Source: a virus
Taxonomy: Duplodnaviria; Caudoviricetes
Reading direction: 5' to 3' (one strand)
Length of the DNA: 64,000 nt
Virus record (IMG/VR): IMGVR_UViG_3300020576_001287
Location: 1-64,000 of that record
In this document: positions 1 through 64,000 of the stretch, piece after piece
Layout: each line of letters begins with the position of its first letter
How positions within the stretch are numbered: the first letter of the stretch is position 1
Position numbers and translations under genes: made by a program
Notes under the pieces: generated by a model
What the model saw: only the letters and a program-made list of their open reading frames with translations
The model's database searches: none
Told to the model about the DNA's origin: nothing

Positions 1-434
1 CAGTATTATTAAAACATTTGTATCCGTAGTATCATTATAGTAATGTAGTACTAAATGTATATTACTACTATGTAGTAATATAAGGGAATATTTGAGACTA
101 CCAACTTTTTCTCTAAATGCGAAAAAAGCATAACAGTTGTAATTATTGGATTATTGAGCATAACAGTTAGTAGTGTACTAAGGTAGGCGTATATAGTACT
201 GTAGGGGTATAGGGTAGGGTATGTACTACGGCAAAGGGAGTAATAAAGTAATACCCACGCACCAGGCACGTAATAGTAATACTATCATTACCCAGGAATC
301 ACATAATAACAAGGAATGAAGTAGTATAACCACATAGGGCAATGGTAGTAGATACTACTGTCACATATCAGCATGGCAGTAACAATGTAGCATAGTAGTA
401 CATAGCAGGGGGACAGTAACAGTATAGCAGCTAC

Positions 435-452
435 TACCATACCGGTATGGTA
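435..452. repeat. Perfect 18-bp palindrome TACCATACCGGTATGGTA in the non-coding left end
   Basis: Sequence equals its own reverse complement; lies in a region with no credible ORF. Confidence 0.9.
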
Positions 453-666
453 TAACAGTACTAATAACATAACATAAATGGACATTTAAGGTCTGTTAAA
501 TGCTATTATTGAGCACAGATACCCATATTAAAATAGACTATAGCCGTCCGGTAATAAACCCCATTCACCTATTAAAATAAGTTTAATAATTTCCCCATCT
601 GGTTATGTGGTGGTCTCTGTATATGAACTTAATTTTTTTAAAAAAGTTTGTATAGAATAAGTTTAG

Positions 667-674
667 TACCTTTG
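667..674 (+). promoter_or_regulatory. Bacteroidota-type -7 promoter box TACCTTTG
   Basis: Matches TAnnTTTG, 7 nt before the ATG at 682. Confidence 0.55.
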
Positions 675-681
675 TAACACT

Positions 682-1407
682 ATGGGACGAAGACTACAGA
701 GTATACTAGGCAACACATACGGGCAACTGACCGTAAAGAAACATTTAGGTAAAAAGGGAAAATACCTATGGCACTACTGGGAGTGTTTATGCACTTGCGG
801 GGGTATAAAAGAATACCCTACAAATTCTCTTATATCCGGTAACGTTCTTAGTTGTGGTTGTCTAGCTAAAAAAACTAGGCAGGAAAATTTTTCTAGGATA
901 AAAAAATTGAAAATAAAAAACTGGCTGGGTATAAGGCAAGGTAATCTACTGTGCTTGTCTTTCAGCGGTAAGCCATTTGCGAATAAGCTAAACTATTGGT
1001 TGTGTATATGTGATTGTGGTAAGCTACTTTATGTTAATAACTCTGCCCTACATGCTGGGCAGTATAGTTGTGGTTGTCAAACTAGACCGGCTTTAAAAAA
1101 TGCTATAGACATAAAGTACCCTGCTAATAGACCCATAGCTAAAAGCAAAACACGAGAGTACAATTCTTGGAAGTCTATGATTTACCGTTGTTACAGTACC
1201 ATATCACCTAGTTATCAATACTATGGAGCTAAAGGTGTAGTGGTTTGTGCCAGGTGGTTAGAAAGCTTTGACAACTTTTTAGAGGATATGGGTAACAGGC
1301 CAGATAACACAAGCATTGATAGGATAGACACAACCGGAGATTACACTCCTGATAACTGTAGGTGGGCCGATCCTAAAACACAAACTGCTAACCGAATACT
1401 AAAGTAG
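682..1407 (+). CDS. Free-standing HNH-type homing endonuclease with two N-terminal Cys-rich repeats
   Basis: Two repeats of G..YG.L.V...W.C.C.CG......L..G...SCGC; C-terminal YNSWKSMIYRC...YGAKGVVVCARW..FDNFLEDMG.RP...SIDRID..GDY.PDNCRWA. Confidence 0.8.
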   Translation: MGRRLQSILGNTYGQLTVKKHLGKKGKYLWHYWECLCTCGGIKEYPTNSLISGNVLSCGCLAKKTRQENFSRIKKLKIKNWLGIRQGNLLCLSFSGKPFANKLNYWLCICDCGKLLYVNNSALHAGQYSCGCQTRPALKNAIDIKYPANRPIAKSKTREYNSWKSMIYRCYSTISPSYQYYGAKGVVVCARWLESFDNFLEDMGNRPDNTSIDRIDTTGDYTPDNCRWADPKTQTANRILK

Positions 1408-1579
1408 CTTTAAGGACATGCGAGAATACATACCTAAAATTTTAGAAAACATTTCCGACCTATGCGTACAAAGTGTAATATGTTCGCTAAAGTAACTTTA
1501 GTGTACTTTTGTCCCCACGTACTCATTAGCATCCTACCGATCCAAGGTTAAAAAATATTTGAGTAGAAAATTTTAGAAA

Positions 1580-1867
1580 ATGAAAACACTTGACAAAAAG
1601 CCGATAACAGTTAGCTATGTGGAGTTTATTCCAGAGGTAGCAGATTTACAGGATAATACCATGTACATATCTGAGCAGTACAACTGTGCTATACATAAAT
1701 GCTTGTGTGGCTGTGGCAAACAGGTAGTTACTCCATTAGCTTCAAACATGTGGGCTGTAACCAAAAACCCTGATAACACTATAGACCTTAATCCATCTAT
1801 AGGAAACTACAACTTACGCTGCCGGTCTCATTATGTAATCAGAAAGAACGTTGCAATATTTATGTAG
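1580..1867 (+). CDS. Small Cys/His protein resembling DUF6527
   Basis: HKCLCGCG...VTPL...W....LNPSIGNY...CRSHYVIR motif pattern; family recognised from memory. Confidence 0.65.
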   Translation: MKTLDKKPITVSYVEFIPEVADLQDNTMYISEQYNCAIHKCLCGCGKQVVTPLASNMWAVTKNPDNTIDLNPSIGNYNLRCRSHYVIRKNVAIFM

Positions 1868-1882
1868 TGTCAAATTAATTAC

Positions 1883-1890
1883 TACCTTTG
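1883..1890 (+). promoter_or_regulatory. -7 box TACCTTTG not followed by an ORF
   Basis: Matches TAnnTTTG just after the 1580-1867 stop. Confidence 0.4.
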
Positions 1891-1919
1891 CTCTGCCTTA
1901 CCAAGCTGTATGCAAACTT

Positions 1920-1979
1920 AATCCCCTGCCTATGTCTGCCGTCTATTGCGGTAGCTTACTGGCTGGGGGTTTTGTTTTT
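1920..1979 (+). terminator. Long stem-loop followed by a T-tract (intrinsic terminator or 3' end of a small RNA)
   Basis: CTGCCG(1936-41)/CGGTAG(1949-54) inner stem; AATCCCC/GGGGGTT outer stem; then TTTTGTTTTT. Confidence 0.55.
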
Positions 1980-1991
1980 AGATATTTTATA

Positions 1992-1999
1992 TACCTTTG
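1992..1999 (+). promoter_or_regulatory. -7 box TACCTTTG
   Basis: Matches TAnnTTTG 16 nt upstream of the ATG at 2016. Confidence 0.5.
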
Positions 2000-2015
2000 C
2001 TTCAAACTAACTTTT

Positions 2016-2432
2016 ATGGCTAACGTAACAATGGAGCAAGAGGAAAAAAGGTTTAACAAGATATATAATTACATCGTAGGAGCTTCGGCTGTGCTATTGA
2101 TTGTAATAGTTTGTTTGGTATTTGTCCATATACCCAAGGATAACCAACAGTCAGCTAATATGGCTCTTGCTTTTTGTATGGGAGCTTTTACCGCTTTATC
2201 CGGTTACCTTATTGGGGCTTCTCCTGACAAGAAGCAGAATAATACTGGAATTACACAAACTCCGGTGCCCCAGGTAATAGCCGAGCGTAAGAACGATAAG
2301 GTATACCGGCTTATAGATGCTGCGACTACTTCCAGCCAGCTTACAGAGATAGGTACTACTTATGCTTTGGAAATGTCTGATGATCCGGCTTTAAAGGATT
2401 ATTGGGATAAGGCAATAACTAATATTAAATAG
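2016..2432 (+). CDS. Two-TM membrane protein (possibly holin-like or lysis-associated)
   Basis: Hydrophobic helices YIVGASAVLLIVIVCLVFV and MALAFCMGAFTALSGYLIG; start moved to ATG 2016 because 1851-2015 contains a terminator and a promoter box. Confidence 0.6.
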   Translation: MANVTMEQEEKRFNKIYNYIVGASAVLLIVIVCLVFVHIPKDNQQSANMALAFCMGAFTALSGYLIGASPDKKQNNTGITQTPVPQVIAERKNDKVYRLIDAATTSSQLTEIGTTYALEMSDDPALKDYWDKAITNIK

Positions 2433-2471
2433 TCAATTTATTTCCATACTTTTGTTCAAAAATATATAGTC

Positions 2472-3233
2472 ATGAATAAAGCGGAATTATCAATATTTGT
2501 AGCTAACAACTTTGACAATGGTGCTAAGGTTGTAGGCGATACCAGGTTACAGACAGCCTTGGAAACTATTATTACGCTATTAGGTGCTCCCGAAACTTTC
2601 ACTGCTGCCGTTAAGTCTTCTTCGGCTACAGGTGGTGTAGGGTATGCTACCGGAGCTGGCGGGGCAGTATCTCAGGCTACCTTTGCCCTTGCAGGCGTAG
2701 CTATTGCAGGAACAGCCGGACAGTTTACATGTACAGCATCTACGCACCCGCTGACTGTGGGTACTAAGGTTGCCATATCAGGAACAGCCGGAGGTACAGG
2801 AAGTATCACAGGATACAGCGATCCTACTACCTACTACATTATCGCTACCAATGGCAGCACTACATTCACACTGTCTGCTACTGCCGGTGGTTCTGCTATC
2901 ACTACAACAGCGGGTACCCCAACTGGTCTTACGTATACAGTGAGTGCAAAGTCTGCCGGTGTTACCCTTAACAAGGTATCCGGTGCGATCACTACGCTTA
3001 CTGCTTCTATGGCAGCTAGTTCCAGTGTGAGCTTTACACTTACCAATTCTACCATCGGTGCTAACGATGTGGTGCAACCATCTATAAAGTCCGGTGCTTC
3101 TACCGGCTTATACAAGGTAAGTACTACTGCCACTGCCGCTGGATCATGTCAACTGACAATAGAAAATATCGGTTCTGCTGCCGCTGAGACCGTAGTTATC
3201 AACTACGTTGTTATCAAAGGTGTTGCAGCTTAA
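2472..3233 (+). CDS. Gly/Thr/Ala-rich beta-strand protein, probably virion-associated (spike/decoration-like)
   Basis: TGGVGYATGAGGAVSQAT...GVTLNKVSGAIT...VSFTLTNSTI...VVINYVVIKG pattern typical of phage structural proteins. Confidence 0.5.
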   Translation: MNKAELSIFVANNFDNGAKVVGDTRLQTALETIITLLGAPETFTAAVKSSSATGGVGYATGAGGAVSQATFALAGVAIAGTAGQFTCTASTHPLTVGTKVAISGTAGGTGSITGYSDPTTYYIIATNGSTTFTLSATAGGSAITTTAGTPTGLTYTVSAKSAGVTLNKVSGAITTLTASMAASSSVSFTLTNSTIGANDVVQPSIKSGASTGLYKVSTTATAAGSCQLTIENIGSAAAETVVINYVVIKGVAA

Positions 3234-3263
3234 CCAAACGATGATTTCAAAATTCATATTAGT

Positions 3264-3289
3264 AGCCTCCTATTCTTAGGAGGCTTTTT
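3264..3289 (+). terminator. Intrinsic terminator
   Basis: AGCCTCCTA-TTCT-TAGGAGGCT followed by TTTT. Confidence 0.8.
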
Positions 3290-3306
3290 GTTTAAAGTAA
3301 CTTTAG

Positions 3307-3314
3307 TAAATTTG
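3307..3314 (+). promoter_or_regulatory. -7 box TAAATTTG of the terminase operon, with the 13-bp palindrome immediately upstream (3293-3305)
   Basis: Matches TAnnTTTG 4 nt before the ATG at 3319. Confidence 0.5.
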
Positions 3315-3318
3315 TGCT

Positions 3319-4029
3319 ATGAAAGATTTAATGCCTACATACAACGCTATAAAACCAAGGCCAGGGCAGAGGCTTGAAATAGGAGAGTCAGAAAAGAAGT
3401 TTTGGACTGTAGAGGACAAGATTGTATACACCCGTAAGATATGTGCCCTTTACGCTACAGGCAAGTATACCTGGGCTACTTGCTGCAATCACTACGGTAT
3501 AAAGCAAAGCCGGTTCCGTAGCTGGATACTTCCGCAGGCAGACATAGAGCAGATGTTATTGGATGGTATACCGCTACCTCCAACCTTTGTAATGGCCTGC
3601 CGTGAGCTATACATAGATGCCAAGGAGAAGTACGCTTACAACTACAAAGAGCGTTTGGTAGATGCAGTACACCGAGGCATATTGAAGAAAGTAGAGGGGT
3701 ATGAGACTTCAGAGACCACTGTAGAGCAGGAGGTAGATACCCGCAAGGTTCTGGGTAACGGTGAGGATAACCCTAACTACGGGCAGCTAACCACCATCAA
3801 GCAGAAGGTAAAGACCTATAGCGTAGCCCCTGATACTTCCATGTTGATATTTGCCGCCACTAACGTTGATCCAACCAACTTCAAGCACCGGAATACAATA
3901 GAGCACCAGGGCAAGGTAGATATTGGGGCCAATAGCCTTGAATCACTTTCAGATACCCAGCTACAACAGAAAAGAAGAGAATTGGAATTAAGATTAGCCA
4001 CAGTAGACCTAGCCAAGAAAAGCGCATAA
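3319..4029 (+). CDS. terS: Probable terminase small subunit
   Basis: Directly upstream of TerL; N-terminal HTH-like segment (ICALYATGKYTWATCCNHYGIKQSRFRSW); helical middle; typical MLIFAATNVDP.NFK...EH.G C-terminus. Confidence 0.6.
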   Translation: MKDLMPTYNAIKPRPGQRLEIGESEKKFWTVEDKIVYTRKICALYATGKYTWATCCNHYGIKQSRFRSWILPQADIEQMLLDGIPLPPTFVMACRELYIDAKEKYAYNYKERLVDAVHRGILKKVEGYETSETTVEQEVDTRKVLGNGEDNPNYGQLTTIKQKVKTYSVAPDTSMLIFAATNVDPTNFKHRNTIEHQGKVDIGANSLESLSDTQLQQKRRELELRLATVDLAKKSA

Positions 4030-4030
4030 C

Positions 4031-6718
4031 ATGGGAGTTATAGATACAGCACGTAGAGCATTAGAGATTGAAGAGATCAAGCGTATGCAAATGCGTGTTT
4101 GGCAGCTTGACCCTATGCTATGGTTAGAGGAGCGGTTTGGGGAAAGTGCCTCTGATTTCAGGTGGAGTGACCTGAAAGAATACGCTAACCACAAATGGGA
4201 TGGACATAAAGACCCATTGTATAATGCCTGGATGGATATTGCTACCGGAAACTGGGCAGGAATTGAAGCAGCTACAGGCTGTCATGCTAAGGGCACTCCT
4301 ATACTCATGCACGATGGGTCTGTAAAGAATGTGGAGGATATTGCAGTAGGTGATGAGCTTATGGGGGATGATTCTACAGAGCGTATTGTCTTATCTTTAG
4401 CACGAGGTAGGCAAACTATGGTACAAATAACTCCTGTTAAAGGGGAAAGTTTTGTAGTAAACCTAGATCACATATTATCTTTAAAAAAGACTAGCACCCC
4501 AGGAAAGTATAAAACTAAACCTGATATAGTAAATGTGAGTGTAAGGGAGTACTTAAAGTGGAACGACCACGATAAGCACTTATACAAGCTGTACAGGGCT
4601 GGGGTTGACTTTGATACTTCTAACGTAGCTATTTCTCCTTATATATTTGGGTTGTGGCTGGGGGATGGAAGTGTAGGGAGCATTGGACTAACTACTATAG
4701 ACGAAGAATTGCGGGTAGAGTGGACTAACTATTTTGAGGGCATCGGATATAATGTTGTTAAAGCTGATAGCAATGGTACAAGATGCCCTACTTACTTTGT
4801 AAATAAGGGCGTTAGAGGGGGTAAGGGCAATAACATACGTACTATATTTAACAACTCTGTGTGTAATGGCGAGAAGAGAATACCTCGTAATTACTTAACA
4901 GGTAACAGGGTACAGAGATTACAGCTACTTGCTGGGTTGATTGATTCTGATGGTAGTAATAACGACAGCTACGTTATTACCAGCAAGTATAAAAGATTGG
5001 CTGAAGATATTACTTTCTTATGTCGTTCATTAGGGTTTGCGGCCTATCTTAAACCAATAAAGTCTATATGCCAAGGCATGTCGGATTATAGGGAATACTG
5101 GTCTGTTAATATAAGCGGTGATTTACACTTAGTTCCGGTAAGGCTTGAAAGAAAGAAAATAGGGCTAAGAAAGCAGAAGAAAAGCGTATTGGTTACAGGG
5201 TTTAAAGTAACTTTATTAGATGCGGATGATTACTATGGGTTTGAGTTAGATAGAAACCACCTATATCTTATGGGGGATTTTACGGTTACTCACAATACCA
5301 GTAAAACCTACATGCTGGCAAGGGTGGTACTATGGTTCCTTGACACCCATCAGGATTCACTGGTAGTTACCTCAGCTCCAAAGCAGGCGCAGCTTACCTT
5401 GCACCTGTGGGCCGAGATTCAAAAGATATTTCACAAGTTCAAGAAAGTACGACCCAAAGCAGCTTTGTATAATCTTCGTCTTGTTGTGGAGGAGCGGGAT
5501 GAGAAAGAAGCAGTAGACTTGGAAAACGCTGACTTATCCAAGTCTTGGCAGGCTGTAGGTTTCGTAGCCGGTGTAGGATCGGATGAGCAGTCAGCAACCA
5601 AGGCACAAGGATTCCACCGTAAGGACATGCTATTAATCGTAGAGGAAACCCCAGGTATGCCCGATGCGATAATGACGGCCTTTATGAATACTTGTACCGG
5701 TGACAATAACATAATACTTGCCGTAGGTAACCCAGATAGTCAGCTAGACCCATTACATCTATTCTGTGAGCTTGGTAACGTTAGAAACTATAGGGTATCC
5801 GCTTTGGACTACCCTAATGTCGTTTTAGGCAAGGAGCTTATGCCTGGTGCCGTTACCGTCCAATCCATAGCCCGTAGGTTAGAGCAGTACAAGGACGTTA
5901 ACTCTCCAATGTACTTATCTCGTGTGCGTGGTATATCACCGGCACAGTCTTCGGACAGCTTAATAAAGCTGGATTGGATAAAGAATTGCAGGGATCATGA
6001 TTTACCATACGATTACTCATATCATGCTGTAGGTGTGGACGTTGCCAACAGCGTGGAGGGTGACAAAGCCGCCCTAGCCTGGATGCGAGGTAACCAATTG
6101 GACGAGATGCAGGATTTCTTCTGTAAAAACGCTACGCACTTGGCCTATAACCTATTTATGGATACTGCCACACTGGATGAGCATAACTATAACGACTACG
6201 GTACTTCCAAGTTGGAGGACTATGACGTAATGGATGGGCTTATAGGAGTGGATACCGTTGGGGTAGGTGTAGCAACATTTAATGCGTTCTTGGATCATGG
6301 TTACAATCCAGTATCCTTATGCGGTAAGCAGTGGGACGAGGTGATACCAATAGATGGGGCAGATTTCTTACCGGACGGTAAAAAGAATCCTAATGCTGGT
6401 AAGCCTCGTTACAAGTTTCAAAACCTACGGTCACATATGGCATGGGAGCTACGTACAGACTTACAGGACGGTAACATAAAAATAAACATAACTGACGAGG
6501 ACGAATTTAATCTTTTGTGTAAGGAGCTAATTGCAGTACGTTTTAAAGAAAGCGGTAACTACATAGTTGTAGAAAGCAAAGAAAACATAAAAAAACGTCT
6601 TGGGGGCAAGTCCCCAAATAAGTTCGATGCTTTGATGTACGCTAACTGGACACGTAAGGGGTATCGTATATTTAGTGGGCTTATGCCGATAATGGCAGGT
6701 AGTTCACAACTTCGTTAG
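4031..6718 (+). CDS. terL: Terminase large subunit (intein-containing)
   Basis: Walker A restored after splicing (AATG|TSKT); Walker B LLIVEE; coupling motif AVGNP; nuclease acidic motifs VGVDVA, GVDTVGVG, NKFDALM. Confidence 0.92.
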   Translation: MGVIDTARRALEIEEIKRMQMRVWQLDPMLWLEERFGESASDFRWSDLKEYANHKWDGHKDPLYNAWMDIATGNWAGIEAATGCHAKGTPILMHDGSVKNVEDIAVGDELMGDDSTERIVLSLARGRQTMVQITPVKGESFVVNLDHILSLKKTSTPGKYKTKPDIVNVSVREYLKWNDHDKHLYKLYRAGVDFDTSNVAISPYIFGLWLGDGSVGSIGLTTIDEELRVEWTNYFEGIGYNVVKADSNGTRCPTYFVNKGVRGGKGNNIRTIFNNSVCNGEKRIPRNYLTGNRVQRLQLLAGLIDSDGSNNDSYVITSKYKRLAEDITFLCRSLGFAAYLKPIKSICQGMSDYREYWSVNISGDLHLVPVRLERKKIGLRKQKKSVLVTGFKVTLLDADDYYGFELDRNHLYLMGDFTVTHNTSKTYMLARVVLWFLDTHQDSLVVTSAPKQAQLTLHLWAEIQKIFHKFKKVRPKAALYNLRLVVEERDEKEAVDLENADLSKSWQAVGFVAGVGSDEQSATKAQGFHRKDMLLIVEETPGMPDAIMTAFMNTCTGDNNIILAVGNPDSQLDPLHLFCELGNVRNYRVSALDYPNVVLGKELMPGAVTVQSIARRLEQYKDVNSPMYLSRVRGISPAQSSDSLIKLDWIKNCRDHDLPYDYSYHAVGVDVANSVEGDKAALAWMRGNQLDEMQDFFCKNATHLAYNLFMDTATLDEHNYNDYGTSKLEDYDVMDGLIGVDTVGVGVATFNAFLDHGYNPVSLCGKQWDEVIPIDGADFLPDGKKNPNAGKPRYKFQNLRSHMAWELRTDLQDGNIKINITDEDEFNLLCKELIAVRFKESGNYIVVESKENIKKRLGGKSPNKFDALMYANWTRKGYRIFSGLMPIMAGSSQLR
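4280..5296 (+). mobile_element. 339-aa intein with LAGLIDADG endonuclease inserted in the TerL P-loop
   Basis: Starts CHAKGTPILMHDG (VMA-like); LAGLIDADG blocks FGLWLGDGS and LLAGLIDSDGS; ends DDYYGFELD.NHLYL.GDFTVTHN; +1 residue Thr. Confidence 0.93.
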
Positions 6719-6728
6719 CATTATTTGT

Positions 6729-6736
6729 TATATTTG
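6729..6736 (+). promoter_or_regulatory. -7 box TATATTTG upstream of portal
   Basis: Matches TAnnTTTG in the 34-nt intergenic gap. Confidence 0.5.
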
Positions 6737-6752
6737 CAGTTCAAGTCAGCAT

Positions 6753-9218
6753 ATGGAATTTGATAGCAGTATAGCACAGATAAGAAATTTTGTAGAGGGA
6801 GCTAGGGCAGCTCGGCAAGTGGATGCAACTTCCCCAAAGGGGGCAGCGGCTATACCTACGCAATCAGGCAGGAGTTCCCAACCACAGAACTCTAGCCTAT
6901 TTGGTATACTTGTGGATGAGATGGCCCAGATAAATCCAGGCTTTGAGTTGGAACTACTAAAGGTGTGCCAACATCTTGCTACTTACAACGGTGACGTATC
7001 TTATGCAGTAGATAACGTATGTCAGCTAGGTAATACACCATACAAGGTTGTATTTGATAGCAGTACCCCAGATGATAGAAAGAAAAAGATGCTGGCGGTA
7101 ATAAGTGAGCAGGGGCAGTGGGTTTACCCTGGGGGTATGAGGATGCTTATTGGTGATATACTGGCTCAGATATATGTTACCGGTGCTGCCAGTGGTGAGA
7201 TAATACCGGATAAGACTTTAAAGTTTGTACAAAACGTAGCCCTAGTAAACCCCATAAGCGTACGATTCTTATACAACCCCAGCAACTATTCCTACGATCC
7301 ATACCAAGCTACCAATGGGTTTGCTGGTTCTGAGATAAGAAAAATGTCAGCTTCCAATGATTTCGGGCTGATAAAGCTAAACCCTTTGACCTACAAGTAT
7401 ATAGCGCATAGGCGATATAATGATAACCCATTTGCTATACCCCCTATACTAGCCTCCTTTGAGGGGATAGAGATAGAAAAGGATATGCTAAATAATATGC
7501 GGCATATAGTGCGTAAGATGGGGGTATTCGGGTTTTTATCTGTCATGGTGACGGCCCCAGTGCGGGAGCAGGGGGAGAAACCTAATGCGTACTTTGATCG
7601 CTGTAACGCTTATCTGTCCAAGATCAAACCAGAAATAGAAAAAGGCTACGCTTCAGGCGTGGCTTTAGGCTTTAAAGGGTTTCAGGAATGGAAAGTAGAG
7701 GGCGGTAATACCAATCTTGCCGGAGCTAAAGAGATATTCCAGCTTGTATCAGAGATAAAAATGGCTGGTTTGAAGCAAGACCCGCTGATGCTGGGTAGGA
7801 ACTTTAACGTAGCCGAGACTATGGCAAAAGTTATCATGTCAAAGCTCATCATGCAGACAGGAAATTTTCAGGCTGTTGCAGGATTATTTATAGCGGAGGT
7901 TATTAAAATGATGCTTGGGCTTAACGGCTACATGGAGAAAAACATAAAGGTAGAATTTGAGCCACCTATGATAGGTGATAGGCTACGTGATGCCCAGGCA
8001 AGAGAAAAAGAAATAGATAACTCACTTAAAGAGCGTGATGCAGGTTTGATCGGACAGCAGGAAGCGGCAAATAACCTGAAGCATGACAGACCGTATGCAC
8101 CTAAAGATGTGGATTATAGCGTAGCCAGGGTATCGGAGACAGCCAAGGCAGCTAAACCAACGGATGGTAAGCCTAAGCCGGTTAAGGATGCTGTAGATTC
8201 AGGGGCTACTAACTATTCTATGGGGTATCTACGCGATCAGCTAACCAAAGGTTACCCAGAATATAACTACGGTAGTTGTGATTGCACTGACATGGAATCC
8301 TTTGCTAAGGAGCCTGGGAATAAAAAATACCTATCGGTATTAAATCAGTACACCAATGATGTTGTAGTGACTTACTACGGGGCTTTAGATAAAGTAACTT
8401 TAAAAATAAAAGATAAGCTGGCATCACTATCACCAAACGCTACTCTTACTGAGGTTACAGATTTGGTATTTTACACCCTGTATAGTGAGTTTACTAATGC
8501 TTATGCCAGCACCCAAGAACAGAACATAAAGAAGTGGGTTAAAAATTCTTACGAGTCTTTTAGAGAGGACAGGGAAGTTTTTGGGGGTAATGATACTGTT
8601 ACGGATAAGACGGGTAAGACAGTTCCAGTACCTGCGGCTGTATTCAGCATGGATGACATAAAGGCTATGGATTACTTTAAAGAGTCCGACTTAGTGTACC
8701 TAACCAGGTTTATTACTGACTCAGACACAATAAAGACCCTGAATAACTACATAAAAGGTGCGTATTTAGCCAAGTTGGGCATAGCCGGTGATGTGAATAG
8801 TACTGAGTTCATTTCTGGCCTATTAGCGGTGCTGAGTGCCGAAGATTGGAAGCTACGCAGGGTTGTTGAGACTTCTGTTAATAAAATGCGTAATTTTGCT
8901 TACGTAACCTCCCTGGCAGAGGTTGGCGTATCGTTTTTTCAGGTTGTTGGGGTGAATGATTCCAAGCAGTGTAAGCATTGCAATAGTATACAAGGGTATA
9001 AATTCAGTGTAACTAGTGCTTATGATAAGGTGAAGAAAGCCTATGGGGGCACACCGGACACTATAGAACAGGATTCCCCGTTTATCACCAGCTTATTTAC
9101 TGGGGATACCGGAATACGATTACTACAGCAGCTAACAGGGGAGGAACTACAGGCACAAGGGTTGATAGGAGTACCACCATTCCACGCAAATTGCAGGGAT
9201 AAAATAGTAATGATATGA
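6753..9218 (+). CDS. Portal protein fused to a C-terminal MuF/SPP1 gp7-like minor head domain
   Basis: Follows TerL; portal-like N-terminal ~460 aa (NPF.IPPILAS..., EFEPP); Lys/Pro linker; C-terminal RRVVETSV.K.RN...GVND..QCKHC...PPFHANCRDKI (MuF signature). Confidence 0.8.
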   Translation: MEFDSSIAQIRNFVEGARAARQVDATSPKGAAAIPTQSGRSSQPQNSSLFGILVDEMAQINPGFELELLKVCQHLATYNGDVSYAVDNVCQLGNTPYKVVFDSSTPDDRKKKMLAVISEQGQWVYPGGMRMLIGDILAQIYVTGAASGEIIPDKTLKFVQNVALVNPISVRFLYNPSNYSYDPYQATNGFAGSEIRKMSASNDFGLIKLNPLTYKYIAHRRYNDNPFAIPPILASFEGIEIEKDMLNNMRHIVRKMGVFGFLSVMVTAPVREQGEKPNAYFDRCNAYLSKIKPEIEKGYASGVALGFKGFQEWKVEGGNTNLAGAKEIFQLVSEIKMAGLKQDPLMLGRNFNVAETMAKVIMSKLIMQTGNFQAVAGLFIAEVIKMMLGLNGYMEKNIKVEFEPPMIGDRLRDAQAREKEIDNSLKERDAGLIGQQEAANNLKHDRPYAPKDVDYSVARVSETAKAAKPTDGKPKPVKDAVDSGATNYSMGYLRDQLTKGYPEYNYGSCDCTDMESFAKEPGNKKYLSVLNQYTNDVVVTYYGALDKVTLKIKDKLASLSPNATLTEVTDLVFYTLYSEFTNAYASTQEQNIKKWVKNSYESFREDREVFGGNDTVTDKTGKTVPVPAAVFSMDDIKAMDYFKESDLVYLTRFITDSDTIKTLNNYIKGAYLAKLGIAGDVNSTEFISGLLAVLSAEDWKLRRVVETSVNKMRNFAYVTSLAEVGVSFFQVVGVNDSKQCKHCNSIQGYKFSVTSAYDKVKKAYGGTPDTIEQDSPFITSLFTGDTGIRLLQQLTGEELQAQGLIGVPPFHANCRDKIVMI

Positions 9219-9391
9219 TTTCACTAAGCATTATAAAAGACACATGGATAGAAAAGCCTCTCAACGAGGCTTTATGTGTTAATAACATACCCATTAACGA
9301 GGGGGCCACATTATCCAATTGTGAGATGCCTAAAGTATTAAAGCTACCCGTAGAAAGAGGGGGCACTACAAAAGTAAAAACCACACTATAG
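9215..9391 (+). CDS. 58-aa hypothetical protein (not in ORF track)
   Basis: ATGA overlap with the portal stop, fills the gap to 9395: MISLSIIKDTWIEKPLNEALCVNNIPINEG... Confidence 0.55.
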   Translation: MISLSIIKDTWIEKPLNEALCVNNIPINEGATLSNCEMPKVLKLPVERGGTTKVKTTL

Positions 9392-9394
9392 GTT

Positions 9395-10990
9395 ATGAAA
9401 AAGATATACCGAGAAGTTTTAAATTTCTCAAAATCGGAATTACTTGGCCTGCGTAGGGTGGGTATACAGACGGGAGCAATGTTACCAGTTTCAGCAGGTA
9501 CTGACGTATCTTCGTTTGGCTTTTTCGGGGATGGTAACAATATGAATACCTTTTACCCAGACATGGAGCCGGAGGATTGGGAAATAAAACCGGAGGATTT
9601 GGTAGATGTGCCGTTTCGTCTGTTATCAGCTACTATAGTGGGGGGAAACTCTTGGAAAGCTACTGACTTCAGGACGGCAGGGGTGCTTAAATCTTCTATG
9701 ATGATGCTGGATAAAAAGCCAGTATTTTTTGACCATACGCAAGATGTTCCAAACTGGTTAGGCATAACTACAGGGTTAACCTGGCAGGATACTAGTACCG
9801 CAGCAGATGGTACAATAATACCAGCCGGTATAAACGGCTTCCATCGTATAGATGCAAAGTCTAATCCTAAAATAGTTCGCGGGTTAAAATTAGGGGCTAT
9901 CGGTAGCAATAGCGTAACTGTTCAATTTGATTGGACTCCTAGCCATACCTACGATAGTGCTGATGAGTTCTACAACAAAATGGGTACAATAGACCCCAAA
10001 GATGGGGAAATGGTATGCCGCAAGGTTACTAAAATATTGGACTACCATGAGACTTCTTTAGTGTGGCTGGGGGCTGATCCATTTGCCAAGCAGATTGATA
10101 GCTCTGGAAACCTTGTTCATGTTGATAAGAACGCTGTACAGTACAGCAAAGAGAATCCATTTACTTTTGATAAAGCGGATGCGACTGAAAAAGCCACCTA
10201 CGATCATGAAAAAAAGTTTATTATAAACTTTGCCATTGATGAAAAAACTCTATCTTTGTCCAAGAATACTACTAAAGTTACTTTAACCAACAAAAAAAAT
10301 ATACAGATGAAAAAAGTACTCTTGGCATTTCTGGCAGCATTTGGCAGTAAATTAAGCTTAAACATAAATCTTTCTGATGACGCTACAGAGCTTACCCCAG
10401 ATCAGGAAGCCGCTCTGACTGCCGCTTTCGGTAAAATGTCTATAGCTGACCCAGCTAACGCTGAAAATGCTAAGATAGCAGCTTTTGCCAAAGGTTTAAA
10501 GTTGGTTAATGATAAAGGGGAGCTTGTTGATTTTGATATGGTTGGTGGGTCAGGTGCGGCTACCGTAGAATACCATATCATATCTACTGAAGAAAAGAAA
10601 AGGGTGTATGATGTTGCGGCTACTGTTACTGAAGAGTTCAAGGCTAATGCTACTGCCGGTGCCGCTTTTATGCGGGATAAGACAGCAGAATGTATACGTC
10701 TGTACAAATTACAGGTAGGTGACAACTATGATGAAGCCGTAGAAGCTCTTATATCCAATGCTAAGGATTCTAAGACATTGGACGGCCTGTTGAAGCAGTA
10801 TACTAAAGGATCACTGACACATTTCAGCGCACATTGCTCAAAATGTGATTCCTCTGATAACATAGAGATGCGTAGTTCCATACCTACAGGAACACCAAAT
10901 ACGCAGACTACCTCCGGCTTTAAGGCTCGTAACATAGCTGATATAATCAGTGACAGCAGCAAAACCCCAATGTTTATCGGGCGCAGTTAA
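9395..10990 (+). CDS. Prohead protease-scaffold protein
   Basis: Between portal and capsid; protease-like motifs FFDH, GAIGSNSV.V, ETSLVWLGAD; helical scaffold-like C-terminal half. Confidence 0.7.
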   Translation: MKKIYREVLNFSKSELLGLRRVGIQTGAMLPVSAGTDVSSFGFFGDGNNMNTFYPDMEPEDWEIKPEDLVDVPFRLLSATIVGGNSWKATDFRTAGVLKSSMMMLDKKPVFFDHTQDVPNWLGITTGLTWQDTSTAADGTIIPAGINGFHRIDAKSNPKIVRGLKLGAIGSNSVTVQFDWTPSHTYDSADEFYNKMGTIDPKDGEMVCRKVTKILDYHETSLVWLGADPFAKQIDSSGNLVHVDKNAVQYSKENPFTFDKADATEKATYDHEKKFIINFAIDEKTLSLSKNTTKVTLTNKKNIQMKKVLLAFLAAFGSKLSLNINLSDDATELTPDQEAALTAAFGKMSIADPANAENAKIAAFAKGLKLVNDKGELVDFDMVGGSGAATVEYHIISTEEKKRVYDVAATVTEEFKANATAGAAFMRDKTAECIRLYKLQVGDNYDEAVEALISNAKDSKTLDGLLKQYTKGSLTHFSAHCSKCDSSDNIEMRSSIPTGTPNTQTTSGFKARNIADIISDSSKTPMFIGRS

Positions 10991-11047
10991 AAAATACTTG
11001 GTTTTTAAATTTTATTTATCAATCTTTGCAAAACTAAAATACTTGTT

Positions 11048-11506
11048 ATGTATACTAATAACCAGACCGAAGAAAGAAAAATTAGCCGTGAGTTGAACTA
11101 TGCACTTGTTATAGGGTTACCATTGGCTTCGGGCTATACGGCTCCTAATGATGGAGACCATGTAAAGCTAAACACAGATGGTACTATAAGTCCGGTGTCG
11201 GCTACGACAGATAAGGCTATAGGCCATATAGCTTCCGCATATACAAAAACTTCGGGCAGTGATGTACGTGTGCATACGGGCTGGCAGGCATTGACTCGTG
11301 GTGAGTGTGATGGCACTCTAACCCCAGGTGATGAGGTAGCTTGCTCCGGCATTGACGCTTCTGGAACATATAACACAGCTCCAATAAACAAGTATAAAAC
11401 TGCTGGTACTGGGGATTATGTGGTAGGAATATGCCTGGTTGGTGGCCTTACTACAACTACAGCAGCGCAGATAGCCCTGTACCAACGTCCGTACTTGAAA
11501 CCATAA
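11048..11506 (+). CDS. Head decoration/cement protein
   Basis: 152-aa beta-rich protein directly upstream of the major capsid gene. Confidence 0.6.
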   Translation: MYTNNQTEERKISRELNYALVIGLPLASGYTAPNDGDHVKLNTDGTISPVSATTDKAIGHIASAYTKTSGSDVRVHTGWQALTRGECDGTLTPGDEVACSGIDASGTYNTAPINKYKTAGTGDYVVGICLVGGLTTTTAAQIALYQRPYLKP

Positions 11507-11574
11507 TACCATAAAGTAACTTTAAGCGCAGTAAGCACAATCCCATTAAATTAAAAAACTTAAAATATACACTA

Positions 11575-12849
11575 ATGCAACTTGACCTCGCAAAATTTCC
11601 GACTACTGATAAACGTGTGGAGTTTGTCAATTCTTCTTTATCCACATTTGACCAAAAAAGTGACAAGTTTGTAGCTGACAGGGATAAGAGGGCGGCTACT
11701 TCTGCGCAGGTGCGGGAAGCCTTGGCGTATGATATGAAGGACATAGTACGCTCACTGGAAACAGCTCGTACAAGTACCAACGTTAAAAGGGCTGTTGATA
11801 TTTCTATAGGCCAGTACATGCAGGAAGTGTACGGATTTTCAAGGGATGCCAATGGCTCCCCTGATTCGTTTTACCACTTCATGGGTATTAACCCCAGCGA
11901 AACTACAATGCAGTCCCTGATGACCATGCCGGACTTTAACGAGGCATATCGTTGGTTGGGTGCTGAGGTTATACGTGAGGCGATACGCCTGGGTACACGT
12001 AGGGCAGCTTTGTATCCTAACCTTATAGCTGCGGAGCAGAACGTACTTAACCCACAAGTGGTTATGCCGTACATCAAAATGTCTGATGCTATGCCTACGC
12101 TGGTGGGTGAAGCAGAAACAATCCCAATGGGTACTGTTTCTTTCGGACAGAAGACAGTAAAGCTGCGTAAGATAGCTGGCGGTATGAAGATTACGGACGA
12201 AGTACGTGACTACGTTCCGTTGAATGTTTTGGGCCTTTATATGCAGGACATGGGCGTTAAGCGCAACCTTGCACTTGACGTAATGGCGATCTCTACACTC
12301 ATAAACGGTGAAAGCGGCAATAACAACGCAGCTCCTGTTATTGGCGTGAACACTGTGTATTCTACACCTGGTACCGGCCTTACTTACAAAGACCTGTTGG
12401 GTATATGGATCACAATGGGTATGCTAGGTAAAATGCCGCAGTCTATTCTTTCAAACAAGAATATGGCAATGCACTACCTGACACTGCCTGAGTTTACAAA
12501 TACATTGCTGCGCAGGCCAGGTAACCCAGACGGGGTTAATGTACGTACTCCTATACCTACAAACAGCAACTTCGATATACATGGTGCTATGCCAGTAGAC
12601 AATCAGGTAATGCTGATAGACAATACTTCAGCTCTTATAAAACTGAACAGTCAGGCAATGCGTGTAGAATCTGAGAGGATCGTAGAACGTCAGTTGGATA
12701 ACATCGTAGTTACCGAGACTACCGGTTTCGCTAAAATGATGGTGGATTCATCTGTTATCATAGACCAGTCTGTAACCATCGGTTCTGCCCCTATACCTAC
12801 ATGGATGAACCCGCTTACTACTATGACTGAATCTTTCAGGGGTCTGTAG
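11575..12849 (+). CDS. Major capsid protein (HK97 fold)
   Basis: 424 aa; VGEAETIP....SFGQK.VKLRKIAGG.KITDE pattern; synteny. Confidence 0.88.
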   Translation: MQLDLAKFPTTDKRVEFVNSSLSTFDQKSDKFVADRDKRAATSAQVREALAYDMKDIVRSLETARTSTNVKRAVDISIGQYMQEVYGFSRDANGSPDSFYHFMGINPSETTMQSLMTMPDFNEAYRWLGAEVIREAIRLGTRRAALYPNLIAAEQNVLNPQVVMPYIKMSDAMPTLVGEAETIPMGTVSFGQKTVKLRKIAGGMKITDEVRDYVPLNVLGLYMQDMGVKRNLALDVMAISTLINGESGNNNAAPVIGVNTVYSTPGTGLTYKDLLGIWITMGMLGKMPQSILSNKNMAMHYLTLPEFTNTLLRRPGNPDGVNVRTPIPTNSNFDIHGAMPVDNQVMLIDNTSALIKLNSQAMRVESERIVERQLDNIVVTETTGFAKMMVDSSVIIDQSVTIGSAPIPTWMNPLTTMTESFRGL

Positions 12850-12908
12850 TGGCTTAGTTTTTGTAGTTCTTATTTTGATACTTTTGTTTTAATTTTAAAG
12901 CTTGCAAC

Positions 12909-13370
12909 ATGGCAAACAGTAATAATGAAGTTTTTGTTAAGTTACGTGATAAATCAGGCTCGTTCTACGATCCTACCCAAGGTAAGGGGGTTGTACGTGA
13001 CAGGGTGGCACTACTAAAGCGCACTTCCTATGTATCACAGTTCATACACGCTCAACAGCTTATAGAGTTGTCGGATGAAGTGGGGCAGAGTGAGTTTGAT
13101 GCGCAGAACCCAGTAGCTGTACCTGCTACCCCTGGGGATCATGGTGGTACCGCACCGGTTGCAGCTCTCGTTAAGGAAGAAGCTACAGAGGCTGATAAAC
13201 CCGCAGCTAAGAAAGCAGTGGCTGTTAAAAAAGCAGCCCCACTTAAAAAGGCAGCGGCTCCAATTAAGGAGGTACCGGAATCTGATGATGACGATGATGA
13301 TGACGAAGACGAGGCACCAGCCCCAAAAAAGAAAGCGGCTGTAGCTGATGACGATGATGACGATGAGTAA
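12909..13370 (+). CDS. Post-capsid protein with small folded N-terminus and Lys/Ala/Pro plus poly-Asp disordered tail
   Basis: KKAVAVKKAAPLKKAAAPIK followed by DDDDDDDEDEAPAPKKKAAVADDDDDDE. Confidence 0.65.
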   Translation: MANSNNEVFVKLRDKSGSFYDPTQGKGVVRDRVALLKRTSYVSQFIHAQQLIELSDEVGQSEFDAQNPVAVPATPGDHGGTAPVAALVKEEATEADKPAAKKAVAVKKAAPLKKAAAPIKEVPESDDDDDDDEDEAPAPKKKAAVADDDDDDE

Positions 13371-13386
13371 AATATATTACGCACAA

Positions 13387-13427
13387 AACAAAAAACGCAT
13401 TAGTTAACAACTAGTGCGTTTTTTGTT
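13387..13427. terminator. Bidirectional-looking terminator hairpin
   Basis: AACAAAAAACGCATTAGTT-AAC-AACTAGTGCGTTTTTTGTT. Confidence 0.75.
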
Positions 13428-13440
13428 ATAATTTTATGCT

Positions 13441-14019
13441 ATGGGAGCTTATGACATACCTTCGGCTGATCTGGGTACTTTACCTACACTCGTATTTAAA
13501 GATATGGTGTATAACAGGTTACCATTTTTAACTAAGAACGAGGATACGGATGCGATTATAGCTAACTTTCTTCTTGAAGAGGGTTACGAAATGGAGCCAT
13601 GCTTTAATGTAGGCTTGGTAGATGGGGTTATGGATTGGGAGCTAGTGGGAATAGAGACAAGTTACAATGTTGCACAGAAGTCATTACTTGCAGACCTAGT
13701 ATCTGCGTACATGATACTTATATACACTGCTGCGGCTACCGGTGGTAATAACCAAGCAGATACCCCTACAGCCCCTGTTGTTAAATTCCTGAAGAAAGCT
13801 AAAGCTGGTAGTGCTGATGTAGAATGGGAGGCGGTTAAGATGAAAGATACCCCAGGGTTATTTGATTCAGCTTCTGGGCTACTATCCAAATACAAAAATA
13901 GTGCAGCTCGTAAAGCACGTAATTTCGGCTGTACTATAGACATTTGTGATGACTGTGTAGGTCTTGCTGTGGGGGAATTACCCTTATTAACTATAACCGG
14001 CTGTAGTAGCTGTGGATAA
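13441..14019 (+). CDS. Probable head-tail adaptor
   Basis: Synteny after the capsid block; KKAKAGSADVEW motif typical of adaptor proteins. Confidence 0.55.
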   Translation: MGAYDIPSADLGTLPTLVFKDMVYNRLPFLTKNEDTDAIIANFLLEEGYEMEPCFNVGLVDGVMDWELVGIETSYNVAQKSLLADLVSAYMILIYTAAATGGNNQADTPTAPVVKFLKKAKAGSADVEWEAVKMKDTPGLFDSASGLLSKYKNSAARKARNFGCTIDICDDCVGLAVGELPLLTITGCSSCG

Positions 14020-14030
14020 ATTTACACGGG

Positions 14031-14468
14031 ATGGACTTATTTTCAGCAGCAGACTTAGCGGAGATACGAGAGGCTATACATGACGTAACAGATACGTTTG
14101 CTAAGACTCCTATAGTGCTACACGTAAAGATAGATAACTCAGACCGTATGGGCAGGACTATAGGCACACATACTGACTATAACGTATTGGCCTTTGTTGA
14201 GTATGGGCAGAAAGAGTCTGATATAACTTTTACAACTGTGGATGGAGGTACAATAGGGGCAGATATACGATGCCTGCTTAACCTGGATGATATGGGGGAT
14301 GCTGGGCTTATAGACAGTAATCATAAGCCTATAATTAATCCGGCTACGGACAACATGACTTGTGACGGGGTAGAGTATAAAATAGACCTGTGCGAGGTGG
14401 ATGGGGGTATAGAGAGGCGTAACCTTATTTGTATGATATTTGCTAACCGTAGACCTACACATACATAA
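14031..14468 (+). CDS. Probable head-closure protein
   Basis: 145-aa beta-rich protein in the neck position. Confidence 0.5.
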   Translation: MDLFSAADLAEIREAIHDVTDTFAKTPIVLHVKIDNSDRMGRTIGTHTDYNVLAFVEYGQKESDITFTTVDGGTIGADIRCLLNLDDMGDAGLIDSNHKPIINPATDNMTCDGVEYKIDLCEVDGGIERRNLICMIFANRRPTHT

Positions 14469-15031
14469 TGTCTATATTTACAACAACACATACGGTAGAG
14501 GCACCGTTAGTAAACGTAAAGTTGGTGGGCAACTGGAATACAGTACGATCCTTTGTACATAGCTTAAATAAGGACATGAATACTGCCCGACTTATTTCGT
14601 TACAGCAGTGGGCAGATATGGCAGAACAGACTGCTAAGATGCACATTGAGACAAACGATATAGGCTGGGATTCGTTACATCCAGATTGGGTGGATTTTAA
14701 GAAGAGGCAAGGTTGGGATACGGGTATATACTCTGCTACAAGCTCTTACTTTAGGAACATAGTAGCCAAAGTACGGGCAAAAGATTACACAGCATTTGCG
14801 GGGGTGCAAACAGGGGCCATAAGCGGAAGTAGTGGGGCAGACTTGGTAGAGATAGCTTACTTTTTGGAGCATGGTTTTATGGCAGCACACCTACCAGCTA
14901 GACCCTTATGGCAACCTACATTTGATGAGGTTATGGAGTGGTACATGTCCGAGGTAAGTGTATCACCTTCAGATATATTTGCAAACATGAAAATGGCAAA
15001 GGCCAGTGGTTTATGGTTAGGTAAAAAATAA
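14468..15031 (+). CDS. Neck/tail-completion protein (HK97 gp10-like)
   Basis: IAYFLEHG....HLPARPLWQPTFDE motif. Confidence 0.65.
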   Translation: MSIFTTTHTVEAPLVNVKLVGNWNTVRSFVHSLNKDMNTARLISLQQWADMAEQTAKMHIETNDIGWDSLHPDWVDFKKRQGWDTGIYSATSSYFRNIVAKVRAKDYTAFAGVQTGAISGSSGADLVEIAYFLEHGFMAAHLPARPLWQPTFDEVMEWYMSEVSVSPSDIFANMKMAKASGLWLGKK

Positions 15032-15036
15032 TTTAC

Positions 15037-16041
15037 ATGATACAGACAGTTACTTACAACGAGCTTGATAATACTTTCTTTGAGGTTCTTAGAAGGGCTG
15101 TAGTAGCTGCTGGGTACTTACCGAATATACTAAGCTATCAAACAGGAACTTTGGCACAGAGGGCCGCAGCCTACAAACAAGCTAAAGTAACTTTAAGAGA
15201 CTCCATAGGTACAATTACTGAGATATTTAATACTGGCAGCTTTGAGAGTAAGGGGGAGAAGACCATAAATAAGATAGTTATAGTACGTGGGGCTAAGAAG
15301 CTGGGTAGTATAGGCGGTTGGCCTGCTACCCAAATTGACGTTACTACAGGGCTACCGCTTACGGCTGAGAGTAGGTTTAAAAAATCCTTTACCCCAGATG
15401 CTTCAAATAACGTATCATACGAAGTCCGGCTAATAACCAATGATGCTGTTTGGGATAATACTTTGAGCAGTGTTATAGATAACGCTATACCACAGAAGAG
15501 GTTTATTAACACTGTAGGTAATGACGGGTTAGACACGAATAACAGGGTGTTGGTAGTAAGCAATGGGGACACTAATATTTCTGCATTTAACTTCATAGAG
15601 AGAATATTTAGGTTCACTGTTATGGATGTATTTGTACAATCTGGGGCAGTAACTAAAACAAATATTCCGGTACTTTCAACAGTAGATTTTATGGTATACC
15701 TGACACAGGAGATTATAGAGGGGGCACAAAGCGCACTACCTGGCACACTTACACCAACACCTAGGACAGTAACTTTATGGATCACAGACACCCCAGATGA
15801 AGCAGCTAAAATAGCTGTAGGCAGGGGGCAGTTTATACAGCGGGACTACCTACCAGGCTCTAGCATAACAATACCTTACCTAGCAGAAAATAATACTGTT
15901 GAAAGCCCTATCTTTGTGAGCAATCACACAGAGCAGTTATTGAAGTGTATTGCAGGGGTAATAGACTACCATTTAGTGAGCGTGGATGCTAATTTTGTAT
16001 CTGGTGATTATGTAACTTTAAAATTTACAGACTATGTTTAA
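15037..16041 (+). CDS. Probable tail terminator protein with C-terminal extension
   Basis: Synteny as last neck gene; SYEVRLIT...ERIFRFTV.DV pattern. Confidence 0.45.
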   Translation: MIQTVTYNELDNTFFEVLRRAVVAAGYLPNILSYQTGTLAQRAAAYKQAKVTLRDSIGTITEIFNTGSFESKGEKTINKIVIVRGAKKLGSIGGWPATQIDVTTGLPLTAESRFKKSFTPDASNNVSYEVRLITNDAVWDNTLSSVIDNAIPQKRFINTVGNDGLDTNNRVLVVSNGDTNISAFNFIERIFRFTVMDVFVQSGAVTKTNIPVLSTVDFMVYLTQEIIEGAQSALPGTLTPTPRTVTLWITDTPDEAAKIAVGRGQFIQRDYLPGSSITIPYLAENNTVESPIFVSNHTEQLLKCIAGVIDYHLVSVDANFVSGDYVTLKFTDYV

Positions 16042-17632
16042 TAAAGTAGCTTTAGTAGTACTCATACTGCTGGCATCATTTACAACAAACGCACAGTACA
16101 AGAGAGATACCGTAAAGAGTATATCACCAACAGGTACTTTTCATAAGGTACTAAAGGAGCAGGGGGGTTGGCAGTTTGTAGAGTATATACAAGCTCCTAG
16201 AATCAGATATAGGTACTATGGGGCTGCAAATGAGGGTACTTTTTGTATAGTTAGGGATACCCTGTGGTTTTGGGATAGTTCTCTACAGGATCATAAGTTT
16301 GCACTTACTCTAAAAGATACTCCGTATATAAAGACTTTAGCAGCAAGTGGGGCAGATGGGCAGAACCTATACATATCCAATGACACATTATCCATAGAGC
16401 GGGGTAATAGTGTCATTTTGCCGTTTGTAAAACTTGCCGATTCCGCTGCAATGTTGGCCCCGTATTTACCCAAATGGCTAGCGGCTATACTATACCAACC
16501 TGTCTTGGGGTTCACACCGGAAAACGTGGCAAACAAGGCAACAAATATGAATGTCCTGAATAACTTACTATACCCGACAACAGCAGCCGTTAATACATGG
16601 GGAAATGCTAACTACCAGCCAATAGGTATTTACATTAGGGCAATGGATACTGCAACAATGCTGGCTAACTATCTTTTAAAAGATCATGCAGCAGCACTGT
16701 ATAAAGGCAAAGGAGATAGTACAACAGCCGGTGGGTTCTACCCTTTATTTAGGGCTGATACTAGTAGATACAATATGTTAGCATATATTGCAACAAAGGG
16801 CAGCGGCACAGTAACTACAGTGACTGTAGTTACAGCCAATGGTATTTCAGGTACAGTAAGTAACGCTACAACCATACCGCAGATTTCGTTATTTTTAAAC
16901 ACTATACAAGATGCTACAGGAATGGCAGGAAAGATAGTTGCCACAGCTATTGCTGACCCTGCAACACCAGCCCCAAACACCGGTTATTTATACATGGATG
17001 CAACACATCATGTTTTTAATATAAAAAATGATGCTGGGGTAGTTAGCAATACGGCAATACCAAATGCTGGAACATCTGGGCAATTTTTCAAGACATTTGG
17101 AGCAGATGGATTATTCACTTTGGGCACAGCCGTAACAAGCGTTACAGCCGGAACAGGGTTATCAGGTGGAACAATTACCGGAACAGGTACAATTTCAATG
17201 CCGAACACCGGAACAGCCGGAACGTATGGCAGCAGTACGCAGGTGGCAGTTATTACCACTGATGCACAGGGCCGCATTACATCAGTTACACCCACAACAA
17301 TAACAGGCTTTCAGGTATCGGGTAATTACGTTACATTTTCAGATACAACCATTTCAGCAGCATACACACTAACATCAAGGGATTTGCACAGGCGTATACA
17401 TTGCACCAATGGTAGCAACATAGCATTAACCATACCGTCAGGATTGGGGGCATCGTTTGGGTGTGAGGTTGTGCAAGAAGGGGCAGGAACAGTTACACCA
17501 TCAGGATCGGGAGCAACAATTCATTTTGCAACTTCAGGGGACACAAAAACAGGAGGGCAACACAGTGCAATAAGCATACAGGCAGAAGCGGCAACAGATC
17601 ATATTTTTATACAGGGTAAAACACAGCCATGA
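16034..17632 (+). CDS. Fibre-like Gly/Thr-rich protein with predicted Sec signal peptide
   Basis: MFNKVALVVLILLASFTTNA|Q; fibre-type repeats TSVTAGTGLSGGTITGTGTI and AGTYG...TTDAQGRITSVT; C-terminal YTLT..D....I.CTNGSNIALTIP domain. Confidence 0.65.
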   Translation: MFNKVALVVLILLASFTTNAQYKRDTVKSISPTGTFHKVLKEQGGWQFVEYIQAPRIRYRYYGAANEGTFCIVRDTLWFWDSSLQDHKFALTLKDTPYIKTLAASGADGQNLYISNDTLSIERGNSVILPFVKLADSAAMLAPYLPKWLAAILYQPVLGFTPENVANKATNMNVLNNLLYPTTAAVNTWGNANYQPIGIYIRAMDTATMLANYLLKDHAAALYKGKGDSTTAGGFYPLFRADTSRYNMLAYIATKGSGTVTTVTVVTANGISGTVSNATTIPQISLFLNTIQDATGMAGKIVATAIADPATPAPNTGYLYMDATHHVFNIKNDAGVVSNTAIPNAGTSGQFFKTFGADGLFTLGTAVTSVTAGTGLSGGTITGTGTISMPNTGTAGTYGSSTQVAVITTDAQGRITSVTPTTITGFQVSGNYVTFSDTTISAAYTLTSRDLHRRIHCTNGSNIALTIPSGLGASFGCEVVQEGAGTVTPSGSGATIHFATSGDTKTGGQHSAISIQAEAATDHIFIQGKTQP

Positions 17633-18594
17633 GAATATTATTGTTCATATTACTTTTTGCAACAACAGCACAGGCACAATATTCAGCATCACCTGGGATA
17701 CTTCATACAGGCGGTGGCTGCGTTTCCCCCTCAGCTATTGCGGGGGAATTGTTTATTTCTAAAGATGGTAACAGCCAGTTAAGTGATGCCACAGCAGGGG
17801 GAACATGGAGCAGCGGTAACACAGCTATTGCAACTGTAGGCAGTGCTGGCCTTGTATCAGGGATAGCCGCAGGCACAGCAGTAATTACGTACAGTATGGG
17901 GGCACCATGTAACGCATATGCTACCGTAACAGTAGCGGCTTTAACCCTTGTAGGTACCCAAGCAGCGCAATGGGATTTTAGTATACAACCATCTGTTACA
18001 GTGGTAACAGGCATATCTGCTATATCGGATCGCTCTGGTAATGGGCGTAGCTTATTACAACCTACTGTATCCTGCCAACCGGTGTGGGTAAATACAGGCG
18101 GTAAGTCCTATGCTATATTGGACGGGGTAACAACTTCAGCCGGAGACTTTATGCAGGCTACATTTCCTCTCGTGCAATCATACACAATAATGAGGGTGCT
18201 TAAAATGCACTGGTTGGCAGGGCAAACTATTGATGGAGGTATTCCAGCTAACTCTGGGCAAACATGGATGAATAGTATACTAGGTTTCCCGTATATAGGT
18301 ATGGTAGCCGCAGCAGCATTGCAACCAAACACAAACACATTCCCAGATAATACGTGGAGTGTACTGACAACAACATTTAACTCTAGCAGTAGCCAAATAA
18401 TTGTTGATACTGGAACAGCAGTTACGGGTAATCCAGGAACAGCGGCACCAAACGGGTACACGCTAGGTAGAGATGGTAATGTAGCGGGTACTAACAGTAA
18501 CATAGAAGTAAAAATAATAGTTATATTCACCGGAGTTCTAACGTCAGCACAACAGAAAGCAAACTACGTTGCTCTTATAAATTATAAGCCATGA
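17629..18594 (+). CDS. Signal-peptide protein with Big_2-like Ig domain and LamG/ConA-like domain
   Basis: MRILLFILLFATTAQA|Q; WSSGNTAIATVGSAGLVSGIAAGTAVITYS; WDFS...ISDRSGNGR.L.Q...IVIFTGVLT. Confidence 0.7.
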   Translation: MRILLFILLFATTAQAQYSASPGILHTGGGCVSPSAIAGELFISKDGNSQLSDATAGGTWSSGNTAIATVGSAGLVSGIAAGTAVITYSMGAPCNAYATVTVAALTLVGTQAAQWDFSIQPSVTVVTGISAISDRSGNGRSLLQPTVSCQPVWVNTGGKSYAILDGVTTSAGDFMQATFPLVQSYTIMRVLKMHWLAGQTIDGGIPANSGQTWMNSILGFPYIGMVAAAALQPNTNTFPDNTWSVLTTTFNSSSSQIIVDTGTAVTGNPGTAAPNGYTLGRDGNVAGTNSNIEVKIIVIFTGVLTSAQQKANYVALINYKP

Positions 18595-18932
18595 TAAGAA
18601 TACTTTTAGTGCTACTACTGTGTGGTAGTATTTGTACAGCTCAGGTTACCAAATATGTAACCATTAAAGATACCGTACTGGTTAAAGGTATGCCACCTGT
18701 TAACCGGATATACATTGATAGCCTGCCAAGTACGTATGTGTACAAGTTTTGCCATTACGTAGAGGGTAAAGACCCTTTTTATCTATTGGTGGATACATTT
18801 GACCGGCCTGGTACACCTGCTTACTTGATAGATACTGAAGCATTGACAGGAAGCAACGCTTTAACGCATGACAACGAGTTTACCCGCATAGCTAACCTTC
18901 TACATCTTACGATAACGCAGGTAGGTAAATAA
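18591..18932 (+). CDS. Small signal-peptide protein of unknown function
   Basis: MIRILLVLLLCGSICTA|Q; ATGA overlap with the previous gene. Confidence 0.55.
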   Translation: MIRILLVLLLCGSICTAQVTKYVTIKDTVLVKGMPPVNRIYIDSLPSTYVYKFCHYVEGKDPFYLLVDTFDRPGTPAYLIDTEALTGSNALTHDNEFTRIANLLHLTITQVGK

Positions 18933-18936
18933 AAAG

Positions 18937-18966
18937 TTGCCAATTATATTAAAATGATTATTTTTG
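18937..18966 (+). promoter_or_regulatory. Tail-operon promoter TTG-N19-TATTTTTG, 13-bp palindrome 7 nt downstream
   Basis: -33/-7 spacing same as other promoters in the window. Confidence 0.55.
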
Positions 18967-18998
18967 TTCTTTGTAAAGTAACTTTAAAATAGCGCAAC

Positions 18999-20900
18999 AT
19001 GCAACCAAACGGAGCAGCCAGAACCGAAATTAACATAGTTGATTACTCCCAGATAATAAATACATCGTTATCCGGTGTGACTAATATGCTTGGTCTTACT
19101 GAGAGGGGGTTAGTTAATACCCCTAAACTTGTGGGCACATGGGAGCAATTTCAACAGGATTTTGGGGGGCTTGTTAGTTACTCAGATTTTCCATTATATT
19201 GTAAAAGGGCTTTGGAACGTGGGGCGGCATTGATGGTATCAAGAGCAGCTAAGTTCTCTGACCTGACAGACCCTACAACCATAAGCGGGGTTAAAGCATA
19301 CGTCACACAAACACAATCTACCGCTTCTGCGGCTGGGGCTACCACTACAGCTACAATGCTTACTGATGCTAATGGCACTGTAAGCGTTATTGCAATAATA
19401 CCAGGTGCTCCAAATGTAACACTGGCAGATGCAGTAGCAGTAACGGCTGCGGCAACACTGACGGATAACGTGGCTTTGATAGAAGCTGCCATAGATGCTG
19501 GAACTAGTACGCATGGTTTTTCTTCTACTGCCACTGTAGCAGCTTTGGCTATAACAGCTCCGGCCTCTTACGGGGCTTTCAGTAATCGTATAACTATACG
19601 CATAACGTCTACTACCGGCATAACATGGGATTCTTTCGTATACACTATGACAGGTGGGGTAGATGCTACTGTAAATACCGGTACTGTTACGGTGACAGCG
19701 TTGGCTATTGGCACAGCGTACAACGGGGGCACTGTAACAGTTGGTTACCCTGCTTCTAATCGCCCACATTACTTTGACATAACTATAGCTTTGCCTGGTA
19801 GCGTATTGGCTACAGAAACATACTACGATATACCACAGGCAGGTAATACAGATGCTTTCGATACTGCTATACTAGCTATGGTACAGGCCAGCAGCATTAT
19901 AAGTGCTTTTACAGCCAATGATAACTTTGTACTACAGCCACATGTTTATACTTTAGCCTCCGGTACAAATACCTCAGCACTAACCACAGCCGACTATATA
20001 GGGGATGCTACAGGGCTTACAAACCTACATTCTTTTGACAATGACGGTACGGCTACTAAGGTGGCTATACCAGACGTAGTTGATCCTGTGCTAGACATAG
20101 CATTAGTAGCCTGGGCAGATCAGCGTAAGGATTGCATGGCGATTATCCGCACTCCGGTAGGACTACAACCGTCAGTAAACATAGACTACCGTAATGGTAG
20201 TGGAGTATATTCTCATACTCCTATAGATTCTTGGAGAGCTATCATGAGCACTGGCGGTTTGTTGGTACTTGACCCACGTACCAACACTAAAAGGAACATA
20301 TCTGAAATTGGTGACCTGATAGGGGCAATAGCTTCTAAGGACAATTCTCAGGGGCAATGGTTCTCTTTTTCAGGTTCTAAGAGAGGTCTTGTAAGTAATG
20401 CTTATGGTGTCGTAATTAACGTAGGTACACCAGCACAGGTAGCTAATGCCAACCTATACGATACCAACGGTATAAACCCTGTTATACAGAACAGTGCAAA
20501 ACAGATATTGTTTTGGGGTAACTCTACGTTGTGGCGCACCCGCACAAGTTTCTTAGCTAAGGCAGAGGTAGCTGAACTAATGGTGTTTTTGTACCGTTTC
20601 CTCAGTTCTGTTATCCCTAGTGAGACCTTTGAGCCTAATGATGTGGATACATGGAAAACCATTTACCGCAAGGTTAAAGCGGGTATGGATGACCTACAGG
20701 GCCGCAGAGCTATATGGCGTTGGGATTACCAGGGGGATCAGGACATTGTAGATGTGTCACAGGCTGTTGTAAATAGCTCTGCTAACATAGATGCCGGACA
20801 GTATAAGTTTAAGCTGTTTGTGTCTCCTAAAGTGGCTATGAAGTACATAGAGGTGACAGTGGCTGTAACAAATAGCGGTATAGACTTTACAGAGCTATAG
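18999..20900 (+). CDS. Contractile tail sheath protein
   Basis: GLTERG...PKLVGTWEQFQQDFGG, ALERGA.LMVSR; C-terminal GINPVI....ILFWGNSTL; followed by tube gene. Confidence 0.9.
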   Translation: MQPNGAARTEINIVDYSQIINTSLSGVTNMLGLTERGLVNTPKLVGTWEQFQQDFGGLVSYSDFPLYCKRALERGAALMVSRAAKFSDLTDPTTISGVKAYVTQTQSTASAAGATTTATMLTDANGTVSVIAIIPGAPNVTLADAVAVTAAATLTDNVALIEAAIDAGTSTHGFSSTATVAALAITAPASYGAFSNRITIRITSTTGITWDSFVYTMTGGVDATVNTGTVTVTALAIGTAYNGGTVTVGYPASNRPHYFDITIALPGSVLATETYYDIPQAGNTDAFDTAILAMVQASSIISAFTANDNFVLQPHVYTLASGTNTSALTTADYIGDATGLTNLHSFDNDGTATKVAIPDVVDPVLDIALVAWADQRKDCMAIIRTPVGLQPSVNIDYRNGSGVYSHTPIDSWRAIMSTGGLLVLDPRTNTKRNISEIGDLIGAIASKDNSQGQWFSFSGSKRGLVSNAYGVVINVGTPAQVANANLYDTNGINPVIQNSAKQILFWGNSTLWRTRTSFLAKAEVAELMVFLYRFLSSVIPSETFEPNDVDTWKTIYRKVKAGMDDLQGRRAIWRWDYQGDQDIVDVSQAVVNSSANIDAGQYKFKLFVSPKVAMKYIEVTVAVTNSGIDFTEL

Positions 20901-20953
20901 TATAATCTGAGGGTGAAAAAAAAAATAAAGTAACTTTAAAAATATAAAAAGTC

Positions 20954-21409
20954 ATGGCTAACGTAGCTAATACCAAGAAAGTGTTTATGTTCCAAGTGGA
21001 AATTAACGGCCTCAACCAGTTTGAGTGTCAGAAATTTAAACCACCTGGGGTAGCTATAGACAAGGTGGAGCATGGAGATACTAACTATAGTGTTAAAACA
21101 GCCGGACGTTACAATATTGATGACATTGTAATAGAGAAAATACGCCCGTTACCTGGCTCAGACACTTGGGCTTGGGCTTGGCTTATGTCAGCACAAGACC
21201 CTATAGCAGGAGGTGGGCAACTATCATCTAACATAAAGCAGACAATAGTAGTCCGCGAGTTGGATGCTACCGGCACCACAGTTATAAACACATGGCAATA
21301 TGATGGGTGCTGGGTATGTGGCATAGAGCAGAGCGAATTTGATCGTATGTCCAGCGACAACATCATAGAAACCGTAACCATATCTACGGACGTAGGTACA
21401 AGGTTCTAA
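20954..21409 (+). CDS. Tail tube protein (T4 gp19-like)
   Basis: F.FQVEING, KTAGR...DDIVIEK, WAWAW, IVVRELD......W....CW, NIIETVTI. Confidence 0.88.
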   Translation: MANVANTKKVFMFQVEINGLNQFECQKFKPPGVAIDKVEHGDTNYSVKTAGRYNIDDIVIEKIRPLPGSDTWAWAWLMSAQDPIAGGGQLSSNIKQTIVVRELDATGTTVINTWQYDGCWVCGIEQSEFDRMSSDNIIETVTISTDVGTRF

Positions 21410-21426
21410 ACCAATACAAATAGTTT

Positions 21427-21464
21427 TTAAAGTAGCCTCCACCATCGGAGGCTACTTTAATTTA
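21427..21464 (+). terminator. Intrinsic terminator whose arms carry half-sites of the palindrome variant
   Basis: TTAAAGTAGCCTCC-ACCATC-GGAGGCTACTTTAA then TTTA. Confidence 0.7.
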
Positions 21465-21510
21465 TACTAACAGTAAAATTTTGTACTTTTACATTTAAAC
21501 ATACAGATTT

Positions 21511-22404
21511 ATGATACCGAAGAACAAACACACATTTAATCTGGTTACAGGCATACCAGCCCAAGTGACAGAACTTACAGGGTTAGAGCAGAAGCTACTG
21601 ACCGAAAATAAGAACCACACGCCAGAGGAGCGTAATATACTATTGCTTGGTAGCATACTACATAGCGTAGGGGAATTTGACCTATCTACCATGTCTGCTA
21701 AGGATCGTGAGGACTTCATTAGAAAGATGCCGTCTGCTGACCGTAAGAAAGCATTATGCGAGGCTAGACAATTCAGTAATGACTTTGATCCAATATTTGA
21801 CTTTTTATTTGAGTATACAAGCTGCGACCCTACAAAGGGTAAACAGAGTCAGTTGATGGAGATAAACCTAGGCTCCGGCTCTTTCCCATGCAAGCCTGTT
21901 GGGGACTTCAATGAGAAGATGCTACAGGATAAGGAGGGTAACCCGTTAACAAAGATGCGGGATATAATGGCTTCTTTGGATACTATGGTACCAAAAGTAT
22001 TTAGCAATTACCAGGAGGTGCTGGATAATATGTACGTGTTCTTTTCAGTCCCTAAATCAAAGCTTCGTATACGTATGCGTATGTTGGATGCCGCAGGGGA
22101 GGCTAGAGCTAGTGCGACTAAGGAAGACCAAAGAAGCTCACACACAACACTTATAATGCGTAACGTGTGTTACCAAACGGATAATAGCACAAACTGGATA
22201 AGCTTTACAGCCCAAGACCTGGATAAGCTACCCGCATTTGATTTGGAGGTTATGCGTATTGTTCGCAAGTATGTGGAGGGTAACGTAGATTCTGAAATTC
22301 AGTTTGAACACCCAGAGGCAAACAGACTACCGGCAGACAAGAAGACAGTAACTGTAGACCTGTTAAGCCAATTAAGTTTTTTCTTCCAATCGGGGATAAT
22401 TTAG
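21511..22404 (+). CDS. Tail assembly chaperone (gpG-like)
   Basis: Between tube and tape measure; ends just after a slippery heptamer. Confidence 0.7.
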   Translation: MIPKNKHTFNLVTGIPAQVTELTGLEQKLLTENKNHTPEERNILLLGSILHSVGEFDLSTMSAKDREDFIRKMPSADRKKALCEARQFSNDFDPIFDFLFEYTSCDPTKGKQSQLMEINLGSGSFPCKPVGDFNEKMLQDKEGNPLTKMRDIMASLDTMVPKVFSNYQEVLDNMYVFFSVPKSKLRIRMRMLDAAGEARASATKEDQRSSHTTLIMRNVCYQTDNSTNWISFTAQDLDKLPAFDLEVMRIVRKYVEGNVDSEIQFEHPEANRLPADKKTVTVDLLSQLSFFFQSGII

Positions 22405-22586
22405 ATTCTATCTATTTTTACCTCGGCTACTGTGGGCTAAAAGGATTAGGTTTAGAGGAGTTTTACAGAATGTCACTGAACCGTATAAAGGGGTTTAAGC
22501 GAATGATGGATACGCAGAAAGAGTTTGAGAAGCAGGCCGCTAAACCGAAAGCAGGTAAGCGACCAAGTTTTACAGGCAGAAGATAA
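22377..22586 (+). CDS. Programmed -1 frameshift extension (gpGT-like) of the tail chaperone
   Basis: T TTT TTC heptamer at 22377-22383; the -1 frame reads FLPIGDNLDSIYFYLGYCGLKGLGLEEFYRMSLNRIKGFKRMMDTQKEFEKQAAKPKAGKRPSFTGRR to the stop at 22584-22586. Confidence 0.75.
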   Translation, partial: FFLPIGDNLDSIYFYLGYCGLKGLGLEEFYRMSLNRIKGFKRMMDTQKEFEKQAAKPKAGKRPSFTGRR

Positions 22587-22599
22587 AGTAACTTTAGTC

Positions 22600-25212
22600 A
22601 TGGGATTAGGAGTAGGTACATATAGTGATGGGTTTGGGGTAGCTTTCACGCTGCTGGATCAGTTTTCAGCAGTTGCTAGAAAGATAGAATCCTCTATGTC
22701 CTCACTTACAGCTAAATCCACCGCATTTGCAGGGGCCATGAATAAAGGGTTGGGTTATGGGTATGCTCCGGCAAGGGAGGCAAGGGTAGTGGCTAATGAA
22801 ACCATTGCTCTTGCTTCTCTTGCTGAGGAGGCGGCTATAGATAAGCTGGTTATGGATCATAGGTTAGCAGCATCTACCATAAAACTAGCAGAAGCTAACG
22901 AAACCGCAGCCATAGAAGAAGCGGTTAGAAAAGCAGAATTGGATGAAGTAGCAAAGGCGGCAGCAGCTAGACAAATTGCTATTGACGAGGCTATGAATCG
23001 TTCTAACCAGCGTAGGGCTATGGAGGCTATAGAAGCTCGTAGATTGGAAATGCTGGCAGAGATAGAGGCGGCTAATGCCGCAGCAGCATCTGCTGCCATA
23101 GCGGAGGCTGCTAACGCTAGAGTACAAGCCAGCTTGGTTGGGCTAGGTGCTGCGGTTATAGGGTTAGCCCTGGTAATAAAGGGGGCTAAAGTAGATGAGC
23201 TATTTCAAAAAGAAGAGTTAGCTATACAGGGTTTTGTAGGTTCTGCCGACAAAGCCCATGCTGCTTTTATGGAGTTGCAAGCAGATGCCAACTTTAACCC
23301 TATGATGGGCCTAGAGAATATGCTAAAAACACACTCGCTATTACTTTCTCAGAATACCCCTATAGAGCAGTCACTACGCCTTACCCGAAACCTGAGTAAC
23401 ATGCTTACGGCTGTGGGTAGAGGAGCACCGGAGTTATCAAGAGTTGGTAGGGAGTTGGAGAAGATAGCAGCTATGGGCCACCTAACAGGCAGGGAGCTTA
23501 ACCAGGCAGCAGCAGCCGGTATACCCTTACGCCAGCTATTGGAGGATTATTTCGGACACGCTTTGCCCAATACTTTAAAAGACTTTCCTATAACTATTGA
23601 TGATCTTGATAAGGCGTTAGAATTGGCGATGCGTACAGGGGGCAGATTCTCTAAAGCGTTTGAAAAAATGTCCGAGAGTATCATGTTTCAGTTTGCAAGA
23701 CTAAAGAATGAGATAACGTATACTTTCCTTGCTATAGGTAAAGCAGTGGAGCCTATTACAGTAACTGTGGGGGCTGCTTTGACAGGGTTGTTCACTACAC
23801 TAAAGCTGTTTTCACAGAGTTGGGTAGGACATGCGTTTTGGATTGTAACAACCAGTTTACTTGCTTTTACTGCCGCTGTGTCCCTTGCTACTTTAGGTGG
23901 TAAGGGTTTGTCGTTGGTGCTAGGTAAAATGGCACATGGTTTGGGGTATGCCACTCTTAAAGCTACTTTAGCCACTGAGGGATTTGCAGCAACATTAGCT
24001 ACTATAGGTAAAACCATAGGTAAAACCATAGTATCCAATCCAATGTTTAAATGGTTCGCAGTTTTTGCAGCCGGTACCGCACTTGTCACAAATGCCACCA
24101 GCCATTTTAAAAGGGTTATGGAAGACCAAGAGGCTGTTACTGGGGGTATGACAGGTAGGCTACAGCGGTTAGGTGGTGTGCTGTCATTTATAACTGAGGC
24201 ATTTGCCAACTACAATGAGCAAACCAAACGTTCTGATATGAGTCAGAGCATGGTAACTGCTTTGGATAAGCTGGGGTTACACAACTATACTGCCACCTTA
24301 TTTAAACTAGTTGCTGGTACTATGGAGTTGGTATATGGTATGGGGGATGCTTTTGCACAGTTGGCGCATATAGGCATGGCAGCTTTAGAGGCTATAAGCA
24401 GCATACTATCCGGCATAAATAAAGCCCTGAAGTTTATAATACCTGGGTTTGCCAACTTAACCCAAGACCTTGATGCTATGAGGGCTATAGGTTGGGTATT
24501 AGGTACCATAATCATAGGGGTAACTACCAACATGTTTAGGCTTGGGTTGGTATCTTCTTGGGCTTTTATACAGGTTATAGCAAAAGGATTATGGGCAGCT
24601 ATAGAAGGGTTTGGCCTATGGGCTATAGAGATACTAGCAGTTACCTACGTTACTTATGGTTTAGCAGCAGCTGTAGCCTTGGCAACAGGTGGGGTGTTAC
24701 TTATAGCAGGAGTATTGGGGTACTTTGTCAGTCAGACAAATAATAGCAGTCTTGCTATGGATGATCTTGGTAGTAGTTTCAGTAATGTTGTAAAACCAAT
24801 AGACGAGGCTACAGCAGCTATGAATAAATTTAAGGATGCTGAGAGCAGGCGTAATGCTTTGATGAATACCAATAAAGAGATAATGCAGGATTGGCAGAAT
24901 GGTAACTATCTTAAAGCATTTATAGGCACATTAAAGCAGCCTTTTCAAATGGCTGCTATGGATTATAATGGGGATGCTCAAACACTGGCTTCACCGGAAG
25001 CTATAAACATGCCACAGGTACAACAGCAGCAGGCTATACTGAATACAACCACTCGTACAAGCGATGGTACGTATCCTGATATGAGTTATGCACCGGCCCC
25101 AGGCAGGGATATAGTAATACCGGTGAACATAGATGGTAGAGAGGTAGCTAAAGTAACTTACCCACTACTGAAACAAATGGAGTATAAAGAAGTAGCAACA
25201 AGAAATGCTTAA
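22600..25212 (+). CDS. Tape measure protein
   Basis: Long Ala-rich helical protein with tape-measure domain (LEKIAAMGHLTGRELNQAAAAGIP) and hydrophobic stretches; start set at ATG 22600. Confidence 0.88.
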   Translation: MGLGVGTYSDGFGVAFTLLDQFSAVARKIESSMSSLTAKSTAFAGAMNKGLGYGYAPAREARVVANETIALASLAEEAAIDKLVMDHRLAASTIKLAEANETAAIEEAVRKAELDEVAKAAAARQIAIDEAMNRSNQRRAMEAIEARRLEMLAEIEAANAAAASAAIAEAANARVQASLVGLGAAVIGLALVIKGAKVDELFQKEELAIQGFVGSADKAHAAFMELQADANFNPMMGLENMLKTHSLLLSQNTPIEQSLRLTRNLSNMLTAVGRGAPELSRVGRELEKIAAMGHLTGRELNQAAAAGIPLRQLLEDYFGHALPNTLKDFPITIDDLDKALELAMRTGGRFSKAFEKMSESIMFQFARLKNEITYTFLAIGKAVEPITVTVGAALTGLFTTLKLFSQSWVGHAFWIVTTSLLAFTAAVSLATLGGKGLSLVLGKMAHGLGYATLKATLATEGFAATLATIGKTIGKTIVSNPMFKWFAVFAAGTALVTNATSHFKRVMEDQEAVTGGMTGRLQRLGGVLSFITEAFANYNEQTKRSDMSQSMVTALDKLGLHNYTATLFKLVAGTMELVYGMGDAFAQLAHIGMAALEAISSILSGINKALKFIIPGFANLTQDLDAMRAIGWVLGTIIIGVTTNMFRLGLVSSWAFIQVIAKGLWAAIEGFGLWAIEILAVTYVTYGLAAAVALATGGVLLIAGVLGYFVSQTNNSSLAMDDLGSSFSNVVKPIDEATAAMNKFKDAESRRNALMNTNKEIMQDWQNGNYLKAFIGTLKQPFQMAAMDYNGDAQTLASPEAINMPQVQQQQAILNTTTRTSDGTYPDMSYAPAPGRDIVIPVNIDGREVAKVTYPLLKQMEYKEVATRNA

Positions 25213-25214
25213 TT

Positions 25215-26039
25215 ATGGCTAACCCATTAGATGCACAGCTAAAGAAGAATTATACTGAGGGTAACCATGACAGTATATTAAACCGAGGGTTAAATACCAC
25301 TGGGGGTAAGATGTATTTTGTCAACTTGGGTACAGGAAACAGAGAGAGTGGTAATAGGCTGGAAATACAATTTATACCATCTGACATTAACCTATCTCGT
25401 AAGGGCACTTGGGCAGAATCTAATGTGATCGGAAGAAACGACCCAAGGTACCAGTACGTAGGTGGGCAGACTACACTTAATTTTAGCTTGGACTTTTATG
25501 CTGATGAGGAGAGCCGGACTTCAGTAGTGCGTAAAGTACAATGGTTGCAGTCTCTTATAGCCAACGACAGAAGCAGGCGTAAAGCTCCTAGGGTGTTACT
25601 AGTGATGGGGTCTTTATTCACAAGTGAAATATGGATAGTGAGCAGTGTGGACGTAAAGTACGATAACCTACACAGACAATTCGGGTTCATGCCTCAGCAG
25701 GCTATAGTAGACATAGAATTAAAGTTAGACCCATCGTTTAATACCGGATGGGATGACATTCGTAGTCAGAAGTGGGTAGCAGCTCAGGCAGACGGTATGA
25801 GGCCAATAGTGTTGGATAAAAGTGCAGACCCCACAGCGGCTAAGAAAAGTAACTTTAAACCACCATCTACCCGCCCTTATTTAGGAGTCAGAGAGGCAGA
25901 TGACATTGATGTAGGTAACGGTAATGACTGGCAGGCTATTATAAAGAGAGTATCACAGCGGTATAGGTTACCATTTGGGGCAGACATTATAAAAGACCCT
26001 GGATTTAACCCAGGCAGAATAGGTAGTATAGGAGGCTAA
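25215..26039 (+). CDS. Tube initiator / baseplate hub protein
   Basis: IQFIPSDI..SRK..W.E..VIGRNDP.YQYVGG.TTL.FSLDF. Confidence 0.7.
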   Translation: MANPLDAQLKKNYTEGNHDSILNRGLNTTGGKMYFVNLGTGNRESGNRLEIQFIPSDINLSRKGTWAESNVIGRNDPRYQYVGGQTTLNFSLDFYADEESRTSVVRKVQWLQSLIANDRSRRKAPRVLLVMGSLFTSEIWIVSSVDVKYDNLHRQFGFMPQQAIVDIELKLDPSFNTGWDDIRSQKWVAAQADGMRPIVLDKSADPTAAKKSNFKPPSTRPYLGVREADDIDVGNGNDWQAIIKRVSQRYRLPFGADIIKDPGFNPGRIGSIGG

Positions 26040-26043
26040 TATT

Positions 26044-26379
26044 ATGGTTACAGCGCAACAGCGGTTAGTATTAAGACCGACAAATTTATACGGCAACGCA
26101 TTTATTGTAGACTTTCCCCTAGATGGTGAAAGTCTATTATTGCGTGATATAGTACCATTTACAGCAGATGTCGCTGATACGTGGTACCCTGTTATACAGA
26201 ACGAGCGGCTAGAGCTAATAGCCTACAACAGCTACAAGGATTACACCGATAGGGCTTGTGAATTGTGGTGGGTAATAGCGGATGCAAACAATATTTTTAA
26301 CCCTTTTGATCTCAGTGATTACGTAGGTAGTAGCCTGCTTATACCAGACTTCAATACTAAAGTAGCTCCTTTAATGTAA
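26044..26379 (+). CDS. LysM-like baseplate protein (P2 gpX-like)
   Basis: ERLELIAY..Y......LWWVIADANNI.NPF...G..L.IP. Confidence 0.75.
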   Translation: MVTAQQRLVLRPTNLYGNAFIVDFPLDGESLLLRDIVPFTADVADTWYPVIQNERLELIAYNSYKDYTDRACELWWVIADANNIFNPFDLSDYVGSSLLIPDFNTKVAPLM

Positions 26380-27929
26380 TGGCAAAGTCTCCGGTAATAT
26401 CCGTTATACTTGGTAATGCTGACAATGCTTTAGACATATCCGGCATGGTGGATAGTCTAAGCTACAGCCGGAGCATCTATAGGGATGACACTGTAGAGGT
26501 GGAGATTAAAAACATCTTTGTAGACTACTTGCTAGAGCAGCCTGCTTGTAACGCTGGGCAACCTATCACTTTCTCATACGGCTTCATAGGAGAGACACTA
26601 AGTCCAAGCACAACACTTATACTAGCTGATATAGAGCCTGTGTATACCGGTGGGGGTACTAGGCTGCGTTTAAGTAATGTAGACGTTTCACAAGCCATGC
26701 GTAAACTACATAGTAGCAGGGTGTGGAAGAATATGCGGCATGATGAGATAATAGAGGAGCTGGCTAGATTGCATGGTATACCATCTGACATACAGCAGGT
26801 TTTAATAGACCCGAAAAGTCAGGAGGTTAATTTGAAGTATAGTGATAATCCAAACTCAGATAGTACCACCTTTGCCGGTACCATAACAACAGAGACTCAG
26901 ACAGACCCAACAAGGTTGGCCCAATATAAGGCGATACAAAATATAGCTATAGGCGGTGGTAAAACGGTACCGTACAAAAAGTTATCTAGCCTACCGCAAG
27001 GGTGGCGTAATAACCAGCAGATGTTTCAGGACATTGCGGCTATGCTCCCTGATGGTATGATGACATACGTTACAAGAGGTACGATATACTGTAGGCAGAA
27101 GAATACTGGGGATCGTAGCGTAGCAGTGTTTTCAAGGGGTGGAGAAGATGTTTTAAAGTTTGCTCCCAAATATAAAGAGATTGGGGGCAAGGGTAGTCAA
27201 AAGGGAGTTAGCACAGCAGCCGGAACAGAGAAGTTTGATCCTGAAACTACTGAGACATACATAACGCTTGGAGACTACCATCTAGTAGCTTCAGACAGCC
27301 AAATATTTGAGGTGGATGGGGAGGGTAATAGAAGGTTACTGAAGCCATATAGTGATATGACACAAGCAGAGTCCAGTACTGATACTGATACCGGTTTAGA
27401 CCAAACTTTATACAAAGCTCTTAGCTCCGCACATAAAACCAATGTATCCTTAGATGACTTGAAATTGTTTTTAATGGGTAAACCTATGAATGAGTCTGTA
27501 AGGAAAGACCTCATAGAAACAACAGCATGGGCACAGGAGGGGGTAGTACAAAGCAAAGAGGAGATATTAACTGCGGAATTGGTGATTATAGGTAACGTAA
27601 ACATGGATATAAATACCACAGTCACTATTAGCGGTTTTGCAACTAGGTTTACCGGTAACTGGTATGTGCGTGATGTTAATGACGATATAGATGACAGCGG
27701 GTTTATAACCAGCTTATACCTGGTTAAGGGAGAAGTTAAAAAAGGTATAGTACCAACTACAAATAAAAATACAGTGTCAGGGTCGGATACGCAGCGTAAG
27801 CGTAGCGTAGGGGTACAAGGCTGGGATAACAAGAGTGGGTTTAATATAAACGCCCCAGGATCAAATGTACCTGTTGATAACAAGACCCCAGCACCTGTAG
27901 ATAAGAGCATTAAAATAACCACCAGATGA
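26379..27929 (+). CDS. Baseplate hub (P2 gpD / T4 gp27-like)
   Basis: Synteny; VTISGFATRFTGNWYV..V.D.I...GF.T.L. Confidence 0.75.
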   Translation: MAKSPVISVILGNADNALDISGMVDSLSYSRSIYRDDTVEVEIKNIFVDYLLEQPACNAGQPITFSYGFIGETLSPSTTLILADIEPVYTGGGTRLRLSNVDVSQAMRKLHSSRVWKNMRHDEIIEELARLHGIPSDIQQVLIDPKSQEVNLKYSDNPNSDSTTFAGTITTETQTDPTRLAQYKAIQNIAIGGGKTVPYKKLSSLPQGWRNNQQMFQDIAAMLPDGMMTYVTRGTIYCRQKNTGDRSVAVFSRGGEDVLKFAPKYKEIGGKGSQKGVSTAAGTEKFDPETTETYITLGDYHLVASDSQIFEVDGEGNRRLLKPYSDMTQAESSTDTDTGLDQTLYKALSSAHKTNVSLDDLKLFLMGKPMNESVRKDLIETTAWAQEGVVQSKEEILTAELVIIGNVNMDINTTVTISGFATRFTGNWYVRDVNDDIDDSGFITSLYLVKGEVKKGIVPTTNKNTVSGSDTQRKRSVGVQGWDNKSGFNINAPGSNVPVDNKTPAPVDKSIKITTR

Positions 27930-28642
27930 GTTTAGCAGAACTACTACAGATACTGCGTAAAAGCGGATTAGACTACTTCAATAAGTACTATGGTATTTAT
28001 GGTGGGGAGGTTGCAGATAATAAAGACCCTGATAAGTGTGGAAGGGTTATACTGAAGGTACCGGCACTGTATGGTAGCGATACTCACGACTATTGGGCTA
28101 CTCCTCGTGGTATTCCAAATGGAGCTGGGGAGGGCATGTTTTGGGTTCCTAAAATAGGGGATAAGGTATGGGTAACATTTGAGAATGGGGATTGCAGGTT
28201 TCCGGTGTGGGAGCATGGGTATTGGGGCACAGCAAAGGAGCATGGTAATAATCCACTAGCTGCATTGTATGATGATGACGGTAGCCCTACAAAAAGACAG
28301 TTAACAACCGGAGCCGGACAAACGTTGCTGTTTGACGATACCAATAAGCTAATACAGATACTTGACGTTACCGGAAATGCTGTGTACCTCAATGAAACAG
28401 GTATAAGCGTAGTTCCTAAAGACGGTAATAAGATAGCCTTGGGTACTTTGGATGGGGCTAAGTATAAGTCGGTACTTGGGGAGGAGCTTAAAAAGCTATT
28501 AGATGAGACACTTAATGCCATACAGTCTATGACTGTTATGACTATGGGAGGGGCCAGCAGTGTACCAATAAATGCTGCTAGCTTTGCCACTATAGCAACT
28601 AAGTTAGATACCATGTTGTCACAAGTAAATACGTTAGAGTGA
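27926..28642 (+). CDS. Central spike (gpV / gp5 OB-fold)
   Basis: YGGEVADNKDPDKCGRV.L.VP..., WVPKIGDKVWVTFENGD.RFPVW. Confidence 0.85.
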   Translation: MSLAELLQILRKSGLDYFNKYYGIYGGEVADNKDPDKCGRVILKVPALYGSDTHDYWATPRGIPNGAGEGMFWVPKIGDKVWVTFENGDCRFPVWEHGYWGTAKEHGNNPLAALYDDDGSPTKRQLTTGAGQTLLFDDTNKLIQILDVTGNAVYLNETGISVVPKDGNKIALGTLDGAKYKSVLGEELKKLLDETLNAIQSMTVMTMGGASSVPINAASFATIATKLDTMLSQVNTLE

Positions 28643-29100
28643 TACCAGTAGCCACAGTTATACAAGATAAATTACAGCAGTATTTTGATGCTTCGTACCC
28701 CACCTTTATAGGCTGGGGTACAACTGATTTAGAGATGTTGAACAGATGGGCAGATGTGATTGATTTTGTATTAGCTGGGGTGGTGCCGGTTAGCCTAACA
28801 TCTGTTGCAGCTAGGGCAGCGTTCATAACTACGCTAACCCCAGGTATGGGAGCATTAGGAGCTTTTCAAGTAACTTTAGTTTCTGCTTTACAACAATACG
28901 CTATAGTATTAGCCGCTGGTATGTTACCAGCCTTTACAGGTATTCCCCCAGTGTTACCACCGGCTATAGTTTTTACAGGGTTGGTAACTAGGTCAGCAGC
29001 TACCGAAATGGCAAACTTATCTGTAGTCTTATATACCTGGGCAGCATCGGGCACCGCAGCTACCCTACCTTCAGGTACTCCCATTGTACCTTGGATTTGA
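28639..29100 (+). CDS. Hypothetical baseplate-region protein (GTG start)
   Basis: Overlaps the spike stop codon; position of tip/accessory protein. Confidence 0.5.
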   Translation: MIPVATVIQDKLQQYFDASYPTFIGWGTTDLEMLNRWADVIDFVLAGVVPVSLTSVAARAAFITTLTPGMGALGAFQVTLVSALQQYAIVLAAGMLPAFTGIPPVLPPAIVFTGLVTRSAATEMANLSVVLYTWAASGTAATLPSGTPIVPWI

Positions 29101-29126
29101 GTTAGCCTTAATGCCTTTTATTTTAT

Positions 29127-29134
29127 TATCTTTG
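29127..29134 (+). promoter_or_regulatory. -7 box TATCTTTG
   Basis: Matches TAnnTTTG 4 nt before the ATG at 29139. Confidence 0.45.
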
Positions 29135-29138
29135 TTCC

Positions 29139-29528
29139 ATGTTTGAGAATTATACCTACTTGGGGGTGGCTATAACGTACCCTATAACAGTTGCTAGAGG
29201 CAGAATAACAACCTCTTCAGGTATAGCTGTTGTAGAAAACTCCATAGCTAAAATACTTACTACACCTGTGGGTACAAGATACATGTGCCCAGAGTATGGG
29301 CATAAACTAGATGAAATACAATATGAGCCTAATGACGAGATACTAGTAAGGCAGTTGCGGTTTTACGTATTGGAGGCTTTGAGAACTTGGGAAAAAAGAG
29401 CAGAGTTTTTAGAGGTAAGAACCATTGTGGCTACTGATGCTGTTATTTGCATCATACAATACCGAATACTACAAAGTAACCAGGTTGAAGACTTCATTTG
29501 GCCTTACTATAAAACATTAAAGACATAA
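29139..29528 (+). CDS. Baseplate wedge protein (gp25/gpW-like)
   Basis: SIAKILTTPVGTRYMCPEYG..L....EPND...EALRTWEKR. Confidence 0.88.
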   Translation: MFENYTYLGVAITYPITVARGRITTSSGIAVVENSIAKILTTPVGTRYMCPEYGHKLDEIQYEPNDEILVRQLRFYVLEALRTWEKRAEFLEVRTIVATDAVICIIQYRILQSNQVEDFIWPYYKTLKT

Positions 29529-29532
29529 TTGT

Positions 29533-31215
29533 ATGGCAGGATTTATAAAGAATTTTTGGGCAAGATATTGGGACAGGTCTTACCAGCAGATAAAAGATTC
29601 AGTGCTTACCCGACTTGGGAGTAAAGTACCTGAGATCACAGACCACACGGAGAATAACCCATATGTGGCTGAGATAGACATATTTGCAGGTACGCACGAG
29701 CAGCTTGGGTACTACGTAGACAATGCTGGCAGGGAGAGCCATTTAGATTCTTGTAGGTTATACCGTAGCGGTGTGAGTGTTGCAAGACTCATGGATTACA
29801 AAATACAAGGAAACATACCATACAGTGCTGACGTAGTATTTAGACTAAACAAAACAAATACCACAGGTTCCGACATTACCATACCGGCTATGCAGAGAGT
29901 TGCTACAGCCTCTGGTATAGAGTATGTAACCAAGATAGCCATTATACCAGATGGGGCCATTGAATCCCCTCTAACGGGAGCTACCCAATACGTCAGAGTT
30001 ACGGGGGTTAATATTGGGGTTTCTACAGGTACTGCTAACATGTTGGTTGTGTTCACCGAAAAGATAGTGCATGACAGCATAATACTATACGTAAATTCGT
30101 TGGCTTGGGGTAGCAGGGATACACTGGCGTATGAGTTGCCTACAGCAGAAGTATTTGTACAGACTGTAGACAAAGACGGCAATGTTAACATATACACCGG
30201 TAACGGTACTTTGTATGGTAAGATACCACCCTCTGGGGAGGTTATGACGGCTGATTACAGGATTACGTTAGGCGCAGCCGGATTCGCAGATGCGGGGGAG
30301 ATAAATACCATGCTAACTACCCCGTCTTTGCCACCTACATACACAGTATCTGTAGTTAACCCGTACAAGTCTACTGGTGTTTCTGACGTAGAATCACTAG
30401 CATCTATGAAAGAGCATATACCAATGTCTGTGCGTACATTGAACAGGGCCGTAACAGAGGATGATTATAAGGCAGTAGCTTCTATGTGTCCTGGTGTAGC
30501 TTTGGCAGGTGTTAAGTTTGCCTGTGGTAAAAAGGTATCTATATACATTGTGCCTGATGGTGGGGGTATTGCTTCATCGGTATTGGTGGATTCATGCCAA
30601 GAGTATGTAGATGCTCGTAAGATGATAACTACTATAGTAAAAGTGACTCCGGCAGGTGAGGTTAAATTTAAGTGGACGGTACATGTTAAAGCAGCTAATA
30701 ACTATAGTAACTCTGTAGTACAGACAAACGTAGAGAACGCTCTGTTAGCTTTTATGAGTATGGCTAACCAAACTATTAACGGGTCTGTATATCTTAGTGA
30801 TGGGTTTCAGGCTATAGAGGGGGCTGCTGGGGTGGTTAATAGCACTATACCAATATTCACAGCCCAGCCTTACGCTAGGCCGTCAGATACTACTACACAT
30901 ACTTTGATATGGGACAGGGTAGTTAATAATACCTCTACCAGTACTATACATTGGCATATAGTGTTTACGGATTCTACACATTTTCAACTGATTCGTAACG
31001 GGGTATTGCTGAGTAGCGGTAATACTGTAGGGAGTCCCTACACTGTTATGGAGATAGCTTTTACGGTTAATGCAGGTACCTACAGCACTTCTGATGATTT
31101 TGAATTTGTAACATACCCGTATAATCCGGTAGCACAGTTTATCCAATTGGATGAACCGAGCTTACCGGCTTCCTCATTGTCTGATCTCACCATAATAGTT
31201 ACAGGAGGTATATAA
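29533..31215 (+). CDS. Baseplate J-like wedge protein
   Basis: ESLASMKEHIP..VRTLNRAVTEDDY; follows the gp25-like gene. Confidence 0.85.
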   Translation: MAGFIKNFWARYWDRSYQQIKDSVLTRLGSKVPEITDHTENNPYVAEIDIFAGTHEQLGYYVDNAGRESHLDSCRLYRSGVSVARLMDYKIQGNIPYSADVVFRLNKTNTTGSDITIPAMQRVATASGIEYVTKIAIIPDGAIESPLTGATQYVRVTGVNIGVSTGTANMLVVFTEKIVHDSIILYVNSLAWGSRDTLAYELPTAEVFVQTVDKDGNVNIYTGNGTLYGKIPPSGEVMTADYRITLGAAGFADAGEINTMLTTPSLPPTYTVSVVNPYKSTGVSDVESLASMKEHIPMSVRTLNRAVTEDDYKAVASMCPGVALAGVKFACGKKVSIYIVPDGGGIASSVLVDSCQEYVDARKMITTIVKVTPAGEVKFKWTVHVKAANNYSNSVVQTNVENALLAFMSMANQTINGSVYLSDGFQAIEGAAGVVNSTIPIFTAQPYARPSDTTTHTLIWDRVVNNTSTSTIHWHIVFTDSTHFQLIRNGVLLSSGNTVGSPYTVMEIAFTVNAGTYSTSDDFEFVTYPYNPVAQFIQLDEPSLPASSLSDLTIIVTGGI

Positions 31216-31826
31216 TGTTTAGATTTACTGGGTATATATTTAATGAATTTTTTACGGCCTACGATAAGGTTAGTGATCCTAATAAAGATGCTGACGGTAA
31301 GGGGACTGCGGAAAGATTTAATGAATGTATTGAGGAGGAGTTGGATGAGTACATGTTACCTTACATTGAGGACATGCAGAAAAACTTATTGGAGCCAAAC
31401 GATTGCTTTGATAGGTTTATACCACACTTGCAGAGCTTACTAGGTTTTGATTTATCCTGGGTGTGGTTCTTTGAATCCTCTCTAAGTGTGCAACGTAACT
31501 TGGTATCTATAATAATTAAAATGTACCAGATACGAGGCACTATACCAGCGCATGAAATAATGTTTGGTTGGCTGGGCTTGGAGATGGTAATGACAGAAGA
31601 GGTGCCTACAGATGGTACATGGGATGACGGGGGCACATGGGATGACGGGGGTACATGGGATGATTATTGCCAGCCATGTTCTGGGTATGAGATAGAGTTG
31701 ACCGGCCCAGAACTAACGTTAACAGAATTGGAAATTAAAGGAGTAGCTACCATTATAGCTTTTAATAAGCCCATAAACGCTACACTTACATCTATAACAT
31801 ACAACGGGGATGCGTTGGAAATTTAA
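31215..31826 (+). CDS. Baseplate/tail protein (P2 gpI-like)
   Basis: FIPHLQSLLGF, MYQIRGT; follows baseplate J. Confidence 0.7.
   Translation: MFRFTGYIFNEFFTAYDKVSDPNKDADGKGTAERFNECIEEELDEYMLPYIEDMQKNLLEPNDCFDRFIPHLQSLLGFDLSWVWFFESSLSVQRNLVSIIIKMYQIRGTIPAHEIMFGWLGLEMVMTEEVPTDGTWDDGGTWDDGGTWDDYCQPCSGYEIELTGPELTLTELEIKGVATIIAFNKPINATLTSITYNGDALEI
31617..31663 (+). repeat. 18-bp tandem coding repeat encoding (TWDDGG)n
   Basis: ACATGGGATGACGGGGG at 31617 and 31635; partial third copy at 31653. Confidence 0.85.
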
Positions 31827-31831
31827 CAACT

Positions 31832-32368
31832 ATGAGCGTAATAAAGATGTACATGGTATACACATTTGCTATTTTGGAAAAAGGCACTTTACCTATGAAA
31901 GTAGGATCGTGCTTTTTGTTTGCTTTATCCATATCTCCGTTAGCCTGGTTAATAAAGTTAGTGCGGGAGCATGTTATACGGGACACAGGGTTTATAGAGG
32001 TGCTTTTAATATGCCTGCTGATGGATATGATTATAGGTATATGGAAGCACTTAAAACAACGCACGTTTGATTGGAAGCGGCTATATACAGGGTTAATAGA
32101 AAAGGTTGGGATTACTTTTATAGGCATGGTAGTTTTCAACTTAATATCAGACATAAAGGAGTGGTCTCACCTCGTTACAGTAAAGGAGTACATAATACTG
32201 GTCGGCAAACTGACAAACTTATTCTATGTTGCAGGGTCTGCTTTCAACAGCATGTATATAATTACAGGTGGTAAGTTTCCACCGCTAGGCTGGATGAAGC
32301 GTATGCACTCCTTTGACGATAGCCTAAACCCAGAAGACTTAACAAAAGAAAATAATAACCAACACTAA
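31832..32368 (+). CDS. Holin (phage_holin_4_1-like)
   Basis: Several TM segments; LLMDMIIGIWK.LK...GLIEKV pattern. Confidence 0.65.
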   Translation: MSVIKMYMVYTFAILEKGTLPMKVGSCFLFALSISPLAWLIKLVREHVIRDTGFIEVLLICLLMDMIIGIWKHLKQRTFDWKRLYTGLIEKVGITFIGMVVFNLISDIKEWSHLVTVKEYIILVGKLTNLFYVAGSAFNSMYIITGGKFPPLGWMKRMHSFDDSLNPEDLTKENNNQH

Positions 32369-32381
32369 AGTAACTTTAATT

Positions 32382-34040
32382 ATGGCACAGCTCAGGTACA
32401 CAAACTACAAAGACGATAAATCAAGTTTTAATAACAACATAAAGGATATAGGTATAGTACCTCACGGACTTTACAGGGGGTTTGACTATGATGCTACTTC
32501 CTCCGGCACTACGCTAGTATTATCCCATACAGTTAATGGGTATTCCATTACTGAGATAGATGGTAGTGTAACATCTGATCTTGGGGTAGTGAGAACTAGG
32601 CAGGGGGTTATGGTCGTAGAGGATGCTGCGGTGTCTATAACGGGGCTTACGGATAATAGCCTAGAGAGTGATCCAAGAATAGACTTAATTGTATTGGAGC
32701 ATACGTATGTAGAGACTATAGGCGGTACTGCGGCAGGGTATACGCAGATAATAGGTACACCAGGTAGTAGCCCCGTAGCCCCAGCTCTGACTGATGATAC
32801 AATACAGGTTATACTAGGTGAACTATATTGGCCTGCCGGTGCAGCATCTACAGATGATGTTGGGGTAGTATATACTAAAGCCCCCGCACCGTTTTTTGTA
32901 GACTCTGATATATTTGTAACTAAAGCTGGGGTACAGGAGATAACAGGCCGTAAGAGAATACTACATCAAATAGGGGATATAGCTACTGCTACTTTAGACT
33001 TGGTAAGCGGTAGCATATACAACATTAAGGCTACTACCGATAGTAACATGTATAGTATTGCCAACGTAGGGCCGAACTATATTAATGTTATTGGGGTAGA
33101 TGTTCCGTTTAGTGGTGATACCAATTACTTTAAAGTATACACACTACAAAAGCTACGTATTGTAGGTGGAGGGTCTGGGGCCATAGTTGTACCCAATAGT
33201 GTAATGCACATAGAGGCCGGAGAAACTTTTGAGCTGTGGGACGTAAGTGGGCAGTTTGGATACAGCTCCAATACTTACCTTGTTACCAAGGGTAATGCGG
33301 TTCTTAAAAATAGCCCTAATAAGCTGTTTGCAGCTATGATTGGTAACAAGGGTACGGGCACCTACGGGACTAACCTGGTTACCATACCCACAACAGGGGA
33401 CTACATAGAGGTGGCTACCAATTTCACCACCATAGATACGGATGGGGGTATACTATACTTTAGCTCTACGGATTCTCTATGGGATGGGGTTAATACCGTA
33501 ACCAAAGCGGGTAGGCAGCTTGTAGTTAAGATAACGGATAGCTCAGGCTTTGTTAACGGGCTACAGCTACGCAATACCGGAACAAGCACCAGTACATACA
33601 AGAAGATAGAATTTGCAGATGGTGGGGGCATAAGAAGGGTAGGTAACGGAGCATCTGCGGTATACCTTAAACTGTTGGAGGAGACGGATAAATTTATTGT
33701 ATTGGAGTACTGGGTTAATGAGCAGTGGATAGCTTCAGGTATGACCCCAGACGGTGTTTCCCCTGTACAGTATAGCAGGCAGGGCAACACAGTATTTATA
33801 CGGGGGGTTAGCTATGATGCAGCTCCTATTAGTGTAACTACCTCCGTGTTACTGTTCACGCTGCCTTTAGGCTATAACCCATCGGTACCATTTAAGTACA
33901 TTACCGCTGCTACGTATTCCGGCAGTCTTACACAGGCTATCATAGAAATAGATGGTTCCGGTAATGTAAGATTACGAGGAGATTTAGCGGTAGCTTCCAA
34001 CAGTGGTGTATGGTTAACTATTAGCTTTAGTACGCACTAA
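32382..34040 (+). CDS. Tail fibre / receptor-binding protein
   Basis: Last gene of tail block; RIDLIVLEH anchor motif; C-terminal YSRQGNTVFIRG...LFTLPLGYNP...IEIDGSGNV domain. Confidence 0.7.
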   Translation: MAQLRYTNYKDDKSSFNNNIKDIGIVPHGLYRGFDYDATSSGTTLVLSHTVNGYSITEIDGSVTSDLGVVRTRQGVMVVEDAAVSITGLTDNSLESDPRIDLIVLEHTYVETIGGTAAGYTQIIGTPGSSPVAPALTDDTIQVILGELYWPAGAASTDDVGVVYTKAPAPFFVDSDIFVTKAGVQEITGRKRILHQIGDIATATLDLVSGSIYNIKATTDSNMYSIANVGPNYINVIGVDVPFSGDTNYFKVYTLQKLRIVGGGSGAIVVPNSVMHIEAGETFELWDVSGQFGYSSNTYLVTKGNAVLKNSPNKLFAAMIGNKGTGTYGTNLVTIPTTGDYIEVATNFTTIDTDGGILYFSSTDSLWDGVNTVTKAGRQLVVKITDSSGFVNGLQLRNTGTSTSTYKKIEFADGGGIRRVGNGASAVYLKLLEETDKFIVLEYWVNEQWIASGMTPDGVSPVQYSRQGNTVFIRGVSYDAAPISVTTSVLLFTLPLGYNPSVPFKYITAATYSGSLTQAIIEIDGSGNVRLRGDLAVASNSGVWLTISFSTH

Positions 34041-34041
34041 T

Positions 34042-34081
34042 AAATTCTGTCCTACTGTAAAATTTTTTTAGCTTATCTTTG
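34042..34081 (+). promoter_or_regulatory. Promoter of the replication module (AAATTCTG-N8-TAAAATTTT ... TATCTTTG)
   Basis: Shares the inverted-repeat motif and a -7 box at 34074-34081. Confidence 0.55.
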
Positions 34082-34099
34082 TTGTATAAACTAATTTGT

Positions 34100-34690
34100 A
34101 TGACAGCGGTAATAATAGATAAGGCTATTAAGGATATACATAAATTGCCAGATAGTGTAGTTCTGGTTGGGTACGTAGCAGGCAGGGCAGTAGCCATCGA
34201 TCCTGTTGATGGGGAGGATACAGAGCTTATACACTCTACTGAGGAGTTTGGATACATATGGGGGCATGGTATGTACTCAGGGGGTTGCAGGATGCTGGCT
34301 AGGGACATATTAATACATTTATGGTTAACGTATGAGGTAGCTGATTTTCTTTCAGCTACCTTATCTTTTTACGTACTTCAGTACTTTGCTGATAACTTCA
34401 AGGCCACAGTTAAGATAAAAGAATTATTTGTGGATGCGTTTGCGGAAAACATGAAACCTCTTACGCACTACTACACAGTACATGAAGAGTCTAATTTAGT
34501 GTATACAGAAATATCTGCCCCTACCGGTAGCGTACCAGCAGCTACCAGCAGGATACATGAGGTATCCAGTGCTACTAAGGTAGTAACTACAGCGCATGGG
34601 TGGAGGCGGGTGCCGGATGGTAGCGAGACTCTTAGCGATGCGGAAATACAACGCATGGCAGCGGTTGAAAAATTGCTTAACGAATTATAG
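34100..34690 (+). CDS. Hypothetical protein (weak DUF6166-like motif)
   Basis: HSTEEFGYIWG.G.YSGG..MLARDIL; start set to ATG 34100, downstream of the promoter. Confidence 0.55.
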   Translation: MTAVIIDKAIKDIHKLPDSVVLVGYVAGRAVAIDPVDGEDTELIHSTEEFGYIWGHGMYSGGCRMLARDILIHLWLTYEVADFLSATLSFYVLQYFADNFKATVKIKELFVDAFAENMKPLTHYYTVHEESNLVYTEISAPTGSVPAATSRIHEVSSATKVVTTAHGWRRVPDGSETLSDAEIQRMAAVEKLLNEL

Positions 34691-34789
34691 GTACAGGTAA
34701 AACAACATACAGCAATGGGCATACGTAATCTATAAATATAGGTGTTTAAAAACGACTGCTATTAAAGTTACTTTTAACATCTGTATTAC

Positions 34790-36181
34790 ATGACAATTGA
34801 ATTTCAAGAGAGTCTATTAAAGTACTTATTCCAAAACAAAGAAGCCAAGCAGTATAAAGATTACCTGGAACCAGGCTTATTCGATATACCCACTTGTCAA
34901 ACTGTTTATGACCTATGGTTTAAGTACGTGACACGGTTTAAGCAGGTACCAACTAAGACGTACTTTTTGGAGTATGTGGATAGGGCTATAAAAAAATCTA
35001 AGGGGGCTGTTAGCCCTGAGCAGCATGACGAGATACTAACTGTAGTATCTGTTGTGTATATGCCGGATGCTCATGATATACTGTTTGTCAGGGAAGTAAT
35101 CATAGAATTTGCAAAAAGGAAAAGGCTTAGAAACTGGACTTTACGCAACGCTGAGAAGATAAAAACAGCAGACTCTGAGGCTATAGATGCCATGCTATCC
35201 GATGCTAACCAAATAGTACGCCTGGGTGAAGACACTAGCCAGACCACTAAGAACAGAGGTGGTTTCCTGTTTAGGGATGGGGCTAGACTAACCCATGAGC
35301 ATAAGCAAAAAGGGGCACCAACTTTTTTACATAGTCTTAATAGATTAACCTCCGCAAGGGGGTTTTATTCCCCTCAGCTAATAGGGGTTATGGGTGGCCC
35401 TAAAGCTTTCAAGACCGGTACAATATTAGCGATACTCATAGAGTACGCGAGGTGCGGTAAAAAGGTATTTATTGCAGATGCTGAGAATGGTGTAGATAGT
35501 ATGCAGAGCCGCATTAAGCAGGGGCTGTTAGGTTGCGAATACCAAGACATTCAGAAGTACCGTAGGGAGCTAAAAGAGATACTACGTATACTCCGGTTAT
35601 ACGGGGGTGATGTGGTTGTAGAGTTCTTTCCGGCTCGTATATCTACTTTGGACAATGTGGATGCTGCACTAGATAGACTGTGGGAAGAAGAGAAGTGGAA
35701 GCCGGATATTATATTTTACGACTACCTGCAATTGTTTGCCTCGTCTAACAAGAAGATAGTAGAAAACACACAGCGTATTCAGGACGTATACCATCATGCT
35801 ATACGGCTAAATAACAAGTGGGGGGCTTTTGCGTTTACCGCCATACCTGTAACCCGTAGTGCTGTCAGCAAGCTACACGTAACCGCAGACGATCTGGCTT
35901 CTGATTTTGGGCAGGCTTATAACTGTCATGCAGGGTTTGCCCTATGCAGAACACCGGAGGAAGTAACAGCGGGCAATGGTAGGCTAATACCAGTGTTTCA
36001 GCGTGAGGGTACAGCCTATAAATTTAATGCTGCTACTACATGTGCCTTACGCATAAAGGAGGCAGAGCAAACCATAGAGGAGCTGGATGCAGAGGCGTAT
36101 ATGGAAGTGATGGAAGAGACCCATAAACCAAAGAAATTGAGAAAGCCATACGTGCCAAATCTTAATTTAAAAGACGAATAA
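34790..36181 (+). CDS. dnaB: DnaB-like replicative helicase
   Basis: Walker A GGPKAFKT, Walker B IIFYDYLQL, LASDFGQ. Confidence 0.85.
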   Translation: MTIEFQESLLKYLFQNKEAKQYKDYLEPGLFDIPTCQTVYDLWFKYVTRFKQVPTKTYFLEYVDRAIKKSKGAVSPEQHDEILTVVSVVYMPDAHDILFVREVIIEFAKRKRLRNWTLRNAEKIKTADSEAIDAMLSDANQIVRLGEDTSQTTKNRGGFLFRDGARLTHEHKQKGAPTFLHSLNRLTSARGFYSPQLIGVMGGPKAFKTGTILAILIEYARCGKKVFIADAENGVDSMQSRIKQGLLGCEYQDIQKYRRELKEILRILRLYGGDVVVEFFPARISTLDNVDAALDRLWEEEKWKPDIIFYDYLQLFASSNKKIVENTQRIQDVYHHAIRLNNKWGAFAFTAIPVTRSAVSKLHVTADDLASDFGQAYNCHAGFALCRTPEEVTAGNGRLIPVFQREGTAYKFNAATTCALRIKEAEQTIEELDAEAYMEVMEETHKPKKLRKPYVPNLNLKDE

Positions 36182-36218
36182 AATTCTGTTGTTTTGTAAA
36201 ATTTTTTCTTTAGCTTTG
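36180..36218 (+). promoter_or_regulatory. Promoter GTTG-N19-TAGCTTTG with overlapping inverted repeat
   Basis: 27/28 identical to 46290-46317. Confidence 0.7.
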
Positions 36219-36236
36219 TATCGTAAATATAACAGC

Positions 36237-36818
36237 ATGGCAGGTAAAAATAACCCGTTTGATAAAAGTTTTGCGGTGTATAAACCGATAGCTCAGGTGG
36301 AAGTAAAGAAGCTTACCCCAGAGGAGAGAAAAGCGCAAAAGGCACTGGTAATAAACCTCAGAGATTTTATACTGGGAGAGTACCCAAAGCCGGAAAAAGT
36401 AGAGGGGGCTACACCCACTTCAAGTTACTTTAGGTGTACTATAAAGGACATGGGGTTACACCCTTTTGAAATTGATATTTACGATGCTCGTATCCTGCTT
36501 GTGGAAGTGCTTGACAAACAGGTAAAGGATGCAGATGGTAATATGGTTCCATTCAGGCGTTTTGTGAGCAGGCACTATAGTATAAACACCGCCCTGGATT
36601 CCATTGCTACCATTACAGCAAAAAGAAAGCTGAACAAAATGGATAGCTCAGTAATAACCATGAGGGATTACCATGATGCTTATTACGGTATACAGAAGTA
36701 CTTGGCTAAGGTTATTGCCCCTGAGTACGCTAAAGCCCTTGATAAGCTACAGGCAGCTCTGCCATTTACGCAAATATCTGTTAACGAGGATGACGAAGAA
36801 GATTGGTTTAAAAAGTAG
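36237..36818 (+). CDS. Hypothetical protein
   Basis: ORF in the replication operon; start set to ATG 36237 because 36189 lies in the promoter. Confidence 0.6.
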   Translation: MAGKNNPFDKSFAVYKPIAQVEVKKLTPEERKAQKALVINLRDFILGEYPKPEKVEGATPTSSYFRCTIKDMGLHPFEIDIYDARILLVEVLDKQVKDADGNMVPFRRFVSRHYSINTALDSIATITAKRKLNKMDSSVITMRDYHDAYYGIQKYLAKVIAPEYAKALDKLQAALPFTQISVNEDDEEDWFKK

Positions 36819-36824
36819 ACAGCT

Positions 36825-37829
36825 ATGATGTTATTTGATCCACATAGAGTTTACCAATACTTCAAAGACCGGTATGTACTTGGTAAGAAGTCTCCTAAAG
36901 GTTGGTTCCCTTTTACTTGCCCGTTTTGTGGGGGCGAGAAGAAAATGGCGGTTAACATAGAATGGGGCTATACTAAGTGTTGGTCTTGTGGAGCTGCTTC
37001 CAATGTTTGCACATTTGTAGAGGAGACAGAGGGGGTAACATACTACGAAGCAAAAAGGATATTGTGGAATGTTACACCATCTACATTAGACCTTGAATTA
37101 ATAGAGGGTATCGCAAGTTACACAGAGGAGGTTACAGACATTACTTTACCCAATGGTTGGCAGAGTATACTAGACGGGCAGGGTGTGATGGGGGATAGGG
37201 CAAGGAGGTACCTGGAGCGCAGGGGGTACGATTTAAAGCTACTTGATTTTAAAGGCTTCGGCTATTGTAATAAACATCACACAGAGTATGAAAAAGATTT
37301 CTTCGGTTACATCATCGTTCCGTTTAAAAAAGATGGTAAGCTACAATATTATCTCGGAAGGGATTTTATTGGAAATGGTCTTAGGTATAAAAATCCACCT
37401 TCTGCTTGGGTGGGAGTTGGTAAGGGGGAGGTGATATACAACGAGGAAGCTCTACATCTTTACAAGACAATATATACTGTAGAAGGGTGGTCGGATTCTG
37501 AGACTATTGGCAAGGCCGGTACTGCTACGTTGGGCTGGGCTTTTAGCAAGACCCAGCTAGACAAATACATGAAGTGCCATGCTAAAAACATATTCTTTAT
37601 ACCCGATGCTGGTAGGGATAAGTCTTCAGGTATCACATACTACCAAAAAGCTGTGCAAACAGCTACACAGTTTCTAGACTCTGATAAATCTGTATTTGTA
37701 GTTGACCTTAACCCGCTATCAGAGTTGGGCAAGGATATAAACGAAATAGGTTGGGGGGAGGTTAAAAAGATTTGTAAGGCTACCGAAAGATTGACTTGGG
37801 GTAGTGCAATGGCAGTTATAACAGGATAA
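36825..37829 (+). CDS. dnaG: DNA primase (Zn finger + TOPRIM)
   Basis: CPFC...CWSC; VEGWSD; IPDAG; DINE. Confidence 0.88.
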   Translation: MMLFDPHRVYQYFKDRYVLGKKSPKGWFPFTCPFCGGEKKMAVNIEWGYTKCWSCGAASNVCTFVEETEGVTYYEAKRILWNVTPSTLDLELIEGIASYTEEVTDITLPNGWQSILDGQGVMGDRARRYLERRGYDLKLLDFKGFGYCNKHHTEYEKDFFGYIIVPFKKDGKLQYYLGRDFIGNGLRYKNPPSAWVGVGKGEVIYNEEALHLYKTIYTVEGWSDSETIGKAGTATLGWAFSKTQLDKYMKCHAKNIFFIPDAGRDKSSGITYYQKAVQTATQFLDSDKSVFVVDLNPLSELGKDINEIGWGEVKKICKATERLTWGSAMAVITG

Positions 37830-37838
37830 AAATATAAG

Positions 37839-38060
37839 ATGCAAAAATTAAGCTACAATCAGAAAGCAAGGTGTCAGGGGTGTTCGGCTTTACAAGCTGC
37901 CCCAGGCACCTACAGTTGTGCCCTAGGGTTACCCATTAAGTTTGTATTGGTAGAGGGGACAGCCACACAACCGGCACCAGATAACGTAAAGTGCTACAAA
38001 CCTAAAAGTCCTACGCAATTAAATGCCGTTAGAGAAGCCCAAGCAAAGAATAATGCGTAA
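37839..38060 (+). CDS. Small Cys-rich hypothetical protein
   Basis: CQGC...C...C; tiles between neighbouring genes. Confidence 0.55.
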   Translation: MQKLSYNQKARCQGCSALQAAPGTYSCALGLPIKFVLVEGTATQPAPDNVKCYKPKSPTQLNAVREAQAKNNA

Positions 38061-38934
38061 CCCAACTATCCATATAACGCTTAGTACCCTAACTGATGTG
38101 TTGGGTAAGATGGGTTCCAAGAACCCAGACAAAGTGGCTTTACGCATATTTACCTTGGCACACCCTTTTAATATAAAGGATAGATACCTAGTATCGTCTA
38201 CTGCTGATGTACGTAAGAAAGTACTTCGATCAGTGGCTACTGCTAAACAAACAAGCATGACAGTACAGCGGTTCAACTTTATACTTACTACATGCAGGAT
38301 GGAAGTAGGACACCGGCACATAACTCCAATACGAGAGGGAGGCAGGGACATGAACATGCTAAAGGAGATATGTCAAATAGCTTGCGAGTTTTGTGCTAAC
38401 ACTAACATAGCCAACATAGAAGAGGGCTGTAAGACCTTTATACAATTGGGCCTACACAAGATGAAGCATAGTAACACGTATGGTCTCAATAAGTTCAAGT
38501 ATTATGAGAATGATATTTACAGAATGTATGAGTCGGCTGAAATGGTATCTAATGATCCTAAGCCCAGGCGTACCCGTAGGTTCTACACCATATACCAAAC
38601 GTTGCTTGCAGAGTACGCAGGCATAGACCGTGATTACTCTGATATAGAGTATTACGTTTGTTTTGTTTGCGCAAGGCTGGAAGCAGAGAGAGTCAAGGCA
38701 GACCCTGAAGATTGGCTACGTGCTCAATTTGAGGAGCTGGTAAAATGGGTAGATGCCATACCTACACCCAACCAGCTATTTAGTGACAACGCTTTGAAGA
38801 GATACAACAGTTATTGTAAGTCAATAAAGAAAGCAGTGGTACCGGCAGAGGACGTTATAGACTGGGATAAGAGTAAGAATAGTTTTGAGCAGTTATACGC
38901 AGAGAAGATAAGAGGTAAATACGCAGAAGCATAA
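38053..38934 (+). CDS. Hypothetical replication-module protein
   Basis: Long ORF whose stop overlaps the start of the SF2 helicase; likely start ATG 38053. Confidence 0.6.
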   Translation: MRNPTIHITLSTLTDVLGKMGSKNPDKVALRIFTLAHPFNIKDRYLVSSTADVRKKVLRSVATAKQTSMTVQRFNFILTTCRMEVGHRHITPIREGGRDMNMLKEICQIACEFCANTNIANIEEGCKTFIQLGLHKMKHSNTYGLNKFKYYENDIYRMYESAEMVSNDPKPRRTRRFYTIYQTLLAEYAGIDRDYSDIEYYVCFVCARLEAERVKADPEDWLRAQFEELVKWVDAIPTPNQLFSDNALKRYNSYCKSIKKAVVPAEDVIDWDKSKNSFEQLYAEKIRGKYAEA

Positions 38935-40421
38935 TGCAGCTAATAGTAGGTAACATAGTGACTCAGGCAGTGATAGGCGGTACAGACCACCTACGGGGAG
39001 ATGTGTACAAGATGCTGAGGGAGCTGCTTAGGGTACGGCCTAATAACTACGGGCAGATACTTATGACTATGAAGCGTAGGGGTAATGCGCATGGATGGGA
39101 TGGGTACACTTATTTCATAAATAAAAAGGGCATGTTCCCTACAGGTTTCCTACCTCAAATATTAAACTTCTGCTTACAAAATACCATTAAAGTAACTTTA
39201 GTGGATAATCGTAAGAACGTTCCGGTATTGAAAGACCGGATTAACATACGCACCCCTAAATTTAAACTGGCAGAGCATCAAATAAATATGCTGCTGTCTT
39301 TGGATAAAATTGTTGAGGTAGGTAATCACAGTATATATTTTCCTAGGGGGACATGGAAAGCAGCTACCAACTCCGGTAAGACTGCGGTATTTGGTAGCGT
39401 GGTTAAAAATGTAGTGTCTCCCTGTGCTTTGTTACTGGTAGCCGATCAAGGGTTAATGCGACAGCACTATGAATACTACTCTACGGTGTTTACTAAGCCT
39501 GGTGACGTAGCCTGTATAAAGAGTGACAGCTACAGCATAGGAAATATACTTACAATAGCTATGGTTAAGACCCTGCGCAACCGGTTAAAGAAAAGCCCTA
39601 CGGTACAGCGTGATCTTAACAACAAATTCAACATACTAGGGGTAGACGAGAGCCATGAGTTTAGTGCAAGGGATGGGCTGTATGTAATTAATCATATCAA
39701 TGCGGGTATGAGAATATTCATGTCAGGCTCTCCGTTTGATATGGCAGATAAGGTTTCTAAGCTACGCTTGGTTGGCATGTCTGGGGCCACTATATGCACT
39801 GTGTCTAAACGTTACCTTATGGATAATGGGTTTAGCATGATACCTAAAGTCAGGGTATACCTTAACCCTACCCGCAGCCTACACACGGCTTATCTACATG
39901 AGTTTGAAGACTGTGTAATAGCCTCGGAGCAGAGGGCAGAATTGATAGCCGATATTATCATGAAGCGTAGAAGTAAAAAGATAATGATAACCTTCAACTT
40001 TGAACGACATGGTAGGTTAATGTACGAGACATTTTGTAGCCGTTATCCATCTTTAGCCTACCTTGCTGATTGGGTACATGGTGATGACCCAGACCGTAAC
40101 CAAAAGGTACAGGATTTCATGGATGACGAAATAAGGATACTATTCAGCTCTACTATACTTCAGCAAGGTTACAACTTTCCAGATGTACAGGTAGTTATAA
40201 ATGCAATGGGGGGTAAGGCCATGATTCCACTTAACCAGTGGATGGGTAGAGGGGAGAGACTAGACGGAGTTAACAAGTACTTTGAGTGGATAGAAATATT
40301 TGACCAGGGTAAGTATATGACCAAGCATAGTAAGCAGCGCATACGGTTTTTGGTTAAGGAAGATTTGCCGGAACCTATAAGATTTATGTACAACAATAAA
40401 CGGGGTGTGCCCATAAAATAA
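38934..40421 (+). CDS. Superfamily 2 helicase (UvsW/RAD25-like)
   Basis: AATNSGKT, GVDESH, SGS, STILQQGYNFP, QWMGRGER. Confidence 0.88.
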   Translation: MQLIVGNIVTQAVIGGTDHLRGDVYKMLRELLRVRPNNYGQILMTMKRRGNAHGWDGYTYFINKKGMFPTGFLPQILNFCLQNTIKVTLVDNRKNVPVLKDRINIRTPKFKLAEHQINMLLSLDKIVEVGNHSIYFPRGTWKAATNSGKTAVFGSVVKNVVSPCALLLVADQGLMRQHYEYYSTVFTKPGDVACIKSDSYSIGNILTIAMVKTLRNRLKKSPTVQRDLNNKFNILGVDESHEFSARDGLYVINHINAGMRIFMSGSPFDMADKVSKLRLVGMSGATICTVSKRYLMDNGFSMIPKVRVYLNPTRSLHTAYLHEFEDCVIASEQRAELIADIIMKRRSKKIMITFNFERHGRLMYETFCSRYPSLAYLADWVHGDDPDRNQKVQDFMDDEIRILFSSTILQQGYNFPDVQVVINAMGGKAMIPLNQWMGRGERLDGVNKYFEWIEIFDQGKYMTKHSKQRIRFLVKEDLPEPIRFMYNNKRGVPIK

Positions 40422-40855
40422 TGAGAGTAACTAAAGACAAAAACATACATACAGTGGATATAAGCAAACCCCTGAATAAAAAAGAATTGCTGGCCTCAGT
40501 AGCTGCTGATGACTGTTATACAAGGGAGTGGAAGCCTGATGACAGATTATGTGTATTGTGTGCCAGCAACACCATTTGCGGTATCTTATACAACCACCGG
40601 CAGAACAAGAGAATCAAGAAGATGGAAAAAGAGGAGGGGGGTTTCTTAGATAGCTCTGACTTTGATGGGATAGACAGGGAAGCCCTAATAGAGTGGTTAA
40701 AGGTGGAACAGAGAACAACACTACAGCTAATAGCACACGTACAGGAGCTTAGTGATTGCCCAGATGAAAAGACAGTACAGTACTGGTGCCGGTCTTTTAT
40801 ACTTGAAACAAAAGGCATAGGTACTAAAGAGGGTAAAGTAATTGTAAAATTATAA
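40421..40855 (+). CDS. Hypothetical protein with Cys cluster
   Basis: DCY.REW...D..CVLC....ICG. Confidence 0.6.
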   Translation: MRVTKDKNIHTVDISKPLNKKELLASVAADDCYTREWKPDDRLCVLCASNTICGILYNHRQNKRIKKMEKEEGGFLDSSDFDGIDREALIEWLKVEQRTTLQLIAHVQELSDCPDEKTVQYWCRSFILETKGIGTKEGKVIVKL

Positions 40856-40860
40856 CTGGT

Positions 40861-41088
40861 ATGAACAGAGCAATAGATAATCAAAAGCCTATGGATTTGG
40901 AGAACCCAATTCCATTAAACAGTATTACAGAGTATTTAGGAGCTTGTGCTACGTATAAGATTCTGATGCTTAAAAAGGCTTCCGTAGTGGTGCCCGATCC
41001 TGCTGAAGACGAGGTAAAGCAGTGTCTTAAAAGGATACAAAACTTTGAAGAGCTACACTTTAACAACAGGCCACTAGGTAGAATATGA
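40861..41088 (+). CDS. Hypothetical protein
   Basis: Tiles in the operon; ATGA overlap with the next gene. Confidence 0.5.
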   Translation: MNRAIDNQKPMDLENPIPLNSITEYLGACATYKILMLKKASVVVPDPAEDEVKQCLKRIQNFEELHFNNRPLGRI

Positions 41089-41447
41089 TAAAGGTTATTA
41101 TAGCCGGAGGCAGGGACTTTGATAATTACCAGGCACTGGAAGCAAAGTGCGATAAGTACTTATGCAATGTAGCTAAGACAGAGAGAATACAGATAGTGTG
41201 TGGTGAGGCAAATGGGGCAGACAAGTTGGGTAAACGTTATGCTAAGAATAGAGGATATAGCGTTAAGCTGTTCCCAGCTAATTGGGATTTGTTCGGGCCT
41301 GCGGCTGGGCCATTGCGTAATGGGGAAATGGCAGACTATGCTAGTGTACTTATAGCCTTTTGGGATGGTAAGTCAAAGGGTACAGCCGATATGATAAGAC
41401 AAGCCAAGATAAATAAGTTAATCGTTAGAATCGTAAAATACAGATGA
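41085..41447 (+). CDS. SLOG-fold protein (DUF2493/YspA-like)
   Basis: VIIAGGRDF...CGEANGAD...ANW...AAGPLRN.EM....IAFWDG.SKGT.DMI. Confidence 0.85.
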   Translation: MIKVIIAGGRDFDNYQALEAKCDKYLCNVAKTERIQIVCGEANGADKLGKRYAKNRGYSVKLFPANWDLFGPAAGPLRNGEMADYASVLIAFWDGKSKGTADMIRQAKINKLIVRIVKYR

Positions 41448-43570
41448 GCATTAATGATTTAAGAAACCCATCATGCAGGGCTTGTGGGCTACGTAGGGAC
41501 TGTAAGACTATCTGCAACATGGGTGTAGATGACTTGATAAGCGTAGAGCCGGAATTGGGGGCTATGATGGTTATAAGTGATTACCCAGCTTTAGAGGATG
41601 ATGCTAACGGTACAGTAGGGCAATCATCTAAAGAGGAATTATTTTGGTCTGTAGCTAAAGAAGTGGTAAGGGTAAATACGGACTACATATACTTTACCTA
41701 CGTTAATAAGTGTATGCCCAGGGAATCCCACAAGGTGACTGATGATGAGTTGTTTGCCTGTGCTTCTACGTACCTGAGAAAAGAAATTAAGCGTGTGCGC
41801 CCAAAGGTTATACTTCTTATGGGGGCACACGCTATGAAAGCTTTGGGCTTTAAAGGAATAGTGGGTAAGATGCGTGGACAGACCCATACGCTCACATTCA
41901 AGTTTAATGGTGAACCTTTTGAAACTAAGGTAGTTATCACCCAATCCCCTGTGTACGTAAAGTACAATACCAGCGAGTTAAAAAACTTTGCCTCTGACAT
42001 AAATAAAGCCTGGGGAATATCCAACGGTAGCGAGGTGATGAGGGATTCACCGACTAAAGTAACTTTAATAACTAACCTACAAGAGGTAGAGGAGTTGATA
42101 GGTTACATACATGAAACCAAAGAATGTGCTTTTGACTTTGAAACCACCACACTAACGGACAGAGGTATATTTGATCCCAACTTTAAGGCTACGTTAATGG
42201 CTGTGTCTTTTCAGCATGGTTCGGCTTACACCATACCCTTGTTTCACTTTGATACCCCATTTACTGAGAAGCAAGTACTACACATTTTAAAAAGGTTTTC
42301 AGAAGAGGTGTGGATGAATAAAAGTATCAGGAAGATAAACCAAAATATAAAGTTTGATATGCACGTAGCGGCTCGTTACGGCTTTCCTGTTTTTAGAGGT
42401 AGGTTAGATTGCACTATGGTAATGCACACCCTGTATGATGATCTTACGCGACATGGTATAAAGGAATGGATACCTACATTCTTTCCGCAGTTTACCGGAT
42501 GGGAATTAGAGATAAAAGGTAAGGAGTGGGAGAAGATACCGTTAAAGCAGTTATCAGACTATGCAGGGGTGGATACAGATGCTGCCTTACGTGGTTGCAC
42601 AGTACTGGAACAAAAGTTACTTGAAGACCCCCGTAGCTACCGAATATACCGTAACCTATCTGTGTTTGCTTTAACCACCTTGTATAACATGGAACGTAGG
42701 GGCATGTTGATAGGCAGAGGGGAGATTACAAAGTATGCAGCAAGGGCTGTAGACCTTTTGAAACAGCAGGTGGATATAATGAATAAATACCCACAGGTTA
42801 AACATTTTGTAAGCGAAGAGGCAGAGTTGGCAAAGCAGAAAGTATTAGTAGAGCTACGGGAAAAGAAATCCAGAGCAAAAGGCAAGCAGATAGACAAATA
42901 TGCCGTTAAGATACGGGAAGTAAAGTCAGGGGCTATATCTGTTTACAAGGGTATAAATTTTGGTAGTACACAGCAGCTTGGGGAGTTGTTATACACAGAT
43001 GCTGGGTTTAATTTCAGAGAGCCTTATGATAAGAAGAAAAAGAAAGCAGGTAAGGTTACGGGGGAGGCAGTACTAAAGAACCTTGGGGATAAGACAGGCT
43101 TTATAACAGATGTTCTTGTATATCGTTCTATAAAAACTACCTGGAGCCGGTATTTAAAGGGGCTTGGGTTACTGATGGATGAGCATGACAAGGTACATAC
43201 CACTTTTAAACAAGCAGCAGCCCGTACAGGCCGTCTTGCGTGTGTAGGGGTAGATACATTAATACACACTAACATAGGGCATGTACGAATAGGGGATTTA
43301 ATACCGGAGTGTGAGGGTATTGATGAGTGTATGTTAGGTATAGAAGCACTAACACATACAGGAGAGTTTAAACCTATAACACATGTTATAAACAAGGGAG
43401 AGGAGGAAATGTACAGAGTAGAGATGCACAGTGGGCAAATTATTGATTGTACCATGCAGCATATATTTTATACGGACATTGGTTGGAAAAGTCTGAAAGA
43501 TATTTTAAATTCGCAAACAGAATGTAGAATATTTTATGAACTCACAGATTTATCCGACCCCGAAGTATGA
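41444..43570 (+). CDS. polA: DNA polymerase A N-terminal part (family-4 UDG-like + 3'-5' exonuclease + thumb) fused to split-intein N-fragment
   Basis: CRAC..C and NKCMP UDG4 motifs; AFDFET, NIKFD, YAGVD exonuclease motifs; ARTGRLA then intein Cys1. Confidence 0.9.
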   Translation: MSINDLRNPSCRACGLRRDCKTICNMGVDDLISVEPELGAMMVISDYPALEDDANGTVGQSSKEELFWSVAKEVVRVNTDYIYFTYVNKCMPRESHKVTDDELFACASTYLRKEIKRVRPKVILLMGAHAMKALGFKGIVGKMRGQTHTLTFKFNGEPFETKVVITQSPVYVKYNTSELKNFASDINKAWGISNGSEVMRDSPTKVTLITNLQEVEELIGYIHETKECAFDFETTTLTDRGIFDPNFKATLMAVSFQHGSAYTIPLFHFDTPFTEKQVLHILKRFSEEVWMNKSIRKINQNIKFDMHVAARYGFPVFRGRLDCTMVMHTLYDDLTRHGIKEWIPTFFPQFTGWELEIKGKEWEKIPLKQLSDYAGVDTDAALRGCTVLEQKLLEDPRSYRIYRNLSVFALTTLYNMERRGMLIGRGEITKYAARAVDLLKQQVDIMNKYPQVKHFVSEEAELAKQKVLVELREKKSRAKGKQIDKYAVKIREVKSGAISVYKGINFGSTQQLGELLYTDAGFNFREPYDKKKKKAGKVTGEAVLKNLGDKTGFITDVLVYRSIKTTWSRYLKGLGLLMDEHDKVHTTFKQAAARTGRLACVGVDTLIHTNIGHVRIGDLIPECEGIDECMLGIEALTHTGEFKPITHVINKGEEEMYRVEMHSGQIIDCTMQHIFYTDIGWKSLKDILNSQTECRIFYELTDLSDPEV
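43241..43567 (+). mobile_element. Split intein N-fragment (109 aa)
   Basis: CVGVDTLIHT.IG...I.DL (block A), TMQH (block B TxxH), GWK.L; ends at a stop with no HN. Confidence 0.9.
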
Positions 43571-44531
43571 AATTGCTTATGCTTATGATGGGCACAGGTT
43601 TAGGGATATGCGAATATTAACTAAAGAATACTTACAGGAAGTTTACGTAGACACAGGACTAACACGTAAACAAATGTTTAAAGAACTTAAAATAAGTGAA
43701 CACATGTTACATTGCTCTTATATTCATTGGTATAGCGCAGAGGAAAGAAAAATTATAGGGGGTAGAAAAATAAGTGCCGCACAACGTATAAATAACTCAA
43801 ACAAAATTAATACAGGGGTACCTAGGGTACTTATACCAGTAGATGTTTTACAGGGGTATTTAGATGCCAAACACTCACTTGAAAAAATGTCACGGTTATT
43901 AAACCTAGCACCGCAAACTATAAGGGCTAATCTTAAGCATCATAGGTTAATAGATCAGTTAGTTAAAATGGGGGTTCCTTACGAGAGGGTTATAGCAGCA
44001 AAAAGTTTAGATAGTTTTATAGGTACTAACATACTGCGAGGTTTAGAGGTGGTTAATGTAGACCTATTTTCAGAGGACGTTAAAGTTACTTTACGTGACC
44101 TTGTGTATGCGGAGCAAGCTTTAACCAGTATGAAACACACTATAAAGCATATACGTACTGGGGTAATGGCAAGATTTGCAGCAAGAGGGGTGAAGCTTAC
44201 AGATTATAAATTACCTGGAAGTACTCTTAATTCTACTGTCAAGTTGCTGCTAACAGAGTTAGGGTATGACGTAGTTGTAGAATTTGAAGTGCGGGGAAAG
44301 TTTTATGATTTTAAATTTAAGCGGTACAAGCTGTTGTTAGAAATAGATACTCCATATTACCATAATACAGAAGAGCAGTTGGATAATGATAAATTAAAAA
44401 CCAAGATAGCTAAAGAAAATGGTTATATGCTATTGCGGGTTTGTACGGACAAGAAAGATAAAAAAATAACTTTAAAAAGAAAACTAGAGGCATGTTTAGC
44501 ACCACTACGATTAAAAAGATTACCCCAATAG
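43536..44531 (+). CDS. Free-standing Vsr/DUF559-like (PD-D/ExK) homing endonuclease between the split-intein halves
   Basis: HTH-like N-terminal repeats; EFEVRGKFYDF...LLLEIDTPYYHN.....ND..K...AKENGYMLLRV. Confidence 0.8.
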   Translation: MNSQIYPTPKYEIAYAYDGHRFRDMRILTKEYLQEVYVDTGLTRKQMFKELKISEHMLHCSYIHWYSAEERKIIGGRKISAAQRINNSNKINTGVPRVLIPVDVLQGYLDAKHSLEKMSRLLNLAPQTIRANLKHHRLIDQLVKMGVPYERVIAAKSLDSFIGTNILRGLEVVNVDLFSEDVKVTLRDLVYAEQALTSMKHTIKHIRTGVMARFAARGVKLTDYKLPGSTLNSTVKLLLTELGYDVVVEFEVRGKFYDFKFKRYKLLLEIDTPYYHNTEEQLDNDKLKTKIAKENGYMLLRVCTDKKDKKITLKRKLEACLAPLRLKRLPQ

Positions 44532-44605
44532 GTGTAAGGACTGTAGCAGATATAACAGTAGCTGACAACCATAGTTATGTAGGTAATGGCATTGTGTCTC
44601 ATAAT
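44492..44605 (+). mobile_element. Split intein C-fragment (38 aa)
   Basis: MFSTTTIKKITPIGVRTVADITVADNHSYVGNGIVSHN followed by Ser. Confidence 0.92.
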
Positions 44606-45499
44606 AGTGAGACTCCAAACCTACAAAATATAACTACGCACGTTAAGATTAAGCACCCATTTGTAGAAGAGGTTACAACTTCTGTAAAGAAGTGTTTTCT
44701 TGTACCCAAGGGCTATACGCTTATTAACTGGGACTTTTCGCAGGCAGAGTTACGCATGATTGCCGACCTTGCAAATGAGGTTAACATGATTGCAGCATAC
44801 AAGGCCGGAGTGGACTTGCATAAGCTTACTGCATCTAAGCTTATGAAGATAACTTTAGAAGAGTTCTTACAGTTACCTAAAGTGGAGCAAGACGAATGGA
44901 GGCAGAAAGCAAAGGCAGCTAACTTCGGTTTGATATACGGACAATCTGCTGAGGGCTTTAAAGATTATGCTAAGAACACCTATGGGGTAAAGATGAATTT
45001 AAAAGAGGCCATAGAAATACATACGGCTTTCTTTGTAGCATACCCAGCCATACTACAATACCATGAAGATTACATAAACAAGCAGAAGCAGCATGGTTGT
45101 GTAAGAACGGTGTTTGGGCGTAGGGGCAGATACCCAGATGTAGATAGTGTAGATGACTTTTTGAGAGGTAATGCAGAACGTGAGTTGGTTAACTTTCCGG
45201 TACAGGGTAGCAATGGCGAGAATACAGTATTTGCATTAGCACTACTGGAAAGAAGGTTACCAAAGTCAGTACAATTAGTCAATACAGTACATGATAGTAT
45301 TATGGCGTATGTACCGGACAGGTTGGTACCATACGTTGTTAAGGTAGGTATAGATACTTGTGTTAATACCCCTATGCTTAGATTCTTTGGTAAGCAAATG
45401 AAACATCTTAGTATGGCTGTAGATGCTCAGTTTTCTAAAACAAATTGGAAAGCTTTAGAAAACTGGGACGAAGAAAAGTGGAGGGAAAGTATATGCTAG
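44492..45499 (+). CDS. polA: Split-intein C-fragment fused to DNA polymerase A C-terminal part
   Basis: After HN: SETPNLQN; motif A WDFSQAELR, motif B RQKAKAANFGLIYG, motif C VHDS. Confidence 0.92.
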   Translation: MFSTTTIKKITPIGVRTVADITVADNHSYVGNGIVSHNSETPNLQNITTHVKIKHPFVEEVTTSVKKCFLVPKGYTLINWDFSQAELRMIADLANEVNMIAAYKAGVDLHKLTASKLMKITLEEFLQLPKVEQDEWRQKAKAANFGLIYGQSAEGFKDYAKNTYGVKMNLKEAIEIHTAFFVAYPAILQYHEDYINKQKQHGCVRTVFGRRGRYPDVDSVDDFLRGNAERELVNFPVQGSNGENTVFALALLERRLPKSVQLVNTVHDSIMAYVPDRLVPYVVKVGIDTCVNTPMLRFFGKQMKHLSMAVDAQFSKTNWKALENWDEEKWRESIC

Positions 45500-46287
45500 G
45501 TAAGTTAATATTTGGTGATTGTTTAAAGGTATTAAAGCTTATACCAGATGCCTCGGTAGATATGATATTTGCAGACTTACCCTACGGTACCACAAAATGC
45601 AAATGGGATAGTTGCATAGACTTGGGCGAGCTTTGGATACAGTATAAAAGAATAATAAAAGCTAATGGGGCTATCTTGCTATTTGCTCAATTACCATTTG
45701 ATAAGGTATTAGGGTGTTCTAATTTGGCTTGGCTTAGATACGAATGGGTGTGGGAGAAAACACAAGCTACGGGGCATCTTAATGCTAAGAAAATGCCTAT
45801 GAAAGCGCACGAAAATATTTTAGTATTCTACGAAAATATGCCCATGTATAACCCACAGAAAACAACAGGACATAAGCCCATAAATACACACTATAAACCA
45901 ATACATGTGCAAAATAGAACAAAACTATACGGTAAGGCAACTAAGTCTTTATCAGGAGGCGGGGAAACAGACAGGTATCCAAGAGATGTACTAAAATTCA
46001 GTTCAGATAAACAAAAAATGAAGAGTACAGAATTTATACACTCTACGCAAAAGCCTTTAGCTTTGGTGGAGTATATGATACGAACATATACAGTACCTGG
46101 TATGCTAGTTGTAGACAACACATGTGGTAGCGGAACTACTGGCGTGGCCTGTGTTAATACAGGTAACCCGTTTATACTTATTGATAATGATATTGACGAG
46201 TATAGGAAAGCTAAGAAGAGAATACAAAAACATATAAATGGTACTGACGTGGTTTTTAAATGTCTTTTATTTGATAAAGTAACTTGA
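45493..46287 (+). CDS. Orphan amino-DNA methyltransferase (N4/N6, beta class)
   Basis: GDCL, IFADLPYG, HSTQKP..L, VVDNTCGSGTTG; no cognate endonuclease adjacent. Confidence 0.85.
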   Translation: MLGKLIFGDCLKVLKLIPDASVDMIFADLPYGTTKCKWDSCIDLGELWIQYKRIIKANGAILLFAQLPFDKVLGCSNLAWLRYEWVWEKTQATGHLNAKKMPMKAHENILVFYENMPMYNPQKTTGHKPINTHYKPIHVQNRTKLYGKATKSLSGGGETDRYPRDVLKFSSDKQKMKSTEFIHSTQKPLALVEYMIRTYTVPGMLVVDNTCGSGTTGVACVNTGNPFILIDNDIDEYRKAKKRIQKHINGTDVVFKCLLFDKVT

Positions 46288-46289
46288 AT

Positions 46290-46328
46290 AAAATTTTGTT
46301 GTTTTGTAAAATTTTTTATTTACTTTTG
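46290..46328 (+). promoter_or_regulatory. Promoter GTTG-N19-TACTTTTG with overlapping inverted repeat
   Basis: Near-identical to 36180-36218; a palindrome variant abuts it at 46275-46287. Confidence 0.7.
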
Positions 46329-46348
46329 TTTAATTAAAATCAATAATC

Positions 46349-47644
46349 ATGGACTTGAACGCTTTAAAAAAGAAGCAACAGCAGCTTGATTCTCGGTCTG
46401 GTAGTGACGGGTTTCTCAGCAGAAAAGATTTAACAGCCGATGGTATGGTAGTTCGGCTTGTACCCCCGTCACCGCAACTTGACGGCATGTTTCACCTAGA
46501 GGTAAAAAAGTACTGGTTCCCAACACCGGACGGTAAGAAGCAGGGTATTATATGCGTAAGCACATTCGGCAAGGACAGCGTTATAGAAGAAGAGTTGGCA
46601 ATGGCTAATGAATCTGAAGATGAAGAGCTGTTGGAGTTGGTACAGGAAGTAAAGCTACAGTCTGAGAACTGGATGGGAGTTTTACAGTTGGTGTACAAAA
46701 AAGACCGTAACGATAACGTGATAGGCGTAGAAGTTGTGGACGGGCATGGTAAGATATTGCAGGTACCTAACACATGCCTCAATGCAATTATCAAGCTGGC
46801 TACAAACAAAATGGCCCTTAAAGAACCTACCAAGCATGGTAGCACTGATGGTATCGCTGACCGTGAATACGGTAGCAACATGCTTCTCTCTAAAACCGGT
46901 AAGGCACTATCCACCAAATACGATGCTGCTTTAGATGAGCAGATGGAGATAGAAGAAAAGTACTACCGTGATCTGCCTGACGTTTACACGGTTGCTAAAA
47001 ATCAGATGAAGTCTGTAAGTATGCAACGTGCTTTGATCCGTGAATACCTGTATGGGGAAGCTATACCCAAAGCTGTAAAGGCTAAGGAAGATGCCAGGGT
47101 AGAGGCTCTGAAAGCCTCAAGACCATCTACGGTTAAGAAGAAACCTACAGCAGCATCTGATGACGATGATGACGAAGACGAGGCACCAGCCCCGAAGAAA
47201 AAGGCAGCTAAGAAACCTGTGGAGGAAGATGAGGACGAAGATGATGAGCCGGCTCCGGTTAAGAAGAAAAGTAAAAAGCCTGTTGATGAGGATGACGAGG
47301 ACGAAGCACCTCCATTTAAACCAGTCGGAAAAAAGAAAGCTGCAATACTTCTGGATGCTGATGATGACGATGATGACTATGAGGTACCTGCTACCAAAAA
47401 GGGTAAAAAGCAATTGGAGGAGGACGATGATGACGATGAGCCTATACCTGCAAAGAAAAAGGCTACACCACCAGCTCCGGCTAAGAAAGCAGCACCGAAG
47501 AAGAAAACAATAGTAGACGAAGATGATGACGAGGAGGAAGATATACAGCCGGTTAAAAAGAAGTCATCTGCGCCTGTAGCAGGTAAAGGAGCAAAGAAGA
47601 CAATACTTGATGACCTGGATTTAGACGAGGATGATGACGAATAG
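46349..47644 (+). CDS. Probable single-stranded DNA-binding protein (T4 gp32-like) with a ~170-aa acidic/basic disordered tail
   Basis: VVRLVPP, aromatic-rich core, DGIAD...G.N..LSKTG...TKYD; poly-D/E and KK blocks after about aa 260. Confidence 0.65.
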   Translation: MDLNALKKKQQQLDSRSGSDGFLSRKDLTADGMVVRLVPPSPQLDGMFHLEVKKYWFPTPDGKKQGIICVSTFGKDSVIEEELAMANESEDEELLELVQEVKLQSENWMGVLQLVYKKDRNDNVIGVEVVDGHGKILQVPNTCLNAIIKLATNKMALKEPTKHGSTDGIADREYGSNMLLSKTGKALSTKYDAALDEQMEIEEKYYRDLPDVYTVAKNQMKSVSMQRALIREYLYGEAIPKAVKAKEDARVEALKASRPSTVKKKPTAASDDDDDEDEAPAPKKKAAKKPVEEDEDEDDEPAPVKKKSKKPVDEDDEDEAPPFKPVGKKKAAILLDADDDDDDYEVPATKKGKKQLEEDDDDDEPIPAKKKATPPAPAKKAAPKKKTIVDEDDDEEEDIQPVKKKSSAPVAGKGAKKTILDDLDLDEDDDE

Positions 47645-47662
47645 TAAAAGCAACTAATACCA

Positions 47663-48151
47663 ATGGCAAATTTTAATGACACATTAGAAATGCAAGGGGA
47701 GCTATCGAAAGATAGCTCCTCTATATTTTTTCCGCACTTCCGCATATACCAGCGATACCTTAAAAAGTTTGCTGGGCAGGAGCTGATGGTAAAAATTGAA
47801 ATACTACGCCACAAAAGATCGGATAAACAAAACCGGTACATGTGGGCGGTTATTGTGCCTTATGTACAGCACTGGTTGCATGAAACAGAGGGGAAACGTT
47901 ATAAGCGTGACCATGTGTATAGCTGGATACGTATTTCCCTGCTTGAAGAGGAGCCGGTAATAGTTACTATACAGGGCAAGGAGATGATAGAAATGACAGG
48001 TAAGCGGTTCTCACAGATGAGTACTAAGGAGTTTGGAGAGGCAGTTGATACCATACGTGAAAAGATGCTAGAGCGAGGGGTAGATATACCGGAACCAACT
48101 ACAGATAAACGAAAACATAATTTTCCTCACGAGTTTTTAGAAGACGAATAA
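47663..48151 (+). CDS. NinB/Orf-like recombination-associated protein
   Basis: KRSDKQNRYMW...STKEF.E.VD.IR......G.DIPEP. Confidence 0.6.
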   Translation: MANFNDTLEMQGELSKDSSSIFFPHFRIYQRYLKKFAGQELMVKIEILRHKRSDKQNRYMWAVIVPYVQHWLHETEGKRYKRDHVYSWIRISLLEEEPVIVTIQGKEMIEMTGKRFSQMSTKEFGEAVDTIREKMLERGVDIPEPTTDKRKHNFPHEFLEDE

Positions 48152-48152
48152 C

Positions 48153-48410
48153 ATGATACCAGTAGACTTCCCAGGCTGTAACAAGGTATTTACTAGGCCT
48201 GCTAATATGACAGATGAACAATGCGGTAGCTTATATTGCATGGTAGCGGTAACTGAGGATGGAATACCGCTAACCCGCCAAGCTTGGCAACCAAACAAAG
48301 AGGACATAGAGGCTATAAATGCTGGCAGGCCAATATTCATAGACTTGCTCACACACCATATACCCCCTGTTGCCGTATTTACTTTTGATGACAAAGGAGA
48401 GATAAACTAA
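48153..48410 (+). CDS. Conserved-type phage hypothetical protein
   Basis: PVDFP..N....P...C..L...W.P..ED...IN.G.PI.......PPV. Confidence 0.6.
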   Translation: MIPVDFPGCNKVFTRPANMTDEQCGSLYCMVAVTEDGIPLTRQAWQPNKEDIEAINAGRPIFIDLLTHHIPPVAVFTFDDKGEIN

Positions 48411-48420
48411 AGTAGCTTTA

Positions 48421-48756
48421 ATGGAACCTACAGTTATAGCCGTAATTGGCACTAGGTATTTAGGTGAATATGAGGTATTCAAGTCTCACATGTTTAAGCT
48501 ACTTGCAAATTTCAGAGTAGGCAAGAAGTATAAAGAAGTAGAAGTAATATCCAGTAGCTTGCAACCATTAGACATATTCCCCATAATGTGGGCCAAGAGG
48601 CGTAGGATATACGGGGGCAATTCTGCTACCGTAAAAGAGTTGTTAGGTAAGGCAGATTACATAATAGCATTTTGGGATACTCGCTGTGAGGTAGTAGCTG
48701 ATGTTGTTCTACAGGCTAGGTTAAAAGGAATAAAAGTTAAACTTATAAAGCATTAA
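48421..48756 (+). CDS. Second, degenerate SLOG/DUF2493-like protein
   Basis: IAVIGTRY...ADYIIAFWD....ADVV.QAR.KGI.V parallels 41085-41447. Confidence 0.55.
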   Translation: MEPTVIAVIGTRYLGEYEVFKSHMFKLLANFRVGKKYKEVEVISSSLQPLDIFPIMWAKRRRIYGGNSATVKELLGKADYIIAFWDTRCEVVADVVLQARLKGIKVKLIKH

Positions 48757-48757
48757 C

Positions 48758-49753
48758 ATGACACACCCAATTTTATACTTTACGGATTTACACGTTAACC
48801 GTTATAATCAATTCTCAGAACACCATGACCGGCTAAAGGATTGTCTTAAAGTTATCAATGATGCTTTTAAATTCATTGATAAGGTTGGGGGCAAAACTAT
48901 ATTGTTTGGCGGGGATATGGGGGACTTACCTAAGTGGATATACATTGATGTAATTGATTCCATTATCAAATGTTTGTCCAATAACTTTCGGAAGTTTCCG
49001 CATATAACTATGGTGGCAATATCCGGCAACCACGATCACAATACAAAGAATCTAATTGATAAACCTGCCAAGACTTTGCTTAGTGTATTCGCTGTAGCAT
49101 TTCCTGACAGGTTTATTTTAATTGATAACGAGCATTACTTTATTCCTGGGGCAATAACTTTTGGTATACCTTACTACGAGTACCCTGAGCATTACAGTAA
49201 GGCTTTAGAGGCTCAGGTAGAGCTGGCAACCGGTATGAGTGAGGAGTTTCCCGAAGTGTCCAAAATACTCCTCATACACCAGACACCGGAGGGTATCTAC
49301 AATAAGCACATAAAAGCTGACACTAACCCCAATGACCCAAGGTATAAGCACTTTGATATTGTGTTAGATGGGCACATACACAAGAAGCAGATAATAAACC
49401 CAAGATTTATAATAGGTGGTAACCCTCTGCATAGAGACCTAGGGGATATAGGAGACGAAAAGGGTATGTGGGTTATGGATGCTTCAGAGCCGGTTAGAAC
49501 ACTGGATTTCATTAGTCGTAAAGGCAGATACCCAGAGTTTGTAGTAATGAAGCAGGAGGACATAACAGACGAGGTTAAACACACTACGTTTGCTGTGCCG
49601 GATATGACAGAGCAAAAAGTAACTTTACCTGGTAGTGCTGATGCTAATTTGTTTGCCTCCAACCTGTCTAAGGAAACCTTGATAACTAACTTTTGGAAGC
49701 AGATGGAGGGTAAGAATGAGAGGCTTTTGAAAACCGGATTATCCCTGATTTAA
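48758..49753 (+). CDS. sbcD: SbcD/Mre11-like metallophosphoesterase nuclease subunit
   Basis: FTDLH, GGDMGD, ISGNHD, LIHQ, DGHIH motifs. Confidence 0.85.
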   Translation: MTHPILYFTDLHVNRYNQFSEHHDRLKDCLKVINDAFKFIDKVGGKTILFGGDMGDLPKWIYIDVIDSIIKCLSNNFRKFPHITMVAISGNHDHNTKNLIDKPAKTLLSVFAVAFPDRFILIDNEHYFIPGAITFGIPYYEYPEHYSKALEAQVELATGMSEEFPEVSKILLIHQTPEGIYNKHIKADTNPNDPRYKHFDIVLDGHIHKKQIINPRFIIGGNPLHRDLGDIGDEKGMWVMDASEPVRTLDFISRKGRYPEFVVMKQEDITDEVKHTTFAVPDMTEQKVTLPGSADANLFASNLSKETLITNFWKQMEGKNERLLKTGLSLI

Positions 49754-49855
49754 AGTAACTTTAAAAATAGTTTGGGAATTATTTTGTGGTCCCAATTTTA
49801 ATTCTGAATTTTACAGTCTAACAAAATTTCTTTTTAACCAATTCAATCAAAATTT

Positions 49856-50974
49856 ATGGCAGCGGCAGCAGCAAAAGCACGTACAGCAAAGATTATCTTT
49901 TTGTGGCCCGAACAGCTTAAAGTAGCTAAGGGGTTCAATGTAAGGTTTGAAATGGGGGACATAACAGCCCTTGCAAAATCAATCGTAAGTAACGGCATCA
50001 AAGAGCCAATTCGCGGGTACAATTCCGGTGAGAAGACTACAGACGGGCTACCTATTTACATCATCACTGATGGACACCGTAGGTTTACAGCGGCCCAGCG
50101 CATAGCTGATAAGATGGAAGAAGGTGACTTTATCCCATTCTTTGAAGAGCCAAAGGAATACACCAACGAAGACCGTGTAGTAGACATGCTCATTACCGGA
50201 GAGAATAAGAAACCACTGAACTTGCTGGAAGCAGCCAGGGCGGTTAAACGCCTGAAAGATGCAGGTTGGAAAAACAGTGAGATAGCCGCACGTATCGGTA
50301 AATCTCCTACCCACATTACCGACTGCCTCATACTGGTAGACAGGGCAAGCGAAGAAAATATAAAGTCTATTGAAGACGGCAGTATGACCGCTTCCAGCAT
50401 ATTGGAGATGCTGAAAATAAACTCCTCTGAAGTTGTGGAGCAGGTGGTAGCTAAGGGCAAGGAATCAGCAGCAGCTAAGGGTAAAACCAAGCTAAAGGTA
50501 TCTGAGCTGGAAGAAGAAAGCGGGGAAGCACTTACAACCAAGGGTAAGAAAAAATCCACATCTGCAAAAGAAAATTCTGTAGCTCAGGCCGGTACAGAAA
50601 AGAAAGAAGAAAAAGTAGATGCTTCATTACAGCGTTTGTTGGACTTACGGGCAGTGCTGAAAGCTCAGGAAGCTGTAGACAAGGTACCAGGTTCTTTTGA
50701 ACTGCTTAACGCACTTATCAAGATAGCCAAGGGCACTAAAATGCCTATTGACGTTCTGGATATGTTTATAGTGCAGGAGCCGGAAGTAGCAGACGAAGCC
50801 CCTGAAGAAGAGGAAGAGGCACCGGTAAAGCCAGCTAAAAAGGCTAAGGCGGAAGAAAAGAAAGTAAGTAAAAAGAAAACATCTGCGGCCCCTGTAGAAG
50901 AAGAGCCGGAGGTAGAAGACCTTGCAGAGGACTTGGAAGAAGAGGAAGAGGAGGACGAAGATTGGGTAGAATAG
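49856..50974 (+). CDS. parB: ParB/Spo0J-family CTPase-HTH protein with acidic/Lys-rich tail
   Basis: ALAKSI..NGIKEPI, DGHRR arginine patch, EN...LNLLEAA.A, HTH KNSEIAARIGKSPTHITDCL. Confidence 0.88.
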   Translation: MAAAAAKARTAKIIFLWPEQLKVAKGFNVRFEMGDITALAKSIVSNGIKEPIRGYNSGEKTTDGLPIYIITDGHRRFTAAQRIADKMEEGDFIPFFEEPKEYTNEDRVVDMLITGENKKPLNLLEAARAVKRLKDAGWKNSEIAARIGKSPTHITDCLILVDRASEENIKSIEDGSMTASSILEMLKINSSEVVEQVVAKGKESAAAKGKTKLKVSELEEESGEALTTKGKKKSTSAKENSVAQAGTEKKEEKVDASLQRLLDLRAVLKAQEAVDKVPGSFELLNALIKIAKGTKMPIDVLDMFIVQEPEVADEAPEEEEEAPVKPAKKAKAEEKKVSKKKTSAAPVEEEPEVEDLAEDLEEEEEEDEDWVE

Positions 50975-50993
50975 TGCAAGGGAGTTTAAACAT

Positions 50994-51036
50994 AAGCAGG
51001 GGTACGACCGTAGTGATACGCTACCCCTGCTTTTTT
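50994..51036 (+). terminator. Intrinsic terminator after parB
   Basis: AAGCAGGGGTA...CGTA-GTGA-TACG..TACCCCTGCTT then TTTT. Confidence 0.75.
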
Positions 51037-51055
51037 AATGTACACAACATACGGT

Positions 51056-52993
51056 ATGAAGCAAATAACCATAAGAAGTATTACCCTGGAAGGGTTTAGA
51101 TCATATACCACCCCCGTTACGTTCCAATTCAATACCACAGGGCTACATCTGATAAAGGGGGACAATGGGGAGGGCAAGACTACTATATTTTCTGCCTTGT
51201 ATTGGGTAATGTATAAGCAGAATCTTAATGATACCAATAACGATAAAGTAGCCACATGGAAACACATGAGAACCACCGAGTTTAAGGGGACTCGTGTGAT
51301 TGTGTATTTTGGTGTAGGGCGATACAAGTATATGGTAGCAAGACACCTGCATTATAAGGGCAAGACAGCAGGTGTAGTGGGCGAGAACCACCTAATGATA
51401 TTCCGCAAGGAGAAAGTAGACAAGGAGAAGTTTAATTCCAGCCACCAGATTAATGACGAGTTGTATAAAGCCGACCAACAAGCTTACCTGATTAAGATAT
51501 TGGGTATAGATGCCAAGACGTTTGTTAACTCGGTTATATTCGGGCAGCGTATGGCAAGGCTAATGAGCAGCAAGGATGCAGACAAGCGCAACTTATTTGA
51601 ATCCCTATTTGATGTTGATTTTATTGACGAGCTGAAGAAGAACGCTAATAGCAAACACTCTGAATTGTCTACCAAGATTTTAAGGTACACCAATGAAAAA
51701 GAGGTATTGGATAGTAAAGTTACTTTACTTACTAGGCAGTTAGCTACAGCCAATAATGTACATGCCGAATTTAAAGAACAGCGATCAGCCAGGTTAAAAG
51801 CATTTAAAGAGCAGGCAGCACATAAGCTGGAAGAGTTGGCAAGTACTCAGCAGCTTGTAGAGGTAGCTAAGAAGAAAGCAGCCAAGGCGGATAAGACAAA
51901 CGTACTGGAAGTATTGATACAGGATGCCGATACCAAACGTGAGGCCAATGCTGCGGCTAAACAACGGCTGAGTAATGTTAAGCAGGATATAGCTGATTAC
52001 GAGAGGCAATATACAGCCTCAGAGGTTAGGCTAAATAATTGGGCAACTACCTTACAGCAGGTCAAAGATACCTGCCCTACTTGTGGTGGCCCCCTGTCTG
52101 TGGAAACAGTAGCGAAGTCTAGGAAAGTTATTCTTGACAACATTCAGCAGGAGAAAGATATTAAGAAGAGTATTGCCAGTAAGATAACCAAGTACCAGCA
52201 GTCTCAGGAAAACTTGCAGCTAGAGGTAAATTCGTCTTTAAAGGAGTTTACGGCTGCGATGGATGCCTACAATGAAGCCAAGCAACATGTAACTATAAAC
52301 AACAGTAACACGGAGCTGTTAGCACTGGAACAAAAGGCAAGATTACTCCAACAGTCTATAGACAATATAAAGGCTAACTTTGAAGCTGAGAGAGCAAGGA
52401 AACCCCCTGAGATGGATATAGCTGCTATGGAGGTAGAGTTAGCCGAGTGTAATGAGAGCTTACCCGATTATGAGGCAGCTATATCCAAAGGCAATAAACT
52501 GCTTGCTCGTTATACCTGGTGGATTAAAAATGCGTTTGGGTCTGACGGCTTAAAGGCATACATATTCTCAGCTATGCTTAACCGGCTTAACGAATGTCTT
52601 TCAGTATACACCGCTTACTTTGGCTACACGGTTGCTTTCGGTATTGATCTGACTAAAGCAACTAAACCATTTTACGGTAAAGTAATGCTTGATGGTGTTA
52701 ATGATGTAGACTATCAGGAGCTATCCGGTGGGCAAAAACAGAAGATAGATGTATGTATAGCTTTCGCAATGCACGACATGGTAGCTACTAAATCCATTTT
52801 TAACATTCTGCTATTGGATGAGGTAACAGAGGGCTTAGACATAGAGGCCCAAGAGATGGTAGATACACTGATAAGGATCAAAGCAGAAACCAAGGCTGTG
52901 TATATTATTTCCCACAGCCCTATGATGGATTACAGTGGGGTAGTGGAGTACACGGTACAAGGGGGTAACAAAACAAAATCTACTATAGCTTAA
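51056..52993 (+). CDS. sbcC: SbcC/Rad50-like ABC ATPase (T4 gp46-like)
   Basis: GDNGEGKT, coiled coil with CPTC hook, LSGGQ, LLLDE, IISH. Confidence 0.92.
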   Translation: MKQITIRSITLEGFRSYTTPVTFQFNTTGLHLIKGDNGEGKTTIFSALYWVMYKQNLNDTNNDKVATWKHMRTTEFKGTRVIVYFGVGRYKYMVARHLHYKGKTAGVVGENHLMIFRKEKVDKEKFNSSHQINDELYKADQQAYLIKILGIDAKTFVNSVIFGQRMARLMSSKDADKRNLFESLFDVDFIDELKKNANSKHSELSTKILRYTNEKEVLDSKVTLLTRQLATANNVHAEFKEQRSARLKAFKEQAAHKLEELASTQQLVEVAKKKAAKADKTNVLEVLIQDADTKREANAAAKQRLSNVKQDIADYERQYTASEVRLNNWATTLQQVKDTCPTCGGPLSVETVAKSRKVILDNIQQEKDIKKSIASKITKYQQSQENLQLEVNSSLKEFTAAMDAYNEAKQHVTINNSNTELLALEQKARLLQQSIDNIKANFEAERARKPPEMDIAAMEVELAECNESLPDYEAAISKGNKLLARYTWWIKNAFGSDGLKAYIFSAMLNRLNECLSVYTAYFGYTVAFGIDLTKATKPFYGKVMLDGVNDVDYQELSGGQKQKIDVCIAFAMHDMVATKSIFNILLLDEVTEGLDIEAQEMVDTLIRIKAETKAVYIISHSPMMDYSGVVEYTVQGGNKTKSTIA

Positions 52994-53079
52994 TGAAACT
53001 TAGAGGCGTATTACCCATAGCACACATTTTATCCTACTTAAAATAAAGTAACTTTACAAAACAAATAAAAACAACAGCA

Positions 53080-53244
53080 ATGGCAAAGAGTAACATAGTA
53101 AACGAGGACGGAACACCAATAGCCTTGTTACCGTCAAAATCAGACAGTCCGTATCCGGTAAAGAAACGTAAGGATACAACACCAGTAAAGAAGCAGCCGG
53201 ATTACAGAAAGCGTAGTAAACACAGTAGCACTTTGTCTTTATGA
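53080..53244 (+). CDS. 54-aa basic hypothetical protein (not in ORF track)
   Basis: A-rich leader; MAKSNIVNEDGTPIALLPSK...; ATGA overlap with 53241. Confidence 0.5.
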   Translation: MAKSNIVNEDGTPIALLPSKSDSPYPVKKRKDTTPVKKQPDYRKRSKHSSTLSL

Positions 53245-53804
53245 GCGATATATACGATGAGGTGTTTGGAGAGACCCGTAAGCGTAATACAATAAACTCC
53301 AAACAAAAAGGGAACACAAATGAAAGAGCCTGTGCCAAAGCCTTAAAACTTTGGACAGGCGTTCCGTTTGTACGGGTACCGGCTTCTGGGGGGCTACGTT
53401 GGCAGAATGCTACCAATACTGCTGCTGACCTTATATGTGATAGTGTTGACTTCTATTTTCCACTTACTGTAGAGACAAAGGCACTGGCAGAAATAGCTAC
53501 CCCAAGAGTACTACCGGCACGATCCAGGCTATTCACTATATGGGAGCAAGTACACGCAGATGCTGTGAGGTCTGATAAGATACCCCTAGCTATGCTACGT
53601 TCCAATGGTATGCCTGCTGGGGAATACCACTTTATACTAGCTGCCGGTATGGGGGGATCAATGCTGGCTTTAAAAGTGCCAATACTATTTTCAGGTAGCA
53701 ACGGTAAGTACAGCATAATAGGCTTTAAGTTTACAGATGTTGTTAAGTGTATGCCTTATGCTACCTTTGCTAAAATGTTGAAGAGACGTAATTTTAAACA
53801 CTAA
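53241..53804 (+). CDS. Holliday junction resolvase (Hjc-like PD-D/ExK)
   Basis: SKQKGNTNER..A..L, RVPASGG, ADL, VETK. Confidence 0.8.
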   Translation: MSDIYDEVFGETRKRNTINSKQKGNTNERACAKALKLWTGVPFVRVPASGGLRWQNATNTAADLICDSVDFYFPLTVETKALAEIATPRVLPARSRLFTIWEQVHADAVRSDKIPLAMLRSNGMPAGEYHFILAAGMGGSMLALKVPILFSGSNGKYSIIGFKFTDVVKCMPYATFAKMLKRRNFKH

Positions 53805-53808
53805 TCTT

Positions 53809-54426
53809 ATGATACCAATAAACAGAGTTGATTTCTTTCTTAATCTGACTACCAACGGGCTTAAAGCCACTAAGTTTGATGGTTATGATGCTATACTGAA
53901 TGAGTGGGAGGATATGAAGCTTACCGATCTACGCTGGTTGGCTTACATCTTTGCTACTGTGTACCACGAGACAGACAAGACCATGATGCCTATAGAGGAG
54001 CATGGTAAAGGGGCCGGTAAGAAGTATGGCAAGCGCATTAAGTTCAATGGTAAGCCTTATACAGGGGAGCATTTGTACTACGGCAGGGGGCACACTCAAA
54101 ACACCTGGTATGAGATATACGAGATGCTTACATCAAGGGCTAAAGCAGCCGGTAAGAATTGGGACTTTATAAACCACCCTGAGTTACTGCTAACTATGGA
54201 ACCTTCAATATGGGCTACGTTCTTGGCAATGACTAAAGGGCTATACACTGGTGTAGGGTTAAGCCGGTATTTCAATGCTGATAAGGAAGATTGGGTAAAT
54301 GCTCGTAAGATTATAAACGGGCTGGATAAAGCGGAGCATATAGCAGAGCTTGCTAAGGAATTCTACCTATGTCTGACTGTAGCCCCTAAAGAGAAACCCA
54401 CCACTGCTAATAACCCAACAGCATAA
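53809..54426 (+). CDS. GH19 chitinase-like endolysin
   Basis: AYIFAT.YHET, PIEE, YYGRG..Q.TW, NARKIING. Confidence 0.85.
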   Translation: MIPINRVDFFLNLTTNGLKATKFDGYDAILNEWEDMKLTDLRWLAYIFATVYHETDKTMMPIEEHGKGAGKKYGKRIKFNGKPYTGEHLYYGRGHTQNTWYEIYEMLTSRAKAAGKNWDFINHPELLLTMEPSIWATFLAMTKGLYTGVGLSRYFNADKEDWVNARKIINGLDKAEHIAELAKEFYLCLTVAPKEKPTTANNPTA

Positions 54427-54449
54427 AGTAACTTTAAAACATAATTATC

Positions 54450-54896
54450 ATGTCACATAATGAGAGGGTACCATACGCACCGGCTACGAATGGGCCTAAA
54501 CCCAGCTTAAATGTAATACCATCCAGAAGCACTACAAAGTACCTTATGTGGTTAGCTATGTGCGTATGGTCGGCTATACTAACAGGCTTTATAGTACACC
54601 TGTCTACACGCCCTGGGGTACCAGCATCTGTTACAGATTGGAAAGCTTCTGTAGACAGCCTGAAGAAGCACGATAAGGTAGCTATAGCCAAGATAGCAGA
54701 GCTGATAGCCATAAGGCAGAAAGACAGCCTTAAACTACAGCAAATAGAGGTAGCATTAAATAATCTTCCAAACAAGTTAAAACAAATACAAACCAAGTAT
54801 GAAAAAGAGACTATTCGTGTTGCTGCCTTGTCTGTTGATGACAAGCTTAGTTTATTCGCAAAACGGCTATCCGAAAAAGATAGTACTGGAAAATAA
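54450..54896 (+). CDS. i-spanin-like protein (N-terminal TM + coiled coil)
   Basis: YLMWLAMCVWSAILTGFIV then heptad-rich helix; follows the endolysin. Confidence 0.55.
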   Translation: MSHNERVPYAPATNGPKPSLNVIPSRSTTKYLMWLAMCVWSAILTGFIVHLSTRPGVPASVTDWKASVDSLKKHDKVAIAKIAELIAIRQKDSLKLQQIEVALNNLPNKLKQIQTKYEKETIRVAALSVDDKLSLFAKRLSEKDSTGK

Positions 54897-55236
54897 GGAT
54901 ACGGTAATAGCTATTACCACTACGCAGATGGGTAATATATTGACCCAGCAGATCGCGTGTGATAAGGTAGTAGAGCAGTTAGCTGCCAGTACAGCCCTGT
55001 TAGACAGCGTAGGTAGTAGCTTTATGCTGCATAGGGTTATTGTTGGGAACTACGAGGATCAGATAGACCTTATGCACCTACAGATAGCCGAGAGGGATTT
55101 GACCATAACAAAGGCAGACATACATATTACACAGGATGCCAGGTACATAAAAAAGCTGAAACGTGAGCGTACTTTAATAGGAGCAGCCGGATTAGCGGTA
55201 GCTACTTTTCTATCATACTTACTTATAGCACGATAG
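54799..55236 (+). CDS. Overlapping spanin-like partner (signal peptide + coiled coil + C-terminal TM)
   Basis: Starts 98 nt inside the previous gene; MKKRLFVLLPCLLMTSLVYS|Q; ends LIGAAGLAVATFLSYLLI. Confidence 0.5.
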   Translation: MKKRLFVLLPCLLMTSLVYSQNGYPKKIVLENKDTVIAITTTQMGNILTQQIACDKVVEQLAASTALLDSVGSSFMLHRVIVGNYEDQIDLMHLQIAERDLTITKADIHITQDARYIKKLKRERTLIGAAGLAVATFLSYLLIAR

Positions 55237-55263
55237 AAATTTTCAATGTTGTCAGAATTTTAC

Positions 55264-55271
55264 TACCTTTG
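55264..55271 (+). promoter_or_regulatory. -7 box TACCTTTG preceded by GAAATTTTC-N8-CAGAATTTT
   Basis: Upstream of the small DNA-binding gene. Confidence 0.5.
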
Positions 55272-55280
55272 TTTCAAATT

Positions 55281-55505
55281 ATGGTTATGGAATTGGCTGA
55301 AGACAAAGTTTTTAAAATACCTATATACTCAATTAGTGACTTCGCTAAGAAGTTTGCCAATGGTGTACAGACCCAATCTGTGCATTATGCTATGGATAAC
55401 GGTATCATTGACTTTATCAAGATAGGTACACGTAAGTATGTGGTAATGACAGCTAAGACCAAAGAGTACAAACCTAACAATAGCCCCCGCAGACAAACAG
55501 CATAA
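55281..55505 (+). CDS. Small excisionase/HTH-like DNA-binding protein
   Basis: YSISDFAKK...QSVHYAM..G.I....IG....V; flanked by its own promoter box and terminator. Confidence 0.55.
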   Translation: MVMELAEDKVFKIPIYSISDFAKKFANGVQTQSVHYAMDNGIIDFIKIGTRKYVVMTAKTKEYKPNNSPRRQTA

Positions 55506-55531
55506 ACCGGTATATTGATTTTCATACACGC

Positions 55532-55560
55532 ACCCTGCCTAATCAGCAGGGTATTTTTTA
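55532..55560 (+). terminator. Intrinsic terminator
   Basis: ACCCTGC-N7-GCAGGGT then ATTTTTTA. Confidence 0.7.
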
Positions 55561-55565
55561 TTTTT

Positions 55566-55604
55566 AAAATACTGTTGTTTATCAGAATTTTTTATTTAGC
55601 TTTG
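55566..55604 (+). promoter_or_regulatory. Early-type promoter GTTG-N19-TAGCTTTG
   Basis: First 26 nt identical to 63624-63649. Confidence 0.75.
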
Positions 55605-55623
55605 TGATTCAAAACACAGCAAT

Positions 55624-55881
55624 ATGAACAGCACACAGTTAGATAAAGGCAATAAGATACAGAGCCATATCCAGTTTATTACATACACTATAAAAAGCCT
55701 AGAGGCAGAAATAAGAGCGGGGGAAGGGGCAGTAACACTTACTGTAAGCTGTATTGTCCAGTTAAATAACTCTACGCTATCCGCAGCGGGACTACCTTCA
55801 GGTAGGCAAATTGTAGACGCTTATATAAACCAGTTGCAGATAGAACTGGGGGAATTAGAAAAGCAATTTGAAGCATTGTAG
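55624..55881 (+). CDS. Coiled-coil hypothetical protein, paralog of 59534-59851
   Basis: Shared P...(I/V)ID.YI.......L...FEAL C-terminus. Confidence 0.6.
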   Translation: MNSTQLDKGNKIQSHIQFITYTIKSLEAEIRAGEGAVTLTVSCIVQLNNSTLSAAGLPSGRQIVDAYINQLQIELGELEKQFEAL

Positions 55882-55884
55882 GCT

Positions 55885-56154
55885 ATGCGGTGGAGACAAA
55901 CTAAAGTTACTTTATTCACTGGGGTAGAAACACCTGTAAAGGTGGATACTCTGTTAGAGGTAGCTATAGATTGTAAAGACATAAGTGACCAGGTACTACG
56001 CTCTGATTCCGTTAAAGAATTGAAAGCCGGTACTATGGTAACTGTTGAATCCATTACCGATGCCTGCTTAAAGGACAAAACAATACGATGCTACCCAATA
56101 GGCAGCAGAATACTACACTACATCAAACCTGAATTTCTAACCATACCAAGTTAA
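55885..56154 (+). CDS. Hypothetical protein
   Basis: Tiles in the + strand operon. Confidence 0.5.
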   Translation: MRWRQTKVTLFTGVETPVKVDTLLEVAIDCKDISDQVLRSDSVKELKAGTMVTVESITDACLKDKTIRCYPIGSRILHYIKPEFLTIPS

Positions 56155-56187
56155 TGCAATGTCGCGCGGGGATAAAAAGAGAGAAAT

Positions 56188-56409
56188 ATGAAAACGATAA
56201 GAGAATTTGTAAAAGAGAATACTAACGACCGTGATGAGCCTGTGAGTAAATTCATGGTTGAGCAATTGTTGTCTATCTACGGCAAAATGGTAGTTATGGA
56301 GTGCGTAGATGCGGCAAGATTAGACCCTAATGACGACGGGTGCGGTGATGATTGTAGTTGCTGCGTAGATACCGATTCGATAATGAACGTATCAAACCTA
56401 ATTAAATAA
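56188..56409 (+). CDS. Hypothetical protein
   Basis: A-rich leader; C-terminal CGDDCSCCVD. Confidence 0.55.
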   Translation: MKTIREFVKENTNDRDEPVSKFMVEQLLSIYGKMVVMECVDAARLDPNDDGCGDDCSCCVDTDSIMNVSNLIK

Positions 56410-56415
56410 CGCAGT

Positions 56416-56790
56416 ATGTTACATAAGAAACAAGCCGTACAATACGTGAATCAGCTAACCATGATCTCTATTGTGGCATTAAACATAAATAAAGCCAAGT
56501 TGGAGTATAAGAAGTACTGTGGCTACGCTCGTAACTGTTACGATGAGCACCCTAACCCATACGCTACAGATGTTAATTACTGGTCTTTGAAGCTAAGGCT
56601 GCTTAAAATAGCCTACAAGATGTTGCAGCGTGGGGCTACTCATTTAAGCTTAAACCAGTTCGATAATTTCATTGTGGTACCATCTAAAAATGCCATGATA
56701 TTACACGATGGTAAATTACGTGATACTGACACCATCATACTAGCTGTAGAAAAACATTTGAAACATAAACAAGCTGCTAAAAATGCGTGA
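56416..56790 (+). CDS. Hypothetical protein
   Basis: Tiles; overlaps the start of the Dda-like gene. Confidence 0.55.
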   Translation: MLHKKQAVQYVNQLTMISIVALNINKAKLEYKKYCGYARNCYDEHPNPYATDVNYWSLKLRLLKIAYKMLQRGATHLSLNQFDNFIVVPSKNAMILHDGKLRDTDTIILAVEKHLKHKQAAKNA

Positions 56791-58237
56791 GTTATTCCCA
56801 TTACCTCCAATACGAGAGCAGGTAGAACGCCTTAAACGTCCGGCAGGTGTACCCAATGTGGCAAGCTTTAATGCAAAGCAGCATGAGGTAATGGCAGGGC
56901 TACTTGCATGGTACAATAAACCTGGTGGGGGTATTGCCCTGTTAGAGGGCATGGCAGGTACTGGTAAGACACATATCAGCTCTAGGTTTGTGGAGCAGAT
57001 ACTACACATGAACTGGAATCATAAGATAGCCTATACCGCTACTACCAATAAGGCAGTTAAGGTATCCTACACTATGGCAGAGTTTTACCACACCAACCTT
57101 GTATACTCTACTTTACATTCATTGCTTGCTCTGAAAGAATCCATACGCTATGATGGTAGCATAGACTTCATACCGGACAAATGGGTACAGCCTGGTATAG
57201 TGGATTGTGCGTTAGTTATTGTAGAAGAATCCAGTATGTTACAGGATAAGCTATTTGGCTACCTGCAACCGTATATTGTAATGGGGTGTAAGGTACTGTT
57301 TGTGGGTGATGGGTGTCAGGCATTACCTGTTAAGAGCAATACACGAGCTATACCGTTTAACACCATCAAGCAGAGGCAGTATAACATAGAAGTGTTTACC
57401 CTGACAGAGATAGTCCGGCAAGCAGCCGGTAATCCCATTATCCAATTTACTACAGCTATCCGTAATGATCTGAATAGGTCTAGGTCTTTCAAGTCACTTT
57501 ACAAGGAGGATATGGTTAATGAGGGGCATGGTGTTTACTTCATACGCAGGAACCGGCAAGAGGAGCGAGAGTACTTTGATGCTTTGCTCAGGCATGTATT
57601 TACCAGCCCTAACTTTGTAGAATCTGCTGATTTTGCCAAGGTGCTGGGGTATACCAATAATACTGTAAACTTTATCAATGCTGCGGTGCGTAGAATGATT
57701 TACGGTAAGCGTAAGCTACGCAGGGTAGAGCTGGGGGAGAAGCTTATAGCAGCAGAGCCTGTATTTGACTATGAGGGCAGGGTAATGATCTCCAATAGTG
57801 AGGAGCTACAGGTAGTAGAGTTTGAAAAGAAGTATCAAAATATAAACGGGGGCCAGCACACGCTAACTTACTATGATACATTAGTTACATACTTTGACAT
57901 GGTAGGTAAGCCCGTAGAGCAGCATATAAACATACTCAGTGACCTTGGGCAGATAGAAGCAGATAAGATACTACAACAAATGGCAGCAGTAGCTAAGATG
58001 CACACCCCAGGTTCTATACCTGCTACAAATGCTTGGAAAGAGTTTTACGCTTTCAAACGCAAGTTTGCCAGTATTAACTACTCCTACGCTATGACTTCTC
58101 ACAAAGCACAGGGAAGCACTTACGATAACGCTATAGTGATGGAGTGTGATATATCCACCATACGCATGCCTAAAGAACGAAACCAATTATTTTACACCGC
58201 AGCCAGCCGACCAAGGCACAGACTGTTTATACTTTAA
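56783..58237 (+). CDS. Superfamily 1B helicase (T4 Dda/RecD-like)
   Basis: LEGMAGTGKT, IVEESSM, VGD..QALPV, LTEIVRQ, YAMTSHKAQGSTYD, YTAASR. Confidence 0.9.
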   Translation: MRELFPLPPIREQVERLKRPAGVPNVASFNAKQHEVMAGLLAWYNKPGGGIALLEGMAGTGKTHISSRFVEQILHMNWNHKIAYTATTNKAVKVSYTMAEFYHTNLVYSTLHSLLALKESIRYDGSIDFIPDKWVQPGIVDCALVIVEESSMLQDKLFGYLQPYIVMGCKVLFVGDGCQALPVKSNTRAIPFNTIKQRQYNIEVFTLTEIVRQAAGNPIIQFTTAIRNDLNRSRSFKSLYKEDMVNEGHGVYFIRRNRQEEREYFDALLRHVFTSPNFVESADFAKVLGYTNNTVNFINAAVRRMIYGKRKLRRVELGEKLIAAEPVFDYEGRVMISNSEELQVVEFEKKYQNINGGQHTLTYYDTLVTYFDMVGKPVEQHINILSDLGQIEADKILQQMAAVAKMHTPGSIPATNAWKEFYAFKRKFASINYSYAMTSHKAQGSTYDNAIVMECDISTIRMPKERNQLFYTAASRPRHRLFIL

Positions 58238-58242
58238 AACTT

Positions 58243-58464
58243 ATGGGGTTAAGTACAACAACGCAAATTTTTATACTAGCCTGCGTACTAGCAGTAGTAG
58301 TTAAAGTCCTAGAAAATTATTTTGACAACACATATGTAGATGAGGAGGTAGAGCGTTATACCAAGTTTACTGGCTGTAATGATGACGTAGAGTTATACAC
58401 TGTGATCCGGTACAAGCGCACCTACAAGAACGGCACCATTACTTACATTTCTAAACGTGATTAA
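58243..58464 (+). CDS. Small protein with N-terminal TM segment
   Basis: IFILACVLAVVVKVL. Confidence 0.5.
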   Translation: MGLSTTTQIFILACVLAVVVKVLENYFDNTYVDEEVERYTKFTGCNDDVELYTVIRYKRTYKNGTITYISKRD

Positions 58465-58476
58465 AGCTACTTTAAC

Positions 58477-58650
58477 ATGAGCAGAGTTAGAAACACCCCA
58501 GATAAGGTAATGAAACCATCTGACTACTCTTACGACTATGATCGCACTGCTTACATGCGTAAGTATTACAAGAAGCGTAGGGAAGAGTTAGCCAAGAGAG
58601 CAAAGGCCAGGTATCGTGCAATAGTGACCGCTAAATACAGCACACAATGA
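58477..58650 (+). CDS. 57-aa basic hypothetical protein (not in ORF track)
   Basis: AYMRKYYKKRREELAKRAKARYR; ATGA overlap with 58647. Confidence 0.55.
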   Translation: MSRVRNTPDKVMKPSDYSYDYDRTAYMRKYYKKRREELAKRAKARYRAIVTAKYSTQ

Positions 58651-58853
58651 AATTAGCCCCACAGGAAAAGAAAGCTTTAAATATTATGCGGGACGGCAAC
58701 AAGGCTATAATTATTAGCCGATTTAGCTGTAACGTATTAATAGCTGGTACAGACACAGAGTTTCCGGCAAATGTGCTAGAGGGCTTGATAGATAAAGACC
58801 TAGCCAGCTACTCCCATATGACGGACATACATAACTGCTACCGGCTTACATAA
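58647..58853 (+). CDS. Small winged-helix-like hypothetical protein
   Basis: Tiles in the operon. Confidence 0.5.
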   Translation: MKLAPQEKKALNIMRDGNKAIIISRFSCNVLIAGTDTEFPANVLEGLIDKDLASYSHMTDIHNCYRLT

Positions 58854-58879
58854 CTTGGTAAAACAGTAAAACTATAAGC

Positions 58880-59071
58880 ATGATGATTATAAACAACGCT
58901 TTTGAGTTTGGGGAAATAGTGTATCTGAAGACCGATAAAGACCAGTACCCACGTATAGTTACCGGCTTTACAGTTAATCCAAATGGCATACTGTATAGGT
59001 TAGGGGTAATGCACATTGAGAGTACCCATTACGAGCTAGAGATAACCAAAGAAAAACAATACTACGTATGA
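58880..59071 (+). CDS. Small SH3-like hypothetical protein
   Basis: FEFGEIVYLKTD..Q..RIVTG......ILY.L. Confidence 0.6.
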   Translation: MMIINNAFEFGEIVYLKTDKDQYPRIVTGFTVNPNGILYRLGVMHIESTHYELEITKEKQYYV

Positions 59072-59274
59072 GTAACGTACAGTTTACAGATAACTCCCTT
59101 ATGCCTTTGGGCAAGTATAAAGGTAAGAAGCTAATAGAGGTTCCGGCATCTGTTTTCATATACCTGTGGGAACAGTCTTGGTTTGATCGTACCGGCCCAC
59201 TGGGTAAGTACATAGAGTACAATATGGAAGTACTGAGGAAGCAAGCTAAAGAGCAACAAAACCTACGCAGATGA
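59068..59274 (+). CDS. DUF3820-like protein
   Basis: MPLGKYKG..L.EVP.S...YL. Confidence 0.65.
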   Translation: MSNVQFTDNSLMPLGKYKGKKLIEVPASVFIYLWEQSWFDRTGPLGKYIEYNMEVLRKQAKEQQNLRR

Positions 59275-59474
59275 ATACAGAACCATACACCCAAGAAGAG
59301 CAGGCTATCATGGCCCTGCTGATGAAAGCACACACGCTATTCGTACAATTACCACAGCAGAACAAAGTAGCGGTAGGGGATTGGGATTTAGCCTACCGTA
59401 ATATGCAGCGTATACTAAACATGCGTGTACTACGTAGGGATTACCCAGGATACGAAATAACTATAGGGGAATAG
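59271..59474 (+). CDS. Hypothetical protein
   Basis: ATGA overlap with the previous gene. Confidence 0.55.
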   Translation: MNTEPYTQEEQAIMALLMKAHTLFVQLPQQNKVAVGDWDLAYRNMQRILNMRVLRRDYPGYEITIGE

Positions 59475-59475
59475 A

Positions 59476-59514
59476 AAAATACTGTTGTAGTGAAGAATTT
59501 TTATTCTACCTTTG
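59476..59514 (+). promoter_or_regulatory. Early-type promoter GTTG-N19-TACCTTTG
   Basis: AAAATACTGTTGT start shared with 55566 and 63624. Confidence 0.7.
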
Positions 59515-59533
59515 ACTTATAAAACATACAGCA

Positions 59534-59851
59534 ATGACTACAGAAGCACTTGAACAGGCTAAAAAATTAGTTGAACAGGCTAAAAAATTAGAGGCGGCTA
59601 TAGCTAATTACACTAGGCACCTGGAAGAGGTATCAGGAGACACTACGGAGGCCATAGCTATAGAGGCTAGTTCAGGGGGTGCTAACCCTGCATCTATATC
59701 ATTTGTAGTGGCTAATGAAGAGAGCACAGACCTGCATTTAGATTTATTTGCAGAGTTCAACATACCTACTCCTAAGATGGTAATTGACCAATATATAGCG
59801 GCTGTGCAATCTAAGATTACACAACTTAAACAGGATTTTGAAGCCCTTTAA
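59534..59851 (+). CDS. Coiled-coil hypothetical protein, paralog of 55624-55881
   Basis: Ends PTPKMVIDQYIAAVQSKITQLKQDFEAL. Confidence 0.6.
   Translation: MTTEALEQAKKLVEQAKKLEAAIANYTRHLEEVSGDTTEAIAIEASSGGANPASISFVVANEESTDLHLDLFAEFNIPTPKMVIDQYIAAVQSKITQLKQDFEAL
59550..59591 (+). repeat. Perfect 21-bp tandem duplication (one heptad)
   Basis: TTGAACAGGCTAAAAAATTAG x2. Confidence 0.9.
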
Positions 59852-59860
59852 AGTTACTTT

Positions 59861-60574
59861 ATGTCAGACCAAGAATTACTACACTACCTTAAAGCCGACA
59901 CGGATAAACCAATTAAGCATAGTTGGAAGTGTATAGGGTTAAACTCAAATGGTATCAAAGTGTATGAGTGTAGAAACTGTAACCTCAAAAAGGGTAATAT
60001 GCAGGTACCACCCACTATGCGATTATTTACACGGTACATTAAACCAGACGGTACTACACAAGTTAGAGCCGGAAAATGTGAATCAAGTTTAAAACCAGAT
60101 ATAAATATGGAAAATCAACCAGTGCGTAAAGCACAAACGACAATCGGATGTATACCAATGCACGACAGGGTGTACATCAAAGAGGCAGAACATGAAACCC
60201 AAACCAAGGGGGGTATAATATTGCCGGACAACTTGGACAGAGAGCCTAAGACCTGGGGTACAATCGTAGCAATGGGGCCAGGGTACTCTGATAAACCCAT
60301 GATAATAGAGCTAGGTGATGTAGTGCGCTACAGTAAACACGCTGGTACTGAAGATGAGATAGACGGTGTTAAGTACAAGGTAATCCGTGAATCTGACATA
60401 TTCAGCATTAAGGTACCGGTACCAACCGCTGCCGAGACTACAAAATTTCCCGTAGTTGACACTACGCCTGTAAGAGGTAAGGTAGACATTGGGGAGTTAG
60501 AGGATAAGGAATACGAAGAAACCCCACAACAGTATCAGGCACGTTTAGCCGCTAAAGCAACTGCTAAAAAATAA
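59861..60574 (+). CDS. groES: GroES/Cpn10 co-chaperonin domain with N-terminal Cys/His domain and acidic C-terminal extension
   Basis: IPMHDRVYIK..E.ETQTKGGIILPD...GTIVAMGPG...GDVVRYSKHAGTE.EIDG.KY.VIRESDI. Confidence 0.88.
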   Translation: MSDQELLHYLKADTDKPIKHSWKCIGLNSNGIKVYECRNCNLKKGNMQVPPTMRLFTRYIKPDGTTQVRAGKCESSLKPDINMENQPVRKAQTTIGCIPMHDRVYIKEAEHETQTKGGIILPDNLDREPKTWGTIVAMGPGYSDKPMIIELGDVVRYSKHAGTEDEIDGVKYKVIRESDIFSIKVPVPTAAETTKFPVVDTTPVRGKVDIGELEDKEYEETPQQYQARLAAKATAKK

Positions 60575-60579
60575 TCGCA

Positions 60580-60900
60580 ATGGAAACACTACCAATCATA
60601 ATTATAGTAGCACTTATCGCCTGTTTATTAGGGGTAGGTGCTACTGTAGTGTTTATACACTACACAAGTAAAATGGCTAAGTTGCAGGGGCTTACGAATG
60701 AGTTAACTGATAACCTAGGCAAAGTGCATCTACGGCTAACTGGCGTGGAAAAAGGTTTATACAACACCTCTAAAGCATTAGCTACAGACACAGACAATAA
60801 GATAACTGCTGTAGACACCAAGATTAACGAGCTAGCTACCACCACTGTAGAAGCCCTTAACGCCATTCAGCAAACCTTAGAAACTAAAAACAATGGCTAA
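60580..60900 (+). CDS. Bitopic membrane protein with coiled coil
   Basis: LPIIIIVALIACLLGVGATVVFI. Confidence 0.55.
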   Translation: METLPIIIIVALIACLLGVGATVVFIHYTSKMAKLQGLTNELTDNLGKVHLRLTGVEKGLYNTSKALATDTDNKITAVDTKINELATTTVEALNAIQQTLETKNNG

Positions 60901-61177
60901 GAAACCTGAGTTGAAAGTATGGGTAACCACCAATATTGCTAATACTACAGGTATTATAGTAGCTGCCTACAGTAAGTATAGTGCTGTGCAAATTATACAC
61001 TTTGGTACAGGTAAGAAAATTACAAAGAAAGAATTTGAATCCTTTTATAACTTTGTATCCCCTGACAATTTAACGAGAGTTAAGGTTACTGAAAATATAC
61101 TTTTAGATCGTCCGGCTATATACCTATACTCCCTAGGTAAGGTATGTTGTACTTGGTTAGGCACAAAAGAAGACTAA
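60893..61177 (+). CDS. Hypothetical protein
   Basis: Overlaps both neighbours. Confidence 0.5.
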   Translation: MAKKPELKVWVTTNIANTTGIIVAAYSKYSAVQIIHFGTGKKITKKEFESFYNFVSPDNLTRVKVTENILLDRPAIYLYSLGKVCCTWLGTKED

Positions 61178-61725
61178 TGGTTAGATGTATATATTGTTCA
61201 AGGCCGATACAGAAAGCTCGTGATGGCTATTTTCATTGCGTTGATAAGGTAAGCTGTGATCGGGTAGCAGCTACTAAGTCCCTGCCCCCTAAGAAGGTAG
61301 TCATATTCTTTGATGCTGCTTGTCAGGGGGCTAACAAGGCTGAGGGGCAGCAGATGGGTATAGGGGTACACACTACCATAGATGGGGTAGATGCCCCTGA
61401 ATATTCCGGCATAAAGGCTATAGGACATGGTACCGTAAACGATGGAGAGTGGACAGCTTGCACACATGCTTTTGATATTGCCCGTAGGGTGTACAGCGAC
61501 AACAGCGGCAGGGTATTTATAACTATATTCAGCGACTCCCAAGTAGTTGTTAAAGGCTTTACTGGGATCAATAAAACAGGGGCCAAGTTCTTGCAGTACG
61601 AGAAATTTTGTAAAAGCATAGCACGTAAGCTGGGGGCTAAGTTTACGGGCTTATACTGGATAAGTCGTGATAGGAATACCAAAGCTGACATATTAAGTAA
61701 GGAAGCATTAAAACTGATAAAATGA
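61177..61725 (+). CDS. RNase HI-like protein with N-terminal Cys4 motif
   Basis: IFFDAAC.G, N.GEW.A, IFSDSQVVV, WISRDRN.KAD; N-terminus CIYC...C....C. Confidence 0.8.
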   Translation: MVRCIYCSRPIQKARDGYFHCVDKVSCDRVAATKSLPPKKVVIFFDAACQGANKAEGQQMGIGVHTTIDGVDAPEYSGIKAIGHGTVNDGEWTACTHAFDIARRVYSDNSGRVFITIFSDSQVVVKGFTGINKTGAKFLQYEKFCKSIARKLGAKFTGLYWISRDRNTKADILSKEALKLIK

Positions 61726-61796
61726 TAACCGTAGCAATCATACTATACCTCATATACGGAGTACTCCCATTGTTAACAAACAAAACCAATAAATAA
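61722..61796 (+). CDS. 24-aa hydrophobic micropeptide (not in ORF track)
   Basis: MITVAIILYLIYGVLPLLTNKTNK; ATGA overlap upstream, TAATG overlap downstream. Confidence 0.5.
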   Translation: MITVAIILYLIYGVLPLLTNKTNK

Positions 61797-62143
61797 TGTT
61801 CAAGATAGACACATGCGATTTAGATGCGCTAAAGCAAGATACTCCGGTTATGACAATAGGAGATCATATAAAAGGTACTATGTTTACTGCTATAGACATA
61901 CAGGAGCATAACCTACAACGGTTAATGGCTGGGGTATCCATGTTTGTATTCAAGAAAGCTAAGGGGGAATTGCGCAAAGCAATAGGAACACTTAACCCAG
62001 CTTTTATACCCAAGGAGCGTAGCACAGAGCCTGCAAAGAAGCAGCATAAGCCAGCTCCAAATACGCAGACTTTCTTTGATCTACAGGCTAATGAGTTCCG
62101 TAGCTACAACATGGATAACATCATTGCAATAATAGAATTTTAA
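61796..62143 (+). CDS. WYL_2/SH3-like domain protein
   Basis: FVFKK.KGELRKAIGTL...TFFDL.ANEFRSY. Confidence 0.7.
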   Translation: MFKIDTCDLDALKQDTPVMTIGDHIKGTMFTAIDIQEHNLQRLMAGVSMFVFKKAKGELRKAIGTLNPAFIPKERSTEPAKKQHKPAPNTQTFFDLQANEFRSYNMDNIIAIIEF

Positions 62144-62153
62144 AGTACGTGGT

Positions 62154-62204
62154 AAGGGGTAGTGAGTAAAGGCTACATAGACCGTTCAAATCGGCTGCCT
62201 CTTC
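62154..62204 (+). ncRNA. tRNA-like mini-element (T-arm + acceptor-like stem, no anticodon arm)
   Basis: AAGGGGT/GCCTCTT 7-bp stem; CCG-TTCAAAT-CGG T-loop; alternative GTAGT/GCTAC hairpin. Confidence 0.35.
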
Positions 62205-62224
62205 GGAACTAAATAAAATTACCT

Positions 62225-62476
62225 ATGGCACTTAACGCACATGCTCCTGAAAACAGAATAATACAGCAGATAGTAGATGACTACTATGCTCGTGACCCTA
62301 GGGCTATTAATGGTATCATACAACCTAGCTACGGGCCTATGCCTAAGTATGTTATAGATACCTTAGAAGAAATGGGGTTTATTGTAGATTACGAGGCTTT
62401 TAGTTCCGGCATTTACCAGTATCACGTAGTAACCCCAGAGGATGCTGAAATATACAGACAATCACACCTAAAGTAA
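62225..62476 (+). CDS. Hypothetical protein
   Basis: A-rich leader; tiles. Confidence 0.55.
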   Translation: MALNAHAPENRIIQQIVDDYYARDPRAINGIIQPSYGPMPKYVIDTLEEMGFIVDYEAFSSGIYQYHVVTPEDAEIYRQSHLK

Positions 62477-62498
62477 CTTTAAAAACCAATATACAGTT

Positions 62499-63533
62499 AT
62501 GAAACAATACACAGTAATACTAGTGTTACCCGCATCCACTACTAAAGAAATAGCGTTAGCGGCATTAAAAGAATTACAAGCCTGTCCTTTAATAAAGGCT
62601 TGTCAAATATCCTGCGAAGGGTTAGAAGTTACTCCCACACCTGGGGTTACGTATGATTTTGTAATTAACGAAACAGCCAGTGGTACAGGTATAGACTTAC
62701 CGGTAATACCCATTGAAATTATAAAATACATGCGCCCCGAAGTAACATCAGCAGCTATAGAGAATATTATAGCCGCATATAAGAAAATAGGCAATGCAGA
62801 GGGGGCTATAGAGGTAGAAAAGGATTTTGCTGCGGCTGTAAATGAGTACCTAAATACGCAAGCAGAAGGTAACACTAAAGAAATGTTTGAGGGGCTTAAA
62901 CAGGGTGTTAACCGTACTCCACAGGTAGGGGTTAACTTTTTCTCTTCTGTGTCTGAGGGTATTGGAGTAACACAAGGTAAAGAACAATTGAATGATGTAA
63001 AGCTACACCCTGTAGTACTACAGAAAACGGATACCTGTTGGACTTATGCTTTAAAGCGTATAGGCTGTGTACCTGTTATACAGAACTCTAAAAATGTACT
63101 ACCACATATTCATCTAGTACATAGGAGTAAGCAATATGGTAATGTTATAAAACCTAAAGACTTACTGCCAATTGACCACGAATTAATAGAGCAGCATTTT
63201 ATTTTATGCAACATGCTACCAGATGGAATACCTGAAATTGCTACCATCTACGCAGTACTACAGCCAGGGGATTTAATAATGCTTTCCGGCAACGAGATAC
63301 GATACATTCTACCCGACCGTATAAACGAAAACGGAGAGCTTGAATACACTTCCCAGATCATACGTAGGCACGTAGTTGTATACGAGGGTAACGGCATGGT
63401 ATCACATGCTGTATTGGATCACTTAGATGCTATGTTTAAGTCCGTTACTGCCATGTGCATTAAGATAGAATCATTAGAGGCAGTACTACAAGGCTCTGCC
63501 GGAAGAAAGGCATATTTACTACGTCTGAAGTAG
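62499..63533 (+). CDS. Hypothetical protein with C-terminal NlpC/P60-like papain-fold motifs
   Basis: DTCWTYA (Cys), LQPGDLIML, RHVVVYEGNGMVSHA (His). Confidence 0.55.
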   Translation: MKQYTVILVLPASTTKEIALAALKELQACPLIKACQISCEGLEVTPTPGVTYDFVINETASGTGIDLPVIPIEIIKYMRPEVTSAAIENIIAAYKKIGNAEGAIEVEKDFAAAVNEYLNTQAEGNTKEMFEGLKQGVNRTPQVGVNFFSSVSEGIGVTQGKEQLNDVKLHPVVLQKTDTCWTYALKRIGCVPVIQNSKNVLPHIHLVHRSKQYGNVIKPKDLLPIDHELIEQHFILCNMLPDGIPEIATIYAVLQPGDLIMLSGNEIRYILPDRINENGELEYTSQIIRRHVVVYEGNGMVSHAVLDHLDAMFKSVTAMCIKIESLEAVLQGSAGRKAYLLRLK

Positions 63534-63560
63534 TACAACTAGTTTAAGGTTTGAAATATG

Positions 63561-63590
63561 GGCTGCTTGTTTCTACAGGCGGCTTTTTTT
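63561..63590 (+). terminator. Intrinsic terminator
   Basis: GGCTGCTTGT-TTCT-ACAGGCGGCT then TTTTTT. Confidence 0.8.
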
Positions 63591-63623
63591 ATTGCCTATA
63601 CCCCAATAGATAAATACTATAAT

Positions 63624-63662
63624 AAAATACTGTTGTTTATCAGAATTTTAATTTTACCTTTG
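63624..63662 (+). promoter_or_regulatory. Early-type promoter GTTG-N19-TACCTTTG
   Basis: First 26 nt identical to 55566-55591. Confidence 0.75.
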
Positions 63663-63683
63663 GTTTTTAAACAACTATAAAAT

Positions 63684-63923
63684 ATGGCAAACGAAGACTA
63701 CCAACAACCAGCTTTCCCTACATACGAGCATGATAATAATATTGATGGTACACCTTATTTAAGGTTAGCTAGCGAGGGTATGTTACTACTTGACCACCTA
63801 GCGGCAATAGCGTTACCACAAATGATAATAAAGTTTTGGCCCCATAAAGAAAATGCCGCTCACCATGCTTATGAGTATGCCAGGGAAATGATGGAAGCAC
63901 GTAAAAAATACATAGAGCAATGA
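63684..63923 (+). CDS. Common small phage protein (PAFP...GM.L.D..AA.A...AY..A..M..AR pattern)
   Basis: Motif visible in the translation. Confidence 0.65.
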   Translation: MANEDYQQPAFPTYEHDNNIDGTPYLRLASEGMLLLDHLAAIALPQMIIKFWPHKENAAHHAYEYAREMMEARKKYIEQ

Positions 63924-64000
63924 GAGTAAACCACATAACCATACACGAGAGACCTAGCAATAGTAACCAGGTAACCATACACATCTGCGAAAACGCATTT
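63920..64000 (+). CDS. Partial ORF running off the window end
   Basis: ATGA overlap; MRVNHITIHERPS... open to position 64000. Confidence 0.4.
   Translation, partial: MRVNHITIHERPSNSNQVTIHICENAF

Follow-up and report, generated by a model that had tools for sequence, protein, structure and literature searches.

A dispersed 13-bp palindrome as the likely site of an orphan ParB/KorB-type protein in an 80-kb phage

The window analysed here is a stretch of 64,000 nucleotides from an 80-kb virus (80,488 bp) of Bacteroidota-type bacteria, in which an orphan parB gene lies between sbcD and sbcC (Table 1). The sbcD-parB-sbcC order recurs in L008, L009, L010, L011, G001, G026:C100 and G027:C575, and in G002 a MazG-like gene occupies the slot in place of parB. 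The protein has an N-terminal ParB/Srx-like domain with the boxes GFNVR, DGHRR and GENKK...LE and, beyond it, an HTH, a helical region (256-303) and a Lys-rich and then acidic tail. It matches Pfam HTH_ParB (31.5 bits, cut-off 22.6) and PHROG 1033, "ParB-like partition protein" (2e-29); its best PDB sequence match is KorB (8qa8, 1.6e-4), with Spo0J (1vz0) at 4e-4, and the top Foldseek matches of its AF2 model are KorB (8qa9), Spo0J, ParB-CDP and Noc. Judged by these matches and the predicted model, it is a KorB/Spo0J-type protein of the ParB-CTPase fold with an HTH. The GFNVR and DGHRR boxes are conserved in alignment A1; the catalytic E-N of the C-motif is not conserved across the clade, so CTP hydrolysis remains uncertain. 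Neither a ParA nor a KorA/TrbA-like clamp-locking partner was identified.

A palindrome, TAAAGT-N-ACTTTA (core AAGTNACTT), recurs throughout this genome. Its exact form, TAAAGTWACTTTA, occurs 21 times in the window, at the positions given in the earlier note, and dinucleotide shuffles yielded a mean of 0.01 (maximum 1), in agreement with the chance expectation of about 0.01 put forward there. The whole genome holds 27 exact and 15 one-mismatch copies, where 0.48 sites with no more than one mismatch would be expected in total, at a density of about one per 2-3 kb, inside genes too. Five window copies of the recurrent one-mismatch variant, TAAAGTAGCTTTA or its complement, had been counted and were found again (half-site TAAAGC in Table 1), whereas the four other one-mismatch copies claimed became seven when the centre base was left free. 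The copies are evenly spaced in this genome (CV 0.49, P<0.001), and no even spacing was found in G001 (CV 0.87).

Table 1. Genes around parB and window copies of the palindrome.
Feature	Position	Strand	Product or context	Matches, or counterpart in relatives
sbcD	48758..49753	+	Mre11-like phosphoesterase, upstream neighbour of parB; stop is TAA of motif 49751	Pfam Metallophos
parB	49856..50974	+	Orphan ParB/KorB-type protein, 372 aa	Pfam, PHROG, PDB and fold matches
sbcC	51038..52993	+	Rad50-like ATPase, downstream neighbour of parB; holds motif 51715	Pfam SMC_N, AAA_23, SbcC_Walker_B
Exact	1488..1500		Intergenic; -7 box TACTTTTG starts 3 nt downstream	
Exact	3293..3305		terS promoter spacer, TTTTG-tt-(motif)-g-TAAATTTG-tgct-ATG; directly after terminator hairpin	Same layout: L004 1554, L005 1537
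Exact	5203..5215		Within TerL intein (K-V-T-L)	Same position: L004 (aa 393)
Exact	8390..8402		Within 821-aa gene 6753-9218	
Exact	10273..10285		Within 531-aa gene 9395-10990	Same residue position: L005
Exact	11512..11524		Intergenic, 50 nt upstream of major capsid gene	Syntenic: L004 9947, L005 9505
Exact	15183..15195		Within 334-aa gene 15037-16041	
Exact	18974..18986		7 nt downstream of -7 box TATTTTTG; 12 nt before ATG of sheath-like 633-aa gene	Syntenic: L004 18219, L007 14371, G001r 17727 and 17752
Exact	20926..20938		Intergenic, upstream of tail-tube (T4 gp19-like) gene	Syntenic: G001r 19373
Exact	22584..22596		3 nt before likely ATG 22600 of 895-aa tail gene	Syntenic: G001r 20943
Exact	32366..32378		Junction; TAA is upstream gene's stop, ATG 3 nt later	
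Exact	39188..39200		Within helicase gene 38934-40421	
Exact	42055..42067		Within N-terminal PolA gene 41444-43570	
Exact	44081..44093		Within endonuclease ORF 43536-44531 between split PolA halves	
Exact	49751..49763		Overlaps stop of sbcD; ends 92 nt before parB ATG	
Exact	51715..51727		Within sbcC	
Exact	53044..53056		Intergenic, downstream of sbcC	
Exact	54424..54436		Junction; TAA is stop of endolysin-like gene	
Exact	55902..55914		Within 89-aa gene 55885-56154	Same position: L008 16695
Exact	59849..59861		Junction; TAA is stop codon, last A is A of next ATG	
Exact	62469..62481		Intergenic, 17 nt before ATG 62499	
Variant TAAAGC	1400..1412		Overlaps stop codon of HNH gene	
Variant TAAAGC	16042..16054		Overlap of genes 15037-16041 and 16034-17632	
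Variant TAAAGC (left)	23958..23970		In gene	
Variant AAAAGT	25845..25857		In gene	
Variant TCAAGT	28866..28878		In gene	
Variant AAAAGT (right)	34763..34775		Intergenic, 14 nt before ATG 34790	
Variant TCAAGT	36420..36432		In gene	
Variant TCAAGT (right)	46275..46287		Intergenic, 33 nt upstream of -7 box TACTTTTG of SSB-like gene	
Variant TAAAGC	48408..48420		Junction; TAA is stop codon, ATG directly after	
Variant AAAAGT	49615..49627		Within sbcD	
Variant TCAAGT, centre C	57489..57501		Within Pif1-like helicase gene	
Variant TAAAGC	58462..58474		Junction; TAA is stop codon, ATG 2 nt later	

Comparison with some 30 relatives linked the motif to ParB. All seven ParB-bearing phages (the present one, L004/L008, L005/L009, L007/L010, G001, G026:C100 and G027:C575, where L005/L009 and L007/L010 pair contigs of the same samples, without proof that each pair is one phage) have the motif or its core, over-represented, across 34-59% GC: G001 has 36 copies, G026:C100 has 4 exact copies and 10 variants, and G027:C575 has 18 occurrences of AAGTSACTT against 0.48 expected. 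In the 22 relatives shown to lack ParB, the motif was present at chance level only; no exact copy was found in 19 whole IMG/VR records, MT121964 or G022, all ParB-less, and the core occurred 0-3 times in those 19 records. Equal abundance in ParB-lacking relatives, which would have counted against a role of ParB, was thus not observed. The G021 fragment contains no motif within its 41 kb, which predicts that ParB is absent or changed in its missing part. On the capsid tree, ParB and motif must have been gained or lost together at least three times, and one capsid subclade (support 100/99) places G026:C100, which has both, beside G003 and G022, which have neither. Many ParB-less genomes are near-identical to one another, and the evidence for co-occurrence amounts to about three evolutionary transitions instead of 29 independent points. 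These data show that the motif tracks ParB across relatives, and they support the link to ParB by comparison rather than by experiment. We consider it probable that the palindrome is the specific binding and loading site of a dimer of the orphan ParB, physical binding being inferred; the earlier proposal of ParB as the phage-encoded dimer at these sites finds support in the co-occurrence, the symmetric variants described below and the KorB/Spo0J-type match, without binding data.

With only some three transitions, there is room for a different dimeric DNA-binding protein, either a Bacteroidota host factor or an unrecognised phage protein such as the 153-aa ORF 12909-13370 or some fast-evolving small early protein, to read the palindrome while ParB shares its clade distribution by descent only; we regard this as unlikely. 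Of the genes that the present phage shares with G001, its most distant motif-rich relative in this comparison, only ParB and ORF 12909-13370 were missing from the motif-less G002 and MT121964, a result that counts in favour of ParB but leaves this ORF with the same presence/absence pattern as ParB in the compared genomes. However, the ORF belongs to the head module, where it directly follows the capsid gene, and has neither a DNA-binding signature nor a family match. A diverged regulator could hide among some 60 small ORFs in the 53-80 kb region that have no detectable homologue in any relative, but a six-frame search of the genome found a single HTH_3-like match, within parB, and none elsewhere. 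ParB-less relatives have the same Bacteroidota-type promoters, e.g., TATATTTG in MT121964, yet no motif, which argues against a host factor, and the core persists over the whole GC range solely where ParB is present. The small HTH candidate encoded at 55269-55505 does not track the motif, being conserved also in phages without it.

The preferred reading, a site for a ParB dimer, requires that the motif be recognised as DNA, and the symmetry of its variants bears on this point. The 15 one-mismatch copies use only three of 18 possible half-site variants (TAAAGC, AAAAGT and TCAAGT), and each is found in the left as well as the right half of the palindrome; the centre base is free in a 79-kb relative, and in G001 the palindrome is symmetrically extended, with T at -1 in 33 of 36 copies and A at +1 in 34 of 36. 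Such a mirror-symmetric spectrum shows that double-stranded DNA is read, by a dimer; the motif is a DNA-level, dyad-symmetric protein site. It is also selected for even within coding sequence: the genome has 11 exact in-CDS copies against a mean of 1.21 (maximum 4) in 300 codon-preserving shuffles, and 11 of its 12 K-V-T-L peptides (0.75 expected) are encoded by the motif. A location check bore out the earlier division of the window's exact sites into twelve intergenic or junction sites and nine in genes, every one of the latter read as K-V-T-L, which for the centre-A motif is the sole plus-strand frame without a stop codon. In-gene positions turn over between relatives, with density kept.

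An element acting at the RNA or translation level, whether an mRNA processing or translational-repressor site or a junction cassette that supplies a UAA stop and gives the following gene an A-rich initiation context without a Shine-Dalgarno sequence, is hard to reconcile with these data, and we give it little credence. Six of the seven sites at which the first TAA had been described as the upstream stop codon do provide one (32366, 48408, 49751, 54424, 58462 and 59849), and at the seventh, 22584, no upstream ORF of at least 50 aa ends. In G001, exactly NN-ATG follows 16 of 36 copies, placing A at -3 and at -12 to -14, and with genes all on one strand the centre A is on the coding strand in 20 of 27 copies here and 27 of 36 in G001. 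However, there is no reason for an RNA element to have mirror-symmetric variants or the G001 extension, and T6 and A8 remain complementary although they cannot pair in a hairpin. In addition, the copy-to-start-codon distance ranges from 0 to 93 nt in the present genome, and its 11 in-gene copies, like the majority of copies in G026:C100 and G027:C575, are found deep within genes in several frames and on both strands, the core of G027:C575 itself occurring in several reading frames and both orientations.

A cleavage, nicking, packaging, modification or recombination signal (a homing/HNH endonuclease target, a methyltransferase site or a module-shuffling boundary sequence) is scarcely credible. 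Several genes for HNH, LAGLIDADG and GIY-YIG endonucleases do occur in the phage and its relatives, and some copies lie at mobile-gene edges (variant 1400 is at the end of an HNH gene missing from the relative X3). However, cutting at 27-40 symmetric 13-bp sites in every genome would break the phage's own DNA into pieces; methyltransferase targets are usually shorter than the motif; the endonuclease genes differ among motif-bearing relatives where motif and ParB are constant; and public-run contigs, the only such evidence, read through motif sites. X3, about 93% identical, also lacks the stretch 4279-5302 that holds the copy in the TerL intein.

A subset of sites is associated with promoters. 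In three of the 27 exact copies (1488, 3293 and genome position 69484), a -7 box starts at most 3 nt downstream of the motif end or overlaps it, where the frequency of -7 boxes in the genome predicts 0.1 such copies, and the same holds for three of eight copies in L004 and three of six in L005; in two further cases (18974 and genome 70432) the motif follows a -7 box at a distance of 2-7 nt. The earlier note had placed promoter boxes at 3293, 18974 and 46275, and -7 boxes (TAnnTTTG) indeed abut the first two and lie 33 nt from the third. We infer, without binding data, that copy 18974 is an operator at the transcription start of the sheath-like gene. The site reported 92 nt before the parB start was likewise recovered (copy 49751, ATG 49856); locally the palindrome spans 17 bp (TTTAAAGTAACTTTAAA), and the copy is a candidate site for parB autoregulation. 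A copy stands directly upstream of parB in four of seven phages (the others being L008 9898, L009 3343, a variant, and L010 9251), and none does so in G001 or G026:C100. In G026:C100 and G027:C575 most copies are intragenic, which rules out promoter repression as the sole role, and also as the ancestral one.

In the model we propose, the 27 exact and 15 weaker copies make up an array that spans the whole genome, with one copy in about every 2 kb. A copy in a core promoter, either between the -33 TTTG and the -7 TAnnTTTG box (terS) or on the transcription start (sheath gene), may serve as an operator at which bound ParB blocks RNA polymerase, repression being inferred, and the copy upstream of parB would allow autoregulation. 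In-gene and junction copies may act as loading sites, from which ParB would slide or spread as a clamp, with inferred CTP dependence, to cover the entire genome. The inferred role of ParB at the sites is silencing, coating or positioning, which could serve to time gene expression or to keep the phage silent in a carrier or episomal state.

In the literature searched we found no plasmid-style control system of genome-wide reach described for such phages. The suggested analogy with the stoperators of phage L5 fits poorly, as the present site is symmetric. The KorB site OB of plasmid RK2, TTTAGCGGCTAAA, is a 13-bp odd palindrome (PMC11790492), and the phage motif has the same geometry; the proposed covering of the genome by ParB from its loading sites would likewise resemble the action of RK2 KorB from distal OB sites.

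The palindrome TAAAGTWACTTTA occurs in 21 exact copies in the window, compared with 0.01 in dinucleotide shuffles, which confirmed the genome-wide array described in the earlier note; nearly all of the site details given there also proved correct, with small deviations. The window covers the opening 64 kb of an 80,488-bp phage record, which holds 27 exact copies as a whole, and 15 more carry one mismatch when the centre base is left free, against an expectation of 0.48 for exact and one-mismatch sites together. Out of 18 possible half-site variants, just three account for these 15 copies, namely TAAAGC (six), TCAAGT (five) and AAAAGT (four), and each was observed on both the left and the right half, a tolerance profile that is expected of a symmetric dimer with one half-site per subunit. 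All four bases occur at the centre in the relative with a 79-kb contig (L004/L008), and in G001, the most distant motif-rich genome, symmetric extension lengthens the palindrome to 15-17 bp: of the 36 copies, 33 have T at -1 and 34 have A at +1. In addition, T6 and A8 remain complementary though they are unable to pair in a hairpin, the longest RNA stem that the motif could form consists of five A-U-rich pairs round a triloop, and the core in the GC-rich relative G027:C575 occupies several reading frames and both strands. Judged from these sequence properties, the motif is a DNA-level, dyad-symmetric protein-binding site. Even spacing of the copies is significant in the phage's own genome but not in G001, and for this reason it is not used as an argument.

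Selection acts on this DNA word even within genes. When synonymous codons were shuffled within genes, the codon-preserving check proposed in the earlier note, exact copies inside coding sequences averaged 1.21 with a maximum of 4, compared with the 11 observed in the genome (nine in-gene exact copies lie in the window). The peptide K-V-T-L is 16-fold enriched in the proteome (12 observed, 0.75 expected from composition), an excess purely due to the DNA motif, as 11 of the 12 peptides are encoded by exact copies. In-gene copies in the TerL intein, a 531-aa gene and an 89-aa gene are common to close relatives; in-gene positions mostly differ among relatives and the density stays constant at one copy per 1.7-3 kb, and what is maintained is the number of sites or the coverage, not particular positions. 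A regulatory DNA word that shapes protein sequences shows how strongly such a system can act.

Non-coding DNA makes up only 6.4% of the genome, yet 15 of the 27 exact copies overlap such DNA or a gene boundary. The copies fall into core-promoter, junction and intragenic classes. Promoters were inferred from the Bacteroidota consensus TAnnTTTG and were not mapped. Upstream of terS, the motif fills the promoter spacer in the layout TTTTG-tt-motif-g-TAAATTTG-tgct-ATG, which is repeated in L004 and L005 upstream of terS and portal-region genes. Upstream of the sheath-like gene, it lies 7 nt past the -7 box in the phage's own genome and 8 nt past it in L004, and four phages retain a copy upstream of this gene, among them L007 with its very low copy number. 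Junction copies provide, through their TAA, the stop codon of the gene before them, with the next ATG 0-3 nt away; exactly NN-ATG follows 16 of the 36 copies in G001. We infer that, with 94% of the genome coding, a word of 13-17 bp is placed most cheaply at a junction, and that this register also keeps an A at -3. Intragenic copies are the majority in G026:C100 and G027:C575. A copy overlapping the sbcD stop codon just upstream of parB was found in the phage's own genome and on L008, L009 and L010, and no such copy was found in G001 or G026:C100. As a separate observation, the -7 box of several promoters ends exactly 4 nt before the ATG, which suggests leaderless or nearly leaderless mRNAs.

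Positions of the features discussed (window coordinates unless another sequence or the genome is named)
Feature	Position	Remark
Core-promoter or start-site motif copies	1488, 3293 (terS), 18974 (sheath-like gene); genome 69484, 70432	promoters inferred
Motif copy upstream of parB	49751	overlaps sbcD stop codon
parB	49856-50974 (+)	between sbcD (48758-49753) and sbcC (51038-52993)
-7 box TAnnTTTG ending 4 nt before ATG	3306-3321; L004:7585-7600, 7798-7813; L005:7137-7152	terS and genes beside portal region
153-aa ORF	12909-13370	head region
Small HTH candidate, 78 aa	55269-55505	
sbcD-sbcC region	48758-52993	variable slot
G002 slot	L097:12563-13965	MazG-like (PRA-PH) gene and 113-aa ORF
Split family-A DNA polymerase	41444-45499	two genes with endonuclease ORF between
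Serine recombinase, 218 aa	genome 72122-72778 (L101:10122-10778)	Resolvase N-terminal domain; beyond window
Repeat at record ends	1-100; genome 80397-80488	imperfect
HNH endonuclease gene	586-1413	missing from X3
TerL intein segment	4279-5302	missing from X3; includes motif copy 5203
Agrobacterium phage 7-7-1 palindromes	NC_019519.1 (L102) 25865-39122	eight copies
Agrobacterium phage 7-7-1 parB	23023-23790	
Second palindrome of G026:C100	L111-L114; L103:6356, 14625, 15842	7-11 copies
AT-rich palindrome of G027:C575	L107-L110	nine copies

The candidate reader of these sites is a 372-aa ParB whose central helix-turn-helix (residues 120-200) matches PF17762 (HTH_ParB) with 31.5 bits, against a cut-off of 22.6, and which also matches PHROG 1033 ('ParB-like partition protein'). 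Its GFNVR and DGHRR boxes are conserved, and the arginine-rich GxxRxxA box of the N-terminal ParB/Srx fold is represented by DGHRRFTAA, which is invariant in our alignment (A1) and aligns with GARRYRG of KorB and GERRYRA of Spo0J. A GENKK box is present, and its E-N pair, which in the ENLQR box is catalytic for CTP hydrolysis, varies among the closest homologues. KorB (8qa8, E 1.6e-4) and Spo0J were the best PDB matches by sequence. With pLDDT values of 81-95 across residues 10-220, the AF2 model resembles the structures of ParB-CDP and KorB-CTPgammaS, with KorB-KorA-DNA (8qa9), Spo0J, ParB-CDP and Noc as the top Foldseek matches, and its helix-turn-helix part matches KorB-O/DNA (1r71) and ParB/parS (6s6h). 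The C-terminal part, where a dimerisation domain would be expected, comprising helices at residues 256-303 (moderate model confidence) and a disordered Lys-rich and acidic tail, gave neither a family nor a fold match. The ParA-interaction motif (L/F/I)G(K/R)G(L/F/I), a criterion adopted from PMC12704722, is not at the ParB N-terminus, and a whole-genome search for PF13614 (ParA-type ATPase) was negative, against matches in each of the 14 control genomes; this ParB is therefore an orphan and not part of a partition pair. Orphan ParB-like genes are common in phages with largely uncharacterised roles, and a 2025 survey notes that phages have many orphan proteins of the ParB fold that lack characterisation (PMC12704722). 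The literature searched did not yield a phage ParB described with a genome-wide array of dispersed sites.

The earlier note had ascribed the array most plausibly to ParB and held that equal abundance of the motif in relatives lacking ParB would refute this, which is not the case, as ParB-less relatives are at chance level. In every ParB-bearing relative, parB is flanked by sbcD and sbcC, and each has the motif or its core: 17 copies in 42 kb in L004/L008, nine in 18 kb in L005/L009, five copies of TAAAGTNASTTTA, all intergenic, in 35 kb in L007/L010 (the latter two being same-sample contig pairs not proven to be one phage each), 36 in 63 kb in G001, and four exact plus ten one-mismatch copies, with the same half-site variants, in 70 kb in G026:C100. 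In G027:C575, with 59% GC, AAGTSACTT occurs 18 times, mostly as CAAGTSACTTG, compared with 0.48 expected. The core thus persists across a GC shift from 34% to 59%, and the core shared among ParB-bearing phages is AAGTNACTT. As candidate sites of the GC-rich relative, CGTGGTNACCACG and CACCACNGTGGTG were at control level in the MAG and occurred only twice on the phage contig, and were therefore dropped in favour of AAGTSACTT. Among the relatives without ParB, 19 whole IMG/VR records, including G003, which has no ParB match, contain no exact copy and have the 9-bp core 0-3 times, not above the reversed control pattern; MT121964 has no copies, and G022 has one one-mismatch copy in 54 kb.

On the capsid tree, the joint ParB/motif state requires at least three changes, and since one subclade with 100/99 support (G003, G022 and G026:C100) holds both states, the co-occurrence does not rest on a single ancestral event; it nevertheless represents few evolutionary events and not 29 independent points. 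The fragment G021 groups with this phage on a long branch and lacks the motif over 41 kb, but it has no bearing on the link either way, as its contig ends before the sbcD-parB-sbcC region. With G001 as the reference for gene-content subtraction, ParB and a 153-aa ORF are the only own genes with a G001 homologue that are missing from the motif-less G002 and MT121964. No DNA-binding signature was found in the 153-aa ORF, and its atlas search returned just unnamed viral clusters with lead-level scores. The small HTH protein named in the earlier note as the control candidate does not track the motif, being present in motif-less phages too, and no other HTH_3-like segment was found outside parB in the six-frame translated genome. 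For a protein-site pair, this comparative support is unusually clean. We consider it probable that ParB reads the motif, a reading supported by the co-occurrence (at least three transitions) and the gene-content subtraction and by no binding data; the earlier ParB interpretation has thus survived its own refutation test, by comparison only and with binding inferred.

Nearly every gene of this phage lies on the plus strand, and the GC content is 41%. The window encodes TerS, an intein-bearing TerL, an HK97-type capsid protein, a sheath-like protein and a T4 gp19-like tube protein, together with a primase, helicases, a family-A DNA polymerase split by an intein and an endonuclease, NinB, SbcD and SbcC homologues, a PD-(D/E)XK nuclease, an endolysin and Cpn10. 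The second polymerase gene opens with an intein-like C-terminal piece, and the ORF between the two genes is Vsr/MTES_1575-like. Neither tRNA genes nor a tyrosine integrase (PF00589) were found. The serine recombinase has a 52%-identical homologue adjoining terS in G021; resolvase and ParB together could be compatible with an episomal or carrier state, without any other sign of lysogeny. Shine-Dalgarno sequences are missing before start codons, and TAnnTTTG boxes, which match the Bacteroidota -7 promoter element, recur in the genome. The MAG bins holding syntenic relatives are assigned to Flavobacterium, Flavobacteriales and Bacteroidota, and the likely host phylum is therefore Bacteroidota. 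A nucleotide search found no related sequence among GenBank phages, and neither ParB nor the capsid protein, each used as a single query, retrieved any relative from IMG/VR; the IMG/VR relatives were reached only via an alignment-based search. A stretch of about 70-90 nt from the start of the record is found again near its end with a few mismatches (CAGTATTATTAAAACAT...TATTACTAC); an imperfect terminal repeat, an iteron region and a break of the record within a repeat are all possible. In X3, a ~93%-identical relative from an aquatic metagenome run, the HNH gene is missing, as is the homing-endonuclease part of the TerL intein (~1 kb), and both appear to be recently mobile.

Palindromes were also observed in other phage DNA. 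In the unrelated, ParB-encoding Agrobacterium phage 7-7-1, a 15-bp odd palindrome, TACAAATNATTTGTA, lies downstream of parB, each copy exactly between the TTGAC -35 and TAtaag -10 elements of early promoters. On the Flavobacterium-MAG contig G026:C100, a second palindrome, TTTGTTTATAAACAAA, is located within a repeated promoter cassette, with TATCTTTA following; its half-sites are similar to those of OA, the KorA operator, and of parS (TGTTTA...TAAACA). The 59%-GC G027:C575 carries another, AT-rich palindrome, ATATAGNNNCTATAT, within AAATATATAGGGTCTATATA, which is probably a promoter or operator cassette.

We propose that each palindrome would be bound by one ParB dimer, binding being inferred. 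At promoter-embedded copies, bound ParB would exclude RNA polymerase and so repress terS, the sheath-like gene, several early cassettes and probably also parB itself. From the other copies, ParB may load and slide or spread, a behaviour shown by KorB at distal OB sites on RK2 (PMC11790492); a density of one site per 2 kb would leave no part of the genome out of its reach. That ParB binds, that it depends on CTP and in which direction it regulates are all inferences, and our confidence in this downstream biology is lower than in ParB as the reader of the sites. VirB-like anti-silencing, or the positioning or compaction of phage DNA, could act via the same sites and cannot be excluded. The system offers 27-42 sites, a defined core, weaker half-site variants, ParB-less control phages and promoter-embedded copies.

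The sbcD-sbcC gap is a variable slot, in which parB is found in seven phages, a MazG-like gene and a small ORF in G002, a 165-aa ORF in G003, nothing in MT121964, and a 360-nt gap with no ORF of at least 60 aa in G022. The 312-aa G002 gene was rejected as a diverged ParB, being MazG-like (PRA-PH) with an hhalign probability of 0.2% against ParB. SMC condensin is loaded onto bacterial chromosomes by ParB-parS, and by analogy the ParB array might act jointly with the flanking Mre11-like SbcD and Rad50/SMC-like SbcC: ParB at ~40 sites might load or restrain the Rad50-like ATPase on the phage's DNA, so that the genome would be marked as 'self' and spared by the nuclease, or might organise recombination-dependent replication and compaction. 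Such a ParB-Rad50 partnership is not known so far, and we regard it as improbable; since the same slot holds a MazG-like gene in G002, the adjacency of parB to the Rad50/Mre11 genes may reflect an insertion hot spot and not function.

An operator network read by ParB, which remains the preferred reading, shares some features with the stoperators of Cluster A mycobacteriophages (L5), where about 25-35 copies of a 13-bp site are distributed over the genome and one phage-encoded regulator binds them and silences it (PMC9283540, PMC6550527). Stoperators are likewise enriched in short intergenic gaps and gene junctions; however, they are asymmetric, oriented with transcription and read by a monomeric immunity repressor (PMC9283540), whereas the phage motif and its variants are mirror-symmetric and the candidate reader is a ParB. 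A stoperator system is ruled out by the symmetric site, the lack of a PF00589 integrase and the lack of an HTH_3 repressor, no XRE-type (HTH_3) immunity repressor having been found outside parB. A canonical ParABS centromere, a 16-bp even palindrome (TGTTNCACGTGAAACA) with ParA, is rejected, as the motif is an odd 13-mer with other half-sites and there is no ParA.

Noc of Bacillus subtilis is likewise an orphan ParB paralogue without ParA, and its ~70 NBS palindromes are dispersed on the chromosome, mostly in genes; Noc structures are among the fold matches of the phage protein. NBS is an even 14-bp palindrome, in contrast to the odd 13-bp phage motif, the density of phage sites is roughly 20 times higher, and Noc tethers DNA to the membrane by an N-terminal amphipathic helix.

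The closest known system is KorB-OB of the IncP-1 plasmid RK2, in which KorB acts with 12 OB operators (TTTAGCSGCTAAA), each a 13-bp odd palindrome, TTTAGCGGCTAAA (PMC11790492). The two share a ParB-CTPase fold with a helix-turn-helix, KorB being the best PDB match by both sequence and fold, a 13-bp odd palindrome whose centre base is free or degenerate, many dispersed copies, some in or beside core promoters and others promoter-distal, and one copy close to the regulator's own gene. They differ in that the replicon here is a tailed phage with Bacteroidota-type hosts and a lytic-type gene set, whereas RK2 is a plasmid; the phage lacks ParA/IncC, and no KorA/TrbA-like clamp-locking partner was identified; it has 27-42 sites in 80 kb compared with 12 in 60 kb, a density stated as three- to four-fold higher; many of its sites are written into coding sequence; its half-site is TAAAGT, and its parB is inserted between sbcD and sbcC; and ParB binding and CTP dependence are inferred on the phage side. 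On the preferred reading, the array would represent a network of KorB-type operators or loading sites that has been transplanted into a phage lineage. Should ParB bind the sites and spread from them, the virus would control or organise its whole genome with a CTP-switch clamp, and, if true, this would extend KorB long-range silencing from plasmids to tailed phages of Bacteroidota.

Follow-up and report, generated by a model that had tools for sequence, protein, structure and literature searches.

How a phage might obtain a working DNA polymerase from a gene that is split in two by another gene is the question raised by a locus in the IMG/VR virus record IMGVR_UViG_3300020576_001287 (Duplodnaviria; Caudoviricetes). 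The record is a viral contig assembled from a metagenome and estimated to be 95% complete, and the window analysed here comprises its first 64,000 nucleotides. The preliminary description of this DNA, made from the letters and a list of ORFs, had reported a broken family-A polymerase gene (polA), an acidic N-terminal intein half (IntN), an overlapping endonuclease ORF, a C-terminal intein half (IntC) and the downstream polymerase motifs; every detail of this anatomy is borne out (Table 1). We conclude that the locus is very probably a fractured family-A polymerase gene, in which a composite selfish element, consisting of a split class-1 intein and an interlocked EDxHD endonuclease gene, lies between the codons for TGRLS and those for S-xxPNLQN. 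The two polymerase pieces would be joined by protein trans-splicing, and the element would spread by homing.

Table 1. Features of the interrupted polA locus, which comprises three ORFs (41444-43570, 43536-44531 and 44492-45499; ORF list and direct reading of the sequence)
Feature	Position in the window	Strand	Remarks
N-extein, 599 aa	41444..43240	+	Family-4 UDG, 3'-5' exonuclease and first part of the PolA domain
IntN, 109 aa (Cys600 to Val708)	43241..43567, stop 43568-43570	+	Direct reading of the sequence
Homing endonuclease gene, 331 aa, free-standing	43536..44531	+	+1 frame
IntC, 38 aa	44492..44605	+	Starts MF, ends SHN
C-extein, 297 aa	44606..45496, plus stop to 45499	+	+1 Ser first, at 44606

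Interruption of the polymerase within a conserved motif

The N-terminal polymerase piece contains three domains recognized by Pfam, namely UDG (residues 42-182), DNA_pol_A_exo1 (residues 208-392) and the beginning of DNA_pol_A (residues 483-600), and its extein portion ends in ...ARTGRLA at residue 599. The DNA_pol_A profile is covered from position 8 to 123 by this piece and from position 123 to 352 by the C-terminal piece, whose extein starts with SETPNLQN; the polymerase break is therefore exact. Polymerase motifs A, B and C all reside in the C-terminal piece, with DFSQAELR, KAANFGLIYG and VHDS aligning with intact relatives, and the joined exteins constitute a complete family-A polymerase domain by both the Pfam profile and the alignment. 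The predicted spliced product is 896 aa long and reads TGRLA-SETPNLQN across the junction. Empty alleles are provided by the closest relatives (P0002 and P0003; 59% identity), which are intein-less polymerases of 892-895 aa that align end to end with both extein parts. These relatives read TGRLSS-DxPNLQN, which, together with their length, agrees with the earlier proposal that splicing would restore a TGRL..PNLQN motif. The -1 residue is Ala in this phage and Ser in some relatives, a difference that may affect splicing and thus speaks to some extent against the reading.

An interruption of this kind could also mean that the polymerase gene is dead, having been wrecked by a mobile element, and that the phage uses another polymerase, which might be encoded in the roughly 5% of the genome that the record could be missing. 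However, the extein parts retain all the polymerase motifs along their full-length alignment with intact relatives, and a cassette with intact catalytic residues is conserved in several lineages. Furthermore, neither a second PolA match nor any PolB match was found in the 95%-complete record. We hence regard a dead gene as very improbable. Replication of this phage should depend on protein trans-splicing, because its only detected polymerase is interrupted at the TGRLSS/PNLQN motif; the dependence suggested earlier from the sequence is plausible.

The two halves of a class-1 intein

The sequences fused to the two exteins are predicted to form a class-1 HINT intein with a natural split at the canonical endonuclease-insertion loop. 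IntN and IntC are separate polypeptides, the former being terminated by a stop codon and the latter having its own Met start. Cys1 of block A (Cys600) directly follows ...TGRLA, and the TxxH motif of block B corresponds to T71-M-Q-H74 of IntN; both are invariant in five homologues. IntC displays VADITV as block F and GNGIVSHN as block G, followed by Ser; D20 of block F, H37 and N38 are likewise invariant in the five homologues, and the +1 residue is either Ser or Cys. IntN is acidic, its 20 acidic residues outnumbering 7 basic ones for a net charge of -13, and IntC is basic at its start. At the end of IntN, ~15 residues form a variable tail whose DNA also encodes the start of the endonuclease.

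In profile comparisons with proteins of solved structure in the PDB, IntN matched the DnaE intein (9e-8) and gp41-1 (1e-6), and IntC matched the DnaX, DnaB, GyrA and gp41-1 inteins. AlphaFold modelled IntN with a pLDDT of 82, confidence being low for the tail at residues 102-109, and a fold search with this model recovered only inteins, the best being the native Npu DnaE IntN (4QFQ_A, probability 1.0). These matches support the earlier assignment of a natural split intein. The predicted intein shares with gp41-1 (PDB 6QAZ, 6RIZ) and Npu DnaE (PDB 4QFQ) the class-1 HINT fold, the split at the canonical site, an IntN of about 90-100 aa, an IntC of about 36-38 aa, Cys1, an acidic IntN and a basic IntC start, while Ser+1 is a feature in common with gp41-1. 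It differs from both in its host gene and flanking extein residues, and, where aligned, shares only about 20-25% sequence identity with them.

Intein halves that no longer splice might instead serve as a non-covalent docking module for the polymerase fragments, like those of the Aeh1 phage NrdA, and assembly without splicing is on record for fragmented phage enzymes (PMC3045599). Mere docking, however, would not need the catalytic positions, yet these (Cys1, TxxH, the Asp of block F, the terminal HN, and Ser or Cys at +1) do not vary between cassettes with exteins of about 30% identity. That the break falls within a PolA motif ranking among the most conserved also counts against docking, which we therefore consider unlikely in comparison with trans-splicing.

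The intervening gene and the EDxHD endonucleases

Profile and fold both place the middle gene among the EDxHD (Vsr-like) homing endonucleases. This family and its composite motif of E, D, H and D were defined with I-Bth0305I as the prototype (PMC3239194). An exhaustive HMMER search gathered 25 representatives at E<1e-10, and a word-indexed search retrieved only the query itself. Pfam gave weak matches to MTES_1575 and DUF559, and none for the N-terminal region; the family profile, in contrast, matched I-Bth0305I (PDB 3R3P) with E 1e-7. The AlphaFold model (pLDDT 89) matched both 3R3P and E. coli Vsr (1VSR) in Foldseek with probability 1.0 and target-normalised TM-scores of 0.69 and 0.54, respectively, in line with the Vsr-like affinity proposed in the preliminary description.

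A predicted N-terminal helical, HTH-like DNA-binding region precedes a C-terminal EDxHD/Vsr-like nuclease domain at about residues 230-326, which contains D258, E269, D271, H276, D285 and K288. Across 24 representatives E269 and D285 are invariant, and D271 and a cysteine further downstream (Cys320) are at least 90% conserved; H276 is invariant in the eight closest. The same order of a helical DNA-binding region and a Vsr-fold nuclease with conserved E, D, H and D is seen in I-Bth0305I, with an identity of about 20% in the catalytic domain. The two differ in their genomic setting, I-Bth0305I residing in a recA group I intron, whereas the phage enzyme is free-standing between the intein halves of polA.

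The association of EDxHD endonucleases with group I introns (I-Bth0305I itself is intron-encoded; PMC3239194, PMC2677866) raises the alternative that a self-splicing intron within the intein gene harbours the endonuclease ORF, and that RNA splicing produces a contiguous mini-intein mRNA. Against this, the endonuclease ORF extends across the entire interval and into both intein halves, and therefore there is no room for an intron core. Rfam returned no intron match even at E up to 1, only sub-threshold noise. Moreover, a stop codon closes IntN, and at all five loci compared the first two residues of IntC are a conserved Met-Phe or Met-Tyr. An intron is accordingly a very unlikely explanation, and a free-standing endonuclease gene remains the preferred reading.

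Recurrence of the cassette in divergent polymerases

IntN and IntC share one frame. Compared with both polymerase pieces, the endonuclease ORF is shifted to the +1 frame, and its overlaps measure 35 nt with IntN and 40 nt with IntC. Two compensating frameshifts within these short overlaps, whether arising from assembly or sequencing errors or from programmed frameshifting, would thus fuse everything into a contiguous intein with a nested endonuclease, and a sequencing frameshift had been named at the outset as one finding that would undo the split. Several observations stand against this. About 50 stops are present in the polymerase frame between the IntN stop and the IntC start at 44492. The endonuclease shows conservation at its N-terminus, and its model folds with confidence from about residue 11 onwards. 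Finally, the unit of IntN, +1-frame endonuclease and IntC recurs in four other IMG/VR contigs (L006, L007, L008 and L010); these independent assemblies have the same frame pattern, stops and start codons, and their overlaps are of different lengths. The recurrence of the three-gene unit in the same frame pattern, with IntC starting MF or MY, excludes an artefact, and the frameshift explanation is effectively refuted.

The same unit is probably also present on a 31,089-bp Logan contig (P0004, P0244 and P0123, linked solely by the equal length of their contigs). Megablast of the region against GenBank phages gave no matches, and a single-protein pattern scan of IMG/VR gave no relatives. Certain tblastn matches in Microbacterium phages, which seemingly spanned IntC residues, proved to be ordinary 621-aa polymerases without an intein.

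Comparison of the cassettes with their host genes reveals a mismatch in similarity. Between this phage and L007 the exteins are 29 and 36% identical, as against 63% for IntN and 74% for IntC. In L010, the polA gene harbouring the cassette has a C-extein of only 26-32% identity and an N-extein that escaped detection by tblastn. With the P0004 contig the exteins are 56 and 63% identical and IntN 48%. The six cassettes are diverged from one another, with mutual identities of 38-63% for IntN and 50-74% for IntC. Intein halves that are more alike than the polymerases carrying them point to a horizontal spread of the cassette.

Interlocking of the endonuclease with the intein halves

The endonuclease start lies inside the IntN tail, and the ATG-TTT start of IntC shares bases with the codons for the conserved Cys320-Leu321 of the endonuclease, resulting in dual-coding overlaps with both intein halves. 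Scans for sigma-70 promoters and terminators gave hits at chance level only. As a point against the proposed reading, no convincing promoter, ribosome-binding site or RNA structure for a separate expression of the C half was found; RNA folding around the IntC start yielded no structure, and a weak hairpin (z -1.6) is predicted immediately upstream of where the endonuclease starts. Given the position of the two starts, loss of the endonuclease might abolish synthesis of the polymerase's C-terminal half. More tentatively, the cassette may be a self-locking mobile unit that has moved between unrelated PolA subfamilies, in which case it would also supply at least six diverged, possibly mutually orthogonal Cys1/Ser+1 pairs. 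A self-locking, moving unit would account for the absence of endonuclease-free or re-fused versions of this intein among the loci found.

The layout is probably functional. The two polymerase polypeptides would be made separately, and the acidic IntN would associate with the N-terminally basic IntC. Trans-splicing might then proceed through Cys1, TxxH, the block F Asp, the terminal HN and Ser+1, releasing the 896-aa UDG-exonuclease-PolA protein with its restored junction. During co-infection, the endonuclease is expected to cut intein-less polA alleles, so that the whole cassette would be copied into them. This splicing, cleavage and homing are inferred.

Relationship to known fractured genes and implications

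The fractured-gene layout, in which a split intein is accompanied by a free-standing Vsr-like or GIY-YIG endonuclease gene, was described by Dassa, London, Stoddard, Schueler-Furman and Pietrokovski in 2009 (PMC2677866). The host genes listed there are those for gp41 helicase, IMPDH, DnaE, NrdA, NrdJ, DNA ligase and terminase, and family-A polymerase is absent. The locus described here agrees with those genes in having a free-standing Vsr-like endonuclease gene between the intein-bearing halves of a conserved enzyme gene. It differs from them in its host, a family-A polymerase, and in the fixed +1-frame interlock, in which the Cys-Leu codons of the endonuclease double as the IntC start. The layout is thus real, and only the host gene is new. 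Of the earlier suggestion of a possibly new split-intein pair, the part concerning the host gene stands, but novelty was overstated as regards the arrangement, which is already known. A published split-intein or fractured PolA was not found in a search that left out subscription journals and intein databases, and a prior description is possible.

Contiguous PolA inteins occur in the same TGRLSS/PNLQN region, in Bacillus phage fHSPT3 (PP626411.1) and at the IMG/VR locus L009, and bacterial Pol I inteins receive mention in PMC4760082. Unlike the cassette, both the fHSPT3 and L009 inteins are unsplit: the former, which has a LAGLIDADG domain nested in it, lies four residues upstream (between GTA and TTRLSS), whereas the latter is inserted one residue downstream and is associated with an out-of-frame HNH ORF.

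With this locus, family-A DNA polymerase joins the enzymes known to be interrupted by a split intein that is accompanied by a homing endonuclease. Since their Cys1/Ser+1 chemistry is held in common with the fast gp41-1 intein, the six cassettes might reasonably be considered as new ligation tools. A clean natural data set on the movement of such cassettes and the persistence of their endonucleases is also provided by the conserved dual-coding interlock, together with the disagreement between intein and extein similarity.

Anatomy of the fractured polymerase gene

The window derives from an IMG/VR virus record of 80,488 bp (completeness estimate 95%), and its + strand carries all large genes. 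ORF calling exactly matched the coordinates of the three ORFs in the preliminary description. Pfam searches place a family-4 uracil-DNA glycosylase (UDG), a 3'-5' exonuclease and positions 8-123 of the DNA_pol_A profile in ORF 1, and positions 123-352 of that profile in ORF 3, indicating that the polymerase domain is cut at one exact point. Weak Intein_splicing matches lie on either side of the cut, covering profile positions 9-87 before it and 121-155 after it. Boundaries read directly from the DNA agree with the acidic 109-aa IntN closed by a stop, and the 38-aa IntC ending in His-Asn before Ser, that were proposed earlier; the net charge of IntN is -13, and that of the first 18 IntC residues is +3. 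Both polymerase pieces lie in one frame, with about 50 stops in this frame between IntN and IntC; relative to it, the middle ORF is shifted to +1. The entire interval is filled by the endonuclease ORF and an Rfam search gave no intron match, making it unlikely that this ORF lies within a group I or II intron. A dead polA is likewise unlikely, given the intact polymerase motifs and that no second PolA, nor any PolB, was found in the record.

Features of the fractured polA in the window and of the cassettes in four further IMG/VR loci
Source	Feature	Position	Strand	Description
Window	ORF 1 (PolA N part + IntN)	41444-43570	+	708 aa
Window	ORF 2 (endonuclease)	43536-44531	+	331 aa
Window	ORF 3 (IntC + PolA C part)	44492-45499	+	335 aa
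Window	N-extein	ends 43240	+	ends ...ARTGRLA
Window	IntN	43241-43567	+	109 aa from Cys, then stop
Window	IntC	44492-44605	+	38 aa, ends SHN
Window	C-extein	from 44606	+	first residue Ser, SETPNLQN...
L006	PolA-N + IntN	3851-6088		
L006	endonuclease	6069-7046		
L006	IntC + PolA-C	7001-8026		
L007	PolA-N + IntN	4052-6085		
L007	endonuclease	6075-7040		
L007	IntC + PolA-C	7001-8059		
L008	PolA-N + IntN	1770-3407		
L008	endonuclease	3361-4314		
L008	IntC + PolA-C	4284-5336		
L010	PolA-N + IntN	to 1085		
L010	endonuclease	1069-2055		
L010	IntC + PolA-C	2034-3092		

An N6/N4 DNA methyltransferase gene (45445-46287) begins within the PolA C half, sharing 55 nt with its end, and lies between that half and a gene for an acidic-tailed protein (46349-47644). 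As the counterpart of the latter directly follows polA in L006 and L007, the methyltransferase gene may be a separate insertion. The near-palindrome TAAAGT(A/T)ACTTTA occurs 24 times in the 64 kb against 0.13 expected, in both intergenic and intragenic copies (sites include 18975, 42056, 44082, 49616 and 49752). At 39189 (helicase), 42056 (PolA N part) and 44082 (endonuclease) it encodes in-frame Lys-Val-Thr-Leu, and it is absent from the equivalent position of other endonuclease family members. The motif resembles a binding or regulatory site used across the genome, with no apparent link to the intein.

Intein halves and the predicted spliced polymerase

The IntN profile matches only solved inteins (DnaE, 9e-8; gp41-1, 1e-6; DnaX, 1e-6), and that of IntC matches the DnaX, DnaB, GyrA and gp41-1 inteins. 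AlphaFold models IntN at pLDDT 82, residues 102-109 forming a disordered tail; the closest structure to this model is the IntN chain of the native Npu DnaE split intein, and gp41-1 comes next. These matches support the proposed natural split intein and indicate that the split position is canonical. The window intein shares the Cys1/Ser+1 chemistry of gp41-1, but is only about 20-25% identical to any solved intein. The five cassettes have an invariant Cys1, block B Thr and His, block F Asp and terminal His-Asn; their +1 residue is Ser, or Cys in L006. That the halves only dock non-covalently, without splicing, is improbable, as docking alone leaves these invariant catalytic residues unexplained.

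The closest homologues (P0002 and P0003, 59% identity), as well as P0005 and P0012, are unbroken proteins, 889-895 aa long, with the UDG-exo-PolA architecture of the window and TGRLSS-DxPNLQN at the insertion site. The UDG domain (window 41444-41990) is an N-terminal fusion to the exonuclease-polymerase that is kept throughout the relatives P0002-P0028. The joined window exteins would comprise 896 aa with the junction TGRLA-SETPNLQN, matching the intein-less relatives in length and in the canonical TGRL..PNLQN motif that trans-splicing had been predicted to restore; splicing would thus give back a normal polymerase. Within a set of 28 close UDG-PolA relatives, the cassette is present in just the window and P0004. 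P0004 (675 aa, 55% identity) carries a homologous IntN at this insertion site and stops behind it, and P0123 (342 aa), taken as its partner, starts with a homologous IntC.

The Vsr-like endonuclease and its overlap with IntC

A word-indexed search with the endonuclease found nothing. An exhaustive HMMER search recovered 25 representatives with E<1e-10, almost all 310-330 aa long, along with many shorter proteins alike only over the last 70-90 residues; one member is named very-short-patch-repair endonuclease in one source. In an alignment of 24 sequences D258, E269 and D285 are invariant and D271 and K288 at least 90% conserved, with H276 invariant in the eight closest members. The family profile matches the I-Bth0305I catalytic domain (3R3P) with E 1e-7, and the confident AlphaFold model (pLDDT 89) matches 3R3P (TM 0.69 on target) and E. 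coli Vsr (TM 0.54), each with probability 1.0. These matches support the Vsr-like endonuclease proposed between the halves, and the product fits the EDxHD family as defined by Taylor et al. 2011 (PMC3239194). Helices make up the N-terminal two thirds of the protein, which include an HTH-like segment around APQTV and are presumed to bind DNA.

The bases of the IntC start (ATG TTT) are shared with endonuclease codons 320-321 (TGT TTA, Cys-Leu); in L010 the equivalent overlap pairs TGT ATA with ATG TAT. Cys320 is at least 90% conserved in the 24 representatives, which suggests that most family members overlap an IntC gene in the same way. RNA folding and a promoter scan found no standout RNA structure, ribosome-binding site or promoter at the IntC start, a region that is A-rich and unstructured. 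Translation of IntC may be coupled to that of the upstream gene.

Recurrence and proposed mobility of the cassette

An IMG/VR pattern scan, with an alignment of the C halves as query, yielded four further loci. All four have IntN and IntC in one frame and an approximately 320-aa +1-frame gene overlapping both; IntC begins with Met-Phe in L006, L007 and L008 and Met-Tyr in L010. The frameshift artefact envisaged in the preliminary description is ruled out, because stops and starts are alike in five independent assemblies. The insertion register differs by one codon among cassettes (arrows mark extein-intein boundaries), being TGRL↓SS in L007 and likewise TGRM↓SS in L010, and TGRL(S/A)↓S in the window, L006 and P0004 and likewise SGRMS↓S in L008; the spliced length is equal in either register. 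Just downstream of the fractured polA, L010:3630-4590 is a second candidate fractured gene, in which a 148-aa ORF with a Hint/intein N part at its end overlaps an ORF for a NUMOD4 + HNH_3 endonuclease.

Pairwise identities of inteins and exteins are incongruent. The window and the P0004 contig share 56% (N) and 63% (C) in the exteins, 48% in IntN and 74% in IntC; for the window and L007 the values are 29%, 36%, 63% and 74%. Excluding the window-P0004 pair, IntN (38-63%) and IntC (50-74%) show higher identity than the C-exteins (29-39%). L010 has a different PolA subfamily (C-extein 26-32% identical; no N-extein detected by tblastn), yet 59-61% identity in IntN and 42% in the endonuclease. Horizontal spread of the cassette by homing would fit these observations. 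Endonuclease similarity does not follow intein similarity (29% for the window and L007), a hint that the element may itself be mosaic.

Relationship to known systems

The layout is that of the fractured genes described by Dassa et al. 2009 (PMC2677866), in which a split intein accompanies a homing endonuclease gene in hosts encoding gp41 helicase, IMPDH, DnaE, NrdA, NrdJ, DNA ligase and terminase. That paper also defined the Vsr-like endonuclease family. Novikova et al. (PMC4760082) mention Pol I inteins in bacteria; our search of the openly accessible literature found no published split-intein or fractured family-A polymerase.

Unlike the window, Bacillus phage fHSPT3 has a contiguous LAGLIDADG-type intein in PolA, at a neighbouring position in the same motif (GTA↓TTRLSS). 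Its 1111-aa ORF (L002:1778-5113, PP626411.1), annotated hypothetical, is the main part of an intein-interrupted family-A polymerase, and the upstream gene is annotated DNA polymerase A.1. The 1281-aa PolA of L009:4307-8152 is also contiguous, with its intein one residue downstream of the window site (TGRAAS↓C...HHN↓S); the central part of this intein is low-complexity read-through, and an HNH_3 endonuclease ORF (6513-7055, 180 aa) lies out of frame inside it. A more distant UDG-exo-PolA relative, P0023 (1089 aa, 34% identity, from a Logan contig of 50,957 bp), is interrupted elsewhere, within motif B (NFG.↓C...HN↓CYGQS), by a contiguous mini-intein.

The split-intein PolA is well supported as real, and the cassette is most likely functional. 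While the kind of element is already established and will not surprise the specialist, polA as host gene and the small family of split-intein sequences appear to be new, and are useful to intein engineers and students of homing elements.
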